Below are positions 1 to 64,000 of a stretch of DNA of 64,000 bases, piece after piece. A program made the position numbers and the translations under genes. The notes beneath the pieces are model-generated. The model worked only from the letters and a program-made list of their open reading frames with translations, ran no database searches and was not told where the DNA came from. The stretch covers positions 386,619-450,618 of the forward strand of contig NC_092556.1 in the NCBI RefSeq assembly GCF_037038585.1. The letters run 5' to 3'. This stretch comes from Patagioenas fasciata (lineage: Eukaryota). Positions within the stretch are counted from its first letter, which is position 1. Every line of letters starts with the position of its first letter.

Positions 1-262
1 GCCATCTTGGATCGGCGTCCATCTTGGACCGGCGGCCATCTTGGATTGGTGGCCATCTTGGTCAGCGGCCATCTTGGATTGGCGGCCATTTTGGATCGGC
101 GGCCATCTTGGATCGGTGGCCATCTTGGATCGGCGGCCATCTTGGATCGGCGGCCATCTTGGATCGACGGCCATCTTGGATCGGCGGCCATCTTGGACCG
201 GCGGCCATCTTGGTCGGCGGCCATCTTGGAACACAACGCATCGCTGCCGGGCGGCCATCTTG
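1..262 (+). repeat. Tandem array of about 14 units of about 17 bp, CGGCGGCCATCTTGGAT. Each unit contains a YY1-like core (GCCATCTTG)
   Basis: Direct reading. The array is truncated by the window start. Two inverted copies, AAGATGGCCGCC, are at about 1495-1535. Confidence 0.9.
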
Positions 263-440
263 GCTTCCCCCCCCTCCCCGGGCGCCATTTTGGGGGGGAA
301 TTGAACCCATTTTGGTGCCATTTCCCGCCCAATAAACCCCAATTACGTTTTAATTAAACATTTGAAGCTTAATTAAGCGTTTGTTGGGTTTTTATTCATT
401 AAATATCTTATCCACAAAGTTAGAAAATATAATCAGAAAT

Positions 441-1310
441 ATCACAGGAAATGGGCCCGAACTCCTGGGTCCCCCCCGAACTCCTGGGTCCCCCCCGAAC
501 TCCTGGGTCCCTCCCCGAACTCCTGGGTCCCCCCCCCGAACTCCTGGGTCCCTCCCGCACTCCTGGGTCCCCCCCGAACTCCTGGGTCCCTCCCCGAACT
601 CCTGGGTCCCCCCCGAACTCCTGGGTCCCCCCCCGAACTCCTGGGTCCCTCTTCCCACCCCAGGAAGTTATTTGGGGTCAAGGGGAGGTTGACCCCTCCC
701 GAACTCCTGGGTCCCCCCCCCGAACTCCTGGGTCCCCCCCCGAACTCCTGGGTCCCTCCCGAACTCCTGAGTCCCCCCCCGAACTCCTGGGTCCCTCCCG
801 AACTCCTGGGTCCCTCCCCCGAACTCCTGGGTCCCCCCCGAACTCCTGGGTCCCTCCCCGAACTCCTGGGTCCCTCCCGAACTCCTGGGTCCCTCTTCCC
901 ACCCCAGGAAGTTATTTGGGGTCAAGGGGAGGTTGACCCCTCCCGAACTCCTGGGTCCCCCTCCCGAACTCCTGGGTCCCTCCCGAACTCCTGGGTCCCC
1001 TCCCGAACTCCTGGGTCCCTCCCGAACTCCTGGGTCCCTCCCGAACTCCTGGGTCTCCCTCCCGAACTCCTGGGTCCCTCCCCCGAACTCCTGGGTCCCC
1101 CTCCCGAACTCCTGGGTCCCCCTCCCGAACTCCTGGGTCCCTCCCGAACTCCTGGGTCCCTCCCGAACTCCTGGGTCCCTCCCGAACTCCTGGGTCTCCC
1201 TCCCGAACTCCTGGGTCCCTCCCCCGAACTCCTGGGTCCCCTCCCGAACTCCTGGGTCCCCCTCCCGAACTCCTGGGTCCCTCCCCCGAACTCCTGGGTC
1301 CCCATTGACC
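441..1310 (+). repeat. Satellite, unit 17-19 bp GAACTCCTGGGTCCC(C)n, about 45 copies, with two about 50 bp spacers (648-701 and 893-946)
   Basis: Direct reading. The reverse complement GGGACCCAGGAGTTCGGG recurs at 5740-5890 and 18800-20000. Confidence 0.9.
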
Positions 1311-1559
1311 CCCAGCTCCTCCATGGCCACCTCATGGGTGCGAAAGGTGCCCAGGGTGGGTTCCTCTTGCCCGGTGGCCACCGTGGCCACCAAGGCTTGG
1401 GCCCCGCCCCCCCCGGCCCTCCCATCATCCTCTGGGAGCCTCACGGGCCCGGCCCAGGGCTCCAAGGACCCCGAGCGGCGGCGCCGGCGCCGGGCAACCA
1501 AGATGGCCGCCAACATGGCCACCAAGATGGCCGCCGTGGCCACCACCGGCAACGGCCAC

Positions 1560-2800
1560 CACCATAGGGCCACCTGGGGATGGGACGGGGCCACCGGGGG
1601 TGGGTGGTGGCCAACGGTGGCCAATGGGGCCTCTTGGTGGCCAATGGTGGCCGTTGAAGACTCCCGGTGGCCAATGGTGGCCATTGAGGACGATTGGTGG
1701 CCAATGGTGGCCATTGAGGACGATTGGTGGCCAATGGTGGCCGTTGAAGCCTCTTGGTGGCCAATGGTTGGTCCCGAAGACGGTTGGTGGCCAATGGTGG
1801 CCGTCGAAGCTGGTTGGTGGCCAATGGTGGCCAATGGGGCTTCTTGGTGGCCAATGGTGGCCGTTGAGGCCTCTTGGTGGCCAATGGTTGGTTCTGAAGA
1901 TGGTTGGTGGCCAATGGTGGCCAATGGGGTCTCTTGGTGGCCAATGGTGGCCAATGGGGACCCGTCGGTGGCTTCGGTGGCCAATGGGGCTTCTTGGTGG
2001 CCAATGGTGGCCAATGGGGCTTCTTGGTGACTCTTGGTGGCCAATGGGATCTCTTGATGGCCAACGGTGGCCAATGGGGCTTCTTCGTGACTCATGGTGG
2101 CCAATGGGGCCTCTTGATGACCAATGGTGGCCAATGAGGACCCATCGGTGGCCAATGGGGACTCTTGGTGGCCCTTGGTGGCCAATGGGGCTTCTTGATG
2201 ACCAATGGTGGCCAATGAGGACCCATCGGTGGCCAATGGGGCTTCTTGGTGGCCCTTGGTGGCCAATGGGGCTTCTTGATGACCAATGGTGGCCAATGAG
2301 GACCCATCGGTGGCCAATGGGGACTCTTGATGGCCAATGGTGGCCAATGGGGCTTCTTGATGACCAATGGTGGCCAATGAAGGCTCATCAGCAGCCAATG
2401 GGGCCTCTTGGTGACCCATGGTGGCCAATGGGGCTTCTTGGTGGCCAATGGTGGCCAATGGGGCTTCTTGATGACCAATGGTGGCCAATGAGGACCCATC
2501 GGTGGCCAATGGGGCCTCTTGATGGCCAATGGTGGCCAATGGGGCTTCTTGATGACCAATGGTGGCCAATGAAGGCTCATCAGCAGCCAATGGGGCCTCT
2601 TGGTGACCCATGGTGGCCAATGGGGCTTCTTGATGACCAATGGTGGCCAATGGGGCTTCTTGGTGGCCAATGGTGGCCAATGGAGCTTCTTGATGACCAA
2701 TGGTGGCCAATGAGGACCCATCGGTGGCCAATGGGGACTCTTGGTGGCCAATGGTGGCCGATGGGGGCCCATTGGTGGCCTCGGTGGCCAATGGGGACCC
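1560..2800 (+). repeat. Satellite GGTGGCCAATGGGGCYTCTT (10/20 bp), about 60 copies of the NF-Y-type GGCCAATGG motif
   Basis: Direct reading. Confidence 0.9.
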
Positions 2801-2929
2801 AGTGGTGGCCCCCATGGGGGGATCTATGGGGCAGAGGCCGGTGAGCAGCAGCACACAGAGGGCGGGGGCCGCGCGCGCCGTGGGGCGGCCCCACATGGCC
2901 GTGGGGCGCGGGGGGCGGGACCTGTGGGG

Positions 2930-4390
2930 ACACAATGGGGCGACCCACACATGGCACCCACGGGACCCACAAGTCCATCCTGGGACCCCCAAGTCCCCAT
3001 AGCACCCATGGGACCCCCAAGTCCCCATAGCACCCATGGGACCCCCCAAGTCCCTCTTGAGATCCCCAAATCCCCCCAGCACCCATGGGTGCCCCATAAC
3101 CCCCTTGGGACCCACAAGTCCCTCTTGGGCCCCACAGCACCCATGGGACCCCCAAGTCCCTCCTGGGACCCCCAAATGCCCACAGGACCCTTGGGTGCCC
3201 CATAACCCCCAAGGGACCCCCAAGTCCCCCCTGAGCCCCCCAAGTCCCCCCAGCACCCATGGGTGCCCCATAACCCCCATGGGCCCCACAGCACCCATGG
3301 GACCCCCAAGTACATCCTGGGCCCCCCAAGTCCCCATAGCACCCATGGGTGCCCCATAACCCCCATGGCTGCCCCACAGCACCCATGGGACCCCCAAGTC
3401 CATCTTGGGACCCCCAAGTCCCCATAACTCCCATGGACCCCCAAGTCGTTCTTGGGCCCCACAGCACCCATGGGCGCCCCATAACCCCCATGGGACCCCC
3501 AAGTCCCTCCTGAGCCCCCCAAGTCCCCATAACTCCCATGGGTGCTCCATAACCCCCATGGCTGCCCCAAGGCACCCATAGGACCCCCAAGTTCATCTTG
3601 GGACCCCCAAGACCCCCATGAGACCCCAAGTCCCCCCAGCACCCATGGGTGCCCCATAACCCCCATGGGCCCCACAGCACCCACGGGACCCCCAAGTCCC
3701 TTCTGAGCCCCCCAAGTCCCCATAACCCCCATGGGACCCCCCCAAGTCCCCACAGCACCTATGGGACCCCCATGGGACCCCCAAGTGCCCTAAACACCCA
3801 TGGGTGCCCCATAACCCACACGGCTGCCCCATAGCACCCATGGGACCCCCAAGTCCATCTTGGGACCCACAGCACCCTCGGGTGCCCCATAACCCCCATG
3901 GGACCCCCAAGTCCCCCCAGCACCCATGGGACCCCCAAGTCCATCCTGGGCCCCCCAAGTCCCCATAGCACCCATGGGTGCCCCATAACCCCCATGGGCC
4001 CCACAGCACCCACGGGACCCCCAAGTCCCTTCTGAGCCCCCCAAGTCCCCATAACCCCCATGGGACCCCCAAGTCCCCCCAGCACCTATGGGACCCCCAT
4101 GGGACCCCCAAGTCCCCCCAGCACCCATGGGACCCCCAAGTCCCTCCTGAGCCCCCCAAGTCCCCACAGCACCCATGGGACCCCCCAAGTCCCTCTTGGG
4201 ACCCCCAAGTCCCCACAGCACCCATGGGCCCCATAGCACCCCATGGGCCCCACAGCACCCATGGGTGCCCCATAACCCCCATGGGCCCCACAGCACCCAC
4301 GGGACCCCCAAGTCCCTCCTGAGCCCCCCAAGTCCCCCCCAGCACCCATGGGCCCCATAGCACCCATGGGTGCCCCATAACCCCCTATGG
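2930..4390 (+). repeat. Satellite about 18-24 bp CCCATGGGACCCCCAAGTCC / CCCCATAGCACCCATGG variants
   Basis: Direct reading. Confidence 0.85.
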
Positions 4391-4529
4391 GTCCCGGTAC
4401 CTGTGGGGCCGCGGCCGTTGGCGCGGGAACCGGGACAGGAAGTGGCGAGTGGGGCAGGAAACCCCGCCCCCCCCGCCCCTCCCCCCCCCCGCCCCACATC
4501 CGGGAGCCAAGCGGGGCCAACATGGCGGC

Positions 4530-5540
4530 TCAATCAGCCCCATAGATGTGGGGCAGCCCCATAGATGTGGGGAGACCCCCATTGGTTGCAATCAGCCCCA
4601 TAGATGTGGGGCGGACCCATAGATGTGGGGAGACCCCATTGGTTGCAATGAGCCCCATAGATGTGGGGCGGACCCATAGATGTGGGGAGACCCCATTGGT
4701 TGCAATGAGCCCCATAGATGTGGGGCGGACCCATAGATGTGGGGCGGCCCCATTGGTTGCAATGAGCCCCATAGATGTGGGGCGGACCCATAGATGTGGG
4801 GCGGCCCCATTGGTTGCAATGAGCCCCATAGATGTGGGGTGGCCCCATAGATGTGGGGTGACCCCCATTGGTTTCAATGAGCCCCATAGATGTGGGGAGA
4901 CCCCATTGGTTGCAATGAGCCCCATAGATCTGGGGAGACCCCATAGTTGCGGGGTGGCCCCATTGATTTCAATGAGCCCCATAGATGTGGGGAGACCCCA
5001 TTGGTTGCAATGAGCCCCATAGATCTGGGGAGACCCCATAGTTGCGGGGTGGCCCCATTGATTTCAATGAGCCCCATAGATGTGGGGAGACCCCATTGGT
5101 TGCAATGAGCCCCATAGATGTGGGGCGGACCCATAAATGTGGGGAGACCCCATTGTTTGCAATGAGCCCCATAGATGTGGGGCGGACCCATAGATGTGGG
5201 GCGGCCCCATTGGTTGCAATGAGCCCCATAGATGTGGGGCGGACCCATAGATGTGGGGCGGCCCCATTGGTTTCAATGAGCCCCATAGATGTGGGGAGAC
5301 CCCATTGGTTGCAATGAGCCCCATAGATCTGGGGAGACCCCATAGATGTGGGGTGGCCCCATTGATTTCAATGAGCCCCATAGATGTGGGGAGACCCCAT
5401 TGCTTTCAATGCACCCCATAGATATGGGGCGGCCCCATTGATTTCGATGAGCCCCATAGATCTGGGGAGACCCCATTGATTCCAATGCGCCCCATAGATC
5501 TGGGGAGACCCCATTGGTTTCAAGGCGCCCCATAGATTTG
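4530..5540 (+). repeat. Satellite about 40-60 bp CCCATAGATGTGGGGNGACCCCATTGGTTGCAATGAG
   Basis: Direct reading. Confidence 0.85.
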
Positions 5541-5899
5541 GGGACTTATGGGTCCGGGTCCAACTTATGGGTCCAGACCCAGAGGGAAGGGGACAAGGGG
5601 GGGACCCCAAACCCCCCACCGGACGCCTGGGTCCCCCCCCAAGAAGGGACCCAGGCGTCCGGGACCCCAAAATCCAAGCCACCAAATGCAAAACCCAGAC
5701 GCTTTATTCCCCCAAATGAAGGCGTTTTTGGGGGGGGACACAGAAATTTGGGGGACCCAGGAGTTCGGGGGGGACCCAGGAGTCCGGGGAGGGACCCAGG
5801 AGTTCGGGGGGACCCAGGAGTTCGGGGGGGGACCCAGGAGTTCGGGGGGACCCAGGAGTTCGGGGGGGGACCCAGGAGTTCGGGGCGGGGAGACTGGGA

Positions 5900-7790
5900 C
5901 ACAATGGGGGGTCCTGGGTAGACCTGGTGGCCCTGGGGGGCTCCTGGGTAGACCTGGTGGCCCTGGGGAGACCCCGAGATTTTGGGGGGTTCCTTGGGGT
6001 TTAGGGGGGTCCCCTGGATTATGGGGGGATCCAAGGGCTTAGGGGGGTCCCCAAGATCTTGGGGGGACCCAGGAGTTCGGGGGGAAGGGGAGAAATAGGA
6101 CATGGAAGCCAATGGGGGGACCTGGGTAGTCCTGGTGGCCCTGGGAGGCTCCCGGGTAGACCTGGTGGCCCTGGGGGGACCCCGAGATTTTGGGGGGTTC
6201 CTTGGGGTTTAGGGGGGGTCCCCTGGATTTTGGGGGGACCCAAGGGCTTAGGGGGGTCCCCAGGGTCCCCAAGATTTTGGGGGGACCCAGGAGTTCGGGG
6301 GGGAATGGAGAAATAGGGCATAGAAACCAATGGGGGGACCTGGGTAGACCTGGTGGCCCTGGGAGGCTCCTGGGTAGACCTGGTGGCCCTGGGGGGACCC
6401 CGAGATTTTGGGGGGTTCCCTGGGGTTTTTGGGGGTCCCCTGGATTATGGGGGGACCCGAGGGCTTAGGGGGGTCCCCAGGGTCCCCAAGATTTTGGGGG
6501 GACCCAGGAGTTCGGGGGGAAATGGAGAAATAGGGCATAGAAACCAATGGGGGGTCCTGGGTAGACCTGGTGGCCCTGGGAGGCTCCTGGGTAGACCTGG
6601 TGGCCCTGGGGGGACCCCGAGATTTTGGGGGGTTCCTTGGGGTTTGGGGACGTCCCCTGGATTTTGGGGGGACCCAAGGGCTTAGGGGAGTCCCCAAGAT
6701 CTTGGGGGGACCCAGGAGTTCGGGGGGAAGGGGAGAAATAGGACATGGAAGCCAATGGGGGGTCCTGGGTAGACCTGGTGGCCCTGGGAGGCTCCTGGGT
6801 AGACCTGGTGGCCCTGGGGGGACCCCGAGATTTTGGGGGGTTCCTTGGGGTTTGGGGGGGGGTCCCCTGGATTATGGGGGGACCCAAGGGCTTAGGGGGG
6901 TCCCCAGGGTCCCCAAGATTTTGGGGGGACCCAGGAGTTCGGGGGGGAATGGAGAAAGAGGGCATAGAAACCAATGGGGGGTCCTGGGTAGACCTGGTGG
7001 CCCTGGGAAGCTCCTGGGTAGACCTGGTGGCCCTGGGGGGACCCCGAGATTTTGGGGGGTTCCCTGGGGTTTAGGGGGGTCCCCTGGATTATGGGGGGAC
7101 CCAAGGGCTTAGGGGAGTCCCCAAGATCTTGGGGGGACCCAGAAGTTCGGGGGGAAGGGGAGAAATAGGACATGGAAGCCAATGGGGGGTCCTGGGTAGA
7201 CCTGGTGGCCCTGGGAGGCTCCTGGGTAGACCTGGTGGCCCTGGGGGGACCCCGGGGTTTTGGGGGGGTTCCCTGGGGTTTAGGGGGGTCCCCTGGATTA
7301 TGGGGGGACCCGAGGGCTTAGGGGGGTCCCCAGGGTCCCCAAGATTTTGGGGGGACCCAGGAGTTCGGGGGGAAATGGAGAAATAGGGCATAGAAACCAA
7401 TGGGGGGTCCTGGGTAGACCTGGTGGCCCTGGGAGGCTCCTGGGTAGACCTGGTGGCCCTGGGGAGACCCCGAGATTTTGGGGGGTTCCCTGGGGTTTGG
7501 GGGGGTCCCCTGGATTATGGGGGGACCCAAGGGCTTAGGGGGTCCCCAAGATTTTGGGGGGACCCAGGAATTCGGGGGGAAGGGGAGAAATAGGGCATAG
7601 AAACCAATGGGGGGACCTGGGTAGACCTGGTGGCCCTGGGAGGCTCCTGGGTAGACCTGGTGGCCCTGGGAGGTCCTGGGTAGACCTGGTGGCCCTGGGG
7701 GGACCCCGGGGTTTTGGGGGGGGTTCCCTGGGGTTTAGGGGGGTCCCCTGGATTTTGGGGGGTCCCAGGAGGGACCCAGGCGTCCGGGGG
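5900..7790 (+). repeat. Higher-order repeat, about 215 bp unit in about 8.5 copies (GGGTAGACCTGGTGGCCCTGGGAGGCTCC ... GGAGAAATAGGGCATAGAAACCAATGGGG)
   Basis: Copies start at about 6121, 6345, 6560, 6775, 6990, 7200, 7415 and 7630. This is the 3' flank of MYLPF. Confidence 0.85.
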
Positions 7791-7804
7791 GTTTTGGGGT
7801 GCCC

Positions 7805-7909
7805 TCATTCTCCCTCTTTGTCCTCGCCATGCGTTATCACGTAGCAGATGTTCTTGTAATCCACGTTGCCGGCCACGTCGGGGGGAAACGCCGCCCACAT
7901 GTTCTTGAT
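7805..7909 (-). CDS. MYLPF: MYLPF exon 7 ([34 protein letters not shown], stop)
   Basis: Acceptor cccccccccag|ATCAAGAAC. The stop codon TGA is at 7805-7807 on the minus strand. Confidence 0.9.
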
Positions 7910-10900
7910 CTGGGGGGGGGGACACCCCAAAATTGGTCAGTGGGGGACCCCAAAATACAAGGGGGGGGGTGCAATGTAGCATGGGGGGGATTTGGGGGGG
8001 ATTTGGGGGGGATTGGGGGGGATTTGGGGGGATTAGGGGGGGATTTGGGGGGTCAGCAAAGGGGGTTTGGGGGGAGCAGTGAGGGGGTATAGGGGGGGTT
8101 TTGGGGTCTCTATGGGGGGGTTTGGGGTCCCCATGGGGGGTTGGGGTCCCCAAGGGGGGTTTGGGGTCCCAAGGGGGGGTCCCAAGGGGGTTTGGGGTCC
8201 CTATGGGCAGTTTGGGGTCCGCATGGGGGGTTTGGGGTCCTCATGGGGGGTTTGGGGTCCCAAGGGGGGGTCCCAAGGGGGTTTGGGGTCCCTATGGGCA
8301 GTTTGGGGTCCCAAGGGGGTTTGGGGTCCGCATGGGGGGTTGGGGTCCCCAAGGGGGTTTGGGGTCCCAAGGGGGGTCCCAAGGGGGTTTGGGGTCCTCA
8401 TGGGGGGTTTGGGGTCCCCATGGGGGTTTGGGGTCCCCAGGGGGTTTGGGGTCCCCAAGGGGGTTTGGGGTCCTCATGGGGGGTTTGGGGTCCCATGGGG
8501 GGTTTGGGGTCCCCATGGGGGGTTTGGGGTCCCAAGGGGGGTTTGGGGTCCCCAAGGGGGTTTTGGGGTCCCCATGGGGGTTTGGGGTCCCCAGGGGGTT
8601 TGGGGTCCCCATGGGGGTTTGGGGTCCCCAGGGGGTTTGGGGTCCCAAGGGGGGTTTGGGGTCCCAAGGGGGTTTTGGGGTCCCCAAGGGGGTTTTGGGG
8701 TCCCCATGGGGGTTTGGGGTCCCCAGGGGGTTTGGGGTCCCAAGGGGGTTTGGGGTCCTCATGGGGGTTTGGGGTCCCCAAGGGGGTTTTGGGGTCCCCA
8801 AGGGGGTTTTGGGGTCCCCATGGGGGTTTGGGGTCCCCAGGGGGTTTGGGGTCCCAAGGGGGTTTGGGGTCCCCATGGGGGTTTGGGGTCCCAAGGGGGT
8901 TTGGGGTCCCCATGGGGGGTTTGGGGTCCTCATGGGGGGTTTGGGGTCCTCATGGGGGTTTGGGGTCCCCAAGGGGGTTTGGGGTCCCAAGGGGGGTCCC
9001 AAGGGGGTTTGGGGTCCCCATGGGGGTTTGGGGTCCTCATTGGGGGTTTGGGGTCCCCATGGGGGGTTTGGGGTCCTCATGGGGGGTTTGGGGTCCCAAG
9101 GGGGTTTGGGGTCCCAAGGGGGTTTTGGGGTCCCCATGGGGGTTTGGGGTCCTCATTGGGGGTTTGGGGTCCCCATGGGGGGTTTGGGGTCCCCAAGGGG
9201 GTTTGGGGTCCCAAGGGGGTTTGGGGTCCCCAAGGGGAGTTTGGGGTCCCCATGGGGGGTTTGGGGTCCTCATTGGGGGTTTGGGGTCCCCAAGGGGAGT
9301 TTGGGGTCCCAAGGGGGGTTTGGGGTCCCAAGGGGGTTTGGGGTCCCAAGGGGGTTTTGGGGTCCCCATGGGGGTTTGGGGTCCTCATGGGGGGTTTGGG
9401 GTCCCAAGGGGGTTTGGGGTCCCAAGGGGGTTTTGGGGTCCCCATGGGGGGTTTGGGGTCCCCATGGGGGTTTGGGGTCCTCATGGGGGGTTTGGGGTCC
9501 CAAGGGGGTTTGGGGTCCCCATGGGGGTTTGGGGTCCCCATGGGGGGTTTGGGGTCCCATGGGGGTTTGGGGTCCTCATGGGGGGTTTGGGGTCCCAAGG
9601 GGGTTTGGGGTCCCCATGGGGGTTTTGGGGGGTTCTGGGGGTTTTGGGGGTGGTTTTGGGGGGTTTTGGGGGGTCCCGGGGGGGTTTGGGGCTGATTTTG
9701 GGGTGATTTGGGGGGTTTTGGGGCTCTCACCTCCTCGGGGGTGAAGCGGTCGCACTGGGTGGTCAGGAGCTCCTCAAGGCTGGGGGGGCACAGTGACCCC
9801 AATGTCCCCATTGACCCCCACTGGCCCCCATTGGCCCCCATTGGCCTCCATTGACCCCCACTGGCCCCCATTGGCCCCCGTTGGCCCCCCATTGTCCTCA
9901 TTGGCCCCCATTGGCCCCCATTGGCCCCCCATTATCCCCATTGTCACCCCATCGGTCCCATTGCCCCCCATTGTCCCCCCATTGGCCCCATTGGCCCCCA
10001 CTGGCCCCCATTGGCCCCCATTGGCCCCCATTGTCACCCATTGTCCCCATTGTCCTCATTGGCCCCCATTGGCCCCCACTGGCCCCCATTGGCCCCCGTT
10101 GGCCCCCATTGTCACCCATTATCCCCATTGGCCCCCCATTGGCCCCATTGGCCCCCACTGGCCTCCATTGACCCCCATTGGCCCCCATTGGCACCATTGT
10201 CACCCATTGGCCCCATTGTCACCCATTGTCCCCATTGGTCCCCATTGGCCCCATTGTCACCCATTGTCCCCATTGTCCCCCCATTGTCCCCCATTGGCCG
10301 CCATTGCCCCCCATTGTCCCCCCATTGCCCCCCATTGTCACCCCATTGGCCCCCATTGGCTCCCATTGACCCCCATTGGCCCCCATTGGCCCCCCATTGT
10401 CCTCACTGTCCCCCATTGTCCCCATTGTCCCCATATCCCCCAATGTCCCCATATCCCCCAACACCCCCATTGTCCCCCCATGTCCCCCATGTCCCCCATG
10501 TCCCCAATGTCCCCATATCCCCCAACACCCCCATTGTCCCCCCATGTCCCCAATGTCCCCAATGTCCCCATTCCCCCCAACACCCCCATTGTCCCCCCAT
10601 GTCCCCCATGTCCCCCATGTCCCCAATGTCCCCAATGTCCCCATATCCCCCAACACCCCCATTGTCCCCCAATGTCCCCCATGTCCCCAATGTCCCCAAT
10701 GTCCCCATATCCCCCAACACCCCCATTGTCCCCCCATGTCCCCCATGTCCCCCATGTCCCCAACGTCCCCACTCACAAGCTCTTCTTGATGGAGCCCTTC
10801 CCGTCGGGGTCCAGCACCTTGAACGCCCCCATGATCACGTCCTCGGGGTCCGCGCCTGCCCCACGGGGTCCCCAAGGTCAAGGTCACGGCCCCAATGTCC

Positions 10901-13900
10901 CCAATGTCCCCCCATGTCCCCCAATGTCCCCCCATATCCCCCAATGTCCCCCCATGTCCCCCAATGTCCCCCCATATCCCCCAATGTCCCCCCAATGTCC
11001 CCAATGTGCCCCCATGTCCCTCATTGTCCCCATATCCCCAAATGTGTCCCCATGTCCCCCCATATCCCCACATCCCCCAATGTCCCCATGTCCCCCAATA
11101 TCCCCCTGTCCCCATATGTCCCATTGTCCCCATATCCCCCAATGTCCCCATTTTCCCCTCCATGTCCCCCATATCCCCCAATGTCCCCATTGCCCCCAAT
11201 GTCCCCATTGTCCCCATAGTCCCCCCATATCCCCCCATGTGCCCCCATTTATCCCCCCATATCCCCCAATGTCCCCATGTCCCCCATTGTCCTCATTGCC
11301 CCCAATGTCCCCATTGCCCCCAATGTCCCCATTGTCCCCCTATGCCCCCATAACCCCCATTGCCCCCAATGTCCCATTGTCCCCATGTCCCCCAATGTCC
11401 CCATGTCCCCCCATTATCCCCATACCCCCCACATCCCCCATATCCCCCAATGTCCCCATATCCCCCCATGTCCCCCATTGCCCCCCAATGTCCCCACGTC
11501 CCCCCATTATCCCCATGTCCCCCAATGTCCCCATGTCCCCCAATGTCCCCATGTCCCCCCATTATCCCCATATCCCCCAATGTCCCCATGTCCCCCAATG
11601 TCCCCAGATCCCCCCATTATCCCCATATCCCCCAATGTCCCCATGTCCCCCCATTATCCCCATATCCCCCAATGTCCCCATTGTCCCCCAATGTCCCCAG
11701 ATCCCCCCATTATCCCCATATCCCCCAATGTCCCCATTGTCCCCAATGCCCCCATTGTCCCCCTATCCCCCCATGTCCCCCCATTATCCCCCTGTCCCCC
11801 AATGTCCCCCTGTCCCCCAATGTCCCCATGTCCCCCAATGTCCCCCAATGTCCCCCAACGTCCCCAACGTCCCCACCCTTGAGCTTCTCCCCGAACATGG
11901 TGAGGAACACGGTGAAGTTGATGGGGCCGCTGGCCTCTTTGATCATGGCGTCCAGCTCCTCGTTCTTCACGTTCAGCCGGCCTATCAGAGACAGGGGGCG
12001 GGGCTTAGCGGGACACGCCCACCCCCAAACCCCGCCCCCTAGGCAATAAACCCCGCCCCTTACCATTCGGATTCCACACCCCCCCCTTGGCTCTATAGGC
12101 AATGGAATGGCCCTGGAGGCCACGCCCCCATTCACAAGCCACGCCCCCCTTTTAAACCCCCATTCCCTCCATTGGGTACCAAGGCCACGCCCCCTTTGTG
12201 CAAACCACGCCCCCTTTCCCAACCCCTATTGGCCCTGAGGCCACGCCCCCATTCTAAAGCCACGCCCCCAATCTTTAACCCCGCCTCCTTCTCCATAAGG
12301 CGCTAAGCCCCGCCCACCTTGCATAAGCGACGCCCCCCCCATTCTACCCAATTGGCTCTTGAGGCCACGCCCACATTTCCTCAAGCCACGCCCACATTTC
12401 CTCAAGCCACGCCCCTTTTCTAGACTCCGCCCCCTTCTCTATGAGGCGCTAAGCCACGCCCCCCTTTTCAATCTTCCATTTAATCCATTGGTTCTGGAAG
12501 CCACGCCCCCCCTTCAATCTCCCATTTACTCTACTGGCTGTGGAGGCCACGCCCCCTTTGCATAAGCCACGCCCCCTTTCAATATCCCATTTAATCTATT
12601 GGCTCTGGAGGCCACGCCCCCCACAAGCCCCACCCCTGCAAGCCGCTAAGCTCCGCCCCTTTGCCGCAAGCCACGCCCCCCCCCTTCCACCCCCCCAATT
12701 TACTCTATTGGCTCTGGAGGCCACGCCCACATTGCTCAGGCCACGCCCCCTCGGCAAACCCCACCCCCCCATTCATCCCTATGGCCCCATTGACCCCTCC
12801 ACCCCCCACAAGGCCACACCCATGCTCACTGAGGCCACACCCTCCAAGCCACGCCCACCTCCCCAAGCCACGCCCACCTCCCCCAAGCCACGCCCCCTCA
12901 CCCATGGCGGCGAAGGTCTCGCGCAGATCATCCTTATCAATGATCCCGTCCCGGTTCTGATCGATCACCGTGAACGCCTGCAGGGGGCGCGGGGGAGCAT
13001 GGGCCGCAGGCCACGCCCCCCGCCCCAAGCCACGCCCCCCCGCCCCAAGCCACGCCCCCCACCCCCCCCCCAAGCCTTCAAGGAGACATTGGAGCCGGCA
13101 ACAGGTGCTGGAAAGGACCCAGGCGTCCGGGGAAAGGGACCCAGGCGGCCGGGGGTTGGACCAAATAAGGGACCCAGGCGTCCGGGTGACCCCACCCCCC
13201 CCAAAAAAGGGACCCTGGAGTTCGGGGGTTGAACCAAAAAAGGACCCAGGCGTCCGGGGGGGTCTGATCAAGGGACCCAGGCGTCCGGGGAAAGGGACCC
13301 AGGCGTCCGGGGTGACCCCACCCCCCCAAAAAAGGGACCCTGGAGTTCGGGGGTTGAACCAAAAAAGGACCCAGGCGTCCGGGGTGACCCCTAAAAAGGG
13401 ACCCAGGCGTCCGGGGTGACCCCACCCCCCAAAAAAGGGACCCTGGAGTTCGGGGTTGAACCAAAAAAGGACCCAGGCATCCGGGGTGACCCCTAAAAAG
13501 GGACCCAGGCGTCCGGGGGGATCTGCCCGAGGGACCCAGGCGTCCGGGGGGGTCTGCCCAAGGGACCCAGGCGTCCGGGGGGGTCTGATCAAGGGACCCA
13601 GGCGTCCGGGGGGGTCTGATCAAGGGACCCAGGCGTCCGGGCAAAGGGACCCAGGCATCCGGGGTGACCCCTAAAAAGGGACCCAGGCGTCCGGGGGGGG
13701 TCTGCCCAAGGGACCCAGGCGTCCGGGGGGGTCTGCCCGAGGGACCCAGGCGTCCGGGGGGGTCTGCCCGAGGGACCCAGGCGTCCGGGGGGGTCTGATC
13801 AAGGGACCCAGGCGTCCGGGCAAAGGGACCCAGGCATCCGGGGTGACCCCTAAAAAGGGACCCAGGCGTCCGGGGGGGGTCTGCCCAAGGGACCCAGGCG

Positions 13901-16900
13901 TCCGGGGGGGGGTCTGAAAAAGGGACCCAGGCGTCCGGGGGGGTCTGCCCGAGGGACCCAGGCGTCCGGGGGGGGTCTGAAAAAGGGACCCAGGCGTCCG
14001 GGGGGGTCTGCCCGAGGGACCCAGGCATCCGGGGTTGCCCCCCCATTCCCCCCAAAAGGGACCCAGGCGTCCGGGGGGGTCTGCCCGAGGGACCCAGGCG
14101 TCCGGGGGGGTCTGCCCGAGGGACCCAGGCGTCCGGGGGGGTCTGCCCGAGGGACCCAGGCGTCCGGGGGGGTCTGATCAAGGGACCCAGGCGTCCGGGC
14201 AAAGGGACCCAGGCATCCGGGGTGACCCCTAAAAAGGGACCCAGGCGTCCGGGGGGGTCTGCCCGAGGGACCCAGGCGTCCGGGGGGGTCTGATCAAGGG
14301 ACCCAGGCGTCCGGGCAAAGGGACCCAGGCATCCGGGGTGACCCCTAAAAAGGGACCCAGGCGTCCGGGGGGGTCTGCCCAAGGGACCCAGGCGTCCGGG
14401 GGGGTCTGCCCGAGGGACCCAGGCGTCCGGGCGCCCCCACCTCCTTGAACTCCTGGATCTGGGTCTGGTCGAACATGGAGAAAACGTTGGAGCTGCCCTC
14501 GGCCGCTCGGCGCTTCGCCTTCTTGGGGGCCTGCGCGCAGATGGGGGGCAGGATGGGGGGTGGGTGTGGGGCAGGATGGGGGGGGATGTGGGGCAGGATG
14601 TGGGGGGGATGTGGGGGGGATGTGGGGCGGGTGTGGGGGGGTGTGGGGGGGGTGTGGGGCAGGATGGGGGGGGATGTGGGGCAGGATGGGGGGGGGTGTG
14701 GGGCTGGGTGTGGGGGGGGTGTGGGGCAGGATGTGGGGCAGGATGGGGGGCAGGATGGGGGGGATGTGGGGCAGGATGTGGGGCGGGCGTGGGGTGGGTG
14801 TGGGGCAGGATGGGGGGCGGGTGTGGGGTACAAATGGGGCAGGATGTGGGGGGGATGTGGGGCAGGATGTGGGGCAGGATGGGGGGGGGATGTGGGGGGG
14901 ATGTGGGGGGGATGTGGGGCAGGATGGGGGGGGATGTGGGGGGGGATGTGGGGTACAAATGGGGTGGATGTGGGGCAGGATGGGGGGCGGGTGTGGGGCA
15001 GGATGGGGGGGGGATGTGGGGTGGGATGTGGGGGGGATGTGGGGCAGGATGGGGGGGGATGTGGGGTACAAATGGGGCAGGATGTGGGGGGGATGTGGGG
15101 CGGGTGTGGGGGGGATGTGGGGGGGATGTGGGGCAGGATGTGGGGGGGATGTGGGGCGGGTGTGGGGCGGGATGGGGGGGGATGTGGGGCGGGTGTGGGG
15201 CGGGTGTGGGGGGGATGTGGGGGGGATGTGGGGCAGGATGTGGGGGGGATGTGGGGCGGGTGTGGGGCGGGATGGGGGGGGATGTGGGGTACAAATGGGG
15301 CAGGATGTGGGGGGGATGTGGGGGGGATGTGGGGGGGATGTGGGGCGGGTGTGGGGCAGGATGTGGGGGGGATGTGGGGCAGGATGGGGGGCGGGTGTGG
15401 GGGGGATGTGGGGGGGATGTGGGGTGGGATGTGGGGCAGGATGTGGGGCAGGATGGGGGGCGGGTGTGGGGCAGGATGGGGTGGGGATGTGGGGTGGGAT
15501 GTGGGGGGGATGTGGGGGGGATGTGGGGCAGGATGGGGGGGGATGTGGGGGGGATGTGGGGGGGATGTGGGGCAGGATGGGGGGGGATGTGGGGTACAAA
15601 TGGGGCAGGATGTGGGGGGGATGTGGGGCGGGATTTGGGGGGAGATGTGGGGGGGATGTGGGGGGGATGTGGGGGGGATGTGGGGTACAAATAGGGTGGG
15701 ATTTGGGGTACAAATGGGGCAGGTGTGGGGGGGATGTGGGGCAGGATCTGGGGGGGATGTGGGGTGGGATTTGGGGTACAAATGGGGCGGATGTGGGGTG
15801 GATTGGGGGGGATGTGGGGCAGGGATGTGGGGCAGATGGGGAGCAGGGGGTCCCTGGGGGTCCCTATGGGGTCTGGGGGGGATCTGGGGGGGATCTGGGG
15901 GTCCCTATGGGGTCTGGGGGTCCCTATGGGGTTCCCTATGGGGTCTGGGGGTCCCTATGGGGTCTGGGGGTCCCTATGGGGTCTGGGGGGTCCCTGGGGG
16001 TCCCTATGGGGTCTGGGGGTCCCTGGGGGTCCCTATGGGGTCTGGGGGTCCCTATGGGGTCAGGGGGTCCCTGGGGGTCCCTATGGGGTCTGGGGGTCCC
16101 TATGGGGTCTGGGGGTCCCTGGGGGTCTGGGGGGGATGTGGGGGTCCCTATGGGGTCTGGGGGTCCCTGGGGGTCCCTATGGGGTCTGGGGGTCCCTGGG
16201 GGTCTGGGGGGGATGTGGGGGTCCCTATGGGGTCTGGGGGTCCCTGGGGGTCCCTATGGGGTCTGGGGGTCCCTATGGGGTCTGGGGGGGATGTGGGGGT
16301 CCCTATGGGGTCTGGGGGTCCCTGGGGGTCCCTATGGGGTCTGGGGGTCCCTATGGGGTCAGGGGGTCCCTGGGGGTCCCTATGGGGTCTGGGGGTCCCT
16401 ATGGGGTCTGGGGGTCCCTGGGGGTCTGGGGGGGATGTGGGGGTCCCTATGGGGTCTGGGGGTCCCTGGGGGTCCCTATGGGGTCTGGGGGTCCCTGGGG
16501 GTCTGGGGGGGATGTGGGGGTCCCTATGGGGTCTGGGGGTCCCTGGGGGTCCCTATGGGGTCTGGGGGTCCCTATGGGGTCTGGGGGGGATGTGGGGGTC
16601 CCTATGGGGTCTGGGGGTCCCTGGGGGTCCCTATGGGGTCTGGGGGTCCCTATGGGGTCTGGGGGGGATGTGGGGGTCCCTATGGGGTCTGGGGGTCCCT
16701 GGGGGTCCCTATGGGGTCAGGGGGTCCCTGGGGGTCCCTATGGGGTCTGGGGGTCCCTATGGGGTCTGGGGGTCCCTGGGGGTCCCTATGGGGTCTGGGG
16801 GGTCCCTATGGGGTTCCCTATGGGGTCTGGGGGTCCCTATGGGGTCAGGGGGTCCCTATGGGGTCTGGGGGTCCCTGGGGGTCCCTATGGGGTCAGGGGG

Positions 16901-18164
16901 TCCCTGGGGGTCCCTATGGGGTCTGGGGGTCCCTATGGGGTCAGGGGGTCCCTGGGGGTCCCTATGGGGTCTGGGGGTCCCTATGGGGTCAGGGGGTCCC
17001 TGGGGGTCCCTATGGGGTCTGGGGGTCCCTATGGGGTCTGGGGGTCCCTGGGGGTCTGGGGGGGATGTGGGGGTCCCTATGGGGTCTGGGGGTCCCTGGG
17101 GGTCCCTATGGGGTCTGGGGGTCCCTATGGGGTCTGGGGGGGATGTGGGGGTCCCTATGGGGTCTGGGGGTCCCTGGGGGTCCCTATGGGGTCTGGGGGT
17201 CCCTATGGGGTCTGGGGGGGATGTGGGGGTCCCTATGGGGTCTGGGGGTCCCTGGGGGTCCCTATGGGGTCTGGGGGTCCCTATGGGGTCTGGGGGGGAT
17301 GTGGGGGTCCCTATGGGGTCTGGGGGTCCCTGGGGGTCCCTATGGGGTCTGGGGGTCCCTATGGGGTCTGGGGGGGATGTGGGGGTCCCTATGGGGTCTG
17401 GGGGTCCCTGGGGGTCCCTATGGGGTCTGGGGGTCCCTATGGGGTCTGGGGGGGATGTGGGGGTCCCTATGGGGTCTGGGGGTCCCTATGGGGTCTGGGG
17501 GTCCCCATGGGGTCTGGGGGGGATGTGGGGGTCCCTATGGGGTCTGGGGGTCCCTATGGGGTCTGGGGGTCCCTGGGGTTCCCTATGGGGTCTGGGGGGG
17601 ATCTGGGGGTCCCTATGGGGTTTGGGGGTCCCTATGGGGTCTGGGGGTCCCTGGGGGTCCCTATGGGGTCTGGGGGTCCCTGGGGTTCCCTATGGGGTCT
17701 GGGGGTCCCTATGGGGTTCCCTATGGGGTCTGGGGGTCCCTATGGGGTTCCCTATGGGGTCTGGGGGGGATCTGGGGGATCTGAAAAGGGACCCAGGCGT
17801 CCGGGCTGCCCCCCCCCCATCCCCCCCAAAAGGGACCCAGGCGTCCGGGGGTGTCCTTCCCCAATTTGGGGTTAATTGGGGGTTAATTGGGGGTCCAGGG
17901 GGGTTAATTGGGGGTAATTGGGGGGTTAATTGAGGGTTAATTGGGGGTAATTGGGGGTAATTGGGGGGTTAATTGAGGGTTAATTGGGGGTAATTGGGGG
18001 TCCAGGGGGGTTAATTGGGGGTAATTGGGGGGTCCAGGGGGGTTAATTGGGGGTCCAGGGGGGTTAATTGGGGGTAATTGGGGGGTCCAGGGGGGTTAAT
18101 CGTGGGTCCAGGGGGGTTAATTAGGAGCTAATGAGGGGTTAATTAACCGGGGTCCCCTCACCAT
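7805..18164 (-). CDS. MYLPF: Fast skeletal muscle myosin regulatory light chain 2 (MLC2f), complete CDS in 7 exons, 168 aa
   Basis: Spliced minus-strand exons: 18162-18164 (ATG only), 14441-14530, 12902-12977, 11877-11981, 10777-10855, 9731-9779, 7805-7909 (includes stop). Translation: [168 protein letters not shown]. This matches my recall of vertebrate MYLPF, and the chicken protein in particular. All junctions are GT..AG with pyrimidine-rich acceptors, and exon phases are consistent. Confidence 0.9.
8070..9720 (+). repeat. G-rich satellite, about 20-22 bp GGGGTTTGGGGTCCCCATGG, about 75 copies (MYLPF intron 6)
   Basis: Direct reading. Confidence 0.9.
9731..9779 (-). CDS. MYLPF: MYLPF exon 6 ([17 protein letters not shown])
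   Basis: Acceptor gtgcccccccag|CCTTGAG and donor GAGGAG|gtgagagc. 49 bp. Confidence 0.9.
9790..11870 (+). repeat. 9-bp periodic C-rich satellite (CCCCATTGG / CCCCATGTC / CCCAATGTC variants) filling MYLPF introns 4 and 5, interrupted by exon 5
   Basis: Direct reading. The minus strand reads GGCCAATGGG repeatedly. Confidence 0.9.
10777..10855 (-). CDS. MYLPF: MYLPF exon 5 ([26 protein letters not shown])
   Basis: Acceptor cgtggggcag|GCGCGG and donor AAGAGCTT|gtgagtgg. 79 bp. Confidence 0.9.
11877..11981 (-). CDS. MYLPF: MYLPF exon 4 ([35 protein letters not shown])
   Basis: Acceptor tctgatag|GCCGGC and donor CTCAAGG|gtgggga. 105 bp. Confidence 0.9.
12060..12900 (+). repeat. About 60 bp repeats built on CCACGCCCC cores (MYLPF intron 3)
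   Basis: Direct reading. Confidence 0.8.
12902..12977 (-). CDS. MYLPF: MYLPF exon 3 ([26 protein letters not shown])
   Basis: Acceptor ccccctgcag|GCGTTC and donor GCCATGG|gtgaggg. This is the EF-hand 1 region. Confidence 0.9.
13080..14440 (+). repeat. Satellite about 30 bp GGGACCCAGGCGTCCGGGGGGGTCTGCCCGA (MYLPF intron 2)
   Basis: Direct reading. Confidence 0.9.
14441..14530 (-). CDS. MYLPF: MYLPF exon 2 ([30 protein letters not shown])
   Basis: Acceptor ..ctgcgcgcag|GCCCCC and donor AAGGAG|gtgggggc on the minus strand. 90 bp, phase 0 to 0. Confidence 0.9.
14560..15800 (+). repeat. Satellite GGGATGTGGGGCAGGATGTGG (8-11 bp GATGTGGGG core) in MYLPF intron 1
   Basis: Direct reading. The same core recurs at 62520-64000. 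Confidence 0.9.
15840..17790 (+). repeat. Satellite about 24-30 bp GGGGTCCCTATGGGGTCTGGGGGTCCCTGG (MYLPF intron 1)
   Basis: Direct reading. Confidence 0.9.
17860..18130 (+). repeat. Satellite GGGGTTAATTGGGGGTAATTG
   Basis: Direct reading. Confidence 0.85.
18162..18164 (-). CDS. MYLPF: MYLPF exon 1 coding part (initiator ATG only, then GTGAGG donor)
   Basis: Minus strand reads gcggccATG|gtgagggg. Exon 2 begins with the codon after Met (APKKAKRR), so exon 1 must end exactly at the ATG. A TATA-like TTTAAAA lies 43 nt upstream. Confidence 0.55.
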
Positions 18165-18245
18165 GGCCGCTCTCGGGGTCTCTGGGGGTCCCGGCCCCTC
18201 CGGGGGTTTTAAAGCCTCTTGGCCCCGCCCCCCCCCCGGACGCCT
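18165..18245 (-). promoter_or_regulatory. MYLPF: MYLPF core promoter: TATA/MEF2-like TTTAAAA (18207-18213 plus-strand coordinates) about 43 nt upstream of the ATG, with a GC box (ggggcgggg) further upstream
   Basis: Minus strand reads gggggcggggccaagaggcTTTAAAAcccccggaggggccgggacccccagagaccccgagagcggccATG|gtgagg. The placement assumes an exon 1 that ends at the ATG. Confidence 0.45.
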
Positions 18246-20000
18246 GGGTCCCTCCCCGAATTCCTAAGAAGTTCGTCCCGAACGCCTGGGTCCCTCCCCC
18301 CCCCCCCCCCCGAATTCCTGGGGCACTGGGGCACTCCTGGGTCCCCCCCGAACTCCTGGGTCCCTGGGGCACTCCTGGGTCCCTCCCGAACTCCTGGGTC
18401 CCCCCGAACTCCTGGGTCCCTGGGGCACTCCTGGGTCCCTTGGGGTACTCCTGGGTCCCTTGGGGCACTCCTGGGTCCCTCCCTGAACTCCTGGGTCCCT
18501 CCCGAACTCCTGGGTCCCCCTGGACTCGTGGGTCCCTTGGGGCACTCCTGGGTCCCTGGGGCACTCCTGGGTCCCTGGGGCACTCCTGGGTCCCTCCGGA
18601 ACTCCTGGGTCCCTGCCGAACTCCTGGGTCCCTTGGGGCACTCCTGGGTCCCCCCCTGAATTCCTGGGTCCCCCCCCGAACTCCTGGGTCCCCCCTCCCC
18701 CCTCCCCGAACTCCTGGGTCCCCCCTCCCCCCTCCCCGAACTCCTGGGTCCCCTCCAAGTGGGGGAGGGGCGGGAGAAGGCGGCAGGTGCAAGGAGGGGG
18801 GAGGGGGGGGAAGAAGGGACCCAGGCGTCCGGGAGGGGACCCAGGAGTTCGGGGGGGAGGGGACCCAGGCGTCCGAGCGCTATTTTTACCCCTTTGTCCC
18901 GATAAGGGCACCCGGGGGGACCCAGGAGTGCGGGAGGGACCCAGGAGTGCCCCAGGAACCCAGGAGTGCCCCAAGGGACCCAGGAGTGCCCCAAGGGACC
19001 CAGGAGTTCAGGGGGGGACCCAGGAGTGCGGGAGGGACCCAGGAGTGCCCCAGGGACCCAGGAGTGCCCCAAGGGACCCAGGAGTTCAGGGGGGGACCCA
19101 GGAGTGCCCCAGGGACCCAGGAGTTCAGGGGGGGACCCAGGAGTGCGGGAGGGACCCAGGAGTTCGGGGAGGGACCCAGGAGTGCCCCAAGGGACCCAGG
19201 AGTTCGGGGAGGGACCCAGGAGTCCGGGAGGGACCCAGGAGGTCGGGGAGGGACCCAGGAGTGCCCCAAGGGACCCAGGAGTTCGGGAGGGGACCCAGGA
19301 GTCCGGGAGGGGACCCAGGAGTCCGGGAGGGACCCAGGAGTCCGGGAGGGACCCAGGAGTTCCGGGAAGGACCCAGGAGTTCGGGAGGGGACCCAGGAGT
19401 CCGGGAGGGGACCCAGGAGTCCGGGAGGGACCCAGGAGTGCCCCAAGGGACCCAGGAGTTCCGGGAAGGACCCAGGAGTTCGGGAGGGGACCCAGGAGTG
19501 CCCCAAGGGACCCAGGCGTTCGGGAGGGACCCAGGAGTTCAGGAAGGGACCCAGGAGTTCGGGGAAGGACCCAGGAGTGCCCCAAGGGACCCAGGAGTTC
19601 GGGAGGGGACCCAGGAGTTCGGGGGGGAAACCAGGGGTCTGCGAGGGACCCAGGAGTTCAGGAAGGGACCCAGAAGTTCAGAGGGACCCAGGAGTTCGGG
19701 GAGGGACCCAGGAGTGCCCCAGGGACCCAGGAGTTCGGGGGAGGGACCCAGGAGTCCGGGAGGGACCCAGGAGTTCAGGAAAGGACCCAGGAGTCCAGGA
19801 GGGGACCCAGGAGTGCCCCAAAGGACCCAGGAGTTCGGGAGGGGACCCAGGAGTTCGGGAGGGACCCAGGAGTTCGGGAAAGGACCCAGGAGTTCGGGAG
19901 GGGACCCAGGAGTGCCCCAAAGGACCCAGGAGTTCGGGAGGGGACCCAGGAGTTCGGGAGGGACCCAGGAGTTCGGGAAAGGACCCAGGAGTTCGGGAGG
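18230..20000. repeat. GGGACCCAGGAGTKCSGG family satellite. Plus orientation is GAACTCCTGGGTCCC / CACTCCTGGGTCCCTGGGG at 18230-18760. The reverse orientation is at 18800-20000
   Basis: Direct reading. The orientation switches near 18770. Confidence 0.9.
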
Positions 20001-20339
20001 AACCCCACATTGCCCCATTTTACACCACAATTTACCCCAACTTCCCGCCATTTTCCGCTCTGGCCCCGCCCCTTCCCGCTCCCCCACTCGCTCCCCATTG
20101 GCTCACGGCACCGCTCGCCCCGCCCACTCGCTCCCCATTGACCCCATCGCCTCGCCCCGCCCACTCGCTCCCCATTGGCTCACGGCGCCGTCCGCCCCGC
20201 CCACTCGCTCCTCATTGACCCCCATCGCCTCGCCCCGCCCACTCGCTCCCCATTGGCTCACGGCGCCGCTCGCCCCGCCCACTCGCTCCCCATTGGTTCT
20301 CCACGTCCTCTCCCTCCCCTCCTCCCATTGATTGAGGCG

Positions 20340-21840
20340 CCAAACCCATTTTGGGCTCAAATAACCCAGTTTTGGGGGTCAAAGAACCCAGTTTTGGGGT
20401 CGAAAAAGCCATTTTTGGGGTCAAAGAACCCATTTTTGGGGTCAAAACCCCCATTTTTTGGGTCAAATGACCCATTTTTGGGGTCGAAAAAGCCATTTTT
20501 GGGCTCAAATAACCCATTGTTGGGTCTCAAATAACCCATTTTGGGGGTCAAAAAAGCCTTTTTTGGGGTCACAACAGTCATTTCTGGGGTCAAATAACCC
20601 ACTTTTGGGCTCAAATAACCCATTCTTGGGGTCAAATAACCCACACTTGGGCCTAAATAACCCACACTTGGACTCCCATCACCTGTTTTGGGGGTCAAAT
20701 CACCCATTTTTGGGGTTGAAAAAACCATTTTTTGGGTCAAAAAAGCCATTTTTGGGGTCGAAAAAGCCATTTTGAGGCCCAAATAACCCAAGTTTGGGCT
20801 CAAATAACCCATTCTTGGACTCCAATAACCCATTCTTGGGAGTCAAATAACCCACACTCGGGCCTAAATAACCCACACTTGGGCCTAAATAACCCACACT
20901 TGGACTCAAATCACCTGTTTTTGGGTCAAATAACCTGTTTTTTGGGTCAAATAACCCATTTTTGGGGTGGAGGAAGCCGATTTTGGGGTGGAAGAAGCCA
21001 TTTTGGGGGTCACAACAGCCATTTCTGGGGTCAAATAACCCATTCTTAGGCCCAAATAACCCATTCTTGGGGGTCAAATAACCCACTCTTGGGCCTAAAT
21101 AACCCACACTTGGACTCCAATCACCCGTTTTTGGGGTCAAATAACCCGTTTTTTGGGTCAAAAAAGCCATTTTGAGGCCCAAATAACCCAAGTTTGGGCT
21201 GAAATAACCCATTCTTGGACTCCAATAACCCATTCTTGGGGGTCAAATAACCCACACTCGGGCCTAAATAACCCACACTTGGACTCCAATCACCTGTTTT
21301 TGGGTCAAATCACCCGTTTTTGGGGTCAAATAACCCATTTTTGGGGTGGATGAAGCCATTTTGGGGGTCACAACAGCCATTTCTGGGGTCAAATAACCCA
21401 TTCTTAGGCCCAAATAACCCATTCTTGGGGGTCAAATAACCCACTCTTGGGCCTAAATAACCCACACTTGGACTCCAATCACCTGTTTTTGGGTCAAATC
21501 ACCCGTTTTTGGGGTCAAATCACCCGTTTTTGGGGTCAAATAACCCGTTTTTTGGGTCAAAAAAGCCATTTTGAGGCCCAAATAACCCAAGTTTGGGCTC
21601 AAATAACCCATTCTTGGACTCCAATAACCCATTCTTGGGCGTCAAATAACTCACACTCGGGCCTAAATAACCCACACTTGGGCCTAAATAACCCACACTT
21701 GGGCCTAAATAACCCACACTTGGACTCCAATCACCTGTTTTTGGGTCAAATCACCCGTTTTTGGGGTCAAATAACCCGTTTTTGGGGTCAAATCACCCGT
21801 TTTTGGGGTGGAGGAAGCCGATTTTGGGGTGGATGAAGCC
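20340..21840 (+). repeat. AT-richer satellite about 20-22 bp GGGTCAAATAACCCATTYTTGG / GGCCTAAATAACCCACACTTGG with an about 400 bp higher-order period
   Basis: Direct reading. Confidence 0.85.
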
Positions 21841-21850
21841 GATTTTGGGG

Positions 21851-22011
21851 TCAGCAGGGCGGTTTCTGGGCGCCGCGGCGCGCGGGCCCGGGCGGGAAGA
21901 GCTCCACGGGGTCCTGCCCGGTGCGCAGCAGCTGCTGCTCCAGCGCCTGGTGCCGCTTCATGTCCCACAGCACCTTGTCCAGCGCCGCCCGCCGCGACAC
22001 GCGGCCCGGGC
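21851..22011 (-). CDS. PAGR1: PAGR1 exon 3 (..[30 protein letters not shown].., stop)
   Basis: Acceptor tgttgcag|GCCCGGGCC. The stop codon TGA is at 21851-21853. This matches the C-terminal block of human PAGR1. Confidence 0.85.
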
Positions 22012-25000
22012 CTGCAACACCCGAAAACCACGCAATTCAACCCAAACCGCCCGCCCCCACACGCGGCCCGGGCCTGCAACCCAAAATCGCCGCAATTCAA
22101 CCCAAAGCGCCCGCCGCCACACGCGGCCCGGGCCTGCAACACCCGAAAACCACGCAATTCAACCCAAACCGCCCGCCGCCACACGCGGCCCGGGCCTGCA
22201 ACCCAAAATCACCCCAATTCAACCCAAAGCGCCCGCCCCCACACGCGGCCCGGGCCTGCAACACCCGAAAACCACGCAATTCAACCCAAACCGCCCGCCG
22301 CCACACGCGGCCCGGGCCTGCAACCCAAAATCACCGCAATTCAACCCAAAAGTACTTGGGGAGGTTGGGGGAGATCTGGGGGAGATTTGGGGGAGATTTG
22401 GGGGAGATTTGGGGGAGATTTGGGGGAGATTTAAGGGAAATTTAAGGGAAATTTAGGGGAAATTTGGGGGAAATTTGGGGGAGATTTGGGGGAGATTTGG
22501 GGGAGATTTGGGGGAGATTTGGGGGAGATTTAGGGGGAGATTTGGGGAAAAATTTAGGGGAAATTTAGGGGAAATTTGGGGGAAATTTGGGGGAAATTTA
22601 AGGGGAAATTTAAGGGGAAATTTGGGGGAGATTTGGGGGAGATTTGGGGGAGATTTGGGGGAGATTTGGGGGAGATTTGGGGGAGATTTGGGGGGAAATT
22701 TAAGGGGAGATTTGGGGAAAAATTTAGGGGAAATCTAGGGGAAATTTGGGGGAAATTTGGGGGAAATTTAAGGGGAAATTTGGGGGAGATTTGGGGGAGA
22801 TTTGGGGAGGAACGTGGGGCCCACAACCCCAAAAACGCCAGAATTCAACCCAAAGCGCCCGCCCCCACACGCGGCCCGGGCCTGGAACCCAAAAACACCG
22901 CAATTCAACCCAAAAGTAGTGGGGGAGATTTGGGGGAGATCTGGGGGAGATTTGGGGGAGATCTGGGGGAAATTTGGGGGAAATTTGGGGGAAATTTGGG
23001 GGAAATTTAGGGGGAAATTTAGGGGGAAATTTAGGGGAGATTTAAGGGAAATTTAGGGGAAATTTGGGGGAAATCTGAGAGAAATTTAAGGGAAGATTTG
23101 GGGGAGATTTGGGGGGAAATGTAAGGGGAAATTTAGGGGGAGATTTGGGGGAAATTTGGGGGAAAATTTAGAGGAAATTTAGGGGAAATTTAAGGGAAAA
23201 TTTGGGAAATTTGGGGGTAATTTGGGGGAAATTTGGGGGGAAATTTGGGGGGAAATTTGGGGGGAAATTTGGGGGGAATTTGGCGGGAATTTTGGGGGAA
23301 ATTTAGGGGAAATTTGAGGGGAAATTCAGGGGAAATTCGGGGGAAATTTGAGGGGAATTTTGAAGGGAAATTTGGGGAAAATTTGGCGGGAATTTCGAGG
23401 GGGATTTGGGGGATTTTAAGGGAATTTTGGGGGAAATTTTGGGGGGAATTTTGGGGGGAATTTGGCGGGAAGCTCTGGGGTTTCCAGGGATGTAAGGGCA
23501 GCGCGTGGGGGTTAACGAGGGGTTGGTGAGGGGTTAGTGAAGGGTTAATGAGGAGCTAATGAGGAGCTAATGAGGGGTTAATTAGCAGTTAAAGAGGGGC
23601 TAACGAGGGGCTAACGAGGGGTTAATGAGGGGCTAATGAGGGGCTAAGGAGGGGTTAATTAGCGGTTAACGAGGGGCTAACGAGGGTCTCGGGGCCTCAC
23701 CGTGCGCCCTCCGTCGGTCGATGAGCGGCTGCGGCGCCACGGGCTCCAGGGGCTCGTCCTCGAACTCGAACTGCGGCACCACCCGCGGCCTGGGCACAGA
23801 AACCCCCCCAGCTCCCTCAGTCCCCCCCAAATCGCCCTCACAATCCCCCCCAAATCGCCCTCACAATCTCCCCCAAATCGCCCTCACAATCCCCCCCAAA
23901 TCGCCCTCCCAGTCCCCCCCAAATCGCCCTCACAATCCCCCCCAAATCGCCCTCACAATCCCCCCCAAATCGCCCTCCCAGCCCCCCCCAAATCGCCCTC
24001 ACAATCCCCCCCAAATCACCCTCACAATCCCCCCCAAATCGCCCTCCCAGCCCCCCCCAAATCACCCTCACAATCCCCCCCAAATCGCCCTCACAATCCC
24101 CCCCAAATCGCCCTCCCAGCCCCCCCCAAATCGCCCTCACAATCCCCCCCAAATCGCCCTCACAGCCCCCCCCAAATCGCCCTCACAATCCCCCCCAAAT
24201 CGCCCTCCCAGCCCCCCCCAAATCGCCCTCACAGCCCCCCCCAAATCGCCCTCACAGCCCCCCCCAAATCGCCCTCACAATCCCCCCCAAATCGCCCTCA
24301 CAATCCCCCCCAAATCGCCCTCACAATCCCCCCCAAATCGCCCTCACAGTCCCCCCCAAATCGCCCTCCCAGCCCCCCCCAAATCGCCCTCCCAGCCCCC
24401 CCCAAATCGCCCTCACAGCCCCCCCCAAATCGCCCTCACAATCCCCCCCAAATCGCCCTCACAATCCCCCCCAAATCGCCCTCACAGTCCCCCCCAAATC
24501 GCCCTCCCAGCCCCCCCCAAATCACCCTCACAATCCCCCCCAAATCGCCCTCCCAATCCCCCCCAAATCGCCCTCCCAGCCCCCCCCAAATCGCCCTCCC
24601 AGCCCCCCCCAAATCGCCCTCACAGCCCCCCCCAAATCACCCTCACAATCCCCCCCAAATCGCCCTCCCAGCCCCCCCCAAATCGCCCTCCCAATCCCCC
24701 CCAAATCGCCCTCCCAGCCCCCCCAAATCGCCCTCACAGCCCCCCCCAAATCGCCCTCCCAGCCCCCCCCAAATCGCCCTCCCAGCCCCCCCCAAATCGC
24801 CCTCACAGCCCCCCCCAAATCACCCTCACAATCCCCCCCAAATCGCCCTCCCAGCCCCCCCCAAATCGCCCTCCCAGCCCCCCCAAATCGCCCTCACAAT
24901 CCCCCCCAAATCGCCCTCACAGCCCCCCCCAAATCGCCCTCACAATCCCCCCCAAATCGCCCTCACAGCCCCCCCCAAATCGCCCTCCCAGCCCCCCCCA

Positions 25001-28000
25001 AATCGCCCTCACAATCCCCCCCAAATCGCCCTCACAATCCCCCCCAAATCGCCCTCCCAGCCCCCCCCAAATCGCCCTCACAGCCCCCCCAAATCGCCCT
25101 CACAATCCCCCCCAAATCGCCCTCACAATCCCCCCCAAATCGCCCTCCCAGCCCCCCCCAAATCGCCCTCACAATCCCCCCCAAATCACCCTCACAATCC
25201 CCCCCAAATCGCCCTCCCAGCCCCCCCCAAATCGCCCTCCCAGCCCCCCCCAAATCGCCCTCACAATCCCCCCCAAATCGCCCTCACAATCCCCCCCAAA
25301 TCGCCCTCACAGCCCCCCCCAAATCGCCCTCACAATCCCCCCCAAATCGCCCTCACAGCCCCCCCCAAATCGCCCTCCCAGCCCCCCCCAAATCGCCCTC
25401 ACAATCCCCCCCAAATCGCCCTCCCAGCCCCCCCCAAATCGCCCTCCCAGCCCCCCCCAAATCGCCCTCACAGCCCCCCCAAATCGCCCTCACAATCCCC
25501 CCCAAATCGCCCTCACAATCCCCCCCAAATCGCCCTCCCAGCCCCCCCCAAATCGCCCTCCCAGCCCCCCCCAAATCGCCCTCACAGCCCCCCCCAAATC
25601 GCCCTCACAATCCCCCCCAAATCGCCCTCACAATCCCCCCCAAATCGCCCTCACAGTCCCCCCCAAATCGCCCTCCCAGCCCCCCCCAAATCACCCTCAC
25701 AATCCCCCCCAAATCGCCCTCCCAATCCCCCCCAAATCGCCCTCCCAGCCCCCCCCAAATCGCCCTCCCAGCCCCCCCCAAATCGCCCTCACAGCCCCCC
25801 CCAAATCACCCTCACAATCCCCCCCAAATCGCCCTCCCAGCCCCCCCCAAATCGCCCTCCCAATCCCCCCCAAATCGCCCTCCCAGCCCCCCCAAATCGC
25901 CCTCACAGCCCCCCCCAAATCGCCCTCCCAGCCCCCCCCAAATCGCCCTCCCAGCCCCCCCCAAATCGCCCTCACAGCCCCCCCCAAATCACCCTCACAA
26001 TCCCCCCCAAATCGCCCTCCCAGCCCCCCCCAAATCGCCCTCCCAGCCCCCCCAAATCGCCCTCACAATCCCCCCCAAATCGCCCTCACAGCCCCCCCCA
26101 AATCGCCCTCACAATCCCCCCCAAATCGCCCTCACAGCCCCCCCCAAATCGCCCTCCCAGCCCCCCCCAAATCGCCCTCACAATCCCCCCCAAATCGCCC
26201 TCACAATCCCCCCCAAATCGCCCTCCCAGCCCCCCCCAAATCGCCCTCCCAGCCCCCCCCAAATCGCCCTCACAATCCCCCCCAAATCGCCCTCCCAGCC
26301 CCCCCCAAATCGCCCTCCCAGCCCCCCCCAAATCGCCCTCACAGCCCCCCCAAATCGCCCTCACAATCCCCCCCAAATCGCCCTCACAATCCCCCCCAAA
26401 TCGCCCTCCCAGCCCCCCCCAAATCGCCCTCCCAGCCCCCCCAAATCGCCCTCCCAGCCCCCCCAAATCGCCCTCACAGCCCCCCCCAAATCGCCCTCCC
26501 AGCCCCCCCCAAATCGCCCTCACAATCCCCCCCAAATCGCCCTCCCAGCCCCCCCCAAATCGCCCTCCCAATCCCCCCAAATCGCCCTCACAATCCCCCC
26601 CAAATCGCCCTCCCAGCCCCCCCCAAATCGCCCTCCCAGCCCCCCCAAATCGCCCTCACAATCCCCCCCAAATCGCCCTCACAGCCCCCCCCAAATCGCC
26701 CTCACAATCCCCCCCAAATCGCCCTCACAGCCCCCCCAAATCGCCCTCCCAGCCCCCCCCAAATCGCCCTCCCAATCCCCCCCAAATCGCCCTCCCAGCC
26801 CCCCCCAAATCGCCCTCACAATCCCCCCCAAATCGCCCTCACAATCCCCCCCAAATCGCCCTCACAGCCCCCCCCAAATCGCCCTCCCAGCCCCCCCCAA
26901 ATCGCCCTCCCAGCCCCCCCCAAATCGCCCTCACAGCCCCCCCAAATCGCCCTCACAATCCCCCCCAAATCGCCCTCACAATCCCCCCCAAATCGCCCTC
27001 CCAGCCCCCCCCAAATCGCCCTCACAATCCCCCCCAAATCGCCCTCACAATCCCCCCCAAATCACCCTCACAATCCCCCCCAAATCGCCCTCACAATCCC
27101 CCCCAAATCGCCCTCACAGCCCCCCCCAAATCGCCCTCACAATCCCCCCCAAATTTCCCCCTAAGTTCCCCCCAAATTGCCCTCAAAATCCCCCCCAAAC
27201 TTCCCCCCAAATTTCCCCCAAAATTCCCCCAAAATTTCCCCCTAAATTCCCCCCAAATTCTCCCAAATTTCCCTCAAAATCCCCCCCAAACTTCCCCCAA
27301 ACTTCCCCCAAACCTCCCCCAAACCTGCCGCCAAATTCCCCTCCATAATCCCCCCAAATTTCTCCTCAAAATCTCCCAAATTTCCCTCAAAATTCCCCCC
27401 AAATTTCCCCTCACAATTCCCCCCAAATTTCCCTCAAAATTCCCACCAAATTTCCCCCAACTTTTCCCCAAATTTCCCCCAAATCTCCCTCAAAATTCCC
27501 CCCACATTCTTCCCCAAATCTCCCCCAATTCTCTCCCAAATTTCCCCCAAATTATCCCCAAATCTCCCCCCAATTTCCCTCAAAATTTCTCCCAAGTGCC
27601 CCAAAATCTCCCTCAAATCTCCCCCAAATCCCCCCTTAAATTCCCTCTCAAATCTCTCCTTAAATTTCCCAAAATTTCCCCCAAATTTCCCCTCAAATTT
27701 TCCCCAAATCTCCCCCAAATTTCCCCACAAATCTCCCCCAAATTTTCCCCTCAAATTTTCCCCAAATTTCCCTCAAATTTCCCCAAATCGCCCCCAAATT
27801 TTCCCCTAAATTTTCCCAAATTTCCCCCAAATTTTCCCCAAATCTCCCCCAAATTTCTCCCTAAATTCCCCCAAATTTCTCCCTAAATTTCCTCAAATTC
27901 CCCCCAAATTTCCCTCAAATTTTCCCCAAATCTCCCTCAAATTTCCCTCAAATTTTCCCCAAATTTCCCTCAAATTTTCCCCAAATTTCCTCAAATTTCC

Positions 28001-28838
28001 CTCAAATTTTCCCCAAATTTCCCTCAAATTTCCCCAAATTTCCCTCACATTTTCCCCAAATTTCCCCTCAAATTTCCCCAAATTTCACTCAAATTTCCCC
28101 CAAATTTCTCCCCAAATTTTCCCCAAATTCCCCCCAATTTTCCCTGAAATTTCCCCAAATTTCCCTCAAATTTTCCCCAAATTTCCCCTCAAATCTCCCC
28201 CAAATTTTCCCCAATTTTTCCCCAAATTTCCCCTCAAATTTCCCCCAATTTTCCCCCAAATTCCCCCCAAATTTCCCCTCAATTTCCCCCAAATCTCCCC
28301 CCAATCTCCCCCCGATCCCCCCCAGTCCGCACTTGTGCGGGGGCAGGGCGGGCCGCTCGTCGTGGCGCTGCGGCTCGGGGGGCTCCTGGGGGTGGGGGGT
28401 GGGGGGCCGGCGGGGCCGGGAGCCCCCCCGCAGGCGCAGGGTCCCGTGCCGCTCGATCAGCTCCAGCAGGCGCCGCAGCTCGGGGGGCGCGGGCGCCCAG
28501 CCCCCGCCTTCCTCCTCCTCCTCCTCCGCGTCGCTGCACGGGACGCACCAATCGGCGCCCTCCTTGTCCCAATCGGCGCCCTCCTTGTCCCAATTAGCGC
28601 CTTCGTTACCGCAATTAGCGCCTTCGTTACCGCAATTAGCGCCCTCGTTACCCCAAGGGGCGTCCTTCCGGTCCCAAGGGGCGTCCTTCCGGTCCCACGG
28701 GGCGTCCTTCCGGTCCCACGGGGCGCCCTTCCGGTCCCACGGGGCGCCCTTCCGGTCCCAAGGGGCGCCCGGGGGGTCCTCGCCGCCCGTCATGGCCGCC
28801 GGGCTGGGGGAGGCGGGAGCGGCGGCCTCGGCCGCCAT
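21851..28838 (-). CDS. PAGR1: PAXIP1-associated glutamate-rich protein 1 (PA1), complete CDS in 3 exons, about 251 aa
   Basis: Minus-strand exons: 28333-28838, 23701-23789, 21851-22011. Translation: [33 protein letters not shown](WDRK..)...[156 protein letters not shown]. From recall it aligns with human PAGR1 over [95 protein letters not shown]. Length and exon number agree with human PAGR1. Confidence 0.82.
22001..22330 (-). other. PAGR1: About 60 bp unit in about 6 copies, each reiterating the PAGR1 exon 3 splice acceptor plus the first about 11 nt of the exon (ACGCGGCCCGGGCCTGCAAC on the plus strand)
   Basis: The motif is at 22001, 22061, 22121, 22181, 22241 and 22301, with a further copy at 22861. 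Only the 22001-22020 copy joins the real exon. Confidence 0.85.
22340..23480 (+). repeat. 13-bp satellite GGGGGAGATTTGG / GGGGAAATTTAGG (PAGR1 intron 2)
   Basis: Direct reading. Confidence 0.9.
23701..23789 (-). CDS. PAGR1: PAGR1 exon 2 ([31 protein letters not shown])
   Basis: Acceptor tctgtgcccag|GCCGCGGG and donor GCGCACG|gtgaggcccc. This matches the human [23 protein letters not shown] block. Confidence 0.85.
23800..27160 (+). repeat. Largest array: about 155 copies of the 21-22 bp C-rich unit CCCCCCAAATCGCCCTCACAAT (alternating CACAAT / CCCAGC variants), 3.4 kb in PAGR1 intron 1
   Basis: Direct reading. Confidence 0.92.
27160..28320 (+). repeat. Satellite CCCCAAATTTCCCYCAAATTT variants (PAGR1 intron 1)
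   Basis: Direct reading. Confidence 0.85.
28333..28838 (-). CDS. PAGR1: PAGR1 exon 1 (Kozak gcagccATGG; ends ..PPH + AA|gtgcgg)
   Basis: The ORF starts at 28838. The acidic [15 protein letters not shown] and [15 protein letters not shown] segments match PAGR1. The donor was chosen as the only GT that keeps frame with exon 2, and it is a weak donor (gtgcgg). An acceptor-like ccctccatttgcag lies immediately 5' of the ATG, which suggests an upstream non-coding exon. Confidence 0.72.
28540..28760 (-). repeat. PAGR1: In-frame coding 21-bp minisatellite inside PAGR1 exon 1: (APWDRKG/D) x5, (NEGANCG) x3, (DKEGADW) x2
   Basis: Plus strand reads ggtcccacggggcgcccttcc x5, ttaccgcaattagcgccttcg x3 and tcccaatcggcgccctccttg x2. 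All units are 21 bp, so the frame is preserved into the conserved DWCVPCSD block. Confidence 0.85.
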
Positions 28839-28969
28839 GGCTGCAAATGGAGGGTTAATTAGCTTAGAACTGCGTTAATTACAGAGAGAAACGGGCGGTT
28901 TCACTCAGGAATGGGTTAATTAATTCATACGTTCCGTTGTTTGCCGTGGAAATGGGGGTTTAGCTTCGG

Positions 28970-29640
28970 AAAGTGGGGGTTTGGCCTCGGAAATTGCGGA
29001 TTTAACCTCAGAAAATGGGGAATTAACCTCAGAAATTGAATTATTTACCTCAAAAAATGGGGGATTTGCCTCACAAAATGGGGATTTACCCTCAGAAAAT
29101 GGGGATTTAACCTCAGAAAATGGGGATTTAACCTCAGAAAATGGGGATTTAGCCTCGGAAAGTGGGGTTTTAGCCTCAGAAAATGGGGGGTTTGCCTCAG
29201 AAATTGAATTGTTTGCCTCAGAAAATGGGGATTTAACCTCAGAAAATGGGGATTTAACCTCAGAAAATGGGGATTTACCTCAGAAAATGGGGATTTAACC
29301 TCAGAAAATGGGGATTTAACCTCAGAAAATGGGGATTTACCTCACAAATTGAATTGTTTACCTCAGAAAATGGGGATTTAACTTGAAAAAATCGGGGTTT
29401 TGCCTCAAAAAATGGGGATTTAACCTCAAAAATTGGGGGATTTGCCTCAGAAAATGGGGATTTAACCTCAGAAAATGGGGGTTTTGCCTCAGAAAATGGG
29501 GATTTAACCTCAAAATGGGTTCATTACCTTACAAATTGAATTATTTACCTCAAAAATCAGGGGATTTAACCTCAGAAAATGGGGATTTAACCTCAGAAAA
29601 TGGGGATTTAGCCTCAGAAAATGTAGATTATTTACCCCCC
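28970..29640 (+). repeat. 22-bp satellite CCTCAGAAAATGGGGATTTAA, about 30 copies
   Basis: Direct reading. Confidence 0.9.
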
Positions 29641-30000
29641 CATTCCCAGTGTGGCCATGCCGGGGGTCACTGGTTCATACTGGGAATGGGGGGGGGGTTA
29701 CTGGGCCATACTGGGAATGGGGGGGGGGTTACTGGGCCATACTGGGAATGGGGGGGGGTTACTGGGCCATACTGGGGGTCACTGGGCCATACTGGGGGGA
29801 ATGGGGGGGGGGTTACTGGGCCATACTGGGGGTTACTGGGCCATACTGGGAATGGGGGGGGGTTACTGGGCCACACTGGGGGGAATGGGGGGGGTTACTG
29901 GGCCATACTGGGGGTTACTGGGCCATACTGGGAATGGGGGGGGGGTTACTGGGCCATACTGGGGGTCACTGGGCCATACTGGGAATGGGGGGGGGGGCGC
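29640..30000 (+). repeat. Satellite CCATACTGGGAATGGGGGGGGTTACTGGG
   Basis: Direct reading. Confidence 0.85.
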
Positions 30001-30480
30001 TGGGCTCCTACCGGCTCCGCTGTGTCCTCAATGGCGGCCGCGTCCCCGCCCTTTCCCCCCGCCCACCTCCCCGGAACCACCCAATCAGCGCCCTCTCCCT
30101 TGCCCGCACCGCCCTCTGATTGGCCGCCCCTTTCCCTTAACCCCGCCCCCTCCCTGGCACGCCCGCTTCCCTGCCGCCTCAGCGCCCCCAGCGCGCATGC
30201 GCCGCCTTCCCCCCTCCCACCACCTCCGCCGGGGTCCACTTCCGGTTGCCGCCGGCGCCATCTTGGAGCCGGGGCGGCGGGAAAAGCGGCGGCGCCGGGG
30301 GGTCCCGCGGGTTCCCCCCCCCCCCAGGGTGGTTTTTGGGGTGAAATCGGCGCTTTTGGGGGCTCCCCCGGAGCGGGGGGGCGGGCGGGGCCCCCCCCCG
30401 GGAGCTGCAGCCGCCGGGGGGGGGGGAAACTTATGGGGCCGGGTCGGGAGCCACAAGTGGAGACAGCGGAGAGAACGGTG
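30000..30480. promoter_or_regulatory. Non-repetitive CpG-island promoter between head-to-head PAGR1 and TAOK2, probably bidirectional. Motifs found: YY1-like gccgccattgagg (minus, about 30030) and gcgccatcttgg (30256-30266); CCAAT 30081-30085; inverted CCAAT 30119-30123; NRF1 GCGCATGCGC 30193-30202; ETS/GABP cacTTCCGG 30237-30245; several GC boxes; a candidate TAOK2 non-coding exon 1 donor AACG|gtgagg at 30477/30478
   Basis: This is the only unique, CpG-dense stretch in the 4.1 kb between the PAGR1 ATG (28838, minus) and the TAOK2 ATG (32941, plus). The GABP + NRF1 + YY1 + NF-Y + SP1 combination is typical of bidirectional promoters. PAGR1 has an acceptor immediately 5' of its ATG and TAOK2 has an acceptor at 32856/57, so both need upstream non-coding exons. 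Confidence 0.5.
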
Positions 30481-30499
30481 AGGGGCGGAATGGGGGGGT

Positions 30500-32820
30500 C
30501 TGGGGCACTTGTGGGGCAGAGCTGGGGTCACTGAGGCACTTATGGGGCCGAATGGGGGGGTTTGGGGCACTTATGGGGAGTTTGGGGGCACTTATGGGGA
30601 GTTTGGGGGCACTTATGGGGCAGAACTTGGGGTACTTATGGGGCAGAACTGGGTCCTCTGGGGCACTTGTGGGGCTGAATGGGGAGCTTTGGGGCACTTA
30701 TGGGGAGTTTGGGGCGCTTATGGGGCAGAACTTGGGCTCTCGTGGCACTTAGGGGGCAGAACTGGGTCCTCTGAGTCACTTATGGGGCAGAATGTGGGGG
30801 TTTGGGGCACTTATGGGGCAGAACGTGGGGTCTTGGGGCACTTAGGGGGCAGAACTGGGTCCTCTGAGTCACTTATGGGGCAGAATGTGGGGGTTTGGGG
30901 CACTTATGGGGCAGAACTTGGGGTCTTGGGGCACTTATGGGGCAGAACTGGGTCCTCTGAGTCACTTATGGGGCAGAATGTGGGGGTTTGGGGCACTTAT
31001 GGGGCAGAACTGGGTCCTCTGGGTCACTTATGGGGCTGAATGGGGAGGTTTGGGTCAGTTATGGGGAGTTTGGGGGCACTTATGGGGCAGAACCCGAGTC
31101 ACTTATGGGGCTGAACTGGGTCCTCTGGGGCACTTATGGGGCAGGATCTGGGTTTGCTGGTCACTTATGGGGCACAACCTGAGTCACTTATGGGGCAGGA
31201 TTTGGTTCCCAGGTTCACTTATGGGGCAGGATTAGGACCCCTGAATCACTTATGGGGCAGGATTTGGATCCGTGGGTCACTTATGGGGCAGGATTTAGTC
31301 CCCAGGTTCACTTATGGGGCAGGATTAGGACCCCTGAATCAGTTATGGGGCAGGATTTGGATCCGTGGGTCACTTATGGGGCAGGATTTGATCCCATGGA
31401 TCACTTATGGGGCAGAACCTGGGTCACTTATGGGGTAGGAATTGGTTCTCTGAGTCACTTATGGGTCAGAATTTGGTCTCCTGAGTCACTTATGGGGCAG
31501 AATTGGGACCCCTGGGTCACTTATGGGGCAGAACCTGAGTCACTTATGGGTCAGGATTTAGTGCCTTGGGTCACTTATGGGGCTGCCTTGGGGCCCCAGG
31601 TTCACTTATGGGTCAGGATTTGGACCCCTCAGTCACTTATGGGGCTGAGTTGGGACCCCTGGGTCACTTATGGGGCAGAACCTGGGTCACTTATGGGTCA
31701 GAATTCGGTCTCCTGAGTCACTTATGGGGCAGAATTGGGACCCCTGGGTCACTTATGGGGCAGAACCTGAGTCACTTATGGGTCAGAATTCGGTCTCCTG
31801 AGTCACTTATGGGGCAGAATTGGGACCCCTGGGTCACTTATGGGGCAGAACCTGGGTCACTTATGGGTCAGGATTTGGTTCCCAGGTTCACCTATGGGTC
31901 AGGATTTGAATCCGTGGGTCACTTATGGGTCAGGATTTGAATCCCTGGGTCACTTATGGGTCAGGATTAGGACCCCTGTGTCACTTATGGGGCAGAACCT
32001 GGGTCACATATGGGTCAGGATTAGGACCCCTGAATCACTTATGGGTCAGGATTTGGATCCGTGGGTCACTTATGGGTCAGGATTTGGATCCGTGGGTCAC
32101 TTATGGGTCAGGATTTGGATCCGTGGCTCACTTATGGGTCAGGATTAGGACCCCCGTGTCACTTATGGGGCAGAACCTGGGTCACTTATGGGTCAGGATT
32201 TGGTTCCCAGGTTCACCTATGGGTCAGGATTTGAATCAGTGGGTCACTTATGGGTCAGGATTTGAATCCCTGGGTCACTTATGGGTCAGGATTAGGACCC
32301 CCGTGTCACTTATGGGGCAGAACCTGGGTCACCTATGGGTCAGGATTAGGACCCCTGAATCACTTATGGGTCAGGATTTGGATCCGTGGGTCACTTATGG
32401 GTCAGGATTTGGATCCGTGGGTCACTTGTGGGTCAGGATTTGAATCCGTGGGTCACTTATGGGTCAGGATTAGGACCCCCGTGTCACTTATGGGGCAGAA
32501 CCTGGGTCACTTATGGGTCAGGATTTGGTTCCCAGGTTCACCTATGGGTCAGGATTTGAATCAGTGGGTCACTTATGGGTCAGGATTTGAATCCCTGGGT
32601 CACTTATGGGTCAGGATTAGGACCCCCGTGTCACTTATGGGGCAGAACCTGGGTCACCTATGGGTCAGGATTAGGACCCCTGAATCACTTATGGGTCAGA
32701 ATTTGAATCCGTGGGTCACTTATGGGTCAGGATTTGGATCCGTGGGTCACTTATGGGTCAGGATTTGGATCCGTGGGTCACTTATGGGTCAGGATCAGGA
32801 CCCCCGTGTCACTTATGGGG
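30500..32820 (+). repeat. Satellite about 40 bp CACTTATGGGGCAGRAYYTGGGTCCTCTGAGT, two subfamilies, 2.3 kb upstream of the TAOK2 ATG
   Basis: Direct reading. Confidence 0.9.
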
Positions 32821-32940
32821 CAGCACCTGACCCCCGTGTCCCTCCTTCCCCCCCCAGGCCGCCTCCCGCCTGCCCCACGGCTCCCAGCTGGGACCTCTGC
32901 CGACGCGTGGGGCCGCCCCATAGATTCCGTGGGTCGCGCG

Positions 32941-33051
32941 ATGCCGTCGCTCAGCCCCACGGATCCCGGGTTGTTCCGCCCCGAAGACCCCGAGACCCTG
33001 TTTGGGGACCTATGGGAGATCGGGCACGGCAGCTTCGGCGCCGTCTACTCC
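32941..33051 (+). CDS. TAOK2: TAOK2-like coding exon 1
   Basis: gcgcgATGCCG (purine at -3) through TACTCC|gtgagt. Encodes [37 protein letters not shown], including the glycine-loop GxGxxG. Confidence 0.85.
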
Positions 33052-36000
33052 GTGAGTGCCGCCCCATAGCCGCCCCATAGCCGCCCCATAGCCGCCCCAT
33101 AGCCGCCCCATAACGTCCTGCACCCCCCATCAGGCCCGGGACCTTCGCACTAACGAGCTCGTCGCGATTAAGAAAATGTCCTATGGGGGGAAACGATCCG
33201 ATGAGGTAATGGGGGGGGGTTGGGGAAGGGACCCAGGCGTCCGGGAGGGGACCCAGGCGTCCGGGCCCCACGGATCCGTGGGTCTGCCCCCCAGAAATGG
33301 CGCGACATCGTGCGCGAGGCGTCGCTGCTGCAGCGCCTGCGCCACCCCAACATCGTGGCCTTCCGGGGCTGCTACCTGCGGGGCCACACGGCCTGGGTGA
33401 GCGACCCACAAGTGTGGGGCGGGACCCATAAGTGTGGGGTGGGACCCATAAGTGTGGGGCAGGGGGGAGTGGGGTTGGAAATGGGGGTTTGGGGAGGGTT
33501 TGGGGGCTCAGAAATGGGGGTTATGGGGGGATGTTGGGACCCATAAGTGTGGGGCAGGACCCACAAGTGTGGGGCAGGGGGGAGTGGGGTCGGAAATGGG
33601 GGTTTTAGGAGGGTTTGGGGAGGGTTTTGGGGCTCAAATGTGGGTTATAGGGGGATGTTGGGGCCCGTAAGTGTGGGGCAGGACCCATAAGTGTGGGGCA
33701 GGACCCATAAGTGTGGGGCGGGACCCATAAGTGTGGGGCAGGGGGGAGTGGGGTCGGAAATGGGGGTTTTAGGAGGGTTTGGGGAGGGTTTTGGGGCTCC
33801 AATGTGGGTAATGGGGGGATGTTGGGGCCCATAAGTGTGGGGCTGGACCCATAAGTGTGGGGCAGGGGGGAGTGGGGTTAGAAATGGGGGTTTTGTGAGG
33901 GTTTGGGGGCTCAGAAATGGGGTTTTGGGGGTGGGTTTGGGACCCATAGATGTGGGGCAGGGGGTGTTGGGCCCCATAAGTGTGGGGCAGGACCCATAGA
34001 GGTGGGGCAGGGGGTGTTGGGCCCCATAAGTGTGGGGCTGACCCATAGATGTGAGGCAGGGGGTGTTGGGCCCCATAAGTGTGGGGCTGACCCATAGATG
34101 TGGGGCAGGGGGTGTTGGGCCCCATAAGTGTGGGGCTGACCCATAGATGTGAGGCAGGGGGTGTTGGGCCCCATAAGTGTGGGGCTGACCCATAGATGTG
34201 GGGCAGGGGGTGTTGGGCCCCATAAGTGTAGGGGAAGGACTTGGGGCCCAGAAATGGGGCTTTGGGGGGCACTGGGACCCCCAAATGTGGGGCAGGGGGT
34301 GTTGGGCCCCCTAAGTGTGGGGCAGAGGGTTGTCGTGCCCCACATCTATGGGGCAGGCCCGCTCTCCCTAGCTGGCCATGGAGCGCTGCCTGGGCTCGGC
34401 CGCCGACCTGCTGGAGGGTGAGTGCCGTGGGGCGGCGCTGTGGGGCAGCCCCACAGATCCCGGAGCTCACCCCCCAACCTCTGCCCCACAAGTGCACAAG
34501 AAGCCGCTGCGGGAGGCGGAGATCGCGGCCATCAGCCAGGGGGCGCTGCGCGGCCTGGCCTACCTGCACCGCCTGGGGGTCGTCCACAGGTCAGCCCCAT
34601 AGATCGACCCATAGATCGACCCATAGGTCCCGCCCCATAGGTCCTGACCCATAGCGGGACCCACAGCACCTGTTGTATTGGTTTCTCTGGGTCTTTTCTT
34701 GTGCTTGTTGGTCCCGCCCCATAGGTCCCGCCCCATAGATCCCGACCCATAGATCCCGCCCCATAGATCCCGCCCCATAGATCCCGCCCCATAGCGGGAC
34801 CCACAGCCCCCGTTGTGTTGGTTTCTCTGGGTCTTTTCTTGCTTGTGCTGGTCGGACCCGCCCCATAGGTCCCACCCCATAGATCCCGCCCCATAGGTCC
34901 CACCCCGTAGATCCCGCCCCATAGATCCCGACCCATAGCGGGACCCACAGCCCCCGTTGTGTTGATTTCTCTGGGTCTTTTCTTGCTTGTGCTTGTTGGA
35001 CCCGCCCCATAGGTCCCGCCCCATAGGTCCCGACCCATAGATCCCGACCCATAGATCCCGCCCCATAGATCCCGCCCCATAGCAGGACCCACAGCCCCCG
35101 TTGTGTTGATTTCTCCGGGTGTTTTCTTGCTTGTGCTGGTCGGTCCCACCCCATAGATCCTGACCCATAGATCCTGACCCATAGATCCCGCCCCATAGAT
35201 CCCGCCCCATAGCAGGACCCACAGCCCCCGTTGTGTTGATTTCTCCGGGTGTTTTCTTGCTTGTGCTGGTCGGTCCCACCCCATAGATCCTGACCCATAG
35301 ATCCCGACCCATAGATCCCGCCCCATAGATCCCGCCCCATAGCAGGACCCACAGCCCCCGTTGTGTTGATTTCTCCGGGTGTTTTCTTGCTTGTGCTGGT
35401 TGGTCCCACCCCATAGATCCTGACCCATAGATCCCAACCCATAGATCCTGACCCATAGCGGGACCCACAGCCCCCATTGTGTTGGTTTCTCTGGGTCTCC
35501 CCTTGCTTGTGTTTGTTGGTCCCGCCCCATAGGTCCCGCCCCATAGGTCCCGCCCCATAGATCCCACCCCATAGGTCCCGCCCCATAGGTCCCACCCCAT
35601 AGATCCCACCCCATAGATCCTGCCCCATAGCAGGACCCACAACCCGTGTTGTACGGATTTCTCTGCTTCTTTTCTTGCCCCACTGATTCTGCCCCACATT
35701 CTCTACTGTGCCCCACAGCTCCTGCCCCACTGATCCCACCCCACTCATCTCTGGCCCCACAGCTCCTGCCCCGCTGATCCTGCCCCACAGCTTCCGCCCC
35801 ACTGATCCCACCCCACTCCTCTCCCTCTTCTCTGCCCCACAGCTCCTGCCCCACTGCTCCTGCCCCACTGATCCCACCCCACTTCTCTCCCTCTTCTCTG
35901 CCCCACTGATCCCGCCCCACTGATCCTGCCCCACTTATTTCCCTATTCTCTGCCCCACAGATCCCGCCCCACTGATCCCGCCCCACTGATCCCGCCCCAC

Positions 36001-39000
36001 TGATCCTGCCCCACTCATCTCCATAATCTCTGCCCCACAGCTCTTTTGCTTCTTCTCTGCCCCACTGACCCCGCCCCACTGACCCCGCCCCACTGACCCC
36101 GCCCCACAGCTCCTGCCCCACTGACCCCGCCCCACTGACCCCGCCCCACTGACCCCGCCCCACGGCTGCTGCCCCACTGACCCCACCCCACAGCTCCCGC
36201 CCCACAGCTCCTGCCCCACTGACCCAGCCCCACTGACCCAGCCCCACAGCTCCCGCCCCACTGACCCCGCCCCACAGCTCCCGCCCCACAGCTCCCGCCC
36301 CACAGCTCCTGCCCCACTGACCCCGCCCCACTGACCCCGCCCCACTGACCCCGCCCCACTGACCCCGCCCCACGGCTGCTGCCCCCAGGGACGTGAAGGC
36401 CGGGAACATCCTGCTCAGCCCCACAGCCCAGGTCAAACTCGGCGACTTCGGCTCCGCCGCCACGGCCGCCCCGGCCGGGGCCTTCGTGGGGACCCCCTAC
36501 TGGTGAGAGACCCACACGTGTGGGGCTGGGACCCCCAAGTGTGGGGCTGGGACCCCCAAGTGTGGGGCTGGGACCATAGAGCGGCTGGGAGTGGGGGTTG
36601 CGACCCCCAAGTGTGGGGCTGGGACCCCCAAGTGTGGGGCTGGGACCATAGAGTGGCTGGGAGTGGGGGTTGTGACCCCCAAGTGTGGGGCTGGGACCCC
36701 CAAGTGTGGGGCTGGGACCATAGAGTGGCTGGGAGTGGGGGTTGTGACCCCCAAGTGTGGGGCTGGGACCCCCAAGTGTGGGGCTGGGACCATAGAGTGG
36801 CTGGGAGTGGGGGTTGTGACCCCCAAGTGTGGGGCTGGGACCCCCAAGCGTGGGGCTGGGACCATAGAGCGGCTGGGAGTGGGGGTTGTGACCCCCAAGT
36901 GTGGGGCTGGGACCCCCAAGTGTGGGGCTGGGACCATAGAGCGGCTGGGAGTGGGGGTTGTGACCCCCAAGTGTGGGGCTGGCCCCACACCCCAGCCCCG
37001 CTCCCTGCCCTGCCCCCGCCCCGCCCACAGTGCTGCCCCACACCCCTGCCCCACACCCCGCCCCCTGCCCCGCCCCCAGTGCTGCCCCGCCCCCCTGCCC
37101 CCCTGCCCCACCCCCAGTGCTGCCCCGCCCCCCTGCCCCCCTGCCCCGCCCCCAGTGCTGCCCCGCCCTCCCCACCCCGCCCCACACCCTCACCCCACAC
37201 CCCTCCTCACACCCCCACCCCACACCCCCGCCCCACAGCCCCCACCCCTGCCCCCCACCCTGCCCCACAACCCCACCCCACACCCCCCCCACCCTGCCCC
37301 GCCCCCCAGCCCCGCCCCACGTCCCTGCCCCACACCCCTGCCCCACATCCCCCCCCCACCCCTGCCCCACACCCCCCCCACCCCCGCCCCTGATCCCCGC
37401 CCCTGCCCCACACCCCCACCTCCCATCTTGCCCCACACCCCCGCCCCACACCCCTCCCCACACCCCCGCCCCATCACCGCTGCCCCACACCCCCGCCCCA
37501 CATCCCTCCCCACACCCCTGCCCCACACCCCTGCCCCACACCCCTGCCCCACACCCCGCCCCCAGTGCTGCCCCGCCCCCCCTGCCCCCGCCCCGCCCCC
37601 AGCGCTGCCCCGCCCCCTGCCCCACACCCCGCCCCATCACCGCTGCCCCACAGCCCCGTCCCACACCCCGCCCCCTGCCCCCCGCCCCGCCCCACGCGCG
37701 CTGTCCCCAGGATGGCCCCCGAGGCGATCGTGGCTCCGGACGGGCGGGCGAGCGACGGCAGAGCCGACGTCTGGGCCCTGGGCATCACCTGCATCGAGCT
37801 GGGTGAGACGTGACCCCTGACCCTGACCCTGACCTCTGACCCCTGACCCCTGACCCTGACCCCTGACCCTGACCCCTGACCCACGGCTGACCCGTGACCC
37901 TGACCCACGGCTGACCCATAGCTGACCCACGGCTGACCCACAGCTGACCCACGGCCCTGCCCCATGGTTGACCCATAACCTTGACCCATAGCTGACCCAT
38001 AGCCCTGACCCACAGCTGACCCATAGCCCTGACCCACAGCTGACCCACGGCTGACTCATAACCCTGACCCACAGCTGACCCACGGCTGACCCACAGCCTG
38101 ACCCATAGCCCTGACCCATAGCCTGACCCACATCCTGCCCCATGGCCTGACCCATAGCCTGACCCACAGCTAACCTATGGCTGACCCATAGCCCTGCCCC
38201 ATAGCTGACCCACGGCTGACCCATAGCCCTGACCCATAGCTGACCCACAGCCTGACCCACAGCCTGACCCACAGCCAGAGCCTGACTCACAGCCACCCCA
38301 TAGCTGATCCACATCCTGACCCACATCCTGACCCACATCCTGACCCACATCCTGACCCACAGCCCTGAGCCACAGCCCTGACCCACATCCTGCCCCATAG
38401 CCTGACCCACAACCTGACCCACAGCCAGAGCCTGACCCACATCCACCCCACATCCACCCACATCCCTGACCCACATTCAACCCACACCCACATCCACCCC
38501 ACAGCTGCCCCACATCTCCCCTCACACCCCACCCCCCACCCCACCCCACCCATTGTTGGGGTCTCGTTCCTGTTCCAATTGGGGGGCGGCGGGCGGGGGC
38601 GGTTCTGGGGCTGCTGTGGGGCTGCCCCCCCGCTCTGCCCCACACATCCCCCCCCGCTCTGCCCCACACATCCCCCCCGCTCTGCCCCACACATCCCCCC
38701 CCGCTCTGCCCCACACATCCCCCCCCGCTCTGCCCCACACATCCCCCCCGCTCTGCCCCACACATCCCCCCCCGCTCTGCCCCACACATCCCCCCCCGCT
38801 CTGCCCCACACATCCCCCCCCGCTCTGCCCCACACATCCCCCCCGCTCTGCCCCACATATCCCCCCCGCTCTGCCCCACACATCCCCCCCGCTCTGCCCC
38901 ACACATCCCCCCCGCTCTGCCCCACACATCCCCCCCGCTCTGCCCCACACATCCCCCCCGCTCTGCCCCACACATCCCCCCCGCTCTGCCCCACACATCC

Positions 39001-42000
39001 CCCCCCGCTCTGCCCCACACATCCCCCCCGGCTCTGCCCCACACATCCCCCCCGGCTCTGCCCCACACATCCCCCCTGCTCTGCCCCACACATCCCCCCC
39101 GCTCTGCCCCACACATTCCCCCCCGCTCTGCCCCACCCCCCGCTCAGCCCCACCCCCCGCTCAGCCCCACCCCCCGCTCAGCCCCACCCCCCGCTCAGCC
39201 CCGCCCCCCCGCTCAGCCCCGCCCCCCCGCTCAGCCCCGCCCCCCCGCTCAGCCCCGCCCCCCCGCTCAGCCCCGCCCCCCCGCTCAGCCCCGCCCCCCC
39301 GCTCAGCCCCGCCCCCCCGCTCAGCCCCGCCCCCCGCTCAGCCCCGCCCCCCGCTCAGCCCCGCCCCCCGCTCAGCCCCGCCCCCCGCTCAGCCCCGCCC
39401 CCCGCTCAGCCCCACCCCCCCGCTCAGCCCCACCCCCCGCTCAGCCCCACCCCCCGCTCAGCCCCACCCCCCCGCTCAGCCCCACCCCCCGCTCAGCCCC
39501 ACCCCCCGCTCAGCCCCACCCCCCCGCTCAGCCCCACCCCCCGCTCAGCCCCACCCCCCGCTCAGCCCCACCCCCCCGCTCAGCCCCACCCCCCGCTCAG
39601 CCCCACCCCCCGCTCAGCCCCACCCCCCCGCTCAGCCCCACCCCCCCGCTCAGCCCCACCCCCCCGCTCAGCCCCACCCCCCGCTCAGCCCCACCCCCCC
39701 GCTCAGCCCCACCCCCCCGCTCAGCCCCACCCCCCGCTCAGCCCCACCCCCCGCTCAGCCCCACCCCCCGCTCAGCCCCACCCCCCCGCTCAGCCCCACC
39801 CCCCCGCTCAGCCCCACCCCCCCGCTCAGCCCCGCCCCCCGCTCAGCCCCGCCCCCCGCTCAGCCCCGCCCCCCGCTCAGCCCCGCCCCCCGCTCAGCCC
39901 CGCCCCCCGCTCAGCCCCGCCCCCCGCTCAGCCCCGCCCCCCGCTCAGCCCCGCCCCCCGCTCAGCCCCGCCCCCCGCTCAGCCCCGCCCCCCGCTCAGC
40001 CCCGCCCCCCGCTCAGCCCCGCCCCCCTGCCCCCCAGCGGAGCGGAAGCCCCCCCTGTTCCACATGAACGCCATGAGCGCCCTGTACCACATCGCACAGA
40101 GCGCCCCCCCCCGCCTGCACGGGACCCAATGGTGAGCGTAGGACGCCTGGGTCCCTTGGGGCACTCCTGGGTCCCTCCCGAACTCCTGGGTCCCTCCCGA
40201 ACTCCTGGGTCCCCCCCGAACTCCTGGGTCCCCCCCCGAACTCCTGGGTCCCCCCCCGAACTCCTGGGTCCCTCCCGAACTCCTGGGTCCCTCCTGAACT
40301 CCTGGGTCCCTCCTGAACTCCTGGGTCCCCCCCGAACTCCTGGGTCCCCCCCCGAACTCCTGGGTCCCTCCTGAACTCCTGGGTCCCCCCCCAAACTCCT
40401 GGGTCCCTTGGGGCACTCCCGGGTCCCTGGGGCACTCCCGGGTCCCTTGGGGCACTCCTGGGTCCCTTGGGGCACTCCCAGGTCCCTGGGGCACTCCTGG
40501 GTCCCTGGGCCACTCCTGGGTCCCTTTCCCCCCTCCCCTGGGTCCCTTGGGGCACTCCCGGGTCCCTGGGGCTCTCCTGGGTCCCTGGGGCACTCCTGGG
40601 TCCCTTTCCCCCCTCCCCTGGGTCCCTTGGGGCACTCCCGGGTCCCTGGGGCACTCCCGGGTCCGTGGGGCACTCCTGGGTCCCTTTCCCCCCTCCCCTG
40701 GGTCCCTTGGGGCACTCCCGGGTCCCTGGGGCACTCCTGGGTCCCTGGGCCACTCCTGGGTCCCTTTCCCCCCTCCCCTGGTTCCCTTGGGGCACTCCCG
40801 GGTCCCTGGGGCACTCCCAGTTCCCTTGGGGCACTCCTGGGTCCCTTGGGGCACTCCTGGGTCCCCGGGGCACTCCTGGGTCCCTGGGGCACTCCTGGGT
40901 CCCTGGGGCACTCCCGGGTCCCTTGGGGCACTCCTGGGTCCCTGGGGCACTCCCAGTTCCCTTGGGGCACTCCTGGGTCCCTGGGGCACTCCCAGGTCCC
41001 TTGGGGCACTCCTGGGTCCCTTGGGGCACTCCCGGGTCCCTGGGGCACTCCTGGGTCCCCGGGGCACTCCCGGGTCCCTGACGGGGTCCCAGGTCCCCGT
41101 GTTTCGGGGGGTTCGTGGCTTCGTGTCTGCAGAAGCGGCCGCAGGAGCGCCCCACGGCCCAGGAGCTGCTGCAGGTGCCTCGTTAGCGCCAATTAGCGCT
41201 CATTAACGCTCATTAACGCTCGTCGCCCCTCATCGCCCCTCATTGTCCCCTCGTTACCCCGGTACCCCCTCAATTGCCCCATCGAGCCCCGTTATCCCGT
41301 TAATTACCCCACTGATCCCCATTATACTGTTAATTATCCCCATTGATTCCCGTTATCCCCATTATCCCATTAATTACCCCATTTATCCCCATTATCCCAT
41401 TAATTACCCCATTGATCACTATTATCCTATTTATTATCCCCATTGATTCCCAGTGTCCTTATTATCCCATTAATTACCCCATTGATCCCCATTATCCTGT
41501 TAATTATCCCCATTGATTCCCATTGTCCTTATTAACCCATTAATTACCCCATTGATCCCCATTATCCTGTTAATTATCCCCATTGATTCCCATTGTCCTT
41601 ATTAACCCATTAATTACCCCATTGATCCCCGTTATCCTGTTAATTATCCCCATTGATTCTGGTTATCCCCATTATCCCGTTAATTACCCCATTGATCCCC
41701 ATTGTCCTGTTAATTATCCCCATTGATTCCCGTTATCCCCATTATCCCATTAACTACCCCATTGATCCTCATTATCCTGCTAATTATCCCCATTGATTCC
41801 CATTGTCCCCATTATCCCATTAATTACCCCATTGATCCCCATTATCCTGTTAATTATCCCCATTGATTCCCATTGTCCCCATTATGCCATTAATTACCCC
41901 ATTGATCCCCATTATCCTGTTAATTATCCCCATTGATTCCCGTTATCCCCATTATCCCATTAATTACCCCATTGATCCCCATTATCCTGTTAATTATCCC

Positions 42001-44491
42001 CATTGATTCCCGTTATCCCCATTATCCCATTAATTACCCCATTGATCCCCATTATCCTGTTAATTATCCCCATTGATTCCCGTTATCCCCATTATCCCAT
42101 TAATTACCCCATTGATCCCCATTATCCCATTAATTATCCCCATTGATTCCCGTTATCCCCATTATCCCATTAATTACCCCATTTATCCCCATTATCCCAT
42201 TAATTACCCCACTGATCCCCATTATCCTGTTAATTATCCCCATTGATTCCCATTGTCCTTATTAACCCATTAATTACCTCATTGATCCCCGTTATCCTGT
42301 TAATTATCCCCATTGATTCCGGTTATCCCCATTATCCCGTTAATTACCCCATTGATCGCCATTATACTGTTAATTATCCCCATTGATTCCCATTGTCCCT
42401 ATTATCCCATTAATTGCCCCATTGATCCCCATTATCCCATTAATTACCCCATTCATTCCCATTGTCCCCATTATCCCATTAATTACCCCATTGATTCCCA
42501 TTACCCCATTAATTACCCCCATTGATCCCTATTATTCCATTAATTAGCCCCATTGATCCCCATTATCTCCATTATCCCGTTAATTATTGATCCCCATTGA
42601 TCTCAATTACCCCGTTAATTACCCCATTGATCTCCATTATCCCATTAATTACCCCATTGATCCCCATTATCCCATTAATTACCCCATTGATCCCTGCTAT
42701 CCCAGTAATTACCCCCATTGATCCCCATTGACCCCATTATCCCATTAATTACCCCTATTGACCCCCATTGATCCCATTAATTACCCCCGTTGATCCCATT
42801 AATTATCCGTGTTATCCCATTAGTTACCCCATTCATACCCATTATCCCATTAATTACCCCATTGATCCCCGTTACCCCGTTAATTACCCCATTAATTACC
42901 CCATTACCCCGTTAATTACCCCATTAATTACCCCATTACCCCGTTAATTACCCCATTAATTACCCCATTGCCCCGTTAATTACCCCGTTGACCCCGTTAC
43001 CCATCGATCCCATTCATTCCTTCATCCCCCCCATTCCCCCCTTCTCCCCTCACCCCATTGGCTCACTCTGCCCTTTGGCCCCGCCCCTTTCTCCAGCACC
43101 ACTTCCTGCAGAGGCCCCGCCCCCCGCGCGTGCTCCTGGATCTGATTGGCCGAGCCCAGGCGGCCGCGCGGGCCCTGGACCAGCTGCACCTGCGGCCAAT
43201 CAGGAAGCTGCTGCTCCCGGAAGGCCCCGCCCCCGGCCCCGCCCACCAGGTTCGTGGGGGGCGATTTTGGGGACGTTTTGGGGGAATTTGGGGACATTTT
43301 GGTCACCTTTCCGGACCCATTGTCCCTGTGGGGTGGCCCCATTGGCCCCATTGACCCCATGGGGCATCCCCAAGGTCCCGTTGACCCCATTGGGGTCCCC
43401 ATTGACCCCCATGTCCCCATTGTCCCCATTGGGGTCCCCATTGACCCCTTGGGCTCCGTTGACCCCCCAGGTGTCCTCATTGACCTCATTGTCCCCATTG
43501 GGGTCCCCATTGTCCCCTTGGGCTCCATTGACCCCCCATGTCCCCGTTGTCCCCAGTGTCACCTCCTGAGCTCCCATTGTCCCCATTGACCCCACAAGGT
43601 CCTATTGACCCCCATGTCCCCATTGTCCCGTTGGGTTCCATTGACCCCATGGGACATCCCCAAGGTCCCATTACCCCTATTGGGGTCCCCCATTGTCCCC
43701 CATTGTCCCCATATCCCCATTGGGGTTCCCATTGTCCCCTTGGGCCCCATTGACCCCATGGGACGTCCCCAAGGTCCCATTGTCCCCATTGACCCCATTG
43801 TCCCCATGGGACGTCCCCATTGACCCCACAAGGTCGCATTGACCCCCATGTCACCATTGGGGTCCCCATTGTCCCCTTGGGCCCCATTGACCCCATGGGA
43901 CGTCCCATTGTCCCCATTGACCCCACTGACCCCATGGGACGTCCCATTGTCCCCATTGACCCCATTGACCCCATGGGACGTCCCATTGTCCCCATTGACC
44001 CCATTGACCCCATGGGACGTCCCATTGTCCCCATTGACCCCATGGGACGTTCCATTGTCCCCTTGGGCCCCATTGACCCCATGGGACGTCCCCAAGGTCC
44101 CATTGTCCCCATTGTCCCCATGGGATGTCCCATTGTCCCCATTGACCCCACAAGGTCCCATTGACCCCATTTGTCCCCATTGGGGTCCCCATTGTCCCCT
44201 TGGGCCCCATTGACCCCATGGGACGTCCCCAAGGTCCCATTGACCCCATGGGACGTCCCCGATGTCCCCATTGACCCCATGGGATGTCCCCAATGTCCCC
44301 AGGGGGCGGAGCCCGCCGGCAGCCCCGAGCGCAGCCATTGGCCGCCCAGCGCGTCCGTCAGCGAATCGAGCGGCAGCAGCGGTGCCAGTGCGGCCAATGA
44401 CGACGGTGACGGTGACGACGGTGACGGTGACGACGGTGACGGTGACGACGGGGATGAGGAAGGGCCCCCATTGGCCGCCCCGCACCCGCCC
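32941..44491 (+). CDS. TAOK2: TAO-family Ser/Thr kinase (TAOK2-like), N-terminal 11 coding exons covering the kinase domain through the acidic region; C-terminal exons not found
   Basis: Plus-strand exons: 32941-33051, 33134-33205, 33295-33396, 34372-34417, 34493-34589, 36389-36502, 37711-37802, 40038-40131, 41093-41174, 43097-43249, 44303-44491. All are GT..AG and phases are consistent. The first exon starts at an acceptor at 32858, with 5'UTR before the ATG at 32941. Translation begins [361 protein letters not shown]...[12 protein letters not shown]. It is collinear with my recall of the human TAOK1/2/3 kinase domain. The acidic tract followed by EEGP and the 16p11.2 synteny favour TAOK2. 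Confidence 0.82.
33134..33205 (+). CDS. TAOK2: TAOK2-like coding exon 2 ([24 protein letters not shown])
   Basis: Acceptor ccatcag|GCCCGG and donor GATGAG|gtaatg. VAIKK contains the catalytic lysine. Confidence 0.85.
33295..33396 (+). CDS. TAOK2: TAOK2-like coding exon 3 ([34 protein letters not shown])
   Basis: Acceptor ccccccag|AAATGG and donor GCCTGG|gtgagc. Confidence 0.85.
33400..34340 (+). repeat. Satellite about 21 bp GACCCATAAGTGTGGGGCAGG with an about 125-160 bp higher-order period (TAOK2 intron 3)
   Basis: Direct reading. Confidence 0.85.
34372..34417 (+). CDS. TAOK2: TAOK2-like coding exon 4 ([15 protein letters not shown])
   Basis: Acceptor ctctccctag|CTGGCC and donor GGAGG|gtgagtgc. 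Confidence 0.82.
34493..34589 (+). CDS. TAOK2: TAOK2-like coding exon 5 ([33 protein letters not shown])
   Basis: Acceptor ccccacaag|TGCACAAG and donor CCACAG|gtcagc. Confidence 0.82.
34590..35700 (+). repeat. About 125 bp unit in about 8 copies (CCCCATAGRTCCCGCC blocks plus TTGTGTTGGTTTCTCTGGGTCTTTTCTTGCTTGTGCTGGTCGG) in TAOK2 intron 5
   Basis: Copies are near 34670, 34805, 34945, 35100, 35220, 35340, 35465 and 35640. Confidence 0.85.
35700..36370 (+). repeat. Satellite CCCCACTGACCCCGCCCCACAGCTCCTG (TAOK2 intron 5)
   Basis: Direct reading. Confidence 0.85.
36389..36502 (+). CDS. TAOK2: TAOK2-like coding exon 6 ([10 protein letters not shown]...DFGSA...VGTPYW)
   Basis: Acceptor ctgcccccag|GGACGTG and donor CTACTG|gtgagaga. 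Carries the HRDVKAGN and DFG motifs. Confidence 0.85.
36510..36970 (+). repeat. 63-bp unit in 7 copies (ACCCCCAAGTGTGGGGCTGGGACCCCCAAGTGTGGGGCTGGGACCATAGAGTGGCTGGGAGTGGGGGTTGTG), starting 8 nt after the TAOK2 exon 6 donor
   Basis: Direct reading. Confidence 0.9.
36970..37700 (+). repeat. C-rich low-complexity repeat CCCTGCCCCACACCCC (TAOK2 intron 6)
   Basis: Direct reading. Confidence 0.8.
37711..37802 (+). CDS. TAOK2: TAOK2-like coding exon 7 ([30 protein letters not shown])
   Basis: Acceptor ctgtccccag|GATGGCC and donor GAGCTGG|gtgagacg. Carries the APE motif. Confidence 0.85.
37810..38500 (+). repeat. 12-13 bp satellite CTGACCCACAGC / CCTGACCCATAGC (TAOK2 intron 7)
   Basis: Direct reading. 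Confidence 0.85.
38640..40020 (+). repeat. 23-bp satellite CTCTGCCCCACACATCCCCCCCG (38640-39120), then 16-17 bp CTCAGCCCCACCCCCCG in about 55 copies (39120-40020) (TAOK2 intron 7)
   Basis: Direct reading. Confidence 0.9.
40038..40131 (+). CDS. TAOK2: TAOK2-like coding exon 8 ([32 protein letters not shown])
   Basis: Acceptor ctgccccccag|CGGAGCGG and donor CCAATG|gtgagcgt. Confidence 0.85.
40140..41080 (+). repeat. GAACTCCTGGGTCCC / GCACTCCTGGGTCCCTGGG satellite (TAOK2 intron 8)
   Basis: Direct reading. Same family as 441-1310. Confidence 0.9.
41093..41174 (+). CDS. TAOK2: TAOK2-like coding exon 9 ([27 protein letters not shown])
   Basis: Acceptor ggggtcccag|GTCCCCG and donor CTGCAG|gtgcct. 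Matches the human [24 protein letters not shown] block. Confidence 0.78.
41240..43000 (+). repeat. 60-bp AT-richer satellite in about 28 copies, CCCCATTGATTCCCGTTATCCCCATTATCCCATTAATTACCCCATTGATCCCCATTATCCTGTTAATTATC (TAOK2 intron 9)
   Basis: Direct reading. Confidence 0.9.
43097..43249 (+). CDS. TAOK2: TAOK2-like coding exon 10 ([51 protein letters not shown])
   Basis: Acceptor ctttctccag|CACCAC and donor CACCAG|gttcgt. Matches the human [42 protein letters not shown] block. Confidence 0.8.
43300..44290 (+). repeat. 9-bp-based satellite CCCATTGACCCCATGGGACGTCCCATTGTCC (TAOK2 intron 10)
   Basis: Direct reading. Confidence 0.85.
44303..44491 (+). CDS. TAOK2: TAOK2-like coding exon 11 (Ser-rich then (DGDGDD)n acidic tract, ..[12 protein letters not shown])
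   Basis: Acceptor aatgtccccag|GGGGCGGAG and donor CCGCCC|gtgagtcc. Corresponds to the human [21 protein letters not shown] region. Confidence 0.65.
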
Positions 44492-44639
44492 GTGAGTCCA
44501 GGAGGGTCCCAAAAACCCCCAAAATGGGTTAAAACGCCCCAAAAAGGCCCCAAAATGTGGTTGAGACCCCAAAGAAACCTCTGGGAGGGATTAAAGGGTC
44601 GGGGGCTCTTTAAGAAACTGGTGGGTGGGGCTTAGGGGG

Positions 44640-44890
44640 TGGGGTTTGGGCTTGCGGCCAATCAGCTGCTGAGGAGGCCATGGGGGGCTGTTTAAGGACA
44701 AGGGGGCGGGGCTTGAGGGGGGGGCGGGGCTTGGGGGGGGTGGAGTTTGGGGGGTTTGTAGAACCTGATTGGTCAGAGGGTTCTGGGCGTCTGATTGGTC
44801 AGAAGGCCCTGGGAGGTCCATATAAGGTGGTGGGCGGGGTCTGAGAGGGGATTGGACAAGAGCTTAAAGGGGGCGGAGCTAAAGGGGTTG
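44640..44890. promoter_or_regulatory. Promoter-like motif cluster: CCAAT gcggCCAATcag about 44656, two inverted CCAAT (tgATTGGtcag, twice), a CArG/TATA element CCATATAAGG about 44818-44827, and GC boxes gggggcggggc
   Basis: Unique sequence downstream of the last TAOK2-like exon found. Motifs only; no transcript evidence. Confidence 0.25.
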
Positions 44891-45449
44891 TAGTTGTTCC
44901 CTATGGAGGGGGGGGAGCGTTTGGGGCCCCCAAAAACCCCTAAATGAGCCCAAAATTGACCCCGAAACCCACGGGGGGGGCTGGAAATGGCCCAAAATAC
45001 CCAAAAAGTGCTGAAAACGCCCCAAACCCACCCAAAATAGCCCAAAAAACACCCCAAGAACACCCCCAAAAATCCCTCAGATCAGCCTGAAAAGGGCTCG
45101 AAAATCACACAAACTGACCCAAAATGGACCCAAAATGGACCCAAAACAGCGCAAATTCAACCCAAAAATGCGAGGGGGTTCAAGGGGGGGTTTGTGCCCC
45201 TATTTCCAGATTTCGGGTGCAATTTTGGGGTGATCTGTGTGGTTATTGGAGCGTTTTGGGGTCTCGGAGCCCCAAAAGCGTGGGATTTTGCCCCAATTTC
45301 AGGCGGAGGACCAGGAGCCTCCTCCGGTCGGCGCTAACGAGGCTGCGGAGCAATTAGCGGCGCGGTTAACGAAGCCGCGCGAGCGGGGCGGCCCCGGAGG
45401 CGACCCGGGGACCCCAAATGCCCGGCGTTTCGCCCCAAATTCCAGCGTT

Positions 45450-46090
45450 TCCCGCCCAAATTCCCTCCGGCTTCACCCCCATTGCCCCCCCAGTTCCCCC
45501 CATTCCACCCCCAATTCCCCCTATTCCACCCCCAATTTCTCCCCCATTTCCCCCCCAGATTTCCCCCCCAGTTCCCCCATTGGTCCCCCCAGTTCCACCC
45601 CCACTTTCTCCCCCATTGATCCCCCCACTGATCCCCCCATTGATCCCCCCACTGATCCCCCCATTGATTCCCCCATTGATCCCCCCAGTTCCCCCATTAA
45701 GCCCCCCAGTTTGACCCCCAAAAATCCCCCCAGTTCCCCCATTGATCCCCCCAATTCCACCCCCACTTTCCCCCCCATGAACCCCATTGATCCCCCCATT
45801 GGCCCCATTGACCCCATTGGCCCCATTGACCCCATTGGCCCCATTGACCCCATTGATCCCATTGACCCCATTGGCCCCATTGATCCCATTGGCCCCATTG
45901 GCCCCATTGACCCCATTGACCCCATTGGTCCAATTGGCCCCATTCATCCCATCGGCCCCATTCATCCCATTGGCTCCATTGGCCTCATTGATCCCATTGG
46001 CCCCATTGACCCCATTGGCCCCATTGACCCCATTGACCCCATCGACCCCATCGACCCCATCGACCCCCTCGACCCCATTGCCCCCCTCGA
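45450..46090 (+). repeat. 6-12 bp satellite CCCCATTGATCC / CCATTGGCCCCATTGACC
   Basis: Direct reading. Confidence 0.85.
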
Positions 46091-47039
46091 CCCCCTTGCC
46101 CCCATCCCCCCCCCTCCCCTCCCCGCCCTCCCCAAGCCCCGCCCCCCGCCCCTCCCCCCCGCTCTCCCATTGGCCACCGCCCTCGCCGCCCTTTACCTCC
46201 GCCCCTCCCTCCCCCTCCTCCTCCTCCTCCTCCTCCTCTGGCTCCTCCCCCGCGCCGGGCGCGGCCCCGTGGGGGGCGGAGCCATGGGCGTGGCCTTGGC
46301 GCTGACCCTCCCGGAGCCCTCCTGGCGCCTGGGGCTGGCGGCCCTGGGCGCGGGGGCGGGGCTTTGGCCGCTGCTGGGGGCGCTGCCCCCCGGCCCCCGC
46401 GCCTGCGCCCCCGCGCTGCTGCTGGCGGCGCAGCTGCTGCGCTGGCCCTGCCTCTTCCTGGCCGCCTACCTGCTGGGGGCGGGGGGCCGGGGGGCGCTGG
46501 GGGGCGGCGGGGGGCGCCTGCAGCGCTGGCTCTTCCGGGGGGTGCTCGGCCTGCCCCCCCCCGTTTTCCGCCTCCTTTCCCGCCTGGGCTTGGTGGCCGA
46601 AGGGCGTTTCGCCCAAATCTTCCCCAAAACGCGGCCCCGTTGGGGCTTCCGCTCCCGCCTGCCCGTCCCCCGGCGCCGGCCCGCCCCGCCCCCCCCGCCC
46701 CTCCCCCTGCGCCTCTGGCGCCGCCTCCGCAGGGCTTGGGGGGAGGGGTGGGCGTGGGGGAGGGGGAGGGGGTGGGGGAGGGGGAGGGGAAGGGGGGGGG
46801 GAGCCCCCCAGCCGCATCCCACGCCCCGCCCCCCGCCCCCCCGCGGGGCCCCCAGGGAGGGGGGGAGGGGCCAGAAGCCCAGCGGGGGGGGCGGGGAGGG
46901 GAGCGGGGGCTCCGCCCCCGAGGAAACCGTGGAGGTGATGGAGGCCCCGCCCCCGCGGGGAGGAGGAGCCAATGGGGGGGGGGGGAGGGGAGGGGAGGGG
47001 AGGGGGGGTGGGGCGAGAAGGGCGGGAAAGGGGGGGGGA

Positions 47040-48100
47040 TTTGGAAATTGGGAAATTGGGAAAATGGGAAAATGTTGAAAATTTCCCAGGATTTTGGAAA
47101 TTTGGAGAATGGAAAAATTGTGGAGATTTCCCAAGATTTTGGAGATTTGGAAATTTTGAGTTTTCCCAAGATTTTGGAAATTTGGAAATTTGGAAAGTTT
47201 GAATTTTCCCAAGATTTTGGAAATTTGGAATTTTCCCAAGATTCTGAAAATTTGGAAATTTGTAAAGTTTGAATTTTCCCAAGATTTTGAAAATCTGGAA
47301 ATTTTGAATTTTGCCAAAATTTTGGAAATTTGGAAAGTTTGAATTTTCCAAGGTGTTGAAAATGTGAACATTTTGGAAATTTGGGAGCTTTCCAAGGTTT
47401 TGAGAATTTGAAACTTTTGAATTTGTCCAAAAGTTCAGGAATTTTGAAAATTTTCACAGGTCAAGATTTGGAAGAATTTGAAAAATTTTAAAATTGAAAA
47501 CTTTTGAACATTTTTAGAATTGAAAATCTTGTAAATTTTGAGGTTTTTTAGAATTGGAAATGGTGGAAATTTGGAGAATTGAAAATTTGGAAGATGTCGG
47601 AAATTTTTAGAATTGGAAATTTTGCAGATTTGAAGAATTTTAGAATTGGAAAGTTTGAAAAAGTTTTAGAATTGAAAATTTGGAAGATTTTTAGGATCAA
47701 AAATCTTGAAAATTTTTAGACTTTGAAATTTTGAGAATTTTGAAAACTTTTAGAGCTGAAAATGTTGGAAATTTTTAAAATGAAGAATTTTGAATAACGA
47801 AAATTTTTAGAATTGAAAAATCGAAGCATTTTTAGAATTTTTAAAATTTAAAAATCAAACTCTTGGCAAATTTTTAAATTTTGGAAAATTTTTAAAATTC
47901 AAAAATAACCTTGAAAATGTGAGAAATTTCAACATTTTTTAAATTTCAAATGGAAATTTTGGAAAATTTTGACCGGCTTGAGATTTTTAAAATTTAAAAA
48001 TTGCGATTTTTAAAAGTTTTGTATTTTGGGGAAATTTTTAACATTTGAAATTTTGAAATTTTCAAACTTGAACAAATGGAAATGTAAAGAATTTAAAAAT
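47040..48100 (+). repeat. AT-rich satellite (GGAAATTTGGAAATTTTGAATTTTCCCAAGATTTTGG and degenerate GAATTTTAGAATTGGAAA units), a compositional outlier
   Basis: Direct reading. Confidence 0.85.
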
Positions 48101-48780
48101 GCATCAAATTGGCCAAAGCCGAATTTGGGGCAGAAATGGGGAATTGGAGGGGAAAGGGGGAATTTTGGGGCTCAAAAGCCTCATTTTGGGGCCCAAAATC
48201 CATCGTTTGGGGGCAAAAAAACCTCAAATTTGGGGCCAAATAGAAGAATTGGGCCCTGAAAACTCCAATTTTGGGGCTAAAAGCTCTGATTTTGGGGTGA
48301 AAAACCCTGATTTTGGGACCCGAACCCCGCACATTTTGGGACCCAAACCCCCCAGTTATTTTGGGGCCAAAAATCCCTGATTTGGGGGCAAAAAAAATCC
48401 CCAAATTTGGGGCTAAAAATCCCGAAATTTTGGGGCGGAAAACTCTAATTTTGGGAGCCGAAAATTCCCAATTTTGGGACCTGGAAACCCCCGATTTTGG
48501 GGCCGGAAACCCCAATTTTGGGGGCACAAAAACTCTAATTTTAGGGGTGAAACCCCCAGGTTTTGGGGCGGAAACGCTCGATTTTGGGTCAGAAATCCCT
48601 AATTTGGGGTCAGAAATGGTTCATTTGGGGACTCGAAGCCCAAATTTGGGGCCAGAAATCGACGAATTTGGGGCCAGGAATCGACAATTTTGGGACCCAA
48701 ACCCCCCCAATTTGGGGCCAAAAAGCCCGAATTTGGGGTCCGGGACCCCCCGAATTTTGGGGCGATTTCTCCCTTTTCCA
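48100..48780 (+). repeat. About 40 bp satellite AATTTTGGGGCCAAAAMCCCYGATTTGGGGC
   Basis: Direct reading. Confidence 0.8.
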
Positions 48781-48959
48781 TCATTTTGTGTCATTTTTGG
48801 TTCATTTTCCCCGGTTTATTTTATTTTGTGTCCAATAGAATTATTTAATTCTCCCCAAATTCTTCATTTTTCGGTGTTTTTGGGGGGAGGGGCACCCATG
48901 GGGGGGGGGAGGGGCCTGGTGACGTCATCAACGGGGGCGGCCAATGGGGACCCAACGAT

Positions 48960-49450
48960 CGCCCCACAGGGACTCAACGTGAGCCAATGGGGAGCGAGGA
49001 GTGGGTGAGGGAGCCAGCGGTCAGCCAATGGGGAGCAAGAGGCGGGTGAAGGGGCCAATGGGGAGCCAGCGATGAGCCAACGGCCAATGGGGAGCCAGCG
49101 GGGTCTTGGTGGGGACACGGGGAACCAATGGGGAGCAAGAAGTGGGTGAGGGAGCCAATGGGAACCCAACGATGACCCAACAGCCAATGGGGAACCAATG
49201 GGGTCTTGGTGGGGACTCAATAGCCAATGGGAACCCAACGATGACCCGACAGCCAATGGGGAGCCAATGGGGTCTTGAGGGGGCCACAGGGAACCAATGG
49301 GGACCAAGAGGTGGGTGAGGGAACCAATGGGGAGCCAGCGATGACCCAACGGCCAATGGGGAGCCAATGGGGTCTTGAGGGGGACATGGGGAACCAATGG
49401 GGAGCAAGAGGTGGGTGGGGGAACCAATGCTGACCCCACATTGACCCCAA
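48960..49450 (+). repeat. About 60 bp satellite rich in GCCAATGGGGA (NF-Y-like CCAAT boxes)
   Basis: Direct reading. Confidence 0.8.
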
Positions 49451-49799
49451 TGACCCCACATTGACCCCATTGCTGACCCCACATTGACCCCAGATGTGTG
49501 GGGCAGGGGGTCCCCAACCCCCCATATGCTCCCCCCACCACCCCCCCTCCCATTTTTATCCACTTTAATTAAAACCTCAATTAACCCCCGATCATTTGCG
49601 AGGCCACGCCCACTTCGCTCCCGAACGCCTGGGTCCACCCGGAAGGGGGGGGGGGGGGGGCGGTTAATTAAGGGTCTAATTAAGGGTCTGGGCGGGCGGG
49701 GAGGCCCGGGGGGGGGCGGGGAGGCCCGGGGGAGGGGGGTGGCCCGGGGGGGGGCGGGGAGGCCCGGGGGGGGCGGGGTTAATTAGCGGCTCGTTAATT

Positions 49800-50039
49800 A
49801 CTCACGTCAATCAGCGCCTCTTCCCGCGTCGCCATGGGAACGGCGGGCGGGGCGGGCGGGACCGCGGCGCCGCGCGCGGGGGATGCCGGGAAGGAGAAAT
49901 GGGGAGGGGGGGGAGGTGAGCGCGGCGCTGATTGGTGGCGGGGAGGGGGGAGCGCGGCGCTGGTTGGCTGGGAGGGGGGAGGGCGGGGCGCGGCGCGGTC
50001 ACGTGGGGGGCGGGGTTAAAGGCGGCGCGGAGCGGGGCC
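49800..50039 (+). promoter_or_regulatory. CDIPT: CDIPT TATA-less GC-rich promoter region (inverted CCAAT gctgATTGGtgg about 49926-49937, E-box CACGTG 50000-50005, multiple GC boxes)
   Basis: Unique GC-rich sequence immediately 5' of the CDIPT ATG at 50040, with housekeeping-type motifs. Confidence 0.45.
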
Positions 50040-50088
50040 ATGGGGGGGAAGGGGGAGAACGTCCTGCTGTTCGCGCCCAACGTCATCG
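50040..50088 (+). CDS. CDIPT: CDIPT exon 1 (MGGKGENVLLFAPNVIG)
   Basis: ggggccATGG start, then ATCG|gtaacg. A GC-box and E-box promoter lies upstream. Confidence 0.85.
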
Positions 50089-53000
50089 GTAACGGGGGGA
50101 CCGGGGGACTGGGGGGACTGGGGAGCGATTTGGGGTGACTGGGATGGACTGGGAGGGACTGGGGAGCGATTTGGGGTGACTGGGAGGGACTGGGGGGCGA
50201 TTTGGGGCGACTGGGATGGATGGGGAGGGACTGGGGGGCGACTGGGAGGGACTGGGAGGGATGCGGGGGGAACTGGGAGCGATTGGGAAGGACTGGGAGT
50301 GCTGGGATGGACTGGGGGGACTGGGAGCGACTGGGGGGCGATTTGGGGCGACTGGGATAAACTGGGAAGGGACTGGGGGGGACTGGGAGGGATGGGGGGG
50401 AACTGGGAGCGATTGGGAGGGACTGGGAGTGCTGGGATGGACTGGGGGGAACTGGGAGGGACTGGGAAGGGGTTGGGGGTGACTGGGATAAACTGGGGGG
50501 GCGCTGGGATGAACTGGGAGGGACTGGGGGGCACTGGGAAGGGATTGGGGGCACTGGGAGGGAACTGGGGAGGACTGGGATGTATTGGGAGGAACTGGGG
50601 GGACTGGGGGCACTGGGATGAACTGGGTGGACTGGGAAGCGATTTGGGGTGACTGGGAGGGCCTGAGAAGGGACTGGGAGGGATGGGGGGGGCACTGGGA
50701 GGGACTGGGAAAGGGTTGGGGGTGACTGGGGTAAACTGGGGGGGCACTGGGATGAACTGGGAGGGACTGGGGGGCACTGGGAAGCCTCTAAGAGTGGGTT
50801 TGGGGGTCTCTGTGCACAGGGGGTGCTCGGGGGGGGTTCTGGGTGACCCCCAGGGCCCTTGGGGAGCTGAAACGACCCATACTGGTCCATACTGGTTTAT
50901 ACTGGTTTATACTGGAAATGCCTCTAAGAGTGGATTTGGGGGTTCCTGTGCATAGGGGGTGCTTGGGGGGGGTTCTGGGTGACCCCCAGGGCCCTTGTGG
51001 AGCTGAAACGACCCATACTGGTCCATACTGGTCCATGCTGGTTTATACTGGAAACGCCTCTAAGAGCGGGTTTGGGGGTCTCTGTGCACAGGGGGTGCTC
51101 GGGGGGTCCCTGCTGACCCCCCCGCCCCTCCCCCCCCCCCAGGCTACGCCCGCGTGGCGCTGGCGGCCGCCTCGTTCTGGCTGATGCCGTCGCGCCCCGG
51201 CCCCGCGGCCGCGCTCTACGGGGCCAGCGCCGCTCTGGACGCCGTGGACGGCGCCGTGGCCCGCAGGCTCCACCAGGGTGGGCGGGGCTTGGGGGGGCGG
51301 GGCCTGGGGGCGGGGAGTTTGGGGGGCGGGGCTGATGGGGTGGGGGTGGGGTAGGTTGGGTGGATGGGGGGAGGATGGGGCATGGGGAGGTGGAGGGGGG
51401 GCGTGGTTTAGGAGGGAGGGGGGTGTGGTTTAGAGGGGGTGTGGTTTAGGTGGAGGGGGTGTGGATTAGAGGGGGTGTGGTTTAGGTGGGAGGGGGTGTG
51501 GTTTAGGAGGGAGGGGGGTGTGGTTTAGGTTGGAGGGGGGTGTGGTTTAGGTGGGGGGTGCGGTTTAGGTTGGAGGGGGTGTGGTTTAGGTGGGAGGGGG
51601 CGTGGTTTAGAGGGGGAGTGGTTTACAGGGGGTGTGGTTTAGGTGGGAGGGGGAGTGGCTTGGAGGGGGAGTGGCCTGAGGGGGTGGGGATGCAATGGGG
51701 CGGGGCCTCGGGGCTGGGGGAGGGGTAACGGGGGTGTATAGGGGTGGGGGGGGACATAGGGAGGTGGGAGGGGGCGTGGTTTAGGTGGGGAGGGGTGGGG
51801 CTTTTGGGGGTGGGGATTGGGGGGCGGGGTTTCCGGGGGGCGGGGCCTTGGGGGTGGGGGAGTGGTAACTGCGATGTATAGGGTGGGGAGGGGGCGTGGT
51901 TTAGAGGGGGTGTGGTTTAGGTGGAGGGGGTGTGGTTTAGAGGGGGTGTGGTTTAGGTGGGAGGGGGCGTGGTTTAGGTTGGAGGGGGTGTGGTTTAGGT
52001 GGGAGGGGGCGTGGTTTAGGTGGGAGGGGGCGTGGTTTAGAGGGGGAGTGGTTTATGTGTATTGGGTGTGGTTTAGAGGGGGTGTGGTTTAGAGGGGGTG
52101 TGGTTTAGAGGGGGTGTGGTTTAGAGGGGGCGTGGTTTAGAGGGGGTTGTGGTTTAGAGGGGGCGTGGTTTAGGTGGGAGGGGGCGTGGCTTGGAGGAGT
52201 CGAGGCCACGAGGGGGCAGGTGAAATGACCTATACTGGTTTATACTGGTCCATATTGGTTTATACTGGTCCATACTGGTTTATACTGGGAATGGCATTAT
52301 GGGGGTTTTCTTGGGCAAGGGGGAGCCAGGGGGTCACTGGGGGGTCCCCTAGGACCCTTGAGGAGGTGAAATGACCGATACTGGTTTATACTGGTCCATA
52401 CTGGTTTATACTGGTTTCTGCTGGTTTGAAGGCCCTTAGGGGGTGTCTATGGGGGGTTGGTTCCGGGGGTCACCCGGGGGCCCCCCCGCTGTCCCCGCCC
52501 CCCCAGGGACCCGTTTTGGCGCCATGCTGGACATGCTGACCGACCGGCTGAGCTCCATGTGCCTATTGGTCAACCTGGCGCTGCTCTACCCGGCAACCGC
52601 CGCCCTGTTCCAGCTCAGCATGGCGCTGGACATCGCCAGCCATTGGCTGCACCTGCACTGGTGGGCGGGGCCGGCGGGGGGCGGGGCCCGGCCAGAAGGG
52701 GCGGGGGCAGAGGGGGTGGGGATAAAGGGGGGGGCATAGAGGGGGCGGAGCTAAACGGGGTGGGGGTAAGAGGGTGGGGGTAAGGGGGCGGAGCTAAAGG
52801 GGTGGGGATAGAGGGGGCGGAGCTAAAGGGGTGGAGGTATGGGGGCGGAGCTAAAGGGGTGGGGATAGAGGGGGCGGAGCTAAAGGGCTGAGGGGTGGGG
52901 ACAAAGGGGGTGGGGATAAAGGAGGCGGAGCTTGCAAGAGGGGGTGGGGATAAAGGGGGTGGGGCTAAAGGAGAGAGGTGAAGGGGGCGGTGCTAAAGGG

Positions 53001-56000
53001 GGTGGGGATGAAGAGGGTGGGGCTAAAAGGGGGTGGGGCTAAAGGGGTGGAGCTAAAGGCAGTGGGAATAAAAGGGGTGGAGCTAAGGGGGGCGGGGATA
53101 AAGGGGGTGGGGTTAGAAGGGGCGGGGATAGAGGAGGTGGAGCTAAAAGGGGTTGGGAAGAAGGGGTGGAGCTAAAGGGGCGGAGCTTGGAGGGGATGGG
53201 CGGGGCTAAGGGGGTGTGGTCGGGGGGTGAACTGGGGGGTGCTGGGAAGGCCCAGCTGGGGTCTATGGGGGGGGGGGTGGGCGAAGGGGCGTGGCCGGTG
53301 GGCGTGTCCCCCGTGACCCCGCCCCCTTTCCCCTCCCCCAGCACCACCCTGGAGGGCGGAGCCTCCCACAAGAACGTGGGGGGGGAGGGGCACTGGCTGC
53401 TGCGCCTCTACTACACACACAAGGTGGGGGAGGGGCCAAGGGGGAGGGGCCAAGGGGTGGGGGAGGGGTCATGGGGTTGGGGGAGGGGCCAAGGGGGAGG
53501 GGTCATGTGGTAGGGGGAGGGGTCAGGGGTTTGGGGTGGGGTTGGGGGTGGAGTCATGGATTTGGGGGTGTGGTCAGGGGTTTGGGGGTGGGGTGATGGA
53601 TTTGGGGGTGGGGTCATGGATTTGGGGGTGTGGTCAGGGGTTTGGGGGCGGGGTGATGGATTTGGGGGTGGGGTCAGGGATTTGGGGGTGGGGTCAGAGG
53701 GGTGGGGTGGGGTCATGGGGCGTGGCCAATGTAGGAGGCGGGGTCATTATTTGGGGGCGGGGCCAGGGATTTGGGGGTGTGGTCAGTGTAGGGGTGGAGT
53801 CATTTGGGGGTGGGGGGGCGTGGTCAGTGTGGGGGTGGAGTCAGGGTGGGGTCAGTGTATGGGGACGGGGTCATTATTGGGGGCGGGGCCGTGGGGTTGT
53901 GGGCGGGGCCACGGGGTTGGGGTGGGGTCAGGCGGCTGTGGGCGGGGCCGGGGGCGTGTCCAGCTCAGGGGGCGTGTCGGCGCTGTCCCCGCCCCCAGCC
54001 GGTGCTGTTCGTGGTCTGTGCTGGGAACGAAGCGTTTTACTGCGCGCTCTACCTGCTCCGCTTCGGCGACGGGCCCCGCGGTGAGGCGCTGGGCACACGG
54101 GGCACAGACTGGGCACAGACTGGGTACACTGGGTACAGACTGGTTAGACTGGGTACAGACTGGTCAGACTGGGTACGGACTGGTCAGACTGGGTACAGAC
54201 TGGTTAGATTGGGTACAGACTGGTCAGACTGGGTACAGACTGGTCAGACTGGGTACGGACTGGTCAGACTGGGTACGGACTGGTTAGACTGGGTACAGAC
54301 TGGTTAGACTGGGTACGGACTGGTTAGACTGGGTACGGACTGGTCAGACTGGGTACGGACTGGTCAGACTGGGTACAGACTGGTCAGACTGGGTACGGAC
54401 TGGTCAGACTGGGTACGGACTGGTCAGACTGGGTACGGACTGGTCAGACTGGGTACGGACTGGTCAGACTGGTTACAGACTGGTCAGACTGGGTACAGAC
54501 TGGTCAGACTGGGTACAGACTGGTCAGACTGGGTACAGACTGGTCAGACTGGGTACGGACTGGTCAGACTGGGTACGGACTGGTCAGACTGGGTACAGAC
54601 TGGTTAGATTGGGTACAGACTGGTCAGACTGGGTACAGACTGGTTAGACTGGGTACGGACTGGTCAGACTGGGTACAGACTGGTCAGACTGGGTACGGAC
54701 TGGTCAGACTGGGTACAGACTGGTCAGACTGGGTACAGACTGGTCAGACTGGGCACAGACTGGTCAGACTGGGTACAGACTGGTCAGACTGGGTACGGAC
54801 TGGTCAGATTGGGTACGGACTGGTCAGACTGGGTACAGACTGGTCAGACTGGGTACAGACTGGTCAGACTGGGTACGGACTGGTCAGACTGGGTACGGAC
54901 TGGTCAGACTGGGTACGGACTGGTCAGACTGGGTACAGACTGGTCAGACTGGGTACAGACTGGTCAGACTGGGTACGGACTGGTCAGACTGGGTACGGAC
55001 TGGTCAGACTGGGTACAGACTGGTCAGACTGGGTACAGACTGGTCAGACTGGGCACAGACTGGTCAGACTGGGTACAGACTGGTTAGATTGGGTACAGAC
55101 TGGTCAGACTGGGTACGGACTGGTCAGACTGGGTACAGACTGGTTAGATTGGGTACAGACTGGTCAGACTGGGTACGGACTGGTCAGACTGGGTACAGAC
55201 TGGTCAGACTGGGTACAGACTGGTCAGACTGGGTACAGACTGGTCAGACTGGGTACAGACTGGTCAGACTGGGTACGGACTGGTCAGACTGGGTACAGAC
55301 TGGTCAGACTGGGTACAGACTGGTTAGACTGGGTACAGACTGGTCAGACTGGGTACGGACTGGTCAGACTGGGTACAGACTGGTCAGACTGGGCACAGAC
55401 TGGTTAGATTGGGTACAGACTGGTTAGATTGGGTACAGACTGGTCAGACTGGGTACAGACTGGTTACAGACTGGTTAGACTGGTTACAGACTGGTTACAG
55501 ACTGGTTACACTGGTTACAGACTGGTTACAGACTGGTTACAGACTGGTTAGACTGGTTACACTGGTTACAGACTGGTTACAGACTGGTTAGACTGGTTAC
55601 ACTGGTTACAGACTGGTTAGACTGGTTACAGACTGGTTAGACTGGTTACAGACTGGTTACAGACTGGTTACACTGGTTACAGACTGGTTACAGACTGGTT
55701 AGACTGGTTACACTGGGTACAGACTGGTTACAGACTGGTTACAGACTGATTACACTGGTTACACTGGTTACAGATTGGTCAGACTGGTTACACTGGTTAC
55801 ACTGGTTACACTGGTTACACACTGGTTACACTGGGGAGAGAGTGGTCAGACTGGTTACAGACTGGTCACAGACTGGTTACACTGGTCAGACTGGTCACAG
55901 ACTGGTTACACTGGTCAGACTGGTTACAGACTGGTTACACTGGTTACAGACTGGTTACACTGGTTACAGACTGGTTACAGACTGGTTACACTGGTTACAG

Positions 56001-57697
56001 GCTGGTTAAACTGGTTACAGACTGGTTACACTGGTTACAGGCTGGTTAAACTGGTTACAGACTGCTCAGACTGGTTACAGACCGGTTACACTGGTTACAG
56101 ACTGGTTACACTGGTTACACTGGTTACACTGGTTACACTGGTTACAGACTGGTCAGACTGGTTACAGACTGGTTAGACGACTGGTTACACTGGTTACAGA
56201 CTGGTTACAGACTGGTTACACTGGTTACAGACTGGTCAGACTGGTCAGACTGGTTACACTGGTTACAGACTGGTCAGACTGGTCAGACTGGTTACAGACT
56301 GGTTGCACTGGTTACACACTGGTTACACTGGTTACAGACTGGTTAGACTGGTCAGACTGGTCAGACTGGTTACACACTGGTTACACTGGTTACAGACTGG
56401 TCAGACTGGTTACACTGGTTACAGACTGGCTACACTGCGGAGAGACTGGTTATACTGGTTAGAGACTGGATATACCAGTTATGGACTGGTCAGACTGGTT
56501 ACAGACTGGTTAGACTGGAGAGAGACTGGTTAGAGACTGGGGAGAGACTGGTTAGACTGGTTAGAGACTGGGGAGAGACTGGTTAGACTGGTTAGAGACT
56601 GGATAGACCAGTTACAGACCGGTTAAACTGGTTACAGACTGGTTAGAGACTGGGGAGAGACTGGTTAGACTGGTTAGAGACTGGATATACCAGTTACGGA
56701 CTGGTTAGACTGGTTACAGACTGGTTAGACTGGAGAGAGACTGGTTAGAGACTGGATATACCAGTTACGGACTGGTTAGACTGGTTACAGACTGGTTAGA
56801 GACTGGATAGACCAGTTACAGACTGGTTAGACTGGTTAGAGAGACTGGTTATAGCCATTAGAGACTGGTTAGCCTGGTTATACCAGTTAGAGACCAGTTA
56901 GAGCCTCATTAGACTGGTTAGAGCCTCATTAGACTGGTTAGAGACTGGGGAAAGAGACCGGTTATGATACTGGTTATACTGGTTAGAGAGACTGGTTAGA
57001 CTGGTTAGCGAGATTGGTTAGACTGGGGAGACTGGTCAGACTGGGGAGTTACACTGGTTATACTGGGAACACTGGTTATACTGGGGGTCTGGTTATACTG
57101 GGGAGGTTGGTTATACTGGGAGACTGGGGGGAACTACGGGGAACTGGTTTATACTGGAGGGACTGGGAGGGATTGGGGAGCACTGGGATGAACTGGGAGG
57201 GGATTGGGAAGGACTGGGGGGGTCACTGGGATGAACTGGGGGTCACTGGTCGGTACTGGTCTGTACTGGTCCATACTGGTCTGGACTGGTCCGTACTGGT
57301 CCCAGGGGGCCCCGGGCTGTTCAGCCTCCTCCTCTGGGTCGGGACTGGGGGGCACTGGTCTGAACTGGTCCGTACTGGTCTGAACTGGTCCATACTGGTC
57401 CATACTGGTCTGAACTGGTCCGTACTGGTCTGAACTGGTCCGTACTGGTCTGAACTGGTCCGTACTGGTCCATACTGGTCTGAACTGGTCCATACTGGTC
57501 TGAACTGGTCCGTCCTGGTCCCAGTGCTCCCGGGGGGCCCCGGGCTGTTCCGCCTCCTCCTCTGGGTCGCGACCCCCATGGCCGCCCTCAAGTTCCTGCT
57601 GAACCTGCTGCAGCTGGGCGGAGCCGCCGCGCGATTGGCCGCCCTGGACGCCGCCGCCAGGCGATTGGACGGGGCGCCCCGCCCCAAAACCCAGTGA
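50040..57697 (+). CDS. CDIPT: CDP-diacylglycerol--inositol 3-phosphatidyltransferase (phosphatidylinositol synthase), complete CDS in 6 exons, 224 aa
   Basis: Plus-strand exons: 50040-50088, 51143-51277, 52507-52660, 53342-53423, 53999-54080, 57525-57697 (includes stop). Translation: MGGKGENVLLFAPNVIGYARVALAAASFWLMPSRPGPAAALYGASAALDAVDGAVARRLHQGTRFGAMLDMLTDRLSSMCLLVNLALLYPATAALFQLSMALDIASHWLHLHCTTLEGGASHKNVGGEGHWLLRLYYTHKPVLFVVCAGNEAFYCALYLLRFGDGPRGVLPGGPGLFRLLLWVATPMAALKFLLNLLQLGGAAARLAALDAAARRLDGAPRPKTQ*. It is collinear with my recall of human CDIPT (..FLFVPNLIGYARI...DAFDGHAARALNQGTRFGAMLDMLTDRCSTMCLLVNLALLYP...SHWLHLH...LRIYYTSRPALFTLCAGNELFYCLLYL..) and carries the CDP-alcohol phosphatidyltransferase D-G-x-x-A-R...G-x-x-x-D-x-x-x-D signature. 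All junctions are GT..AG. Confidence 0.9.
50090..50790 (+). repeat. 7-bp based satellite GACTGGGAGGGACTGGGGGGC (CDIPT intron 1)
   Basis: Direct reading. Confidence 0.85.
51143..51277 (+). CDS. CDIPT: CDIPT exon 2
   Basis: Acceptor cccccccccag|GCTACGCC and donor CACCAGG|gtgggcgg. Confidence 0.88.
51290..52170 (+). repeat. About 20 bp satellite GGTGTGGTTTAGGTGGGAGGG (CDIPT intron 2)
   Basis: Direct reading. Confidence 0.85.
52507..52660 (+). CDS. CDIPT: CDIPT exon 3
   Basis: Acceptor cgcccccccag|GGACCCG and donor GCACTG|gtgggcgg. Contains the GAMLDMLTDR active-site block. Confidence 0.9.
52690..53230 (+). repeat. About 30 bp satellite GGCGGAGCTAAAGGGGTGGGGATAAAGG (CDIPT intron 3)
   Basis: Direct reading. 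Confidence 0.85.
53342..53423 (+). CDS. CDIPT: CDIPT exon 4
   Basis: Acceptor cctcccccag|CACCACC and donor CACAAG|gtgggggag. Confidence 0.88.
53999..54080 (+). CDS. CDIPT: CDIPT exon 5
   Basis: Acceptor cgcccccag|CCGGTGCTG and donor CCCCGCG|gtgaggcg. Confidence 0.88.
54090..57060 (+). repeat. 3 kb satellite in CDIPT intron 5: 22-bp GACTGGTCAGACTGGGTACAGAC in about 60 copies (54090-55450), grading into ACTGGTTACAGACTGGTTAC variants (55450-57060)
   Basis: Direct reading. Confidence 0.9.
57525..57697 (+). CDS. CDIPT: CDIPT exon 6 (terminal; ..LWVATPMAALKFLLNLL.., stop TGA)
   Basis: Acceptor cgtcctggtcccag|TGCTCCC. Frame is continuous from exon 5. The stop is at 57695-57697. Confidence 0.82.
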
Positions 57698-57789
57698 CTC
57701 CGCCCCAGAACCCGCCCGGGACCCCCGCGAAATGTCCCCAAAACCGCCCCATAAACGGAGCAACCGCCCACCCCTGGAGGGGTTTCCTC

Positions 57790-59400
57790 ACCATTGACTC
57801 GTTAACGCCTTCGCCAATCAACGGGGGGTTAATTAGGGGCTAATTAAGAGTGGGGAGGGGTCTCCTGACCTTCTAGACCCCATAACTACCAACCCAACCC
57901 ATTGAGACCCAATGACCACCAACCCCATTGAGACCCAACCACCAACCCTATGTAGATGCAACTTCACCATTGACTCATTAAGCCTCTGGCCAATCAATGG
58001 GGGGTTAATTAGGGGCTAATTAAGAGTGGGGGAGGAGTCACCTGACCTTCTAGACCCCATAACTACCAACCCAACCCACTGAGACCCAATGACCACCAAC
58101 CCCATTGAGATGCAACCACCAACCCCTTGAGATGTTTCCTCACCATTGACTCATTAAGCCCTTGGCCAATCAACGGGGGGTTAATTAGGGGCTAATTAAG
58201 ACTGGGGGAGGAGTCACCTGACCTTCTAGACCCCATAACTACCAACCCCATAGAGACCCAATGACTACGAACCCATTGAGACTCAAGAACCATCAACCCC
58301 ATTGAGTTGTTTCTCCACCATTGACTCATTAAGCCCTTGGCCAATCAAAAGGTTAATTAATTATGGACTAATTAAGAGTGGGGAGGGGTCTCCTGACCTT
58401 CTAGACCCCGTAACTACCAACCCAACCCATTGAGACCCAATGACCACCAACCCCATTGAGATGCAACCACCAACCCCTTGAGATGTTTCCTCACCATTGA
58501 CTCATTAAGACCTTGGCCAATCAAAATGTTAATTAATAAGGGGTTAATTAAGAGTGGGGAGGGGCCTCCTGGCCTTCTAGACCCCATAACTACCAACCCC
58601 ATAGAGACCCAATGACCACCAACCCACTGAGACCCAATGACCGTGAACCCCATTGAGATGCAACCACCAACCCCTTGAGATGTTTCCTCACCATTGACTC
58701 ATTAAGCCCTTGGCCAATCAACGGGGGGTTAATTAGGGGCTAATTAAGACTGGGGGAGGAGTCATCTGACCTTCTAGACCCCATAACTACCAACCCCATA
58801 GAGACCCAATGACCATGAACCCATTGAGACCCAACGACCATCAACCCCATTGAGTTGTTTCTCCACCATTGACTCATTAAGCTCTTGGCCAATCAAAAGG
58901 TTAATTAATTATGGACTAATTAAGAGTGGGGAGGGGTCTCCTGACCTTCTAGACCCCATAACTACCAACCCAACCCACTGAGACCCAATGACCACCAACC
59001 CCATTGAGACCCAACCACCAACCCTATGTAGACGCAACTTCACCATTGACTCATTAAGCCTTTGCCAATGAATGGGGGGTTAATTAGGGGCTAATTAAGA
59101 GTGGGGAGGGGCCTCCTGGCCTTCTAGACCCCATAACTACCAACCCCATAGAGACCCAATGACCACCAACCCATTGAGACTCAAGAACCATCAACCCCAT
59201 TGAGATGTTTCCTCACCATTGACTCATTAAGCCCTTGGCCAATCAACGGGGGGTTAATTATGGACTAATTAAGAGTGGGGAGGGGTCTCCTGACCTTCTA
59301 GACCCCATAACTACCAACCCAACCCACTGAGACCCAATGACCGTGAACCCCATTGAGATGCAACCACCAACCCCTTGAGATGTTTCCTCACCATTGACTC
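57790..59400 (+). repeat. 177-bp (nucleosome-length) satellite in about 9 copies, containing GGCCAATCAA and GGGTTAATTAGGGGCTAATTAAG motifs, between the convergent 3' ends of CDIPT and MFAP4-like
   Basis: Monomer starts (CACCATTGACTCATTAAGCC) are near 57965, 58143, 58316, 58494, 58685, 58862, 59040, 59215 and 59390. Confidence 0.88.
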
Positions 59401-59472
59401 CTGAAGCCTGTGGCCAATTAACGAGCGGGTTTAATTGCACGCGCGGGGGCGGGGCGGGGCGGGGGCGGGGCC

Positions 59473-59720
59473 TCAGAGGCGCCGGATCTTCATCTCGCTC
59501 TTGCGCAGCGAGTAGTAGAAGCCCTTCCACTGGGCCCAGTTGATGCCGTTGGCGTAGGAGAGGTGGGCGCCCCCCAGGTAGAAGCCGTTGAGGTTGGAGA
59601 AGTGGCAGCTGCGGAACCACCAGGCGCCCGAGGAGAGGGCGGCGCAGTTCTGCACGTACAGGTCCTGGTCGCGGTCGAAGGTGGAGAACTTCTGCCCGTT
59701 GTGGTAGCTCAGGGAGTCCC
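59473..59720 (-). CDS. MFAP4: MFAP4-like last exon ([39 protein letters not shown]...EMKIRRL*)
   Basis: Acceptor caccccccag|GGGACTCC on the minus strand. The stop codon TGA is at 59473-59475. Confidence 0.88.
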
Positions 59721-62510
59721 CTGGGGGTGGGGGGGGTCGTTGGGGTGGGGTCCCCGTCCCCATGGTTGACATTGACCTGGGGTCCCCTCCATTGACCTGG
59801 GGTCCCCTCCATTGACCTGGGGTCCCCTCCATTGACCTGGGGTCCCATTCCCATGGTTGACGTTGACTTGATCTCCCTCCCATTGACCCCCATTGACCAC
59901 ATTGAACCCCATTGACCCCCATTGACCCCCATTGACTCCCATTGATCCCCATTGACTGCCATTGAACCCCATTGACCCCCATTGACCCCCATTGACGCCC
60001 ATTGACTCCCATTGACCGCCATTGACTCCCATTGACCCCCACTGATCCCCATTGACCCCCATTAACTCCCATTGACGCCCATTGATTCCCATTGATCCCC
60101 ATTGACCCCCATTGACTTCCATTGATTCCCATTGACCCCCATTGACCTCCATTGACTCCCATTGACCCCCATTGACCCCATTGATCCCCATTGACCCCCA
60201 TTGACTCCTGGTCGCGGTCGAAGGTGGAGAACTTCTGCCCGTTGTGGTAGCTCAGGGAGTCCCCTGGGGGTGGGGGGGTCGTTGGGGTGGGGTCCCCGTC
60301 CCCGTGATTGACGTTGACCTGGGGTCCCCTCCCCATGGTTGACATTGACCTGGGGTCCCCTCCATTGACCTGGGGTCCCCTCCCCATGGTTGACATTGAC
60401 CCAATGGCCCTCATGGTGGACGTTGACCTGGGGTCCCCTCCATTGACCTGGGGTCCCCTCCATTGACCTGGGGTCCCATTCCCATGGTTGACGTTGACTT
60501 GATCTCCCTCCCATTGACCACATTGAACCCCATTGACCCCCATTGATCCCCATTGACTCCCATTGATCCCCATTGACTGCCATTGAACCCCATTGACCCC
60601 CATTGACCCCTGTTGATCCCCATTGACTCCCATTGACTTCCATTGATTCTCATTGACTCCCATTGACCCCATTGACGCCCATTGACTCCCATTGACCGCC
60701 ATTGACCCCCATTGACTCCCATTGACCCCCATTGACTCCCATTGACCACCATTGACCCCCACTGACCCCCATTGACCCCCATTGACCCCCATTGACCCCC
60801 ATTGATCCCCATTGATCCCCATTGACCCCCATTGACTCCTGGTCGCGGTCGAAGGTGGAGAACTTCTGCCCGTTGTGGTAGCTCAGGGAGTCCCCTGGGG
60901 GTGGGGGGGTCGTTGGGGTGGGGTCCCCGTCCCCATGGTTGACATTGACCTGGGGTCCCCTCCATTGACCTGGGGTCCCCTCCATTGACCTGGGGTCCCC
61001 TCCATTGACTTCTTGTCCCCTCCCCATGGTTGACATTGACCTGGGGTCCCCTCCATTGACCTGGGGTCCCATTCCCATGGTTGACGTTGACTTGATCTCC
61101 CTCCCATTGACCACATTGAACCCCATTGACCCCCATTGACCACATTGAACCCCATTGACCCCCATTGACTCCCATTGACCCCCACTGACCCCCACTGACC
61201 CCCATTGATTCCTATTGACCCCCATTGACTCCCATTGACTTTCATTGATTCCCATTGACCCCCATTGACTCCCAGTGACCCCCAGTGACCCCCACTGACC
61301 CCCATTGACCCCCATTGACTCCCATTGACCCCCATTGACTCCCAGTGACCCCCAGTGACCCCCACTGACCCCCATTGACCCCCATTGACCCCCATTGACT
61401 CCCATTGACCCCCACTGACCCGCATTGACTCCCATTGACCCCCATTGACTCCCATTGACCCCCACTGACCCCCATTGACTCCCATTGACCCCCATTGACC
61501 CCATTGACCCCCACTGACCCCCACTGACCCCCATTGAACCCCATTGACTCCCATTGACCCCCATTGACCCCATTGACCCCCATTGACCCCCATTGATCCC
61601 CATTGACTCCCATTGACTCCCATTGACCCCCATTGACCCCGTTGACCCCCATTGACCCCATTGACCCCCATTGACTCCTGGTCGCGGTCGAAGGTGGAGA
61701 ACTTCTGCCCGTTGTGGTAGCTCAGGGAGTCCCCTGGGGGTGGGGGGGTCGTTGGGGTGGGGTCCCCGTCCCCGTGATTGACGTTGACCTGGGGTCCCCT
61801 CCATAGACCTGGGGTCCCCTCCATGGACCTGGGGTCCCATTCCCATGGTTGACGTTGACTTGATCTCCCTCCCATTGACCACATTGAACCCCATTGACCC
61901 CCATTGACCACATTGACTCCCATTGACCCCCATTGACTCCCATTGATCCCCATTGACTGCCATTGAACCCCATTGACCCCCATTGACCCCTGTTGATCCC
62001 CATTGACCCCCATTGACTTCCATTGATTCTCATTGACTCCCATTGACCCCCACTGACGCCCATTGACCCCCATTGACCCCAATTGACTCCCACTGACCCC
62101 CATTGACCCCCACTGACCCCCACTGATCCCCACTGACCCCCATTGACTCCCATTGACCCCCATTGACTCCGTTGACCCCCATTGACCCCCACTGATCCCC
62201 ATTGACCCCATTGACCCCCATTGACCCCCATTGATCCCCATTGACTCCCATTGACTCCGTTGCCCCCCACTGACCCCCACTGACCCCCATTGCCCCCCGT
62301 CGCCCCCCGTCGCCCCCCGCCCCTCACCGGCGCCGCCGTCCACGAAGCCGCCCACGTGCAGGGTGTACCCGTCCTCCTCGGCGCTCACGGCGTGGGGCGA
62401 CAGCGCGAAGCGGCCGTAGGTGGCGGCCGCCGAGTTGTTCTCGAAGTCCTCGAGCTCCACGCGCAGCTCGTAGCGGCCCTGCAGCGTCAGCAGGTGCAGC
62501 GCCTGCAGCC
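59473..62510 (-). CDS. MFAP4: MFAP4-like fibrinogen C-terminal domain protein, 3' terminal two coding exons only (partial at window end)
   Basis: Minus-strand exons 62328-62510 and 59473-59720. Translation: (G)[142 protein letters not shown]. It is nearly collinear with my recall of the human MFAP4 C-terminus (..[142 protein letters not shown]). Upstream exons must lie beyond 64000. Confidence 0.82.
59730..62310 (+). repeat. 12-bp satellite CCATTGACCCCC with a 550-840 bp higher-order structure carrying copies of the MFAP4-like last-exon 5' fragment (MFAP4-like intron)
   Basis: Direct reading. Confidence 0.9.
62328..62510 (-). CDS. MFAP4: MFAP4-like penultimate exon ([25 protein letters not shown]...[10 protein letters not shown])
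   Basis: Acceptor ccccacctgcag|GGCTGCAG and donor GGCGCCG|gtgaggggcg on the minus strand. 183 bp. Phase is consistent with the last exon. Confidence 0.82.
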
Positions 62511-62519
62511 CTGCAGGTG

Positions 62520-64000
62520 GGGTGATGTGGGGTGATGTGGGGTGATGTGGGGCAGATGTGGGGCGGGATGTGGGGTGATGTGGGGCAGATGTGGGGCGGG
62601 ATGTGGGGTGATGTGGGGCGGGATGTGGGGTGATGTGGGGCGGGATGTGGGGCAGCTCGTAGCGGCCCTGCAGCGTCAGCAGGTGCAGCGCCTGCAGCCC
62701 TGCAGGTGGGGCGATGTGGGGTGATGTGGGGTGATGTGGGGCAGGATGTGGGGCGGGATGTGGGGCAGATGTGGGGCGGGATGTGGGGCAGCTCGTAGCG
62801 GCCCTGCAGCGTCAGCAGGTGCAGCGCCTGCAGCCCTGCAGGTGGGGCGATGTGGGGTGATGTGGGGTGATGTGGGGTGATGTGGGGAGGGATGTGGGGC
62901 AGATGTGGGGCGGGATGTGGGGCAGCTCGTAGCGGCCCTGCAGCGTCAGCAGGTGCAGCGCCTGCAGCCCTGCGTGTGGGGTGATGTGGGGTGATGTGGG
63001 GTGATGTGGGGCAGATGTGGGGCAGATGTGGGGCGGGATGTGGGGCAGCTCGTAGCGGCCCTGCAGCGTCAGCAGGTGCAGCGCCTGCAGCCCTGCAGGT
63101 GGGGTGATGTGGGGTGATGTGGGGCAGATGTGGGGCGGGATGTGGGGCAGATGTGGGGTGATGTGGGGCAGATGTGGGGCAGGATGTGGGGCAGCTCGTA
63201 GCGGCCCTGCAGCGTCAGCAGGTGCAGCGCCTGTAGCCCTGGATGTGGGGTGATGTGGGGTGATGTGGGGCGGGATGTGGGGCAGCTCGTAGCGGCCCTG
63301 CAGCGTCAGCAGGTGCAGCACCTGCAGCCCTGCATGTGGGGTGATGTGGGGTGATGTGGGGTGATGTGGGGTGATGTGGGGCAGGATGTGGGGCGGGATG
63401 TGGGGCAGCTCGTAGCGGCCCTGCAGCGTCAGCAGGTGCAGCGCCTGCAGCCCTGCAGGTGGGGCGATGTGGGGTGATGTGGGGTGATGTGGGGCAGGAT
63501 GTGGGGCGGGATGTGGGGCAGATGTGGGGCGGGATGTGGGGCAGCTCGTAGCGGCCCTGCAGCGTCAGCAGGTGCAGCGCCTGCAGCCCTGCAGGTGGGG
63601 CGATGTGGGGTGATGTGGGGTGATGTGGGGTGATGTGGGGAGGGATGTGGGGCAGATGTGGGGCGGGATGTGGGGCAGCTCGTAGCGGCCCTGCAGCGTC
63701 AGCAGGTGCAGCGCCTGCAGCCCTGCGTGTGGGGTGATGTGGGGTGATGTGGGGTGATGTGGGGCAGATGTGGGGCAGATGTGGGGCGGGATGTGGGGCA
63801 GCTCGTAGCGGCCCTGCAGCGTCAGCAGGTGCAGCGCCTGCAGCCCTGCAGGTGGGGTGATGTGGGGTGATGTGGGGCAGATGTGGGGCGGGATGTGGGG
63901 CAGATGTGGGGTGATGTGGGGCAGATGTGGGGCAGGATGTGGGGCAGCTCGTAGCGGCCCTGCAGCGTCAGCAGGTGCAGCGCCTGTAGCCCTGGATGTG
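62520..64000 (+). repeat. About 120-150 bp tandem units in about 11 copies. Each is a copy of the MFAP4-like penultimate-exon acceptor plus the first about 50 nt of that exon, followed by GATGTGGGG satellite
   Basis: The unit GGGCAGCTCGTAGCGGCCCTGCAGCGTCAGCAGGTGCAGCGCCTGCAGCCCTGCAGGTGGGGTGATGTGGGG.. is repeated. The minus-strand ORF 62812-63321 reads [17 protein letters not shown] three times. Confidence 0.9.

What the first reader, a model, noticed from the sequence alone, without database searches (positions are those of the whole stretch)
1..262. Tandem array of about 14 YY1-like sites (GCGGCCATCTTGG) at the window edge; a similar single-copy site sits in the TAOK2/PAGR1 promoter
The unit CGGCGGCCATCTTGGAT differs by one base from the YY1 consensus GCCGCCATCTT and retains the GCCAT core. 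Two further inverted copies (AAGATGGCCGCC) lie at about 1495-1535. The single-copy element GGCGCCATCTTGGAGCCGG at 30254-30270 in the CpG island closely resembles one repeat unit. Clustered YY1 sites are known to act as regulatory or insulator-like elements, for example at imprinted DMRs. This may be an expanded promoter element of the neighbouring gene that lies outside the window.
Basis: partly seen in the sequence, partly recalled or inferred. Interest (0 to 1): 0.5.

Follow-up and report, generated by a model that had tools for sequence, protein, structure and literature searches.

The report
Amplified ancient YY1-type motif cluster
The edge of the window holds a real tandem array of strong YY1-type binding motifs, but it is not a promoter: it is a locally amplified copy of an old motif cluster that birds and alligators keep at the tail end of a connexin-like gene, back to back with the SPN/CD43-like gene.

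Summary
Window 1-263 holds 15 same-strand copies of GGCGGCCATCTTGG: a 17-bp unit in 13.6 tandem copies, plus one isolated copy. The window starts inside the array.

- **YY1 match.** Each unit contains the exact 12-mer of a standard YY1 gel-shift probe and scores 0.99 of the maximum on a YY1 matrix recalled from memory.
- **Position.** It is not a promoter element. In eagle and owl the array lies between the stop codon and a conserved AATAAA of a divergent connexin-like gene. Hummingbird and alligator also have the motifs just after that stop codon. In this bird the gene would lie outside the window. The array abuts, tail to tail, the 3' end of an SPN/CD43-like gene (668-2896, minus strand).
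- **Conservation.** GCCATCTTGG is kept at this position in all these species, while copy number (about 3 to 26), spacing and spacers change. The same motif also occurs inverted and in frame (K/N-M-A-A) inside the connexin-like coding exon.
- **Background.** 84% of this window is tandem repeat. The compact array is best read as a lineage-specific "stuttered" amplification of that old element.
- **Other sites.** The copies at 1498-1535 are transmembrane codons (A-A-I-L). The 30254 site is an ordinary promoter YY1 site.

YY1 occupancy and function are untested.

The parts
1..230 (+). Tandem array of the 17-bp unit CGGCGGCCATCTTGGAT (13.6 copies). Every unit carries the YY1-type core GCCATCTT, all in one orientation. 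The array is cut by the window edge.
   Evidence: Substitutions avoid the 12-mer: 5 of 168 positions inside it against 12 of 70 outside (Fisher p = 3e-4).
249..269 (+). Isolated terminal unit GGGCGGCCATCTTGG plus CTTCCC, the copy nearest SPN. It is orthologous to the last unit of the eagle and owl arrays.
   Evidence: Alignment A1: window 250-263 and 265-269 are invariant in window, eagle and owl.
281..293 (+). Single GGCGCCATTTTGG, a canonical YY1-type sequence (0.973 of matrix maximum). It is not conserved in eagle or owl.
306..315 (+). CCCATTTTGG block conserved in three birds. CCCAT departs from the GCCAT core, so it is probably not a YY1 site.
   Evidence: window 306-313 and 315 are invariant.
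331..336 (+). AATAAA within the invariant CCAATAAAC. Putative poly(A) signal of the + strand connexin-like gene that lies outside the window, which would place the array in that gene's 3' UTR.
   Evidence: window 329-337 invariant. The position relative to the stop codon is seen in eagle and owl. Its use as a poly(A) signal is inferred.
391..396 (-). AATAAA on the minus strand. Putative poly(A) signal of the SPN/CD43-like gene, inside a TTTATT...AAATATCTTA block shared with eagle.
   Evidence: Inferred.
668..2896 (-). SPN/CD43-like open reading frame: signal peptide, about 40 mucin-type 10-residue repeats, transmembrane helix, RRRRRR, and a tail with PWAGP...PEDDG...PTLGTF...AMEEL. The C-terminal part (668-1303) runs through a 19-bp repeat array.
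   Evidence: Homologous tails occur in a metagenome bird contig, eagle and owl. The name SPN rests on architecture, on my memory of the human CD43 tail, and on 16p11.2-type neighbours.
1498..1535 (-). The 'inverted copies': GCG GCC ATC TTG = Ala-Ala-Ile-Leu, twice, with a GGCCATGTTGG copy between them. They are codons of the SPN transmembrane helix (VATAAILVAMLAAILVA).
   Evidence: (period 12, 3.2 copies).
30254..30266 (+). Independent single YY1-type site GCGCCATCTTGG in the PAGR1/TAOK2 CpG island. It is not part of the array.
   Evidence: 0.969; PAGR1 and TAOK2 exons on either side.

Best explanation
The array is a lineage-specific tandem amplification of an old cis-element whose core, GCCATCTTGG(AT), is a high-affinity YY1-type site. 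Such amplification is the 'sequence stuttering' that fills this window.

The element belongs to the 3' end of a divergent connexin-like gene on the same strand, just outside the window. In eagle and owl the cluster starts at that gene's stop codon and ends shortly before a conserved AATAAA. It meets the 3' end of the convergent SPN/CD43-like gene there.

What is shown:
- the array, its motif quality and its position;
- its orthology with the other species' clusters;
- conservation of the motif against turnover of spacers, spacing and copy number.

What is inferred:
- YY1, the only known vertebrate factor for this sequence outside placental mammals (own knowledge), binds the units and forms a multi-copy docking platform at the boundary between the two convergent transcription units;
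- this platform acts as a local regulatory or boundary (pausing) element for the connexin-like gene and/or SPN;
- a few copies probably suffice (hummingbird has about 3), so the 15 or more copies here are surplus produced by repeat instability.
For: 1. Motif quality. Units score 0.988 of the YY1 matrix maximum. The exact 12-mer CGGCCATCTTGG is in the YY1 gel-shift probe of PMC4763200.

2. Orthology. Window 250-269, 306-315 and 329-337 are invariant against eagle and owl at the end of the array nearest SPN. SPN tails lie next to the array in eagle (L003 16336-16016) and owl (L005 13329-12997).

3. Position. The stop codon of the connexin-like gene is directly followed by GGC(G/A)GCCATCTTGG in eagle and owl, and is overlapped by it in hummingbird. 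In alligator the array follows the stop of paralogue X2.

4. Motif conservation with spacer turnover.
- There are 26 matrix hits in eagle, 25 in owl, about 3-4 in hummingbird, 4 in L001 and 15 here.
- The top 8-mers of every non-coding array are GCCATCTT, CCATCTTG and CATCTTGG.
- Information content is 1-1.9 bits in the core against 0.06-0.6 bits in the flanks.
- Within the window array, substitutions avoid the 12-mer (p = 3e-4).

5. No homogenisation from the coding copies. Eagle coding copies are mostly AACATGGCC, while the non-coding copies are AAGATGGCC.

6. Local origin of the 17-bp unit. The owl's distal units read GGCGGCCATCTTGGATCG, like the window unit.

7. Repeat background. 84% of the window lies in TRF arrays, matching the 'stuttering' described for avian dot chromosomes (PMC12954441).
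Against: - There are no binding, expression or methylation data, so YY1 occupancy is inferred from sequence only.
- The matrix was recalled from memory.
- Conservation extends beyond what YY1 needs. Position 4 is always G, position 10 is C in birds, and the 3' GGAT extension is shared with alligator. That could point to another reader of the sequence, or to an RNA-level element.
- In alligator array rev2 some units have TCCAT or ACCAT instead of GCCAT. Such changes abolish YY1 binding in other contexts (PMC11602158).
- Correlation of array information content with the matrix is only modest: rho 0.12-0.73 on 8 positions.
- The connexin-like gene is not visible in this window. Its presence is inferred from synteny and the conserved AATAAA.
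- Units of an array are not independent, so the Fisher test overstates significance.
Confidence: 0.5

Rival explanations
1. Neutral minisatellite. The array is one of about 84 tandem-repeat blocks in the window and has no function. The YY1 resemblance is incidental, and the motif persists only through array homogenisation and descent from the neighbouring coding repeat.
For: - 84% of the window is tandem repeat.
- A second, unrelated array (20343-21851, CAAAATGGCTTT units) also reaches the matrix threshold.
- Copy number ranges from 3 to 26 between species.
- Arrays holding the 10-mer CAAGATGGCC are common in unrelated metagenome DNA: more than 120 loci.
Against: - The same 10-mer is the commonest word in non-coding arrays of five taxa spanning birds and alligator, while the spacers share nothing.
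- Homogenisation cannot hold a consensus constant between lineages.
- Coding and non-coding copies differ systematically in eagle, so there is no ongoing conversion between them.
- Substitutions inside the window array avoid the core.
Confidence: 0.25
2. RNA-level element. The array is transcribed in the 3' UTR of the connexin-like mRNA as repeated GGCGGCCAUCUUGGAU. It acts there as a site for an RNA-binding protein or small RNA, or by pairing with the complementary in-frame AAG/AAC-AUG-GCC-GCC repeats of the coding region.
For: - The array lies between the stop codon and a conserved AATAAA on the gene's sense strand.
- The motif has the opposite orientation in the coding exon, so coding region and 3' UTR are complementary over 9-14 nt per copy in birds.
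- Conservation extends to CCATCTTGGAT, beyond the YY1 footprint.
Against: - There is no covariation. Eagle coding copies carry C at position 4, where the 3' copies would need to pair with G.
- In alligator the complementary stretch shrinks to about 5-7 nt.
- No transcript data are available.
- Rfam finds nothing.
Confidence: 0.12
3. Promoter. The reiterated YY1 motif, flanked by GC boxes and CCAAT boxes in eagle and owl, drives transcription on the minus strand. Such a transcript would be antisense to the connexin-like gene, as at YY1 clusters of mammalian antisense RNAs.
For: - Eagle and owl units combine GGGGCGGGG, GATTGG and the YY1 motif.
- On the minus strand the motif reads AAGATGGCC in the sense orientation. 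From my own knowledge, this is the orientation usual just downstream of start sites.
- CpG observed/expected of the window array is 0.97, against a window median of 0.44.
Against: - The position is 3' of a stop codon and downstream of the SPN poly(A) signal, with no annotated 5' end there in eagle or owl.
- The window unit has lost the GC boxes.
- High CpG content can simply reflect a young array.
- Alligator array rev2 has CpG observed/expected of 0.24.
Confidence: 0.1
4. The array and the SPN transmembrane codons are related by ectopic gene conversion or duplication, so the array derives from SPN coding sequence or the reverse.
For: There is 15-16 nt identity (CGGCGGCCATCTTGGT) between transmembrane codons at 1498-1535 and some array units, 1.2 kb apart and inverted.
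Against: - The array's orthologues exist in species whose SPN transmembrane region lacks the motif: L001 has none, and eagle has GCGGCCACGTTGG.
- Ala-Ala-Ile-Leu with GC-rich codons gives this sequence readily.
- The array is tied to the connexin-like gene in alligator.
Confidence: 0.03

Closest known systems
Clustered YY1-binding sites of mammalian imprinting and X-inactivation control regions (Peg3-DMR, Nespas/Gnas, Xist/Tsix) and the roughly 30 further clusters found by ECMFinder
   Same: - Many copies of one factor's motif, all in one orientation.
- The cluster is conserved at the homologous position, while number and spacing of motifs differ and the surrounding sequence does not align (PMC2665242; here).
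   Different: - This cluster is in archosaurs, not mammals.
- It lies after a stop codon in a tail-to-tail gene spacer rather than in a first intron or exon.
- It is paired with inverted, in-frame copies in the coding exon.
- No binding or methylation data exist.
Avian dot-chromosome 'sequence stuttering' (local tandem expansion of formerly unique sequence; PMC12954441)
   Same: - An imperfect tandem array of local origin in a GC-rich, gene-dense, repeat-saturated region.
- The unit matches the distal units of the owl array.
   Different: The sequence amplified is itself a conserved motif cluster, and substitutions avoid the motif. Most other arrays in the window have no such conserved counterpart that I examined.
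LINE-1 5' UTR YY1 sites: the human L1 site at nt 9-20 and the tandem mouse Tf monomers each carrying GTCGCCATCTTG
   Same: - The same core, GCCATCTTG.
- The mouse monomers are tandem units that each carry a YY1 site (PMC11602158).
- From memory, the human L1 site reads CAAGATGGCCG, identical to the unit.
   Different: No retrotransposon sequence flanks the array. The units are 17 bp, not about 200 bp, and the array is not at a 5' end.
Promoter-proximal YY1 motif AAGATGGCGGC of CpG-island promoters
   Same: The same consensus. The 30254-30266 site in this window is a plausible example.
   Different: The array is not at a known 5' end, and its variant shifts the CpG by one position (ATGGCCGC instead of ATGGCGGC).

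Membership tests
Clustered YY1-binding sites (ECMFinder / imprinting-control type) | At least 3 matches to cgCCATnTT (one mismatch allowed in the lower-case bases) within 500 bp | tested here: met
   15 copies of GGCCATCTT or GGCCATTTT within 263 bp, each with one lower-case mismatch. The criterion is quoted from PMC2665242.
Clustered YY1-binding sites (ECMFinder / imprinting-control type) | Cluster present at the homologous position in other species, with variable number and spacing | tested here: met
   Eagle has 26 matrix hits, owl 25, hummingbird about 3-4 and L001 4 motif copies; alligator has 7 and about 18 hits. The junction is invariant in three birds.
Clustered YY1-binding sites (ECMFinder / imprinting-control type) | All motifs of the cluster in one orientation | tested here: met
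   All copies at 1-263 are on the + strand. The same holds for the eagle and owl arrays.
Clustered YY1-binding sites (ECMFinder / imprinting-control type) | YY1 occupancy in vivo (ChIP) | not testable with these tools
   No binding data are available. There is only identity to a gel-shift probe and a matrix score.
Clustered YY1-binding sites (ECMFinder / imprinting-control type) | Location in a 5' CpG island, first intron or first exon, with allele-specific methylation | tested here: not met
   The orthologous arrays begin at the stop codon of the connexin-like gene. CpG observed/expected is 0.97 here. Methylation is not testable.
   By synteny the array lies 3' of the neighbour's coding region and upstream of its conserved AATAAA. 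On the other side is the 3' end of SPN. No start-site data exist, so an unannotated antisense start cannot be excluded.
Avian dot-chromosome sequence stuttering | Imperfect tandem repeat of local origin in a repeat-saturated, GC-rich gene region | tested here: met
   The array has 88% matches and period 17. 84% of the window lies in arrays. The unit equals the owl's distal units.
Avian dot-chromosome sequence stuttering | Located on a dot microchromosome | not testable with these tools
   The species and chromosome of the window are unknown, and window proteins are not on record.
LINE-1 promoter monomer arrays | Array is the 5' part of a retrotransposon with its open reading frames downstream | tested here: not met
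   The flanks are the SPN 3' UTR on one side and, in orthologues, a connexin-like coding exon on the other. The only reverse-transcriptase ORF seen is a separate insertion in alligator.

The most novel reading that the evidence does not exclude
An archosaur-wide two-part YY1-motif system that, given its presence in both birds and alligator, would predate their split, attached to one gene. Sense-oriented motifs are embedded in frame (K/N-M-A-A) in the cytoplasmic-loop exon of a divergent connexin-like gene. An opposed array of the same motif begins exactly at its stop codon. The two opposed arrays would work together, for example through YY1-YY1 looping or insulation of the convergent gene pair, or by driving an antisense transcript. 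The window's array would be the amplified 3' half of that system.
Probability: 0.2. Interest if true: 0.7.

Novelty: new member of a known kind. Interest (0 to 1): 0.45.

Why it matters
If YY1 really occupies these arrays, this would be a non-mammalian example of a conserved tandem cluster of sites for a single factor. Such clusters have been discussed mainly for mammalian imprinting and X-inactivation control regions.

It would be unusual in two ways. It sits at a gene's 3' end, between two convergent genes. It is also mirrored by in-frame copies inside the coding exon.

The case also shows that, on the repeat-saturated GC-rich avian chromosomes, some 'stuttered' arrays are amplified versions of constrained elements rather than random sequence. 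That matters when such regions are masked or ignored.

Practically, the array marks the 3' boundary of a poorly annotated connexin-like gene. The eagle copy is labelled 'golgin subfamily A member 6-like protein 2'.

Tried and rejected
- Rfam searches of window 1-3000 and of L001/L002 found nothing meaningful.
- Pfam found nothing for the SPN-like ORF.
- A PDB sequence search with the SPN tail gave only chance hits to amidases.
- tblastn with the human CD43 tail, as I remember it, found nothing in the window. The name SPN therefore stays an inference.
- Look-ups of the window's own PAGR1 and SPN ORFs in the assembly collection found nothing. I could neither identify the species nor extend the window 5'.
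It returned more than 120 mostly unrelated repeats: bacterial-type coding repeats, and a marine satellite with 10/11/21/32-bp spacing. It says only that this 10-mer is not rare in repeats. L052, L104 and L044, from the same samples as L001/L002, carry bird-like arrays but no recognisable coding flank.
- I considered that the reverse arrays are decayed coding repeats of an inverted paralogue. I rejected this because there is no room for the flanking transmembrane segments, and the spacings are not multiples of 3.
- I considered ongoing gene conversion from the coding copies and rejected it.
- The bacterial promoter/terminator scanner was not used, because it does not apply to a vertebrate.

Full report

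Yes. TRF reports one array at 1-230: period 17, 13.6 copies, 88% matches, consensus GCCATCTTGGATCGGCG. The motif starts every 17 bp (twice 16 bp) from position 2 to 221. One more copy lies at 249-263 after a unique 19-bp spacer. The first copy is cut by the window edge, so the true length is unknown.

The exact 11-mer GGCCATCTTGG occurs nowhere else in 64 kb except at 1498-1508 and 1522-1532 on the minus strand. With one mismatch allowed there are 21 matches against 4.4 +/- 2.2 in shuffles.

**2. Are the units YY1-like?**

Yes, strongly.
- On a YY1 matrix (JASPAR MA0095.2 as I recall it from memory) the unit CAAGATGGCCGC scores 17.5 bits, 0.988 of the maximum. The 30254 site scores 0.969.
- More directly, the 'YY1 consensus binding motif' oligo used for gel shifts in PMC4763200, CGCTCCCCGGCCATCTTGGCGGCTGGT, contains the array's exact 12-mer CGGCCATCTTGG.
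- The five-base core GCCAT, which single substitutions inactivate (PMC11602158), is intact in 14 of 15 copies.

**3. What surrounds it in the window?**

The window is vertebrate and bird-like, with 62% G+C, and 84% of it lies in TRF arrays forming 84 blocks. Using protein sequences recalled from memory as tblastn queries, I placed three genes:
- MYLPF on the minus strand, 7808-14530;
- PAGR1 on the minus strand, exons at 21911-28553, with an ATG at 28838;
- TAOK2 on the plus strand, from 32932.

Next to the array, the minus-strand ORF 668-2896 has the layout of a type I mucin: a signal peptide, about 40 ten-residue repeats (ATIGHQEAPL), a transmembrane helix, RRRRRR, and a tail with PWAGP...PEDDG...PTLGTF...AMEEL. 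I read it as SPN/CD43. That name rests on the architecture, on my memory of the human tail, and on the neighbours being orthologues of human 16p11.2 genes. A direct tblastn with the human tail found nothing.

The two 'inverted copies' at 1498-1535 are codons of its transmembrane helix: GCG GCC ATC TTG = A-A-I-L, within VATAAILVAMLAAILVA. They are not regulatory sites.

A minus-strand AATAAA at 396-391 is the likely SPN poly(A) signal. The array therefore begins about 130 bp beyond the SPN 3' end.

The 30254-30266 site sits in the PAGR1/TAOK2 CpG island, beside motifs I recognise by eye as NRF1-, ETS- and CCAAT-type. It is an ordinary promoter YY1 site. It resembles the repeat unit only because both match the same consensus.

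**4. Related loci**

A search with the SPN tail found one homologue, P0001, on two metagenome contigs from another bird. In L001, four CAAGATGGCC copies lie about 120 bp after the SPN stop, in the same orientation relative to SPN as the window array. They are followed by the 3' end of HSD3B7.

HSD3B7 homologues then led to long assemblies. Eagle (L003) and owl (L005) share this order:
- HSD3B7;
- a promoter-like element containing an octamer;
- a single large coding exon of a connexin-like gene, with a weak Pfam Connexin match at E = 1e-4 and a Connexin hit on record for the alligator homologue;
- the stop codon;
- an array of GGCGGCCATCTTGG (26 matrix hits in eagle, 25 in owl);
- a conserved junction;
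- the SPN 3' end on the opposite strand.

The end of the array nearest SPN aligns between window, eagle and owl. The last unit plus TTCCC, then CCCATTTTGG, then CCAATAAAC are invariant. The invariant plus-strand AATAAA (window 331-336) is best explained as the poly(A) signal of the connexin-like gene. That would put the array in the gene's 3' UTR.

Other species fit the same picture.
- Hummingbird has only about three such motifs at the stop codon, including the terminal GGCCATCTTGGATT.
- In Alligator sinensis, the stop of one connexin-like paralogue (L007 18030) is followed by an array of GCCATCTTGGATT units at 18100-18861.
- A second alligator paralogue has a similar array at 14152-14519, separated from its stop codon by a stretch holding a reverse-transcriptase ORF.

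**5. The motif also occurs inside the coding exon**

Within the connexin-like exon the same motif occurs in the opposite orientation, as AAG/AAC ATG GCC GCC (K/N-M-A-A). All spacings there are multiples of three in four species. The arrays after the stop have spacings of 16-130 bp with no such rule. So there is a coding set and an opposed non-coding set, switching at the stop codon.

**6. Is the motif constrained?**

Several lines say yes.
- Unbiased word counts give GCCATCTT, CCATCTTG and CATCTTGG as the top 8-mers in every non-coding array (window, eagle, owl, L052, alligator). The coding arrays prefer GCCATGTT or GCCATATT.
- Information content is 1-1.9 bits across the 12-mer and 0.06-0.6 bits in the flanks of the divergent arrays.
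- Spacers share nothing between species.
- In the window array, 5 of 168 positions inside the 12-mer differ from the consensus, against 12 of 70 outside it (Fisher p = 3e-4). One of the two changes in GCCATCTT is at the free 'n' position.
- Because eagle coding copies (AACATGG) differ systematically from its non-coding copies (AAGATGG), conversion from the coding repeat does not maintain the latter.

Caveats:
- Units of an array are not independent.
- The correlation with the matrix profile is modest (rho 0.12-0.73 on 8 positions).
- Conservation extends to a GGAT tail beyond the YY1 footprint.
- Some alligator units have TCCAT or ACCAT.

**7. Why is the array so compact here?**

Tandem arrays are the rule in this window. 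Local 'sequence stuttering' is described for avian dot chromosomes (PMC12954441; PMC9974502). The owl's distal units read GGCGGCCATCTTGGATCG, which is essentially the window's 17-bp unit. The window array therefore looks like a recent re-amplification of a distal unit of the ancestral cluster.

Its CpG observed/expected ratio is 0.97, against a window median of 0.44. This fits either a young array or germline hypomethylation, and I cannot separate the two.

Only one other block in the window (20343-21851) carries many matrix hits. The base rate of a YY1-like array is thus low but not zero. The cross-species evidence, not the matrix score, is what sets 1-263 apart.

**8. Mechanism**

Best supported (confidence about 0.5): a conserved cluster of YY1-type sites at the 3' end of the connexin-like gene and the boundary with SPN. 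In this lineage repeat instability has amplified it. It would act at the DNA level as a multi-copy YY1 platform with a regulatory, boundary or pausing role. The position, orthology and motif constraint are shown. Occupancy and effect are inferred.

Rivals:
- a neutral minisatellite (0.25);
- an RNA element of the 3' UTR (0.12), weakened by the lack of covariation with the coding copies;
- an antisense promoter (0.10);
- an origin by exchange with the SPN transmembrane codons (0.03).

**9. Comparison with what is known**

[quoted passage not shown] There too the motif, but not its number, spacing or surroundings, is conserved (PMC2665242). It differs in clade, in its 3' position between convergent genes, and in its mirror-image coding copies.

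I file it as a new member of that kind, with binding unproven. It is not a member of the promoter-proximal class, nor of the L1 monomer class.

**10. Limits**

- The species is unknown and the window could not be extended.
- The YY1 matrix and several reference protein sequences were recalled from memory.
- L001 lacks the connexin-like exon, possibly through collapse of a short-read assembly, since L052 from the same sample carries both motif orientations.

Noticed in passing
window 456-1303 (minus-strand ORF 668-2896): A 19-bp repeat (GGGGACCCAGGAGTTCGGG, about 42 copies) starts right after the conserved ...AMEELGVNGDPG of the SPN-like tail and keeps the frame open for about 210 more codons. 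In eagle and L001 the protein ends 20-25 residues after AMEEL. This looks like exon 'stuttering' that alters or extends the C-terminus.
   Followed up: partly
window 1498-1535: The SPN transmembrane codons carry a 12-bp triplication. It yields two perfect copies and one near copy of the array motif, with 15-16 nt identity to array units 1.2 kb away in inverted orientation. Eagle has GCGGCCACGTTGG at the same place. I could not tell chance from ectopic conversion.
   Followed up: partly
L003 12501-14183, L005 10001-11389, L006 10001-11407, L007 10001-12502 and 16599-18030: An archosaur gene family with connexin-like transmembrane segments 1-2 and 3-4, cysteine loops, and a long cytoplasmic loop made of (N/K)MAA(G/R) repeats. 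The eagle copy is annotated 'golgin subfamily A member 6-like protein 2'; owl and hummingbird copies are 'uncharacterized'. Every repeat supplies an in-frame ATG in a strong initiation context.
   Followed up: partly
window 20343-21851: A second tandem array whose units (CAAAATGGCTTT/C) reach 0.95-0.98 of the YY1 matrix maximum, all on the minus strand, near the 3'-most PAGR1 exon matched (21911-21994). I did not compare it with other species.
   Followed up: no
window 4380-4530: A short non-repetitive, very GC-rich stretch (78% G+C) with ACAGGAAGTGG and CAACATGGCGGC (matrix 0.978), upstream of the SPN-like ORF beyond a repeat-filled interval. Possibly the SPN promoter and first exon.
   Followed up: no
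L001 1690-1800 and L003 11925-11985: A conserved element, CCTTTAATTGGCCG...ATAATGAGATGCAAATG...ATGATAATGAGG, with an octamer motif flanked by GC boxes. It lies between HSD3B7 and the connexin-like gene and is the likely promoter of the latter.
   Followed up: no
window, whole: 84% of the 64 kb lies in TRF arrays (84 merged blocks), including introns and parts of exons of MYLPF, PAGR1, TAOK2 and the MFAP4-like copies. CpG observed/expected ranges from 0.0 to 1.08 between arrays.
   Followed up: partly
window 59250-62460: Several tandem copies of the last exons of an MFAP4-like fibrinogen-domain gene ([19 protein letters not shown]...) on the minus strand, interleaved with [10 protein letters not shown] repeats.
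   Followed up: no
L009, L015, L028, L043, L045, L064, L066, L085, L112 and others (metagenome contigs): A recurring satellite, CCCCAAGATGGCCCCAAGATGG, with spacings of 10, 11, 21 and 32 bp in marine and host-associated metagenomes. It is unrelated to birds, and its origin is unknown.
   Followed up: no
L001/L002 versus L052/L104: L001 joins the SPN 3' end to the connexin-like promoter with only four motif copies and no coding exon. L052, from the same sample, carries long arrays in both orientations. L001 may be a collapsed assembly, or that species may have lost the gene.
   Followed up: partly

Follow-up and report, generated by a model that had tools for sequence, protein, structure and literature searches.

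The 64-kb stretch of Patagioenas fasciata DNA analysed here (the window) carries five genes: MYLPF and PAGR1 on the minus strand, TAOK2 and CDIPT on the plus strand, and a fibrinogen-domain gene on the minus strand. MYLPF, TAOK2, PAGR1 and the fibrinogen-domain gene were identified via their exons, and CDIPT was spliced by hand. The window is euchromatin of a dot microchromosome of this species, the band-tailed pigeon, in the "sequence stuttering" state, and nearly all of its intronic and intergenic DNA has been replaced by degenerate GC-rich minisatellites. Its CDIPT is 100% identical to a P. fasciata protein from a 2.1-Mb contig, and the orthologous chromosome of Caloenas measures 0.77 Mb. 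The GC content is 51-76%, and the exons are only 87-95% identical to those of chicken (GRCg7b). Tandem repeats detected by TRF make up 84% of the window; the intervals separating the arrays are 80-485 bp long and exon mapping shows many of them to hold exons. G4 motifs cover 46.5% of the window versus 14.5% in shuffles. We assign the window to the stuttering state because this repeat coverage and this G4 load match the published descriptions (PMC12954441; bioRxiv 10.1101/2025.10.17.683159; 10.1101/2025.10.14.682431).

A census of the whole window yielded 66 TRF arrays, which were compared by an all-against-all 14-mer analysis and by a 13-mer census leaving out words with homopolymer runs of six or more. 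In the latter, 27 arrays are singletons and there are 12 groups of more than one array, only 3-5 of which are truly non-local, the remainder being neighbouring arrays inside one intron. The original prediction is thus roughly right in saying that the majority of arrays occur at a single site, and both comparisons reveal homology at the level of the repeat unit, beyond mere G/C runs. In the PAGR1 introns (22365-28324), a TTGGGGGAAAT array (22365-23471) and an array of its exact reverse complement, CCCCCAAATTT (26917-28324), flank the exon at 23687-23820, one on each side. An Rfam scan of the window gave no matches, and 11 ARAGORN "tRNA-Pro" calls (89-96 nt) all lie within the GGGGGTTTGGGGTCCCCAT array and are repeat artefacts; no SINE-like source is therefore seen.

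Family 1 has an 18-bp core, GGGACCCAGGMGTYCGGG, which is matched 168 times in the window with at most one mismatch, against 0.00 expected from 100 dinucleotide-preserving shuffles. Its arrays have a pairwise containment of 0.58-0.90 in the 13-mer census, and a literature search found no paper on the core sequence. The family-1 features are the following:

456-1303, minus strand: array W1, about 37-42 units of 19-21 bp, AGTTCGGG variant only
5618-5635, minus strand, and 5646-5663, plus strand: isolated inverted pair of cores, CGTC form
5750-5891, plus strand: array W2, 7 units, downstream of MYLPF
5902-7670, plus strand: 208/427-bp higher-order repeat, each ~208-bp unit holding one core
7771-7788, plus strand: isolated core, about 20 bp past the MYLPF stop codon
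13110-14431, plus strand: array W3 in MYLPF intron 2, each 31-bp unit combining the CGTC core with a spacer
17788 and 17832 (span 17788-17849), plus strand: isolated cores, CGTC form
18235-18752, minus strand: array W4, left arm of an inverted pair
18816-20005, plus strand: array W5, right arm of the pair, 19-20-bp units with a 79/99-bp higher-order pattern
33228 and 33248 (span 33228-33265), plus strand: two tandem cores at the start of TAOK2 intron 2
40146-41080, minus strand: array W6, filling one TAOK2 intron, AGTGCCCCA variant dominant
40040-40132 and 41085-41174: TAOK2 exons bracketing W6
49620-49637, minus strand: isolated core, 420 bp upstream of the CDIPT ATG

All of the family-1 sites in the original prediction (the six arrays and the isolated copies at 17788/17832 and 33228/33248) are present in the orientations it gave, including the flip within 18230-20000, where W4 on the minus strand is followed by W5 on the plus strand. 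It had missed the inverted pair at 5618-5663, the higher-order repeat at 5902-7670 and the single cores near the MYLPF stop codon and upstream of CDIPT. Related transcript contigs indicate that the higher-order repeat is transcribed within the MYLPF 3' UTR. W4 ends some 10 bp away from two elements of the MYLPF promoter, a GC box and a TATA-like box, and the CDIPT-upstream core adjoins a GC box and an ETS-like CCGGAAGTG. A comparison of the sequences flanking eight isolated copies and the array edges revealed nothing shared outside the 18-22-bp core.

Besides GGGACCCAGGMGTYCGGG, the recurring families are GATGTGGGG (family 2) and CCCATTGRC (family 3, with the units CCCATTGRCCCC and CCCATTGTC):

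14540-15833, plus strand: family-2 array, GGATGTGGGGN, 11/23 bp, in MYLPF intron 1 upstream of exon 2
62517-63994, plus strand: family-2 units in a higher-order repeat of 123-136 bp that includes a copied exon edge
9797-10775, plus strand: family-3 array (CCCCATTGGC / CCCCAATGTC) filling MYLPF intron 5
10857-11874, plus strand: family-3 array filling MYLPF intron 4
43316-44305, plus strand: family-3 array in a TAOK2 intron
45472-46105, plus strand: degenerate family-3 array (CCCCCATTGATC / CCCCATTGA)
59879-62298, plus strand: family-3 arrays (CCCATTGACC, 10 bp) in an intron of the fibrinogen-domain gene

Both family-2 sites and all four family-3 sites had been predicted, the region 9797-11874 being really two arrays separated by MYLPF exon 5 (10776-10856), with an identical sub-variant on either side of the exon. 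In the 13-mer census the two family-2 sites reach a containment of just 0.26, and weak reverse-complement relatives occur at 37008-37674 and 38436-38549. Family 3 has the same orientation in every array, its sole reverse relative being a diverged TGGTGGCCAA array at 1605-2810. Three extra exon-edge copies break up the arrays at 59879-62298. Exon-edge pieces are present in 12 copies (62517-63994) and in 4 copies in Patagioenas versus one each in Caloenas; the "exon-junction capture" that had been read as a sign of exchange is hence real, but it corresponds to the published exon stuttering, which is a local process (PMC12954441). DNA folding of segments of the three families gave z-scores of -0.9 to +2.9 against shuffles, with no excess stability. 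The single-strand hairpins of the units being no stabler than those of shuffled sequence, a hairpin or cruciform propensity was rejected as a driver and only a G4-type structural argument survives.

For a view of the history of these sites we compared the window with Caloenas nicobarica, part of Columba livia, and chicken and other bird loci. Most of the sampled arrays have a Caloenas orthologue at the matching position and in the matching orientation, and the same holds for Columba where it was sampled. The same exons or anchors bracket the orthologues of the inverted pair upstream of MYLPF, of the arrays in MYLPF introns 2 and 5, and of W6 in TAOK2, the last being present in Caloenas with its orientation unchanged. 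The family-2 and family-3 arrays of TAOK2 and the fibrinogen-domain gene likewise have orthologous arrays in Caloenas or Columba (in both for 43316-44305 and 59879-62298). Two isolated single cores are orthologous in Caloenas and a third has a likely counterpart there; the start of TAOK2 intron 2 holds two family-1 cores in Patagioenas versus one, at the same place, in Caloenas. The CDIPT-upstream core has been kept in three pigeons, with 16 of its 18 positions invariant. Since both arrays and single cores are orthologous in position and orientation across the pigeons, their dispersal predates Patagioenas, Columba and Caloenas, and the occurrence of orthologous family-3 arrays in all three means that descent explains the distribution of this family within pigeons. 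In chicken, MYLPF intron 5 has an orthologous family-3 array in the same gene-relative orientation, and the family also occurs in other introns of the gene and in other orientations. The family-1 core was not found in the sampled loci of chicken, zebra finch and other birds. The recurring families are, in short, old and lineage-restricted minisatellite families.

The content of these sites is far from static. Unit lengths and copy numbers vary both by site and by species; in the fibrinogen-gene intron, for example, there are 20 family-3 units in Caloenas, about 100 in Patagioenas and 277 in Columba. Patagioenas and Caloenas differ outright at two sites. MYLPF intron 4 is 1020 bp long in Patagioenas versus 116 bp, with no family-3 array, in Caloenas, and at the family-2 site in MYLPF intron 1 (14540-15833) Caloenas has no GATGTGGGG array but orthologous sequence of the CCCCAAATCC type, one substitution from CCCCACATCC. 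Both differences can be accounted for by a putative local gain or loss, and for the second it would suffice that a unit differing by one substitution mutated within the site.

The distribution of unit variants suggests that the arrays also exchange sequence with one another. The tail AGTGCCC occurs in 8, 14 and 24 copies in W4, W5 and W6, with none in W1-W3 or in any of the five Caloenas arrays, a comparison confined to Patagioenas and Caloenas as the Columba sequence starts ~2 kb downstream of the W6 intron array. Conversely, CGTCCGG occurs 7, 4 and 8 times in the Caloenas arrays C4, C5 and C6 versus 1, 1 and 0 times in W4, W5 and W6; for both counts the units within one array are non-independent observations. 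Thus for three array pairs in two species the paralogues share variants that their orthologues lack, which is the hallmark of concerted evolution, and the AGTGCCC-bearing Patagioenas arrays are up to 20 kb apart. The sorting of an ancestral mixture of variants could conceivably have left the same pattern. Any exchange would have been at most sporadic, since W3 and its Caloenas orthologue C3 have both retained a private unit type, including CATC variants common to these two arrays only. The longest stretches identical between arrays (35-61 bp) consist of nothing but repeated copies of one unit and so fit block transfer and unit-level spread equally well.

A second line of evidence comes from the inverted pair upstream of MYLPF and its surroundings, where two further features are relevant:

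18753-18915: spacer of the inverted pair, with a non-repeat centre (containing CAGGTG), three cores and a unique segment U (GCTATTTTTACCCCTTTGTCCCGATAAGGGC)
20006-20342: interval of the synteny breakpoint relative to Caloenas, holding CCAAT-box and GC-box repeats of about 60-78 bp

The arms W4 and W5 are complementary over 98-129 nt at 73-90% (up to 119 nt at 90%) in many registers. When the relative orientation of the Patagioenas and Caloenas sequences was established by blastn of non-repeat anchors, the spacer aligned plus/plus at 93.8% identity and the MYLPF-side anchors, including the adjacent one, plus/minus. This indicates that the spacer has probably been flipped between the two species relative to fixed flanks, although an error in one of the two assemblies could give the same picture. 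On a larger scale, MYLPF is inverted relative to PAGR1-TAOK2-CDIPT in comparison with Caloenas, with the breakpoint inside 20006-20342 at the one inversion end that is seen. The Caloenas adjacency of an MFS transporter gene and MYLPF is common to three other bird assemblies, and this lineage-specific inversion ends no more than 340 bp from the inverted array pair. The shared species-specific variants, the spacer flip and the breakpoint beside the inverted pair thus lend indirect comparative support to the inter-array exchange put forward in the original prediction.

We therefore favor, with a probability of roughly 0.6, an explanation in which the recurring families reflect an old dispersal, local expansion and occasional exchange between arrays, without active transposition. 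The comparisons show that short cores, single or in arrays and with fixed orientation, already occupied these sites in the ancestor that Patagioenas, Columba and Caloenas have in common. Since then the individual sites have expanded, contracted and been re-patterned locally, as spacers and higher-order patterns that differ from site to site attest, and exon edges have been copied together with the units. Occasional non-allelic exchange, by gene conversion or recombination, would homogenise variants over 20-100 kb in either orientation, flip the spacer of the inverted pair upstream of MYLPF and probably contribute to gene-order inversions, as far as two species can tell. The first arrival of the cores may have involved template switching during the repair or replication of G4-prone DNA, or perhaps the splitting of ancestral arrays by inversions. 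More tentatively, and with the odds rather against it, the intronic and intergenic minisatellites of one family could form an exchanging network along a dot chromosome, with non-allelic conversion over 20-100 kb in either orientation and with inverted arrays as the substrates for spacer flips and for the gene-order inversions that distinguish pigeon lineages. If so, such a network would tie sequence stuttering mechanistically to the structural instability of dot chromosomes, and perhaps to gene loss.

The most serious alternative is convergence, in which look-alike units arise independently by mutation and in-array homogenisation within a narrow motif vocabulary (a run of C4-6 or G4-6 and 3-5 A/T-rich bases, repeated roughly every 10-11 bp). 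Among the 28 short-unit arrays, 14.6% of pairs are within two edits of each other versus 2.1% for shuffled units, which looks more like a continuum than a set of discrete families. The low containment between the family-2 sites, the CCCCAAATCC units that occupy one of them in Caloenas and the family-3 arrays in other introns and orientations of chicken MYLPF all point the same way, as do zebra finch units, reported to be multiples of 10-11 bp (bioRxiv 10.1101/2025.10.17.683159). The 9-11-bp families may thus be partly convergent. Nevertheless, the orthology of the family-3 arrays in three pigeons speaks against convergence, and it is implausible for GGGACCCAGGMGTYCGGG, which has no long homopolymers, an expected count of zero and complex shared variants such as AGTGCCCCA. 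As an account of the recurring families in general it seems unlikely.

It is less likely still that the core is a putative functional site (transcription-factor, insulator or structural) under selection, with the arrays as by-products of its expansion. The near-invariant core upstream of CDIPT, between a GC box and CCGGAAGTG, the conserved single core in TAOK2 intron 2 and the position of the W4 end beside the MYLPF promoter would all fit this idea. However, the flanks in the same alignments are about as well conserved (mean column identity 79-81%), the orientation of the core relative to the genes is inconsistent, it is present in anything from 1 to more than 50 copies, and it is missing from the sampled loci of chicken, zebra finch and other birds.

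The "active" and "transposition-like seeding" part of the original prediction is not supported. Isolated 18-22-bp copies in both orientations at eight sites or more, and the two sites that differ between Patagioenas and Caloenas, are what a mobile element (a MITE, a Helitron or another transposon-borne satellite) now seeding neighbouring genes might leave behind, but the copies have no flanking sequence in common, and neither terminal inverted repeats nor target-site duplications nor ORFs surround them. Moreover, the arrays and single copies are orthologous across genera, the Rfam and ARAGORN results offer no candidate source, and dot-chromosome euchromatin has been described as devoid of interspersed repeats (PMC12954441). 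This reading, which appears to be largely refuted already, is very improbable. Least credible of all is an assembly artefact in which repeats were collapsed, mis-joined or copied between sites: although HiFi coverage drop-outs are reported for precisely this type of sequence (10.1101/2025.10.14.682431), the independent assemblies of two other pigeon species agree in families, places, orientations and bracketing exons.

How does an old dispersal with local expansion and occasional exchange compare with known systems? The sole mechanistic account so far of the intron repeats of dot chromosomes is that of sequence or exon stuttering in birds, in which the expansions are "strictly local", kept apart from one another by exons (Hron et al. 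2026, PMC12954441). The resemblance is considerable: the euchromatin is GC-rich, gene-dense and G4-prone, imperfect tandem repeats whose units measure tens to hundreds of bp fill the introns almost completely, exon edges reappear as copies in the intron next to them, and lengths vary greatly between genomes. Here, however, no fewer than three families are found in more than one intron and more than one gene, in both orientations. Family 1 forms six arrays in or beside MYLPF, TAOK2 and intergenic DNA, and family 3 lies in introns of three genes (MYLPF, TAOK2 and the fibrinogen-domain gene), so that neither is strictly local. Unlike what that paper describes in chicken, the pigeon families are positionally conserved between genera and bear signs of inter-array exchange. 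What our data would add to that account is the sharing of families between introns and genes, the persistence of positions and orientations across genera while the content turns over, and the signatures of inter-array exchange and array-mediated inversion.

In zebra finch, more than 70% of the intron sequence of dot chromosomes is tandem repeat, according to the available parts of two preprints (bioRxiv 10.1101/2025.10.14.682431, 10.1101/2025.10.17.683159). Those parts describe intronic minisatellites that are similar to ours, with 10-30-bp units, often multiples of 10-11 bp, and an enrichment in G4 and direct-repeat motifs; they treat the repeats as a class, without named shared families, orientation or between-species orthology. 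The PO41/CNM repeats of Galliformes are multi-locus tandem-repeat families whose arrays are mostly subtelomeric or centromeric (PMC4301066, PMC9974502). Like ours, they have many loci per family, G-rich and C-rich strands and homologous regions kept between related species, and on a chicken dot chromosome they are enriched outside the heterochromatin. Their 41-42-bp unit, which appears to differ in sequence as well, sets them apart from the 19-20-, 31-, 10- and 11-bp units found here, and the family-1 core is absent from the sampled chicken locus.

Jeffreys-type minisatellites are dispersed GC-rich loci with a short common core of the GGGCAGGAXG type. Judged by eye the family-1 core is different, and the 84% density and the confinement between exons are far greater here than for mammalian minisatellites. 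The satellite "library" and concerted-evolution models invoke turnover by unequal exchange and gene conversion, through which variants become homogenised within a species. Inverted repeats, in turn, can mediate "flip-flop" inversions via non-allelic homologous recombination. The MYLPF upstream region has the features of such a system (inverted arms around a spacer that points in opposite directions in the two genomes between unchanged flanks, with the possibility of assembly error mentioned above), but its arms are minisatellite arrays instead of unique duplicated segments and the difference is seen between species. Dispersed core-sharing minisatellites and concerted evolution are ideas of long standing, and our evidence is limited to one locus in two to three species. 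If it proves general, the arrays would be not just passive filler but substrates for recombination, shaping the gene order of the most unstable bird chromosomes. Because the orthologous arrays are bracketed by exons, they also provide a tractable system for measuring non-allelic conversion. What we describe is a non-local, exchanging variant of a known phenomenon.

Tandem repeats cover 84% of the 64 kb (Tandem Repeats Finder), the GC content ranges from 51 to 76% along the window, and the gaps between arrays measure 80-485 bp, with recognisable exons in many of them. Genes were placed by tblastn, using MYLPF, TAOK2 and CDIPT proteins as queries, and by Pfam domain matches:

14441-14530, 12903-12980, 11878-11994, 10776-10856, 9725-9799 and 7808-7918, minus strand: MYLPF exons (tblastn)
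32932, plus strand: start of TAOK2 (tblastn)
50040, plus strand: start of CDIPT (tblastn)
28325-28547, minus strand: PAGR1 exon, PAXIP1_C (Pfam)
59437-59769 and 62335-62516, minus strand: exons of a fibrinogen-domain gene, Fibrinogen_C (Pfam)

The window is band-tailed pigeon DNA and belongs to a small microchromosome with synteny to human 16p11.2 genes. The hand-spliced CDIPT product (224 residues) is 100% identical to Patagioenas fasciata CDIPT on a 2.11-Mb contig; the next-best matches are Caloenas nicobarica (87%) and Columba livia. G4 motifs cover 46.5% of the window versus 14.5% in shuffles. With respect to RNA genes, Rfam gave zero matches across the whole window, and the 11 ARAGORN “tRNA-Pro” calls (89-96 nt), all within the intron-6 array of MYLPF (GGGGGTTTGGGGTCCCCAT, 8395-9624), are false positives of G-run/C-run repeats.

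The original prediction held that the same satellite families recur in both orientations, through active exchange or transposition-like seeding. The recurrence itself is real: both an all-against-all comparison of 14-mers and a 13-mer census without words holding homopolymers of 6 or more reveal true unit-level homology. The 18-bp core of family 1, GGGACCCAGGMGTYCGGG, occurs 168 times when up to one mismatch is allowed, and never in 100 shuffles, and its predicted sites and orientations are all correct: arrays W1 (456-1303, minus), W2 (5750-5891, plus), W3 (13110-14431, plus), W6 (40146-41080, minus) and the flip from W4 (18235-18752, minus) to W5 (18816-20005, plus). Overlooked were a higher-order repeat at 5902-7670 with one core per ~208 bp, an inverted pair of cores at 5618/5646 and single cores at 7771 and 49620. 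Family 2 (11/23-bp units) does recur at two sites, but the resemblance is loose (containment only 0.26). Family 3 (~10-bp units) recurs as well, but always in one orientation in the window, and its supposedly single array at 9790-11870 is two arrays with MYLPF exon 5 between them. By the 13-mer census, 27 of the 66 arrays are singletons, and only 3-5 of the 12 multi-array groups are non-local. In PAGR1, the TTGGGGGAAAT repeat of one intron (22365-23471) returns as an exact reverse complement in the neighbouring intron (26917-28324). Near the window start, 1-230 holds 13.6 tandem copies of GGCGGCCATCTTGGATC, the core of which, GCCATCTTG, is similar to the YY1 consensus; inverted copies, AAGATGGCCGCC, occur at 1489-1536 on the far side of W1, so that W1 becomes the second case of a family-1 array set in an inverted arrangement.

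For the short units, the meaning of recurrence is less simple. When the 28 arrays with 9-12-bp units were compared in any rotation and on either strand, 14.6% of pairs lay within two edits of each other, versus 2.1% for shuffled units, so families 2 and 3 belong to a continuum. The family-2 array of MYLPF intron 1 is missing in Caloenas, where CCCCAAATCC-type sequence stands in its place, differing from CCCCACATCC by one substitution. Recurrence of a 10-bp unit can result either from common descent from an old stock of 10-11-bp minisatellites or from convergence in situ; a clean homology argument comes only from the 18-bp family.

To find orthologous positions, we retrieved the MYLPF gene and introns from six assemblies by an exact look-up of the MYLPF protein (P0121) and three further loci via Caloenas CDIPT isoform X1, Caloenas TAOK2 and Columba CDIPT, and bracketed the positions by exons and non-repeat anchors. 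The Caloenas loci (L004, L011 and L013) have a GC content of 56-61%, and tandem repeats make up 77% of L004. Caloenas has same-orientation orthologues of both family-1 arms of the inverted pair that lies upstream of MYLPF (L004 8901-9367 on the minus and 9426-9881 on the plus strand), of the arrays in MYLPF introns 2 (family 1, L004 11957-13677) and 5 (family 3, L004 15118-16164) and of W6, the family-1 array taking up a whole TAOK2 intron (L013 13998-14640). Positional orthologues, again in the same orientation, were found for the family-3 arrays of TAOK2 and of a fibrinogen-gene intron (20 copies of CCCATTGAC in Caloenas, 277 in Columba) and for the family-2 array adjoining a fibrinogen-gene exon. 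Even isolated cores are preserved in alignments: one 420 bp upstream of CDIPT is kept in all three pigeons, and TAOK2 intron 2 opens with two cores in Patagioenas and a single one in Caloenas. In the part of the fibrinogen-domain gene past the window end, Caloenas has a further family-1 array (L011 21175-21790) and a pair of cores (L011 24228-24265). The family-1 core was not found in the loci of chicken, zebra finch and three other birds; chicken MYLPF does carry family 3, as a 6.5-kb plus-strand stretch in intron 2 and as minus-strand repeats in intron 5, where the orientation agrees with that in pigeon.

From these orthologous arrays and cores, the distribution of families over their sites is old and goes back at least to the time when these pigeon genera separated, probably tens of millions of years ago. 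As most of the sampled sites are orthologous between genera, the pattern lends no support to continuing transposition or active seeding. Moreover, no mobile-element-like features were seen around isolated family-1 cores or array edges.

Within these old sites, turnover is considerable. Each site has its own unit structure. Units of W1 and W2 are 19-21 bp long and of an AGTT type, those of W3 are 31 bp (core plus spacer), and array copy numbers differ strongly between species. MYLPF intron 4 (10857-11877) is a family-3 array of ~1,020 bp in Patagioenas, whereas in Caloenas it has 116 bp and no array (L004 14907-15022); in other birds it measures 595-4,100 bp. Edges of the fibrinogen-domain exons are present in 4 (59673-61745) and 12 copies (62464-63994) in Patagioenas, in one copy each in Caloenas and in 1-2 in Columba; such multiplication has been published as exon stuttering. 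The last exon of CDIPT has a fragment, GGPGLFSLLLWV, duplicated ~200 bp upstream of the true exon (57305-57340). MYLPF transcript contigs from public sequencing runs (L007, L009 and L010) have an intact CDS, with exons 95-98% identical to the window, and, in the stretch corresponding to window 5902-7911, read past the end of the CDS into the higher-order repeat of 208-bp units, with family-1 cores about 20, 380 and 800 nt past the stop; this places the array within the MYLPF 3' UTR of a related bird.

Exchange between arrays, the other part of the prediction, fares better than seeding. We typed family-1 units by the seven bases 3' of the core; C3 to C6 are the Caloenas orthologues of W3 to W6.

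Counts of two unit variants in family-1 arrays of Patagioenas (W) and Caloenas (C)
AGTGCCC: W4 8, W5 14, W6 24, W1-W3 0; C4, C5 and C6 0 (all five Caloenas arrays 0)
CGTCCGG: W4 1, W5 1, W6 0, W3 33; C4 7, C5 4, C6 8, C3 36

W4 and W5 together form the inverted pair; W6, oriented as W4, lies 20 kb off in a TAOK2 intron. Paralogues of one species thus share variants that have no counterpart in the orthologues, which, on unit variants of three array pairs in two species, reads as the classical signature of concerted evolution. It may be, instead, that an ancestral mixture of variants was sorted between the species. The intron-2 arrays W3 and C3 both retain CGTC and CATC units, and their 16-mer sharing (0.26) is far above that of either with other arrays of its own genome, so exchange would be sporadic at most rather than pervasive.

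The inverted pair has the same module in both species: minus arm, ~60-bp centre with CAGGTG, three plus-strand cores, a ~35-bp unique segment U and plus arm. The two modules align plus/plus (93.8%), while the MYLPF-side anchors, including a 60-bp anchor of promoter and exon 1 adjoining the module, align plus/minus; relative to MYLPF the centre is thus flipped between the two species, barring an error in one assembly, as would be expected of recombination between the inverted arms, which match over up to 119 nt at 90% identity. Gene order differs too. Caloenas (CM069743.1; L004, L013) has PAGR1(-), TAOK2(+), CDIPT(+), the fibrinogen gene(-), ~65 kb, an MFS transporter(-), the module and MYLPF(+), whereas PAGR1 of Patagioenas has MYLPF(-) and the module as its immediate left neighbours, the MYLPF block being inverted and relocated relative to PAGR1-TAOK2-CDIPT. 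The transporter-MYLPF adjacency also occurs in three other bird assemblies, which makes the order seen in Patagioenas the derived one. One breakpoint of the inversion lies in 20006-20342, beside the outer W5 edge, an interval that has no match in the Caloenas loci compared; it holds CCAAT-box and GC-box repeats of ~60-78 bp. Caloenas carries an extra inverted U copy at the outer edge of the minus arm (pair I22), absent from Patagioenas, which is consistent with breakage within this arm or next to it. At 18145-18234, the outermost family-1 unit is directly adjoined by MYLPF exon 1 (…GCGGCCATG followed by GTGAGG) with its GC box and TATA-like TTTAAAA. Non-repeat islands conserved within the pair (18753-18915) carry the E-box CAGGTG and the A/T-rich, MEF2-like CTATTTTTAC; going by these motifs, they may act as muscle enhancers and have survived between arrays as exons do.

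The mechanism we propose would combine old dispersed cores and arrays with continuing local expansion and contraction, exon edges included, both documented by the species comparisons, and, by inference, with arrays now and then undergoing non-allelic conversion or recombination with one another. The cores may first have spread by template switching where DNA is G4-prone, or through inversions that split arrays; hairpin formation is unsupported.

Jeffreys-type minisatellites offer one parallel, with a core shared among loci, conservation at homologous sites and concerted evolution, but their sequences and unit sizes are unlike those of the pigeon families. The PO41 and CNM repeats of Galliformes (PMC4301066, PMC9974502) follow a like logic, being multi-locus families at conserved homologous sites that evolve in concert, again with different sequences and unit sizes. 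The genomic state of the window is that published for chicken and zebra finch dot chromosomes, whose introns are >70% minisatellite and G4-enriched, with units often multiples of 10-11 bp, through a process named “sequence stuttering” (PMC12954441; 10.1101/2025.10.17.683159; 10.1101/2025.10.14.682431). The features compared match the window except its stated strict locality. On a chicken GRCg7b unplaced scaffold (L001 4778-16403 and 23127-24164), the CCCATTGRCCCC family occupies several MYLPF introns in both orientations, so non-local families also exist in the very species whose stuttering was called “strictly local”. We rate the families of the window as a non-local, exchanging variant of this known phenomenon.

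Follow-up and report, generated by a model that had tools for sequence, protein, structure and literature searches.

The 64,000-nt window (the whole stretch of DNA that was analysed) from the band-tailed pigeon carries five genes, identified by Pfam and PDB matches, whose introns and surroundings are occupied by tandem arrays. The features are listed below; strand is given for genes and coding features, and arrays are listed without strand.

1-7804: left flank, 3' of MYLPF, with GGGACCCAGGAGTTCGGG family copies at 456-1303 and 5750-7670 (14-mer clustering)
7805-18164, minus strand: MYLPF, fast skeletal myosin regulatory light chain (Pfam, PDB, chicken protein); coding exons 18162-18164 (probable ATG exon), 14441-14530, 12902-12977, 11877-11981, 10777-10855, 9731-9779 and 7805-7909
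8095-9723: 19-mer GGGGGTTTGGGGTCCCCAT x82 in the last MYLPF intron (TRF; single-locus family)
9797-11874: 9-10-mer CCCCATTGKC / CCCCAATGTC arrays flanking MYLPF exon 10777-10855 (TRF)
13167-14432: 31/62-mer GGGACCCAGGCGTCCGGGGGGGTCTG in a MYLPF intron (TRF)
14540-15835 and 15846-17760: arrays of probable MYLPF intron 1, 11/23-mer GGATGTGGGGG and 10/78-mer GGGGGTCCCT, respectively (TRF)
18316-20005: dispersed minisatellite GGGACCCAGGAGTYCGGG between MYLPF and PAGR1, clustering with 456-1303, 5750-7670 and 40146-41079
20343-21851: 21/189-mer AACCCATTTTTGGGGTCAAAT, 3' of PAGR1 (TRF), retained in Columba livia
21851-28838, minus strand: PAGR1, exons 28333-28838, 23701-23789 and 21851-22011 (Pfam PAXIP1_C, E=2e-20)
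21985-22350: 122-bp array with the 5' edge of PAGR1 exon 3 as its seed (BLASTn)
22365-23471: 11-mer TTGGGGGAAAT x98 in PAGR1 intron 2 (TRF)
23821-28324: PAGR1 intron 1 (4.5 kb), 23-mer TCCCCCCCAAATCGCCCTCACAA x~150 and an 11-mer array (TRF)
28548-28767, minus strand: in-frame 21-nt coding repeats in PAGR1 exon 1 (TRF period 21/42, translation)
28950-32829: arrays between the head-to-head genes PAGR1 and TAOK2L, 21-mer, 84-mer and 31/93/325-mers (TRF)
32941-44491, plus strand: TAO2-type kinase gene (TAOK2L; Pfam Pkinase, E=1e-59), 11 mapped exons at 32941-33051, 33134-33205, 33295-33396, 34372-34417, 34493-34589, 36389-36502, 37711-37802, 40038-40131, 41093-41174, 43097-43249 and 44303-44491
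33058-33112: 11-mer GCCGCCCCATA x5, filling the 82-nt TAOK2L intron 1 (TRF, 100% match)
34595-36385: TAOK2L intron 5, 144-mer CCCCATAGATCCCG, then 14-mer CYGCCCCACTGAYC / CCGCCCCACAGCTC (TRF)
36522-41080: TAOK2L introns 6-8, 72-mer, 13-mer, 12-mer, 23/71-mer and 17-mer arrays and a dispersed GGGACCCAGGAGTTCGGG-family copy at 40146-41080 (TRF)
41292-44305: TAOK2L introns 9-10, 70/140-mer CCCCATTATCCCATTAATT array and 9/78-mer CCCCATTG arrays (TRF)
44398-44451, plus strand: in-frame 15-nt coding repeat DDGDG x3.6 in TAOK2L exon 11 (TRF, 100% match; Caloenas TAO2 alignment)
45472-48763: between the mapped TAOK2L exons and CDIPT, CCCCATTGA 9-mer array (45472-46105) and AT-rich arrays (47039-48763) (TRF)
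50040-57697, plus strand: CDIPT, exons 50040-50088, 51143-51277, 52507-52660, 53342-53423, 53999-54080 and 57525-57697 (Pfam CDP-OH_P_transf, E=6e-15)
54105-57521: CDIPT intron 5 (97.8% TRF), 9/20-mer CAGACTGGGTACAGACTGGT x136 and related ACTGGT units
57760-59436: 176/351-bp array between CDIPT and the MFAP4-like gene (TRF, 4.7 copies, 82% match)
59473-62510, minus strand: MFAP4-like fibrinogen-domain gene (MFAP4L), last two exons 62328-62510 and 59473-59720 (Pfam Fibrinogen_C, E=3.5e-40)
59770-62334: MFAP4L last intron, three to four higher-order units of CCCATTGACC 10-mers (BLASTn)
62517-63994: 123-bp array; each unit includes the acceptor of MFAP4L exon 62328-62510 and the initial 48-49 nt of that exon (BLASTn)

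Open reading frames, Pfam domains and GT-AG introns are intact in all five genes (29 exons, 24 introns), and internal coding exons measure 46-189 nt, matching the 46-190 bp given in a preliminary description of this DNA. The MYLPF product contains EF-hand domains (Pfam) and finds its best PDB match in 2mys/1i84 (E=7e-103); the exon 1 candidate gcggccATG/gtgagg (slash, exon boundary) is the sole ATG/GT site within 7.3 kb upstream. The best PDB match of TAOK2L is TAO2 (1u5q, 458 bits; TAO3, 438 bits), and its product is 87% identical to the NCBI 'TAO2' of Caloenas. Junctions are GT-AG throughout MYLPF and TAOK2L, at the MFAP4L junction, and in CDIPT, which is complete from ATG to stop; the upstream exons of MFAP4L lie outside the window.

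Tandem Repeats Finder (TRF, parameters 2 5 7 80 10 50 500) covered 83.2% of positions 7805-64000 and 83.7% of the whole window, as against 0% of a mononucleotide-shuffled window, in agreement with the earlier estimate of at least 80% tandem repeats. The left flank (1-7804) reached 87.4%, so that saturation continues to the left of 7805; Pfam domains were absent from its unique-gap ORFs, as from the unique gaps of 45472-48763. The repeats made up 92.7% of the 24 mapped introns, 11.3% of coding exons and 81% of the remainder, in which the segment 29997-30481 stands out as unique sequence inside the PAGR1-TAOK2L intergenic arrays. Nineteen of the 24 introns were at least 80% repeat and 15 at least 90%, bearing out the claim of five genes with satellite-filled introns. 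TRF shares were 35-99.8% in the six MYLPF introns (96.1% in 14531-18161), 99.1% and 96.2% in those of PAGR1, 95.8-98.3% in TAOK2L introns 6-8, 90.7% and 97.9% in TAOK2L introns 9 and 10, and 72-98% in CDIPT; the low values came from MYLPF 11982-12901 (35%) and TAOK2L 33206-33294 (48%) and 34418-34492 (0%). Positions 7805-64000 hold 62 non-overlapping arrays of at least 100 bp, including 37 of at least 300 bp, in about 55 families (clustering on shared 14-mers), which makes the earlier count of about 45 distinct arrays a fair one. Basic units span 9 bp to 351 bp, so the lower end of the 9-215 bp previously quoted stands and the upper end does not. Unit lengths cluster close to 10.5 and 21 bp, with 58% of array bp in units of 9-12 or 19-23 bp, recalling the zebra finch, where tandem repeats make up over 70% of dot-chromosome introns and unit lengths are multiples of 10-11 bp (bioRxiv 10.1101/2025.10.17.683159; 10.1101/2025.10.14.682431). 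Canonical G4 motifs cover 17% of the plus and 21% of the minus strand, and the median |GC skew| per array is 0.44.

The arrays approach the splice signals closely, with a median distance of 8 nt past the donor and 25 nt ahead of the acceptor (paired Wilcoxon p=0.008). Thirteen of 22 begin within 8 nt of the donor, as expected from the claim that several arrays start no more than 10 nt from donors. The GCCGCCCCATA array begins 6 nt past the gtgagt donor of TAOK2L exon 1, where an array had been noted with four rather than five copies. After the donor at 36502 the first degenerate copy lies at about 8 nt, as described for exon 6, and the period is 72 rather than 63 bp.

The exons had been described as unique. 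This holds insofar as the reading frames are intact and little coding sequence is repetitive, but four exon 5' edges have been copied together with their acceptors into the adjoining upstream intron (1 to 11 copies each), and two exons contain in-frame coding repeats with 21-nt and 15-nt units. Three decoys of PAGR1 exon 3, located at 22133, 22195 and 22317 and consisting of the acceptor plus 27 exonic nt, retain intact ttgcag/GCCCGGG acceptors and score 43.6-45.4 bits in BLASTn, exceeding the 42.1 threshold of Hron et al.; the same edge is stuttered in C. livia, with 5-6 copies. The 5' 49 nt of CDIPT exon 6 are partially copied at 57297-57345. Each higher-order unit of the MFAP4L last intron bears the last-exon acceptor and 58 nt of exon (108 bits, 100% identity), the exon copies having their upper ends at 60263, 60894 and 61733. 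These copies, comprising about 40 nt of intron and 58-59 nt of exon, are identical in four of four cases save for a 1-nt C-run indel, compared with 82-87% overall identity of the units, and break where exon and satellite share a CCAGG microhomology. MFAP4L exon 62328-62510 has 11 decoy copies (86-92 bits, 98-100% identity), all retaining the pyrimidine tract and AG. Chicken MFAP4 (chr38) is itself among the exon-stuttering genes of Hron et al. (PMC12954441). The coding repeats of PAGR1 exon 1 read APWDRKG/D x5, GNEGANC x3 and DKEGADW x2; the annotated P. fasciata protein contains them, C. livia lacks them, and Caloenas PAGR1 has AAADY x3-4 at this position.

Together, the window is very probably dot-microchromosome euchromatin of the band-tailed pigeon, in which 'sequence stuttering' fills nearly all non-essential DNA. 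The arrays are mostly private to their locus and imperfect, they end a few nucleotides from splice signals, and some are seeded by exon edges. The architecture matches the 'sequence stuttering' of chicken dot-chromosome genes (Hron et al. 2026), where the same three hallmarks were validated with nanopore data (PMC12954441). The likeness to bird dot-chromosome regions suggested earlier also agrees with the size of the chromosome records that carry the orthologous loci (0.49 Mb in Columba livia, 0.77 Mb in Caloenas). It is suggested that short local seeds, namely intron fragments, splice-acceptor regions and exon edges, would be amplified in tandem repeatedly, possibly by replication slippage or template switching together with unequal exchange or gene conversion, in DNA that is rich in G/C runs and prone to form G4, on a small chromosome with high recombination. 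Expansions harming exons or core splice signals would be removed by purifying selection, and within coding exons survival may be limited to in-frame units located in disordered segments. Hron et al. also label their mechanism speculation (PMC12954441). The phenomenon is already published (Hron et al. 2026; zebra finch T2T), of which the pigeon window is a further example; what it adds is modest, namely stuttering inside coding exons, a CCCCAT core specific to the lineage, and array turnover that is uneven across pigeons.

The region might instead have been invaded by a single dispersed minisatellite or mobile element, or by a few of them, with later divergence in place, rather than each intron amplifying sequence de novo. 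This is unlikely: units that come from exon edges and acceptors are proof of local seeding for at least four introns, 52 of 59 families are confined to one locus at the 14-mer level, without substantial 14-mer content in common with any other, and searches of Pfam and Rfam gave no mobile-element signal. In its favour, the GGGACCCAGGAGTTCGGG family is found in other pigeons as well as at no fewer than four positions of the window, between genes and within introns; CCCCAT is present in 24 of 59 families vs 4.6 expected; and zebra finch work refers to 'a specific minisatellite sequence'. Loose BLAST linkage also merges 20 arrays into one cluster, but G/C runs account for this linkage. The earlier statement that each intron has private satellites thus applies to most families, and not to the dispersed one or to the core common to many. 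The GGGACCCAGGCGTCCGGGGGGGTCTG unit resembles GGGACCCAGGAGTTCGGG by eye, and 14-mer clustering places it in a separate two-array family. MYLPF exon 10777-10855 has related 9-10-mers on either side, counter to fully private arrays; the TRF array there is called uninterrupted over the exon, with 25-36% of 12-mers in common between the two sides.

Another improbable reading is that selection maintains the arrays, as recombination hotspots, nucleosome-phasing sequences, G4 structures, splicing modulators or promoter elements, as opposed to their being neutral by-products. Unit lengths near 10.5 and 21 bp and the lineage-specific core motif may be cited for it, as may G4 motifs, which lie preferentially on the coding strand in four genes out of five, as in zebra finch introns (bioRxiv 10.1101/2025.10.17.683159), but show the opposite bias in TAOK2L. 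Not all arrays are private and fast-evolving: besides the dispersed family and the CCCCAT core, arrays between PAGR1 and TAOK2L, 3' of PAGR1 and in some TAOK2L introns (3, 5 and one of two in intron 6) keep position and sequence in three pigeon genera. The fraction of 11-mers shared was 0.23-0.64 for the PAGR1-TAOK2L arrays (positional counterparts in C. livia and Caloenas), 0.43 for AACCCATTTTTGGGGTCAAAT (positional counterpart in C. livia), 0.46-0.50 for both TAOK2L intron 5 arrays (C. livia) and 0.5-0.6 for 18316-20005 (arrays in C. livia and Caloenas). Such genus-level persistence can, however, be neutral, and the PAGR1 intron arrays have only 0-4% of 11-mers in common between Patagioenas and Columba. 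Sharing of 0-0.04 indicates that the intron 2 array was replaced; in intron 1 it is 0.00, the C. livia intron being about 1.7 kb with other units, a 2.6-fold length difference. In the intron comparison with other birds and reptiles that had been proposed, TRF covered 73-75% of the MYLPF span in sparrows, with unrelated, AT-rich units, 11.5% in turtle and 0% in snake. In chicken, 86% of dot-chromosome introns are length-polymorphic (PMC12954441).

That noisy long reads were misassembled in GC-rich DNA of low coverage, creating the arrays or inflating their lengths, is very improbable. In dot-chromosome euchromatin PacBio HiFi dropouts do correlate with minisatellite density (bioRxiv 10.1101/2025.10.14.682431), but the arrays of two independent C. 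livia assemblies are collinear, share 73-99% of their 11-mers and differ in length by 0-3%, which speaks against the artefact that the preliminary description had allowed for. Comparable repeat-filled architecture is found in Caloenas and two sparrows, and chicken arrays were confirmed in raw nanopore reads (PMC12954441). Array copies are imperfect (67-98% match by TRF), repeats of at least 300 bp at 98% identity or more are absent from the window, and exons, frames and splice sites are intact between arrays. A decaying region of dead genes accumulating repeats without constraint can practically be discounted: TAOK2L lacks a recognisable coiled-coil middle part and dot chromosomes are gene-loss hotspots (PMC12954441), but spliced MYLPF is 99% identical to chicken LC2f, the NCBI-annotated P. 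fasciata PAGR1 is exactly the window's protein (100% identity and coverage), the five genes keep uninterrupted frames with significant domain matches and GT-AG at 24 of 24 introns, and arrays respect the splice signals.

Splice-site choice in repeat-filled introns had been presented as a difficulty, with hundreds of acceptor-like sites claimed for arrays such as 35700-36370. Tens are present: the 14-mer array at 35676-36385 merges into the true acceptor, and the whole of TAOK2L intron 5 has 49 acceptor-like and no donor-like sites (PWM). At stringent thresholds the sense introns contain 214 acceptor-like vs 33 donor-like sites, and a single acceptor-like site has a donor 40-300 nt downstream. 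The two types of decoy almost never pair, owing to the strand asymmetry of each array. The antisense strand is just as poor in decoy exons (sense vs antisense 1 vs 5, 23 vs 25 and 111 vs 122), so that selection against cryptic exons is not demonstrated. Splicing would work via exon definition, with short exons, canonical sites and decoys almost never of both types. Judged from the sequence, the splicing puzzle thus appears milder than proposed for most arrays and sharper where exon edges have been copied with their acceptors intact.

The window provides a new, well-resolved case of something published only recently, rather than a phenomenon of its own: in chicken, tandem blocks that are local and imperfect fill the introns of genes on dot chromosomes, which has been termed 'sequence stuttering' (Hron et al. 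2026, Genome Biol Evol 18:evag038; PMC12954441). What the preliminary description observed is real and was well described. Genes were mapped by tblastn using reference proteins as leads, exon junctions were refined to GT-AG and frame continuity, and curated libraries were used to establish identity, leading to the following assignments.

Genes mapped in the window
7805-18164 (-), MYLPF: EF-hand domains; top PDB match chicken skeletal myosin RLC, E=7e-103; 99% identity to chicken LC2f
21851-28838 (-), PAGR1: PAXIP1_C, E=2e-20
32941-44491 (+), TAO2-type kinase gene (TAOK2L): Pkinase, E=1e-59; top PDB match TAO2, 458 bits versus 438 for TAO3; 87% identity to the NCBI 'TAO2' of Caloenas
50040-57697 (+), CDIPT: CDP-OH_P_transf
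62328-62510 and 59473-59720 (-), last two exons of an MFAP4-like fibrinogen-domain gene (MFAP4L): Fibrinogen_C, E=3.5e-40; absent from the genes named in the preliminary description

Open reading frames (ORFs), domains and GT-AG sites are unbroken in the mapped genes, and the PAGR1 model matches the NCBI Patagioenas fasciata protein from end to end with 100% identity, against an identity of only 61-70% to that of Columba livia. This places the window in band-tailed pigeon (Columbiformes) and rejects an origin from chicken, to which the MYLPF match had pointed. Within 7.3 kb on the upstream side of MYLPF exon 2 there is a single ATG|GT site, gcggccATG|gtgagg at 18164-18162 (-); it lies in a unique gap and is probably MYLPF exon 1, implying a first intron of 3.6 kb that is 96% tandem repeat. 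The TAOK2L model ends at 44491, and the counts take in the exons mapped up to there. An ORF at 46100-46900 (+) looks, by eye, like the C-terminal end of mammalian TAOK2 in its alpha isoform; a tblastn search of the window with a TAOK2 alpha C-terminus under SEG filtering returned nothing, and no recognisable TAOK2 coiled-coil middle region was found in the window. The TAO2 protein of P. fasciata was not among the matches listed for the kinase.

Tandem Repeats Finder (TRF) returned 472 overlapping rows which, once merged, covered 83.7% of the whole window and 83.2% of 7805-64000, the part for which heavy tandem content had been proposed, versus 0% after mononucleotide shuffling of the window. 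The coverage of 1-7804 is 87.4%, and the repeat architecture therefore starts left of 7805. Following a greedy non-overlapping choice of TRF rows, the range 7805-64000 holds 62 arrays of at least 100 bp and 37 of at least 300 bp; across the TRF arrays, basic units are 9 to 351 bp long and the match to the unit is 67-98%. The G+C content of the window is 62%, and GC skew in 2-kb bins ranges from -0.86 to +0.62, changing from bin to bin. AT-rich arrays at 47039-48763 (TTTGAAAATTTGG..., AATTTTGGGGCCAAAAATCCCC; GC about 0.53) break this GC-rich landscape between TAOK2L and CDIPT. The repeats are distributed among sequence classes as follows.

TRF coverage by sequence class
Introns (24 mapped): 36,074 nt, 92.7%
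Coding exons (29 mapped): 3,521 nt, 11.3%
Everything else: 24,405 nt, 81.0%

At least 80% of the sequence is tandem repeat in 19 of the 24 introns, and the three introns below 50% comprise two tiny ones (75 and 89 nt) and one MYLPF intron of 920 nt. Housekeeping and muscle genes with introns composed of more than 90% unstable minisatellite are among the oddest of vertebrate genome architectures. The arrays are confined outside exons and core splice signals, the median distance being 8 nt from donor to array start and 25 nt from array end to acceptor (paired Wilcoxon p=0.008), and the unique remainder of the introns hardly extends beyond the donor consensus and the branch-point/polypyrimidine region. 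The arrays singled out in the preliminary description are present, with corrections: the one at the TAOK2L exon 1 donor consists of five rather than four copies of GCCGCCCCATA and fills the 82-nt first intron from 6 nt after gtgagt; the one following the donor at 36502 has a TRF period of 72 rather than 63; and the one at 35676-36385 does carry acceptor-like ccccacag sites and merges into the true acceptor, its unit being a 14-mer and its sites numbering in the tens rather than the hundreds.

BLASTn single-linkage clustering of the arrays (11-mer seeds) was discarded since it over-merged them, joining 20 arrays in one cluster through G/C runs, and 12-16-mer containment was adopted for this reason. 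At 14-mer containment, 73 arrays resolved into 59 families, 52 of which occur at a single locus, so that the claim of private satellites stands for most families and fails in two respects. Firstly, the GGGACCCAGGAGTTCGGG family is dispersed over 456-1303, 5750-7670, 18333-20000 and 40146-41079. Secondly, related 9-10-mers, CCCCATTG / CCCCAATG, lie on either side of MYLPF exon 10777-10855; within the span 9797-11874, CCCCATTGGC / CCCCATTGTC versus CCCCAATGTC surround this exon, across which the TRF array runs. The flanks of this exon are an exception to 'one intron, one private satellite'. Satellites that are private on the surface nevertheless have a common lineage-specific core. CCCCAT occurs in 24/59 family consensus units (mean 4.6 and maximum 10 in shuffled consensus sequences) and CCCATT in 18/59 (mean 2.0, maximum 6). 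The CCCCAT core was also found in 10/31 arrays of C. livia and 11/27 of Caloenas; it is rare in two sparrows (3/23 and 1/19), where CCCAAA / CCAAAA dominates. Basic units close to 10.5 bp (9-12 bp) or 21 bp (19-23 bp) account for 58% of array bases. Coverage by canonical G-quadruplex (G4) motifs is 17% on the + strand and 21% on the - strand, with a coding-strand excess in PAGR1, CDIPT and MFAP4L that is slight in MYLPF and reversed in TAOK2L.

The exons were described as remaining unique, which holds only in part: the 5' edges of four exons are copied into introns, and two coding exons contain in-frame tandem repeats. The copies were identified by BLASTn of each exon against the window at the 42.1-bit threshold of Hron et al., and all of the proximal copies, which are listed below, are acceptor-side.

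Exon 5' edges copied into the upstream intron
MFAP4L exon 62328-62510, first 48-49 nt: 11 copies, at 62700-63992 (true edge 62510), within each unit of the 123-bp array 62517-63994
MFAP4L last exon, first 58 nt: 3 copies, at 60263, 60894 and 61733 (true edge 59720)
PAGR1 exon 3, first 27 nt: 3 copies, at 22133, 22195 and 22317 (true edge 22011)
CDIPT exon 6, first 49 nt: 1 copy, degenerate, without AG

The pyrimidine tract and AG are intact in every copy except that of CDIPT. Alignment of the MFAP4L last-exon edge with its three decoys (59640-61893, - strand) showed about 40 nt of intron and 58-59 nt of exon to be identical bar a 1-nt C-run indel, and divergence among these copies is limited to slippage-prone 10-mer and 20-mer parts. 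Exon-specific gene conversion is an unnecessary explanation for the 100% identity of the exon-edge copies, given that the flanking 40 nt of non-exonic sequence are equally conserved apart from that indel. All of the last-exon copies break where exon (GACCAGGA) and satellite unit (CCCCAGGTCAATGG) have CCAGG in common, a recurrent microhomology breakpoint that fits template switching or unequal exchange. The arrays are seeded locally, including from exon edges at microhomology. The PAGR1 exon-3 acceptor edge is stuttered both in Patagioenas (22011-22317) and in C. livia, where two assemblies (L005, 14296-14874; L006, 15487-16066) carry 7 and 6 copies, respectively, counting the true exon. Every C. 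livia decoy combines an acceptor with the donor-like sequence GACAAG|GTGCAG, and one NCBI C. livia gene model (P0122) has taken one decoy exon-3 copy as coding sequence.

Potential splice sites were scored with approximate vertebrate donor and acceptor matrices, the threshold being the 25th percentile of 23 true sites. On the sense strand, the introns contain 214 acceptor-like and 33 donor-like sites, with a single acceptor followed by a donor 40-300 nt downstream. Such pairs are rare because the arrays are strand-skewed (|GC skew| of at least 0.3 in 52/73 arrays; median 0.44), C-rich arrays giving acceptors without donors and G-rich arrays the reverse. Selection against cryptic exons is not claimed, as pair counts in sense and antisense introns are alike at three thresholds (1 versus 5, 23 versus 25, and 111 versus 122). 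If splicing proceeds by exon definition, ordinary arrays pose a lesser problem than the preliminary description implied. The true puzzle is posed by the exon-edge copies: ahead of the true site they present identical acceptors together with genuine exon sequence, with up to 11 decoys bearing intact acceptors. The MFAP4-like and PAGR1 exon 3 loci, with their identical decoy acceptors, are natural test cases of splice-site choice.

The in-frame repeats are found in PAGR1 exon 1 (28548-28767, -), where 21-nt units encode APWDRKG/D x5, GNEGANC x3 and DKEGADW x2, and in TAOK2L exon 11 (44398-44451, +), where a 15-nt unit encodes DDGDG x3.6. The PAGR1 repeats are present in the annotated P. fasciata protein and missing from that of Columba livia, and Caloenas PAGR1 has another in-frame repeat, AAADY x3-4, at the corresponding position. 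Only in-frame units survive within coding sequence, and the instability can write in-frame repeats into proteins.

Comparison of intron content with other birds and reptiles agreed with an avian architecture, tandem repeats being abundant in the MYLPF loci of two sparrows, sparse in a turtle and absent in a snake.

MYLPF coding-sequence span in other species
Zonotrichia (sparrow): 6,832 bp, TRF 75%
Ammospiza (sparrow): 7,598 bp, TRF 73%
Dermochelys (turtle): 2,424 bp, TRF 11.5%
Pantherophis (snake): 8,549 bp, TRF 0%

At this locus the arrays are restricted to birds and their units are lineage-specific, those of the sparrows being AT-rich and without relation to the pigeon units; the sparrow gene also has additional copies of part of exon 3, whose 3' part is stuttered. 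PAGR1 orthologues were compared in Columba livia (two assemblies) and Caloenas nicobarica, in both of which PAGR1 has the window's head-to-head arrangement with the kinase gene. The arrays of the two C. livia assemblies are collinear, their 11-mer sharing being 0.73-0.99 and their lengths differing by 0-3%; this reproducibility speaks against artefacts of assembly. When Patagioenas is compared with Columba, 11-mer sharing is 0-4% for the four PAGR1 intron arrays, and intron 1 measures 4.5 kb versus 1.7 kb, whereas the PAGR1 3' array, the intergenic arrays between PAGR1 and TAOK2L, and those TAOK2L intron arrays that have a readable Columba counterpart (introns 3 and 5 and one of two in intron 6) are collinear with 26-64% of 11-mers in common. 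Turnover is therefore uneven, with replacement of the PAGR1 intron arrays and retention of others. The arrays of the bidirectional PAGR1-TAOK2L intergenic region (28950-32829) keep their position and sequence family across three pigeon genera, and the PAGR1 3' array (20343-21851) is kept in Patagioenas and Columba only. The PAGR1 orthologue lies on a chromosome record of 489,914 bp in C. livia and of 774,814 bp in Caloenas, and the P. fasciata PAGR1 contig measures 2.1 Mb; this indirect evidence is consistent with a presumed location of the window on a dot microchromosome.

Stuttering in chicken involves copying of exon-edge fragments together with splice sites in 115 genes and 236 introns, length polymorphism of 86% of dot-chromosome introns in nanopore data, and intact coding regions with repeat blocks that do not cross exons; comparable expansions, made of other sequences, were reported in further birds (PMC12954441). 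MFAP4, located with KAT8, SLC5A2 and ALDOA on chicken dot chromosome 38 (PMC12954441), is among the exon-stuttering genes (PMC12954441 supplement). The window has the same hallmarks, namely TRF-detected local intron fills, exon-edge copies, intact coding regions and species-specific expansions, and resembles the chicken genes in its isolated intron blocks, in the involvement of intergenic DNA, in its GC-rich, G4-prone composition and in its species-specific units. Unlike in chicken, the host is a pigeon (Columbiformes), in-frame tandem repeats occur within two coding exons, and related 9-10-mers lie on either side of one exon; and whereas Hron et al. stressed independent expansion, several arrays here persist across pigeon genera. 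In zebra finch telomere-to-telomere (T2T) data, dot-chromosome introns consist of more than 70% tandem repeats with units in multiples of 10-11 bp, and show G4s on the intron coding strand and HiFi coverage dropouts (bioRxiv 10.1101/2025.10.17.683159; 10.1101/2025.10.14.682431). The window (92.7% of intron sequence) is similar in its units of 10-30 bp and 10-11-bp multiples, in its strong G4 and direct-repeat content and in G4s mostly on the intron coding strand; the core motif differs by lineage, as pigeons have CCCCAT and the sparrows analysed here have CCCAAAA. The six-species survey of the zebra finch work took in the band-tailed pigeon assembly (bioRxiv 10.1101/2025.10.14.682431, 10.1101/2025.10.17.683159), and these studies provide chromosome-scale statistics without dissection of single loci, exon edges or array orthology. 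The general phenomenon having already been published, the value of the window is incremental. It adds an example from a third avian order to a process that explains why many bird genes were long counted as 'missing', together with modest additions: in-frame coding stutters, two-sided exon flanks, decoy acceptors identical to true sites, a lineage-specific core, a unit spectrum of about 10.5 bp and uneven array retention among pigeon genera.

Other systems share part of this architecture. Gigantic satellite-filled introns reportedly occur in Y-linked fertility genes of Drosophila (Fingerhut & Yamashita 2022), where, as here, introns of protein-coding genes are largely tandem satellite that is transcribed and spliced out. 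The Drosophila case concerns megabase simple satellites in heterochromatin of a non-recombining chromosome and affects few genes, whereas here arrays of 0.1-4.5 kb with dozens of units occupy every gene in gene-dense euchromatin, and high recombination has been reported for bird dot chromosomes, the presumed chromosome type of the window. In humans, GC-rich minisatellites (VNTRs) have units of 10-100 bp, are strand-asymmetric and G4-prone, and form isolated loci amounting to about 1% or less of introns; their length changes are attributed to unequal exchange and gene conversion in the vicinity of recombination hotspots. The window resembles them in unit size, GC-richness, strand asymmetry and G4-proneness, but here minisatellites are the default of all non-coding DNA and abut splice sites. 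Meiotic expansion and contraction of minisatellites is a point for which Hron et al. cite earlier work (PMC12954441). A mammalian, localised hotspot is represented by the gerbil GC-rich gene cluster, in which, as cited there, runaway GC content was linked to biased gene conversion (Hargreaves et al. 2017, via PMC12954441) and a stuttering-like intron pattern was mentioned by Hron et al. as data not shown (PMC12954441).

The mechanism of stuttering has been called speculative, with two candidates, meiotic gene conversion and replication stress where DNA is prone to form G4s (PMC12954441). For the window, the most likely course is that repeated slippage, template switching and unequal exchange or gene conversion act on G/C-run-rich DNA, probably in the setting of a small, highly recombining chromosome; purifying selection would filter the expansions, and the introns would be spliced by exon definition. 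A different and rather improbable reading is that the arrays are no random debris of slippage but derive from a sequence-specific process acting on the lineage-specific core (CCCCAT in pigeons, CCCAAAA in sparrows) with a phasing of about 10.5 bp, that it reaches coding exons, and that a retained subset is functional. If so, the lineage-specific in-frame peptide repeats of PAGR1 and TAO2 would be its products, and the arrays kept across genera would be, for example, recombination or chromatin-phasing elements at the bidirectional PAGR1-TAOK2 promoter. Classical (peri)centromeric satellite, with long homogeneous arrays in gene-poor heterochromatin, is rejected by an array block of 4.5 kb at most and 59 families per 64 kb interspersed with five intact genes. 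Derivation from transposable elements or dispersed repeats is disfavoured by the content of the window: only one family is dispersed there, the scanned ORFs of unique gaps (from 1-12.3 kb, chiefly the flank at 1-7.8 kb, and from around 30-33.6 kb and 44-50 kb) contain no Pfam domain beyond the mapped genes, and an Rfam scan of the window matched no family.

With regard to gene order, MYLPF adjoins a CDP-OH_P_transf (CDIPT-type) gene in Zonotrichia (L001, 15492-16885). In the window, some 32 kb separate MYLPF from CDIPT, which is encoded on the other strand, and the interval contains PAGR1 and the TAO2-type kinase gene. There are hints of a conserved linkage, with rearrangements, of 16p11.2-type genes on an avian microchromosome.

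Follow-up and report, generated by a model that had tools for sequence, protein, structure and literature searches.

A block of four orthologs of human 16p11.2 genes, MYLPF (minus strand), PAGR1 (minus), TAOK2 (plus) and CDIPT (plus), lies side by side at positions 7805-57697 of a 64,000-nucleotide stretch of DNA from the pigeon Patagioenas fasciata, hereafter referred to as the window. These two positions are the final bases of the MYLPF and CDIPT stop codons, and the measured span is 49.9 kb rather than the 58 kb given by an earlier, sequence-only reading. The contiguity and the strands proposed in that reading are borne out by four complete gene models, displaying GT-AG borders at every intron, and by Pfam and PDB searches. 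The window most likely comes from a pigeon dot microchromosome and carries the bird orthologs of the four genes, their adjacency having been produced by gene loss and rearrangement. The synteny observation is correct but ordinary: public pigeon assemblies already include annotations of these genes, and compactness, rearrangement, high GC and a heavy repeat load are what has been published as normal for the dot chromosomes of birds.

MYLPF, the fast skeletal myosin regulatory light chain, occupies 7805..18164 on the minus strand and is built from 7 exons joined by GT-AG introns (18162-18164, which holds the ATG only, 14441-14530, 12902-12977, 11877-11981, 10777-10855, 9731-9779 and 7805-7909). 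Its product of 168 aa contains EF-hand domains according to Pfam and is near-identical to the chicken skeletal light chain, PDB 2MYS, which is the best match (E 7e-103, 345 bits); scores against cardiac MYL2 and smooth-muscle MYL9 are lower in the PDB search. A TATA-like CTTTAAAA is located about 45 nt upstream of exon 1, whose ATG is directly followed by GTGAGG. PAGR1 (PAXIP1-associated glutamate-rich protein 1) is found on the same strand at 21851..28838, where 3 exons (28333-28838, 23701-23789 and 21851-22011) provide 756 nt, corresponding to 251 aa and a stop codon. The model reproduces NCBI PAGR1 of Patagioenas fasciata (P0121) residue for residue outside the two splice junctions, and the residues at these junctions agree as well, as judged by eye rather than by tool alignment. 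The PTIP-binding domain PAXIP1_C (PF15364) is matched over profile positions 1-131 of 132 with an E value of 7e-20. PAGR1 and TAOK2 are arranged head-to-head across an intergenic region, 28839..32940, that includes a unique GC-rich island at 30006-30481; the island probably serves either as a promoter common to both genes or as the TAOK2 5'UTR, and the unique islands of the region display no Pfam domain in any frame.

TAOK2 extends over 32941..47078 on the plus strand as an open model of 975 aa in 12 coding exons, with GT-AG at all 11 introns. Exons 1-6 are located at 32941-33051, 33134-33205, 33295-33396, 34372-34417, 34493-34589 and 36389-36502, and exons 7-12 at 37711-37802, 40038-40131, 41093-41174, 43097-43249, 44303-44491 and 45303-47078. 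The Pkinase domain is detected by Pfam with an E value of 2e-58, and the STE20-type kinase domain keeps the GxGxxG, VAIK, HRD, DFG and APE motifs of mammalian and lizard TAOK2 (PSK1-alpha; 1U5Q). Among solved structures, the closest is the rat TAO2 kinase domain 1U5Q, by the small margin of 458 bits versus 438 for TAO3. The model is 87% identical to the protein named TAO2 in Caloenas nicobarica by NCBI. The peptide quoted in the sequence-only reading belongs to exon 3, and its mammalian counterpart in the 1U5Q alignment is EVRFLQKLRHPNTIQY. TAO2 is annotated as 286-805 aa in pigeon assemblies, an illustration that protein annotation at such loci in birds may yield truncated products or products with array-encoded segments.

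CDIPT (phosphatidylinositol synthase), at 50040..57697 on the plus strand, consists of 6 exons with GT-AG introns (50040-50088, 51143-51277, 52507-52660, 53342-53423, 53999-54080 and 57525-57697) encoding 224 aa. CDP-OH_P_transf (PF01066) is detected in it by Pfam with an E value of 6e-15, and the motif D-x2-D-G-x2-A-R-x8-G-x3-D-x3-D, read off the model as DAVDGAVARRLHQGTRFGAMLDMLTD, is intact. A FIBCD1/ficolin-like fibrinogen C-domain gene is convergent with CDIPT at 59437..62480 on the minus strand; at least two exons are visible (Fibrinogen_C in the exon fragments, Pfam E 2e-40) and the gene extends further. A Fibrinogen_C gene likewise follows CDIPT in parrot, with 85% amino acid identity.

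The human interval reads SPN ... PAGR1-MVP-CDIPT-SEZ6L2-ASPHD1-KCTD13-TMEM219-TAOK2 ... MYLPF and covers about 170 kb, to which a gap of 0.4 Mb is added. The human strands are plus for PAGR1, MVP, ASPHD1, TMEM219 and TAOK2 and minus for CDIPT, SEZ6L2 and KCTD13, with MYLPF (plus) about 0.4 Mb away. The same genes are linked in pigeon and human, and a CD43/SPN-like gene may also be in the pigeon window. Compared with these distances and strands, the four pigeon genes are held in 49.9 kb; PAGR1 is head-to-head with TAOK2, whereas the two human genes share one strand; and CDIPT is downstream of TAOK2 on the same strand, whereas human CDIPT is on the opposite one. The difference in order and orientation noticed previously is upheld against this arrangement, and the human order cannot be converted into the pigeon order by deletions alone.

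The synteny comparison that had been proposed shows that the PAGR1/TAOK2/CDIPT adjacencies recur in Caloenas and, in part, in Columba, Indicator and parrot. Caloenas CM069743.1 displays PAXIP1_C (minus), Pkinase (plus) and CDP-OH_P_transf (plus), which is PAGR1/TAOK2/CDIPT in the order of the pigeon block. PAGR1 is head-to-head with a TAO kinase in two Columba livia assemblies; in Indicator (honeyguide), an SSF/SLC5A2-like gene is followed by TAO2-like (plus) and CDIPT (plus), and the parrot locus reads TAO2-like (plus), CDIPT (plus) and Fibrinogen_C (minus). TAOK2 is the sole gene within 10 kb at the lizard locus, so that the ancestral sauropsid order is not given by lizard and the choice of the bird or the mammalian lineage as the one that rearranged is left to inference. 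The neighbors found in related birds (INO80E, ARMC5-like and SLC5A2-like) are consistent with 16p11.2 content, and TUFM, ATP2A1, SPNS1 and SLC5A2 have been placed on chicken chr38 (PMC12954441). The P. fasciata PAGR1 is carried by a sequence of 2.11 Mb and the Caloenas and Columba copies by chromosome-level records of 0.77 and 0.49 Mb, respectively. The GC content of the window is 0.51-0.76.

The junction of MYLPF with PAGR1 is either specific to this lineage or a join made in assembly. In Caloenas and Columba livia, the 10 kb downstream of PAGR1 contain no MYLPF, its place being taken by INO80E and an ARMC5-like gene, respectively, and the downstream neighbor of PAGR1 therefore differs in each of the three pigeons. 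Such variability would be expected if the adjacency, and this junction in particular, were an assembly artefact in which arrays shared between loci gave a false join or a gene-removing collapse; 84% of the window is tandem repeat, and a 19-20-bp unit, GGGACCCAGGMGT..., occurs 181 times at no fewer than 9 sites on both strands, including 18.3-20.0 kb between MYLPF and PAGR1. An artefact is nevertheless unlikely in our view, as the window contains zero N, the PAGR1/TAOK2/CDIPT/Fibrinogen_C adjacencies recur in independent assemblies of other species, and MYLPF is complete with 7 exons, its 5' end being promoter-like and separated from the 3' end of PAGR1 by only 3.7 kb. Moreover, the differing neighbors are all 16p11.2 genes, as would result from local reshuffling within one small chromosome.

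MVP, SEZ6L2, ASPHD1, KCTD13 and TMEM219, which separate these genes in human, are absent from the pigeon window, in keeping with the sequence-only reading, which saw no sign of them, and this absence is now confirmed for the window by an audit of unique sequence, Pfam and probes. The possibility that the five genes are present as diverged exons hidden in the arrays finds support in one real exon, which had indeed escaped two masking methods. This MYLPF coding exon of 26 residues (10777..10855, minus strand) is buried in a 2-kb array of 10-bp units at 9797-11874, with the array unit GGGGACATTG on either side flanking both splice sites. It is seen neither by the TRF mask nor by the self-BLAST uniqueness mask, and is recovered by tblastn and by 11-mer uniqueness. 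The latter method, while recovering the buried exon, leaves only 3,051 bp of unexplained unique sequence in the window, split into 42 islands of at most 160 bp each, whereas the coding sequence of MVP would by itself take up about 2.7 kb. These islands and the flanks, searched in all frames, contain no Pfam domain (Vault, CUB, Sushi, BTB and Asp_Arg_Hydrox were looked for), although the method is sensitive enough to detect Fibrinogen_C from single exons. Probes for MVP, KCTD13 and TMEM219 gave no tblastn match at E<=1 in the unmasked window, and no further gene separates TAO2 from CDIPT in the annotation of the Caloenas, Indicator and parrot loci. KCTD13 and SEZ6L2, missing here as on chicken chr38, have been assigned to that chromosome together with CORO1A, DOC2A, BCL7C and ORAI3 and reported as lost in all birds (PMC12954441), and TMEM219 has been reported as mammal-only (PMC3484866). 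Diverged exons of the five genes were thus looked for and not found, and their presence in the arrays is extremely improbable. The compaction of the block is in part documented gene loss (PMC12954441, PMC3484866), and the locus provides a worked example in which 'missing neighbors' in birds reflect real loss rather than hidden exons, while genuine exons on dot chromosomes can be swallowed by repeat masking.

The repeat state of the window corresponds to what has been published for dot chromosomes as 'sequence stuttering'. The fraction assigned to tandem repeats by TRF is 0.84 in the window, where it is mostly intronic, 0.78 in Caloenas, 0.81 in Indicator and 0.62 in parrot, versus 0.016 at the lizard TAOK2 locus. 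Most long introns of the window are 83-100% array. Like chicken dot chromosome 38 (Hron et al. 2026, PMC12954441), the pigeon segment has a gene content orthologous to human 16p11.2, introns made almost entirely of local arrays (the published median coverage per chromosome is 7-93%) and exon ends copied with their splice sites into the adjacent intron. Such copies were found in PAGR1, CDIPT and the fibrinogen-domain gene. In PAGR1, 5 exact copies of the exon-3 acceptor with the first 15 nt of the exon are located in intron 2 at 22059..22323 (minus strand), overlapping a 62-bp TRF array at 21985-22350; a search of the DNA with the acceptor sequence returned 7 matches versus 0 expected by chance, the genuine site being 21997-22017. 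The 5' part of the last fibrinogen-domain exon is present with its acceptor in 3 further copies on the minus strand (60206-60332, 60837-60973 and 61676-61812), which are 96-99% identical to 59663-59800 by blastn.

The pigeon segment differs from the published system in its host and in two properties of its arrays. Repeats are described as local, stopping at exons and leaving coding sequence intact (PMC12954441), whereas the GGGACCCAGGMGT... unit is dispersed and pigeon arrays run in frame through coding sequence, as they do in exon 1 of PAGR1, in the final exon of TAOK2 and in a CD43-like ectodomain. The PAGR1 case, established by TRF and translation, comprises 21-bp arrays at 28548..28767 (minus strand) that encode APWDRKG/D x6, GNEGANC x3 and WDKEGAD x2; the Patagioenas protein contains these repeats, whereas PAGR1 of Columba livia and of Caloenas lacks them. 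Arrays of dot chromosomes may therefore enter coding exons in frame and make species-specific protein repeats within one bird family; if so, intron 'stuttering' can quickly make new protein repeats. MYLPF, PAGR1, TAOK2 and CDIPT are not mentioned in PMC12954441.

The GC-biased amino acid replacement previously claimed for the kinase is quantitatively supported. The count was made at 97 changed kinase sites at which human and lizard are identical, and gave 48 gains versus 5 losses for GARP residues and 36 losses versus 1 gain for FYMINK residues; the GARP share reaches 38.6% in pigeon, versus 22-24% in lizard and human. The pigeon kinase domain is 65% identical to mammalian and lizard TAOK2, whereas those of lizard and human are 93% identical to each other. 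GC3 of the window genes is 0.86-0.92. High GC3, rising GARP, falling FYMINK and fast divergence are shared with the GC-rich 'hidden' avian genes (Huttener et al. 2021, PMC8449477), in agreement with the sequence-only view that such a bias is expected for bird microchromosome genes; ALDOA, a human chromosome 16 gene, is within one cluster of that study. TAOK2, CDIPT and PAGR1 are fast-evolving, with dN/dS of 0.24-0.46 versus Caloenas. Unlike the genes of PMC8449477, MYLPF combines a GC3 of 0.90 with an essentially unchanged protein, and acceleration is therefore gene-specific, not regional. MYLPF is nearly unchanged under purifying selection.

The proposed explanation can be summarized as follows. 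The chromosome carrying the window would be the counterpart of chicken chromosome 38, corresponding to human 16p11.2. The four genes would have become adjacent because separating human genes are absent in birds (KCTD13 and SEZ6L2 lost, TMEM219 mammal-specific, MVP and ASPHD1 either elsewhere or lost), because at least two small intrachromosomal rearrangements presumably altered order and orientation relative to mammals, and because the genes are small. Locally expanded tandem arrays would have replaced nearly all non-coding DNA, at times copying exon ends and splice sites. Judging from composition, sustained GC-biased gene conversion may lie behind the high GC3 and the one-directional amino acid change.

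Beyond its kinase domain, pigeon TAOK2 resembles the mammalian and lizard proteins in having a Ser-rich acidic stretch and a long last exon that ends in a hydrophobic tail (...PWR-stop). Unlike in these proteins, the central coiled coil (human residues ~430-900) is undetectable, and its place is occupied by a proline-rich in-frame array (PIDPIG...) in the last exon, at 45455..46100 on the plus strand within the single ORF 45234-47078. With a coiled-coil profile HMM, the TAOK2 loci of lizard (1e-40) and Calidris (1e-45) were matched strongly, whereas those of the window, Caloenas and Indicator gave nothing at E<=10, and residues 400-740 of human TAOK2 gave no tblastn match in the window. The TAOK2-alpha-type hydrophobic C-terminal tail is located at 46194..46938 (plus) and matches human residues 914-1163 by tblastn (E 1e-20, 36% identity over 263 aa), the human query having been compared with 1U5Q for the kinase part only. 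This tail is also present in Caloenas (61%), Indicator, parrot and lizard. Its conserved end, EPPSRIPRP...KPWR-stop at 46798-46938, is in the +1 frame: unlike in mammalian and lizard TAOK2, the last 45 conserved codons are one frame off in both pigeons, an offset common to the window and Caloenas and not found in Indicator or lizard.

The canonical form of TAOK2 is kept in at least one shorebird. The Calidris pugnax gene (P0097; KQ482927.1, a 24.7-kb GC-rich scaffold) is slowly evolving, has coiled-coil exons and reaches about 92% identity with human TAOK2 over one kinase exon, which sits awkwardly with the fast, coil-less gene being a simple ortholog. The window kinase could accordingly be regarded as a bird-specific truncated TAOK2-like paralog, the canonical coiled-coil TAOK2 being elsewhere and usually unassembled, and a neighbor-joining tree that puts bird TAO2(-like) proteins outside the gnathostome TAOK1/2/3 group favors this interpretation, as does the lack of a detectable coiled coil at the window, Caloenas and Indicator loci. 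However, the kinase gene lies between the 16p11.2 genes PAGR1 and CDIPT in four bird orders, retains the TAOK2-alpha-specific hydrophobic tail and PWR-stop end as in lizard, and has its highest identity with TAOK2 (65-68%, compared with 59-61% for TAOK1 and 54-60% for TAOK3), albeit by a small margin, with TAO2 as its top PDB match. Bird TAO2 copies are 63-68% identical among themselves, the same distance as to human; such star-like distances fit lineage-by-lineage acceleration of one ortholog, with Calidris slow and the tree affected by long-branch attraction. The name TAO2 is, moreover, given by NCBI to the proteins of zebra finch, chicken and Caloenas. A paralog is consequently improbable, if slightly less so than an assembly artefact, and orthology is preferred. 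As an ortholog, TAOK2 may have been remodelled in pigeons and honeyguides, keeping kinase, acidic stretch and membrane-type tail while the coiled coil was replaced by a proline-rich array, and probably also elsewhere among birds, in groups with short annotated products. The joint proposal, that TAOK2 was remodelled in some birds and that dot-chromosome arrays entered coding exons in frame, is tentative and in our estimate falls a little short of an even chance. If it is true, birds offer a natural variant of TAOK2, a gene that attracts interest in connection with the neurodevelopmental CNV of human 16p11.2, without its coiled-coil region.

A further single-exon ORF is located at 1298..2896 on the minus strand. 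Its product combines a signal peptide with an ectodomain whose 10-aa repeats are encoded by a 30-bp array; a transmembrane helix is also present, as is a cytoplasmic tail containing the motifs WAGPxxLPE and AMEEL. No Pfam match was obtained for this ORF; a homolog without a database name was found at E 4e-13, and comparison with human SPN by BLASTP gave an E value of 6e-5 for the WAGP motif, the matches being confined to short motifs. SPN was called mammal-only in 2012 (PMC3484866). From its predicted type I, mucin-like architecture, the ORF is tentatively regarded as leukosialin (CD43/SPN)-like.

The contiguous block of MYLPF, PAGR1, TAOK2 and CDIPT was confirmed by reconstruction of the gene models, and its limits at 7805 and 57697 coincide exactly with the two stop codons. 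Its extent, put at 58 kb in the sequence-only reading, measures 49.9 kb. Using TBLASTN with protein sequences, every coding exon of MYLPF was located on the minus strand (7805-18164) and a splice-aware reconstruction yielded seven exons, all with GT-AG junctions, encoding 168 aa. In the PDB the product comes closest to the regulatory light chain of chicken skeletal muscle (2MYS), the cardiac and smooth-muscle paralogs ranking lower. PAGR1, on the same strand, is made of three exons (28333-28838, 23701-23789 and 21851-22011), and its 251-aa product contains the PAXIP1_C domain in full. Outside two splice junctions it corresponds residue for residue, species-specific N-terminal repeats included, to the NCBI entry 'PAXIP1-associated glutamate-rich protein 1 [Patagioenas fasciata]', which marks the source of the window as the band-tailed pigeon or a very close relative. 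TAOK2, hereafter the kinase, occupies the plus strand (32941-47078; 12 exons, 975 aa); its catalytic motifs are intact and its splice sites canonical. The NCBI protein 'TAO2 [Caloenas nicobarica]' shares 87% identity with it, and among solved structures the TAO2 kinase domain (1U5Q) is the nearest. CDIPT follows on the plus strand (50040-57697; six exons, 224 aa) with its CDP-alcohol phosphotransferase motif intact. A TATA-like CTTTAAAA is located about 45 nt 5' of the MYLPF exon carrying the ATG, and a small unique island at 18750-18930 (minus strand), about 0.6 kb upstream of exon 1, contains a near-consensus MEF2-like site, GTAAAAATAGC. Both elements would fit a muscle promoter.

The window contains no N and its GC content ranges from 51 to 76% over the 64 kb. 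Tandem repeats account for 84% of its length according to Tandem Repeats Finder (TRF), and self-BLAST leaves 7.8 kb unique. Both masks missed a real exon, that of MYLPF at 10777-10855, and were therefore replaced by an 11-mer uniqueness scan, by which this exon was recovered and 84 islands, 7.6 kb in all and nearly all of them exons, were left unique. The exon, read on the minus strand, is fully conserved and embedded in a 2-kb array of 10-bp units (9797-11874) whose unit adjoins both of its splice sites. Upon assignment of all exons, 42 islands remained unexplained (3,051 bp in total, each of at most about 160 bp). Six-frame translations of these and of all flanking and intergenic islands gave no Pfam match. 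The same procedure picked up Fibrinogen_C from isolated exons of the right flank and can thus be considered sensitive enough. MVP, KCTD13, TMEM219 and HIRIP3 probes, prepared in the same way as those which found the four genes present, had no TBLASTN match in the unmasked window at E≤1, and the annotated Caloenas, Indicator (honeyguide) and Pezoporus (parrot) loci display no gene between TAO2 and CDIPT. A search of the whole window against Rfam at gathering thresholds returned no match.

The proposal that MVP, SEZ6L2, ASPHD1, KCTD13 and TMEM219, the human 16p11.2 neighbours in question, are missing from the window is accordingly upheld, by islands devoid of Pfam domains and, for MVP, KCTD13 and TMEM219, by the lack of TBLASTN matches. 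As to the possibility that these neighbours persist as diverged exons inside the arrays, one buried exon proved real, the MYLPF exon at 10777-10855, and none belonging to a missing neighbour was found. Most of the absences are explained by published work. KCTD13 and SEZ6L2 are counted, with CORO1A, DOC2A, BCL7C and ORAI3, among the ohnologs absent from all birds in Hron et al. 2026 (PMC12954441), where these six are allotted to chicken dot chromosome 38, which also holds TUFM, ATP2A1, SPNS1 and SLC5A2. TMEM219 is reported as mammal-specific (Blaker-Lee et al. 2012, PMC3484866).

In Caloenas nicobarica (CM069743.1, 0.77 Mb) the order is PAGR1(-), TAO2(+), CDIPT(+), and two Columba livia assemblies carry PAGR1 and the kinase head-to-head; the PAGR1/TAOK2 adjacency is common to pigeons. 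Indicator indicator displays an SLC5A2-like gene followed by TAO2-like(+) and CDIPT(+), and Pezoporus a trypsin-like gene, TAO2-like(+), CDIPT(+) and Fibrinogen_C(-). The right end of the window has this parrot arrangement, the fibrinogen-domain exon being 85% identical at the protein level, and the agreement indicates that the TAOK2-CDIPT(-fibrinogen) arrangement is old within Neoaves. The gene directly downstream of PAGR1 is different in each of the three pigeons. In the window it is MYLPF. In Caloenas the place belongs to INO80E, at 15627-20870 of the locus, which bears no Pfam label but whose encoded protein is clear (EQECFQDELRRAQRKLLKVSRDK ... GDDALDGDDELVIDIPE); in Columba livia an ARMC5-like gene occupies it, at 17641-18872 of the locus. 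MYLPF, INO80E and ARMC5 are all human 16p11.2 genes, and their alternation looks like continuing local reshuffling in one tiny chromosome; less probably, the assembly was joined there through an array common to several loci. The lizard TAOK2 locus has no neighbour gene within 10 kb, so that the direction of the rearrangements relative to mammals is inferred only. Neither Lovell et al. 2014, supplements included, nor the main text of Hron et al. 2026 mentions TAOK2, CDIPT, MYLPF or PAGR1, and no paper on the synteny of 16p11.2 in birds came up in a literature search. The locus, already annotated, typifies a class that is well known, namely the avian dot chromosome that corresponds to human 16p11.2. 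The initial observation and its interpretation were right, the four genes being contiguous, the five neighbours absent and the GC-biased change now quantified. As a synteny finding its value is low, and only the TAOK2 without a coiled coil and the arrays that run in frame merit follow-up.

GC-biased amino-acid replacement, which had been noticed in the kinase, was counted over the 302 kinase-domain sites where lizard TAOK2, taken from the database, has the human residue. The window kinase departs at 97 of them. GARP residues were gained 48 times and lost 5 times at the changed sites, and FYMINK residues were lost 36 times and gained once; these counts bear out the proposed bias, as does a high GC3, which spans 0.86-0.92 across MYLPF, PAGR1, TAOK2 and CDIPT. 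The GARP share of the window kinase is 38.6%; for lizard and human TAOK2, as for bird TAOK1 and TAOK3, it is 22-24%. The accepted account of such a pattern invokes GC-biased gene conversion, which, from composition only, we infer to lie behind the one observed here. Over the kinase region, identity is 93% between lizard and human TAOK2, 64-68% between bird TAO2 proteins and either of these, and 63-68% among the bird proteins. The dN/dS values obtained against Caloenas are 0.24 for the kinase, 0.40 for the TAOK2 tail, 0.33 for CDIPT and 0.46 for PAGR1. The MYLPF protein is essentially unchanged despite a GC3 equal to that of the other three genes. The overall pattern is that published for GC-rich, sequencing-refractory avian genes (PMC8449477).

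The last TAOK2 exon is a single ORF (45234-47078, plus strand) which leads from a short conserved segment through a Pro-rich array to a hydrophobic tail. This tail is homologous to the human TAOK2-alpha C-terminus (E 1e-20) and is kept in Caloenas, Indicator, parrot and lizard TAOK2. Searched with a coiled-coil profile derived from human, lizard, Calidris, TAOK1 and TAOK3 sequences, the loci of the lizard and of Calidris score E 1e-40 or better, and those of the window, Caloenas and Indicator, all of which extend to CDIPT, yield no match at E≤10. The window gene keeps the kinase, an acidic stretch and a TAOK2-alpha-type tail, with the Pro-rich array placed where the coiled coil would be; the latter went undetected in Caloenas and Indicator as well. 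The last 45 conserved codons (EPPSRIPRP...KPWR and the stop), in the region 46740-46938 of the plus strand, are one frame off, across a G-run. This offset is common to the window and Caloenas (locus about 22900-23150), Indicator and lizard being in frame, and it could be a real frameshift shared by the two pigeons or a systematic error in G-run length. Calidris pugnax, a shorebird, has a slow-evolving TAOK2 of canonical form (KQ482927.1, locus 156-16256), in which coiled-coil exons are present and a block of exons is duplicated internally; all other bird TAO2 or TAO2-like proteins seen are short and fast-evolving. The Calidris gene may be a second copy; the star-like divergence of the bird proteins favours the alternative, that it is the same ortholog in a slowly evolving lineage. 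A neighbour-joining tree was set aside as orthology evidence, its bird clade being a long-branch cluster and the chimeric Calidris model misaligning.

Most long introns of the window consist of 83-100% array, and the array share of the homologous loci is 78% in Caloenas, 81% in Indicator, 62% in the parrot and 1.6% in the lizard. The intron arrays correspond to the 'sequence stuttering', or local tandem-array expansion, including 'exon stuttering', of chicken dot chromosomes as described in PMC12954441. The last exon of the fibrinogen-domain gene has its 5' part copied three times at 96-99% identity, and the start of CDIPT exon 6 is copied upstream. The PAGR1 exon-3 acceptor with 15 exon nt has five exact copies in intron 2 (none expected by chance) and one with a single mismatch (22059-22323 and 22867-22887, minus strand), which are potential decoy acceptors. 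Two features depart from that description. Arrays pass in frame through coding sequence: a Pro-rich one within the last TAOK2 exon, and 10-aa units making up the ectodomain of a CD43-like ORF. In PAGR1 coding exon 1 (28548-28767, minus strand), in-frame 21-bp arrays encode APWDRKG/D six times, GNEGANC three times and WDKEGAD twice; these 7-aa units occur in the NCBI Patagioenas fasciata protein and are lacking in the PAGR1 of Columba livia and of Caloenas. The other feature is a dispersed 19-20-bp unit, GGGACCCAGGMGTYCGGG. It has 181 occurrences, spread over no fewer than nine separate sites and both strands, within introns as well as intergenic DNA (456-1303, 5750-5891, 13167-14431, 18316-20005, 40145-41080 and others). 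The unit is also found in the Caloenas and Columba loci and is absent from those of Indicator, Calidris and the lizard. Its behaviour is that of a satellite dispersed in pigeons rather than of a local stutter. The arrays also show a strong strand asymmetry, with a GC skew of about +0.6 at 14000-18000 and about -0.8 at 24000-28000, where they are built of G-runs or C-runs (GGGGN units) that could form G-quadruplexes. Their G-rich strand bears no obvious relation to gene orientation.

On the left flank, a single-exon ORF (1298-2896, minus strand) encodes a signal peptide, a repeat ectodomain, a transmembrane helix and a tail with WAGPxxLPE and AMEEL. The ectodomain comprises about 40 ten-residue repeats encoded by a 30-bp tandem array (1605-2810), and the ORF continues into the next array with no stop until 668. 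The encoded protein resembles leukosialin (SPN/CD43), whose gene is also located in 16p11.2; a representative-protein search with the tail retrieved only unnamed short proteins, to which no database name was attached via clusters. On the right flank, a fibrinogen C-domain gene (59437-62480, minus strand), convergent with CDIPT, is similar to FIBCD1 or the ficolins. The three copies of the start of its last exon, acceptor included, lie in the upstream intron (60206-60332, 60837-60973 and 61676-61812). A fibrinogen C-domain gene likewise follows CDIPT in the parrot.
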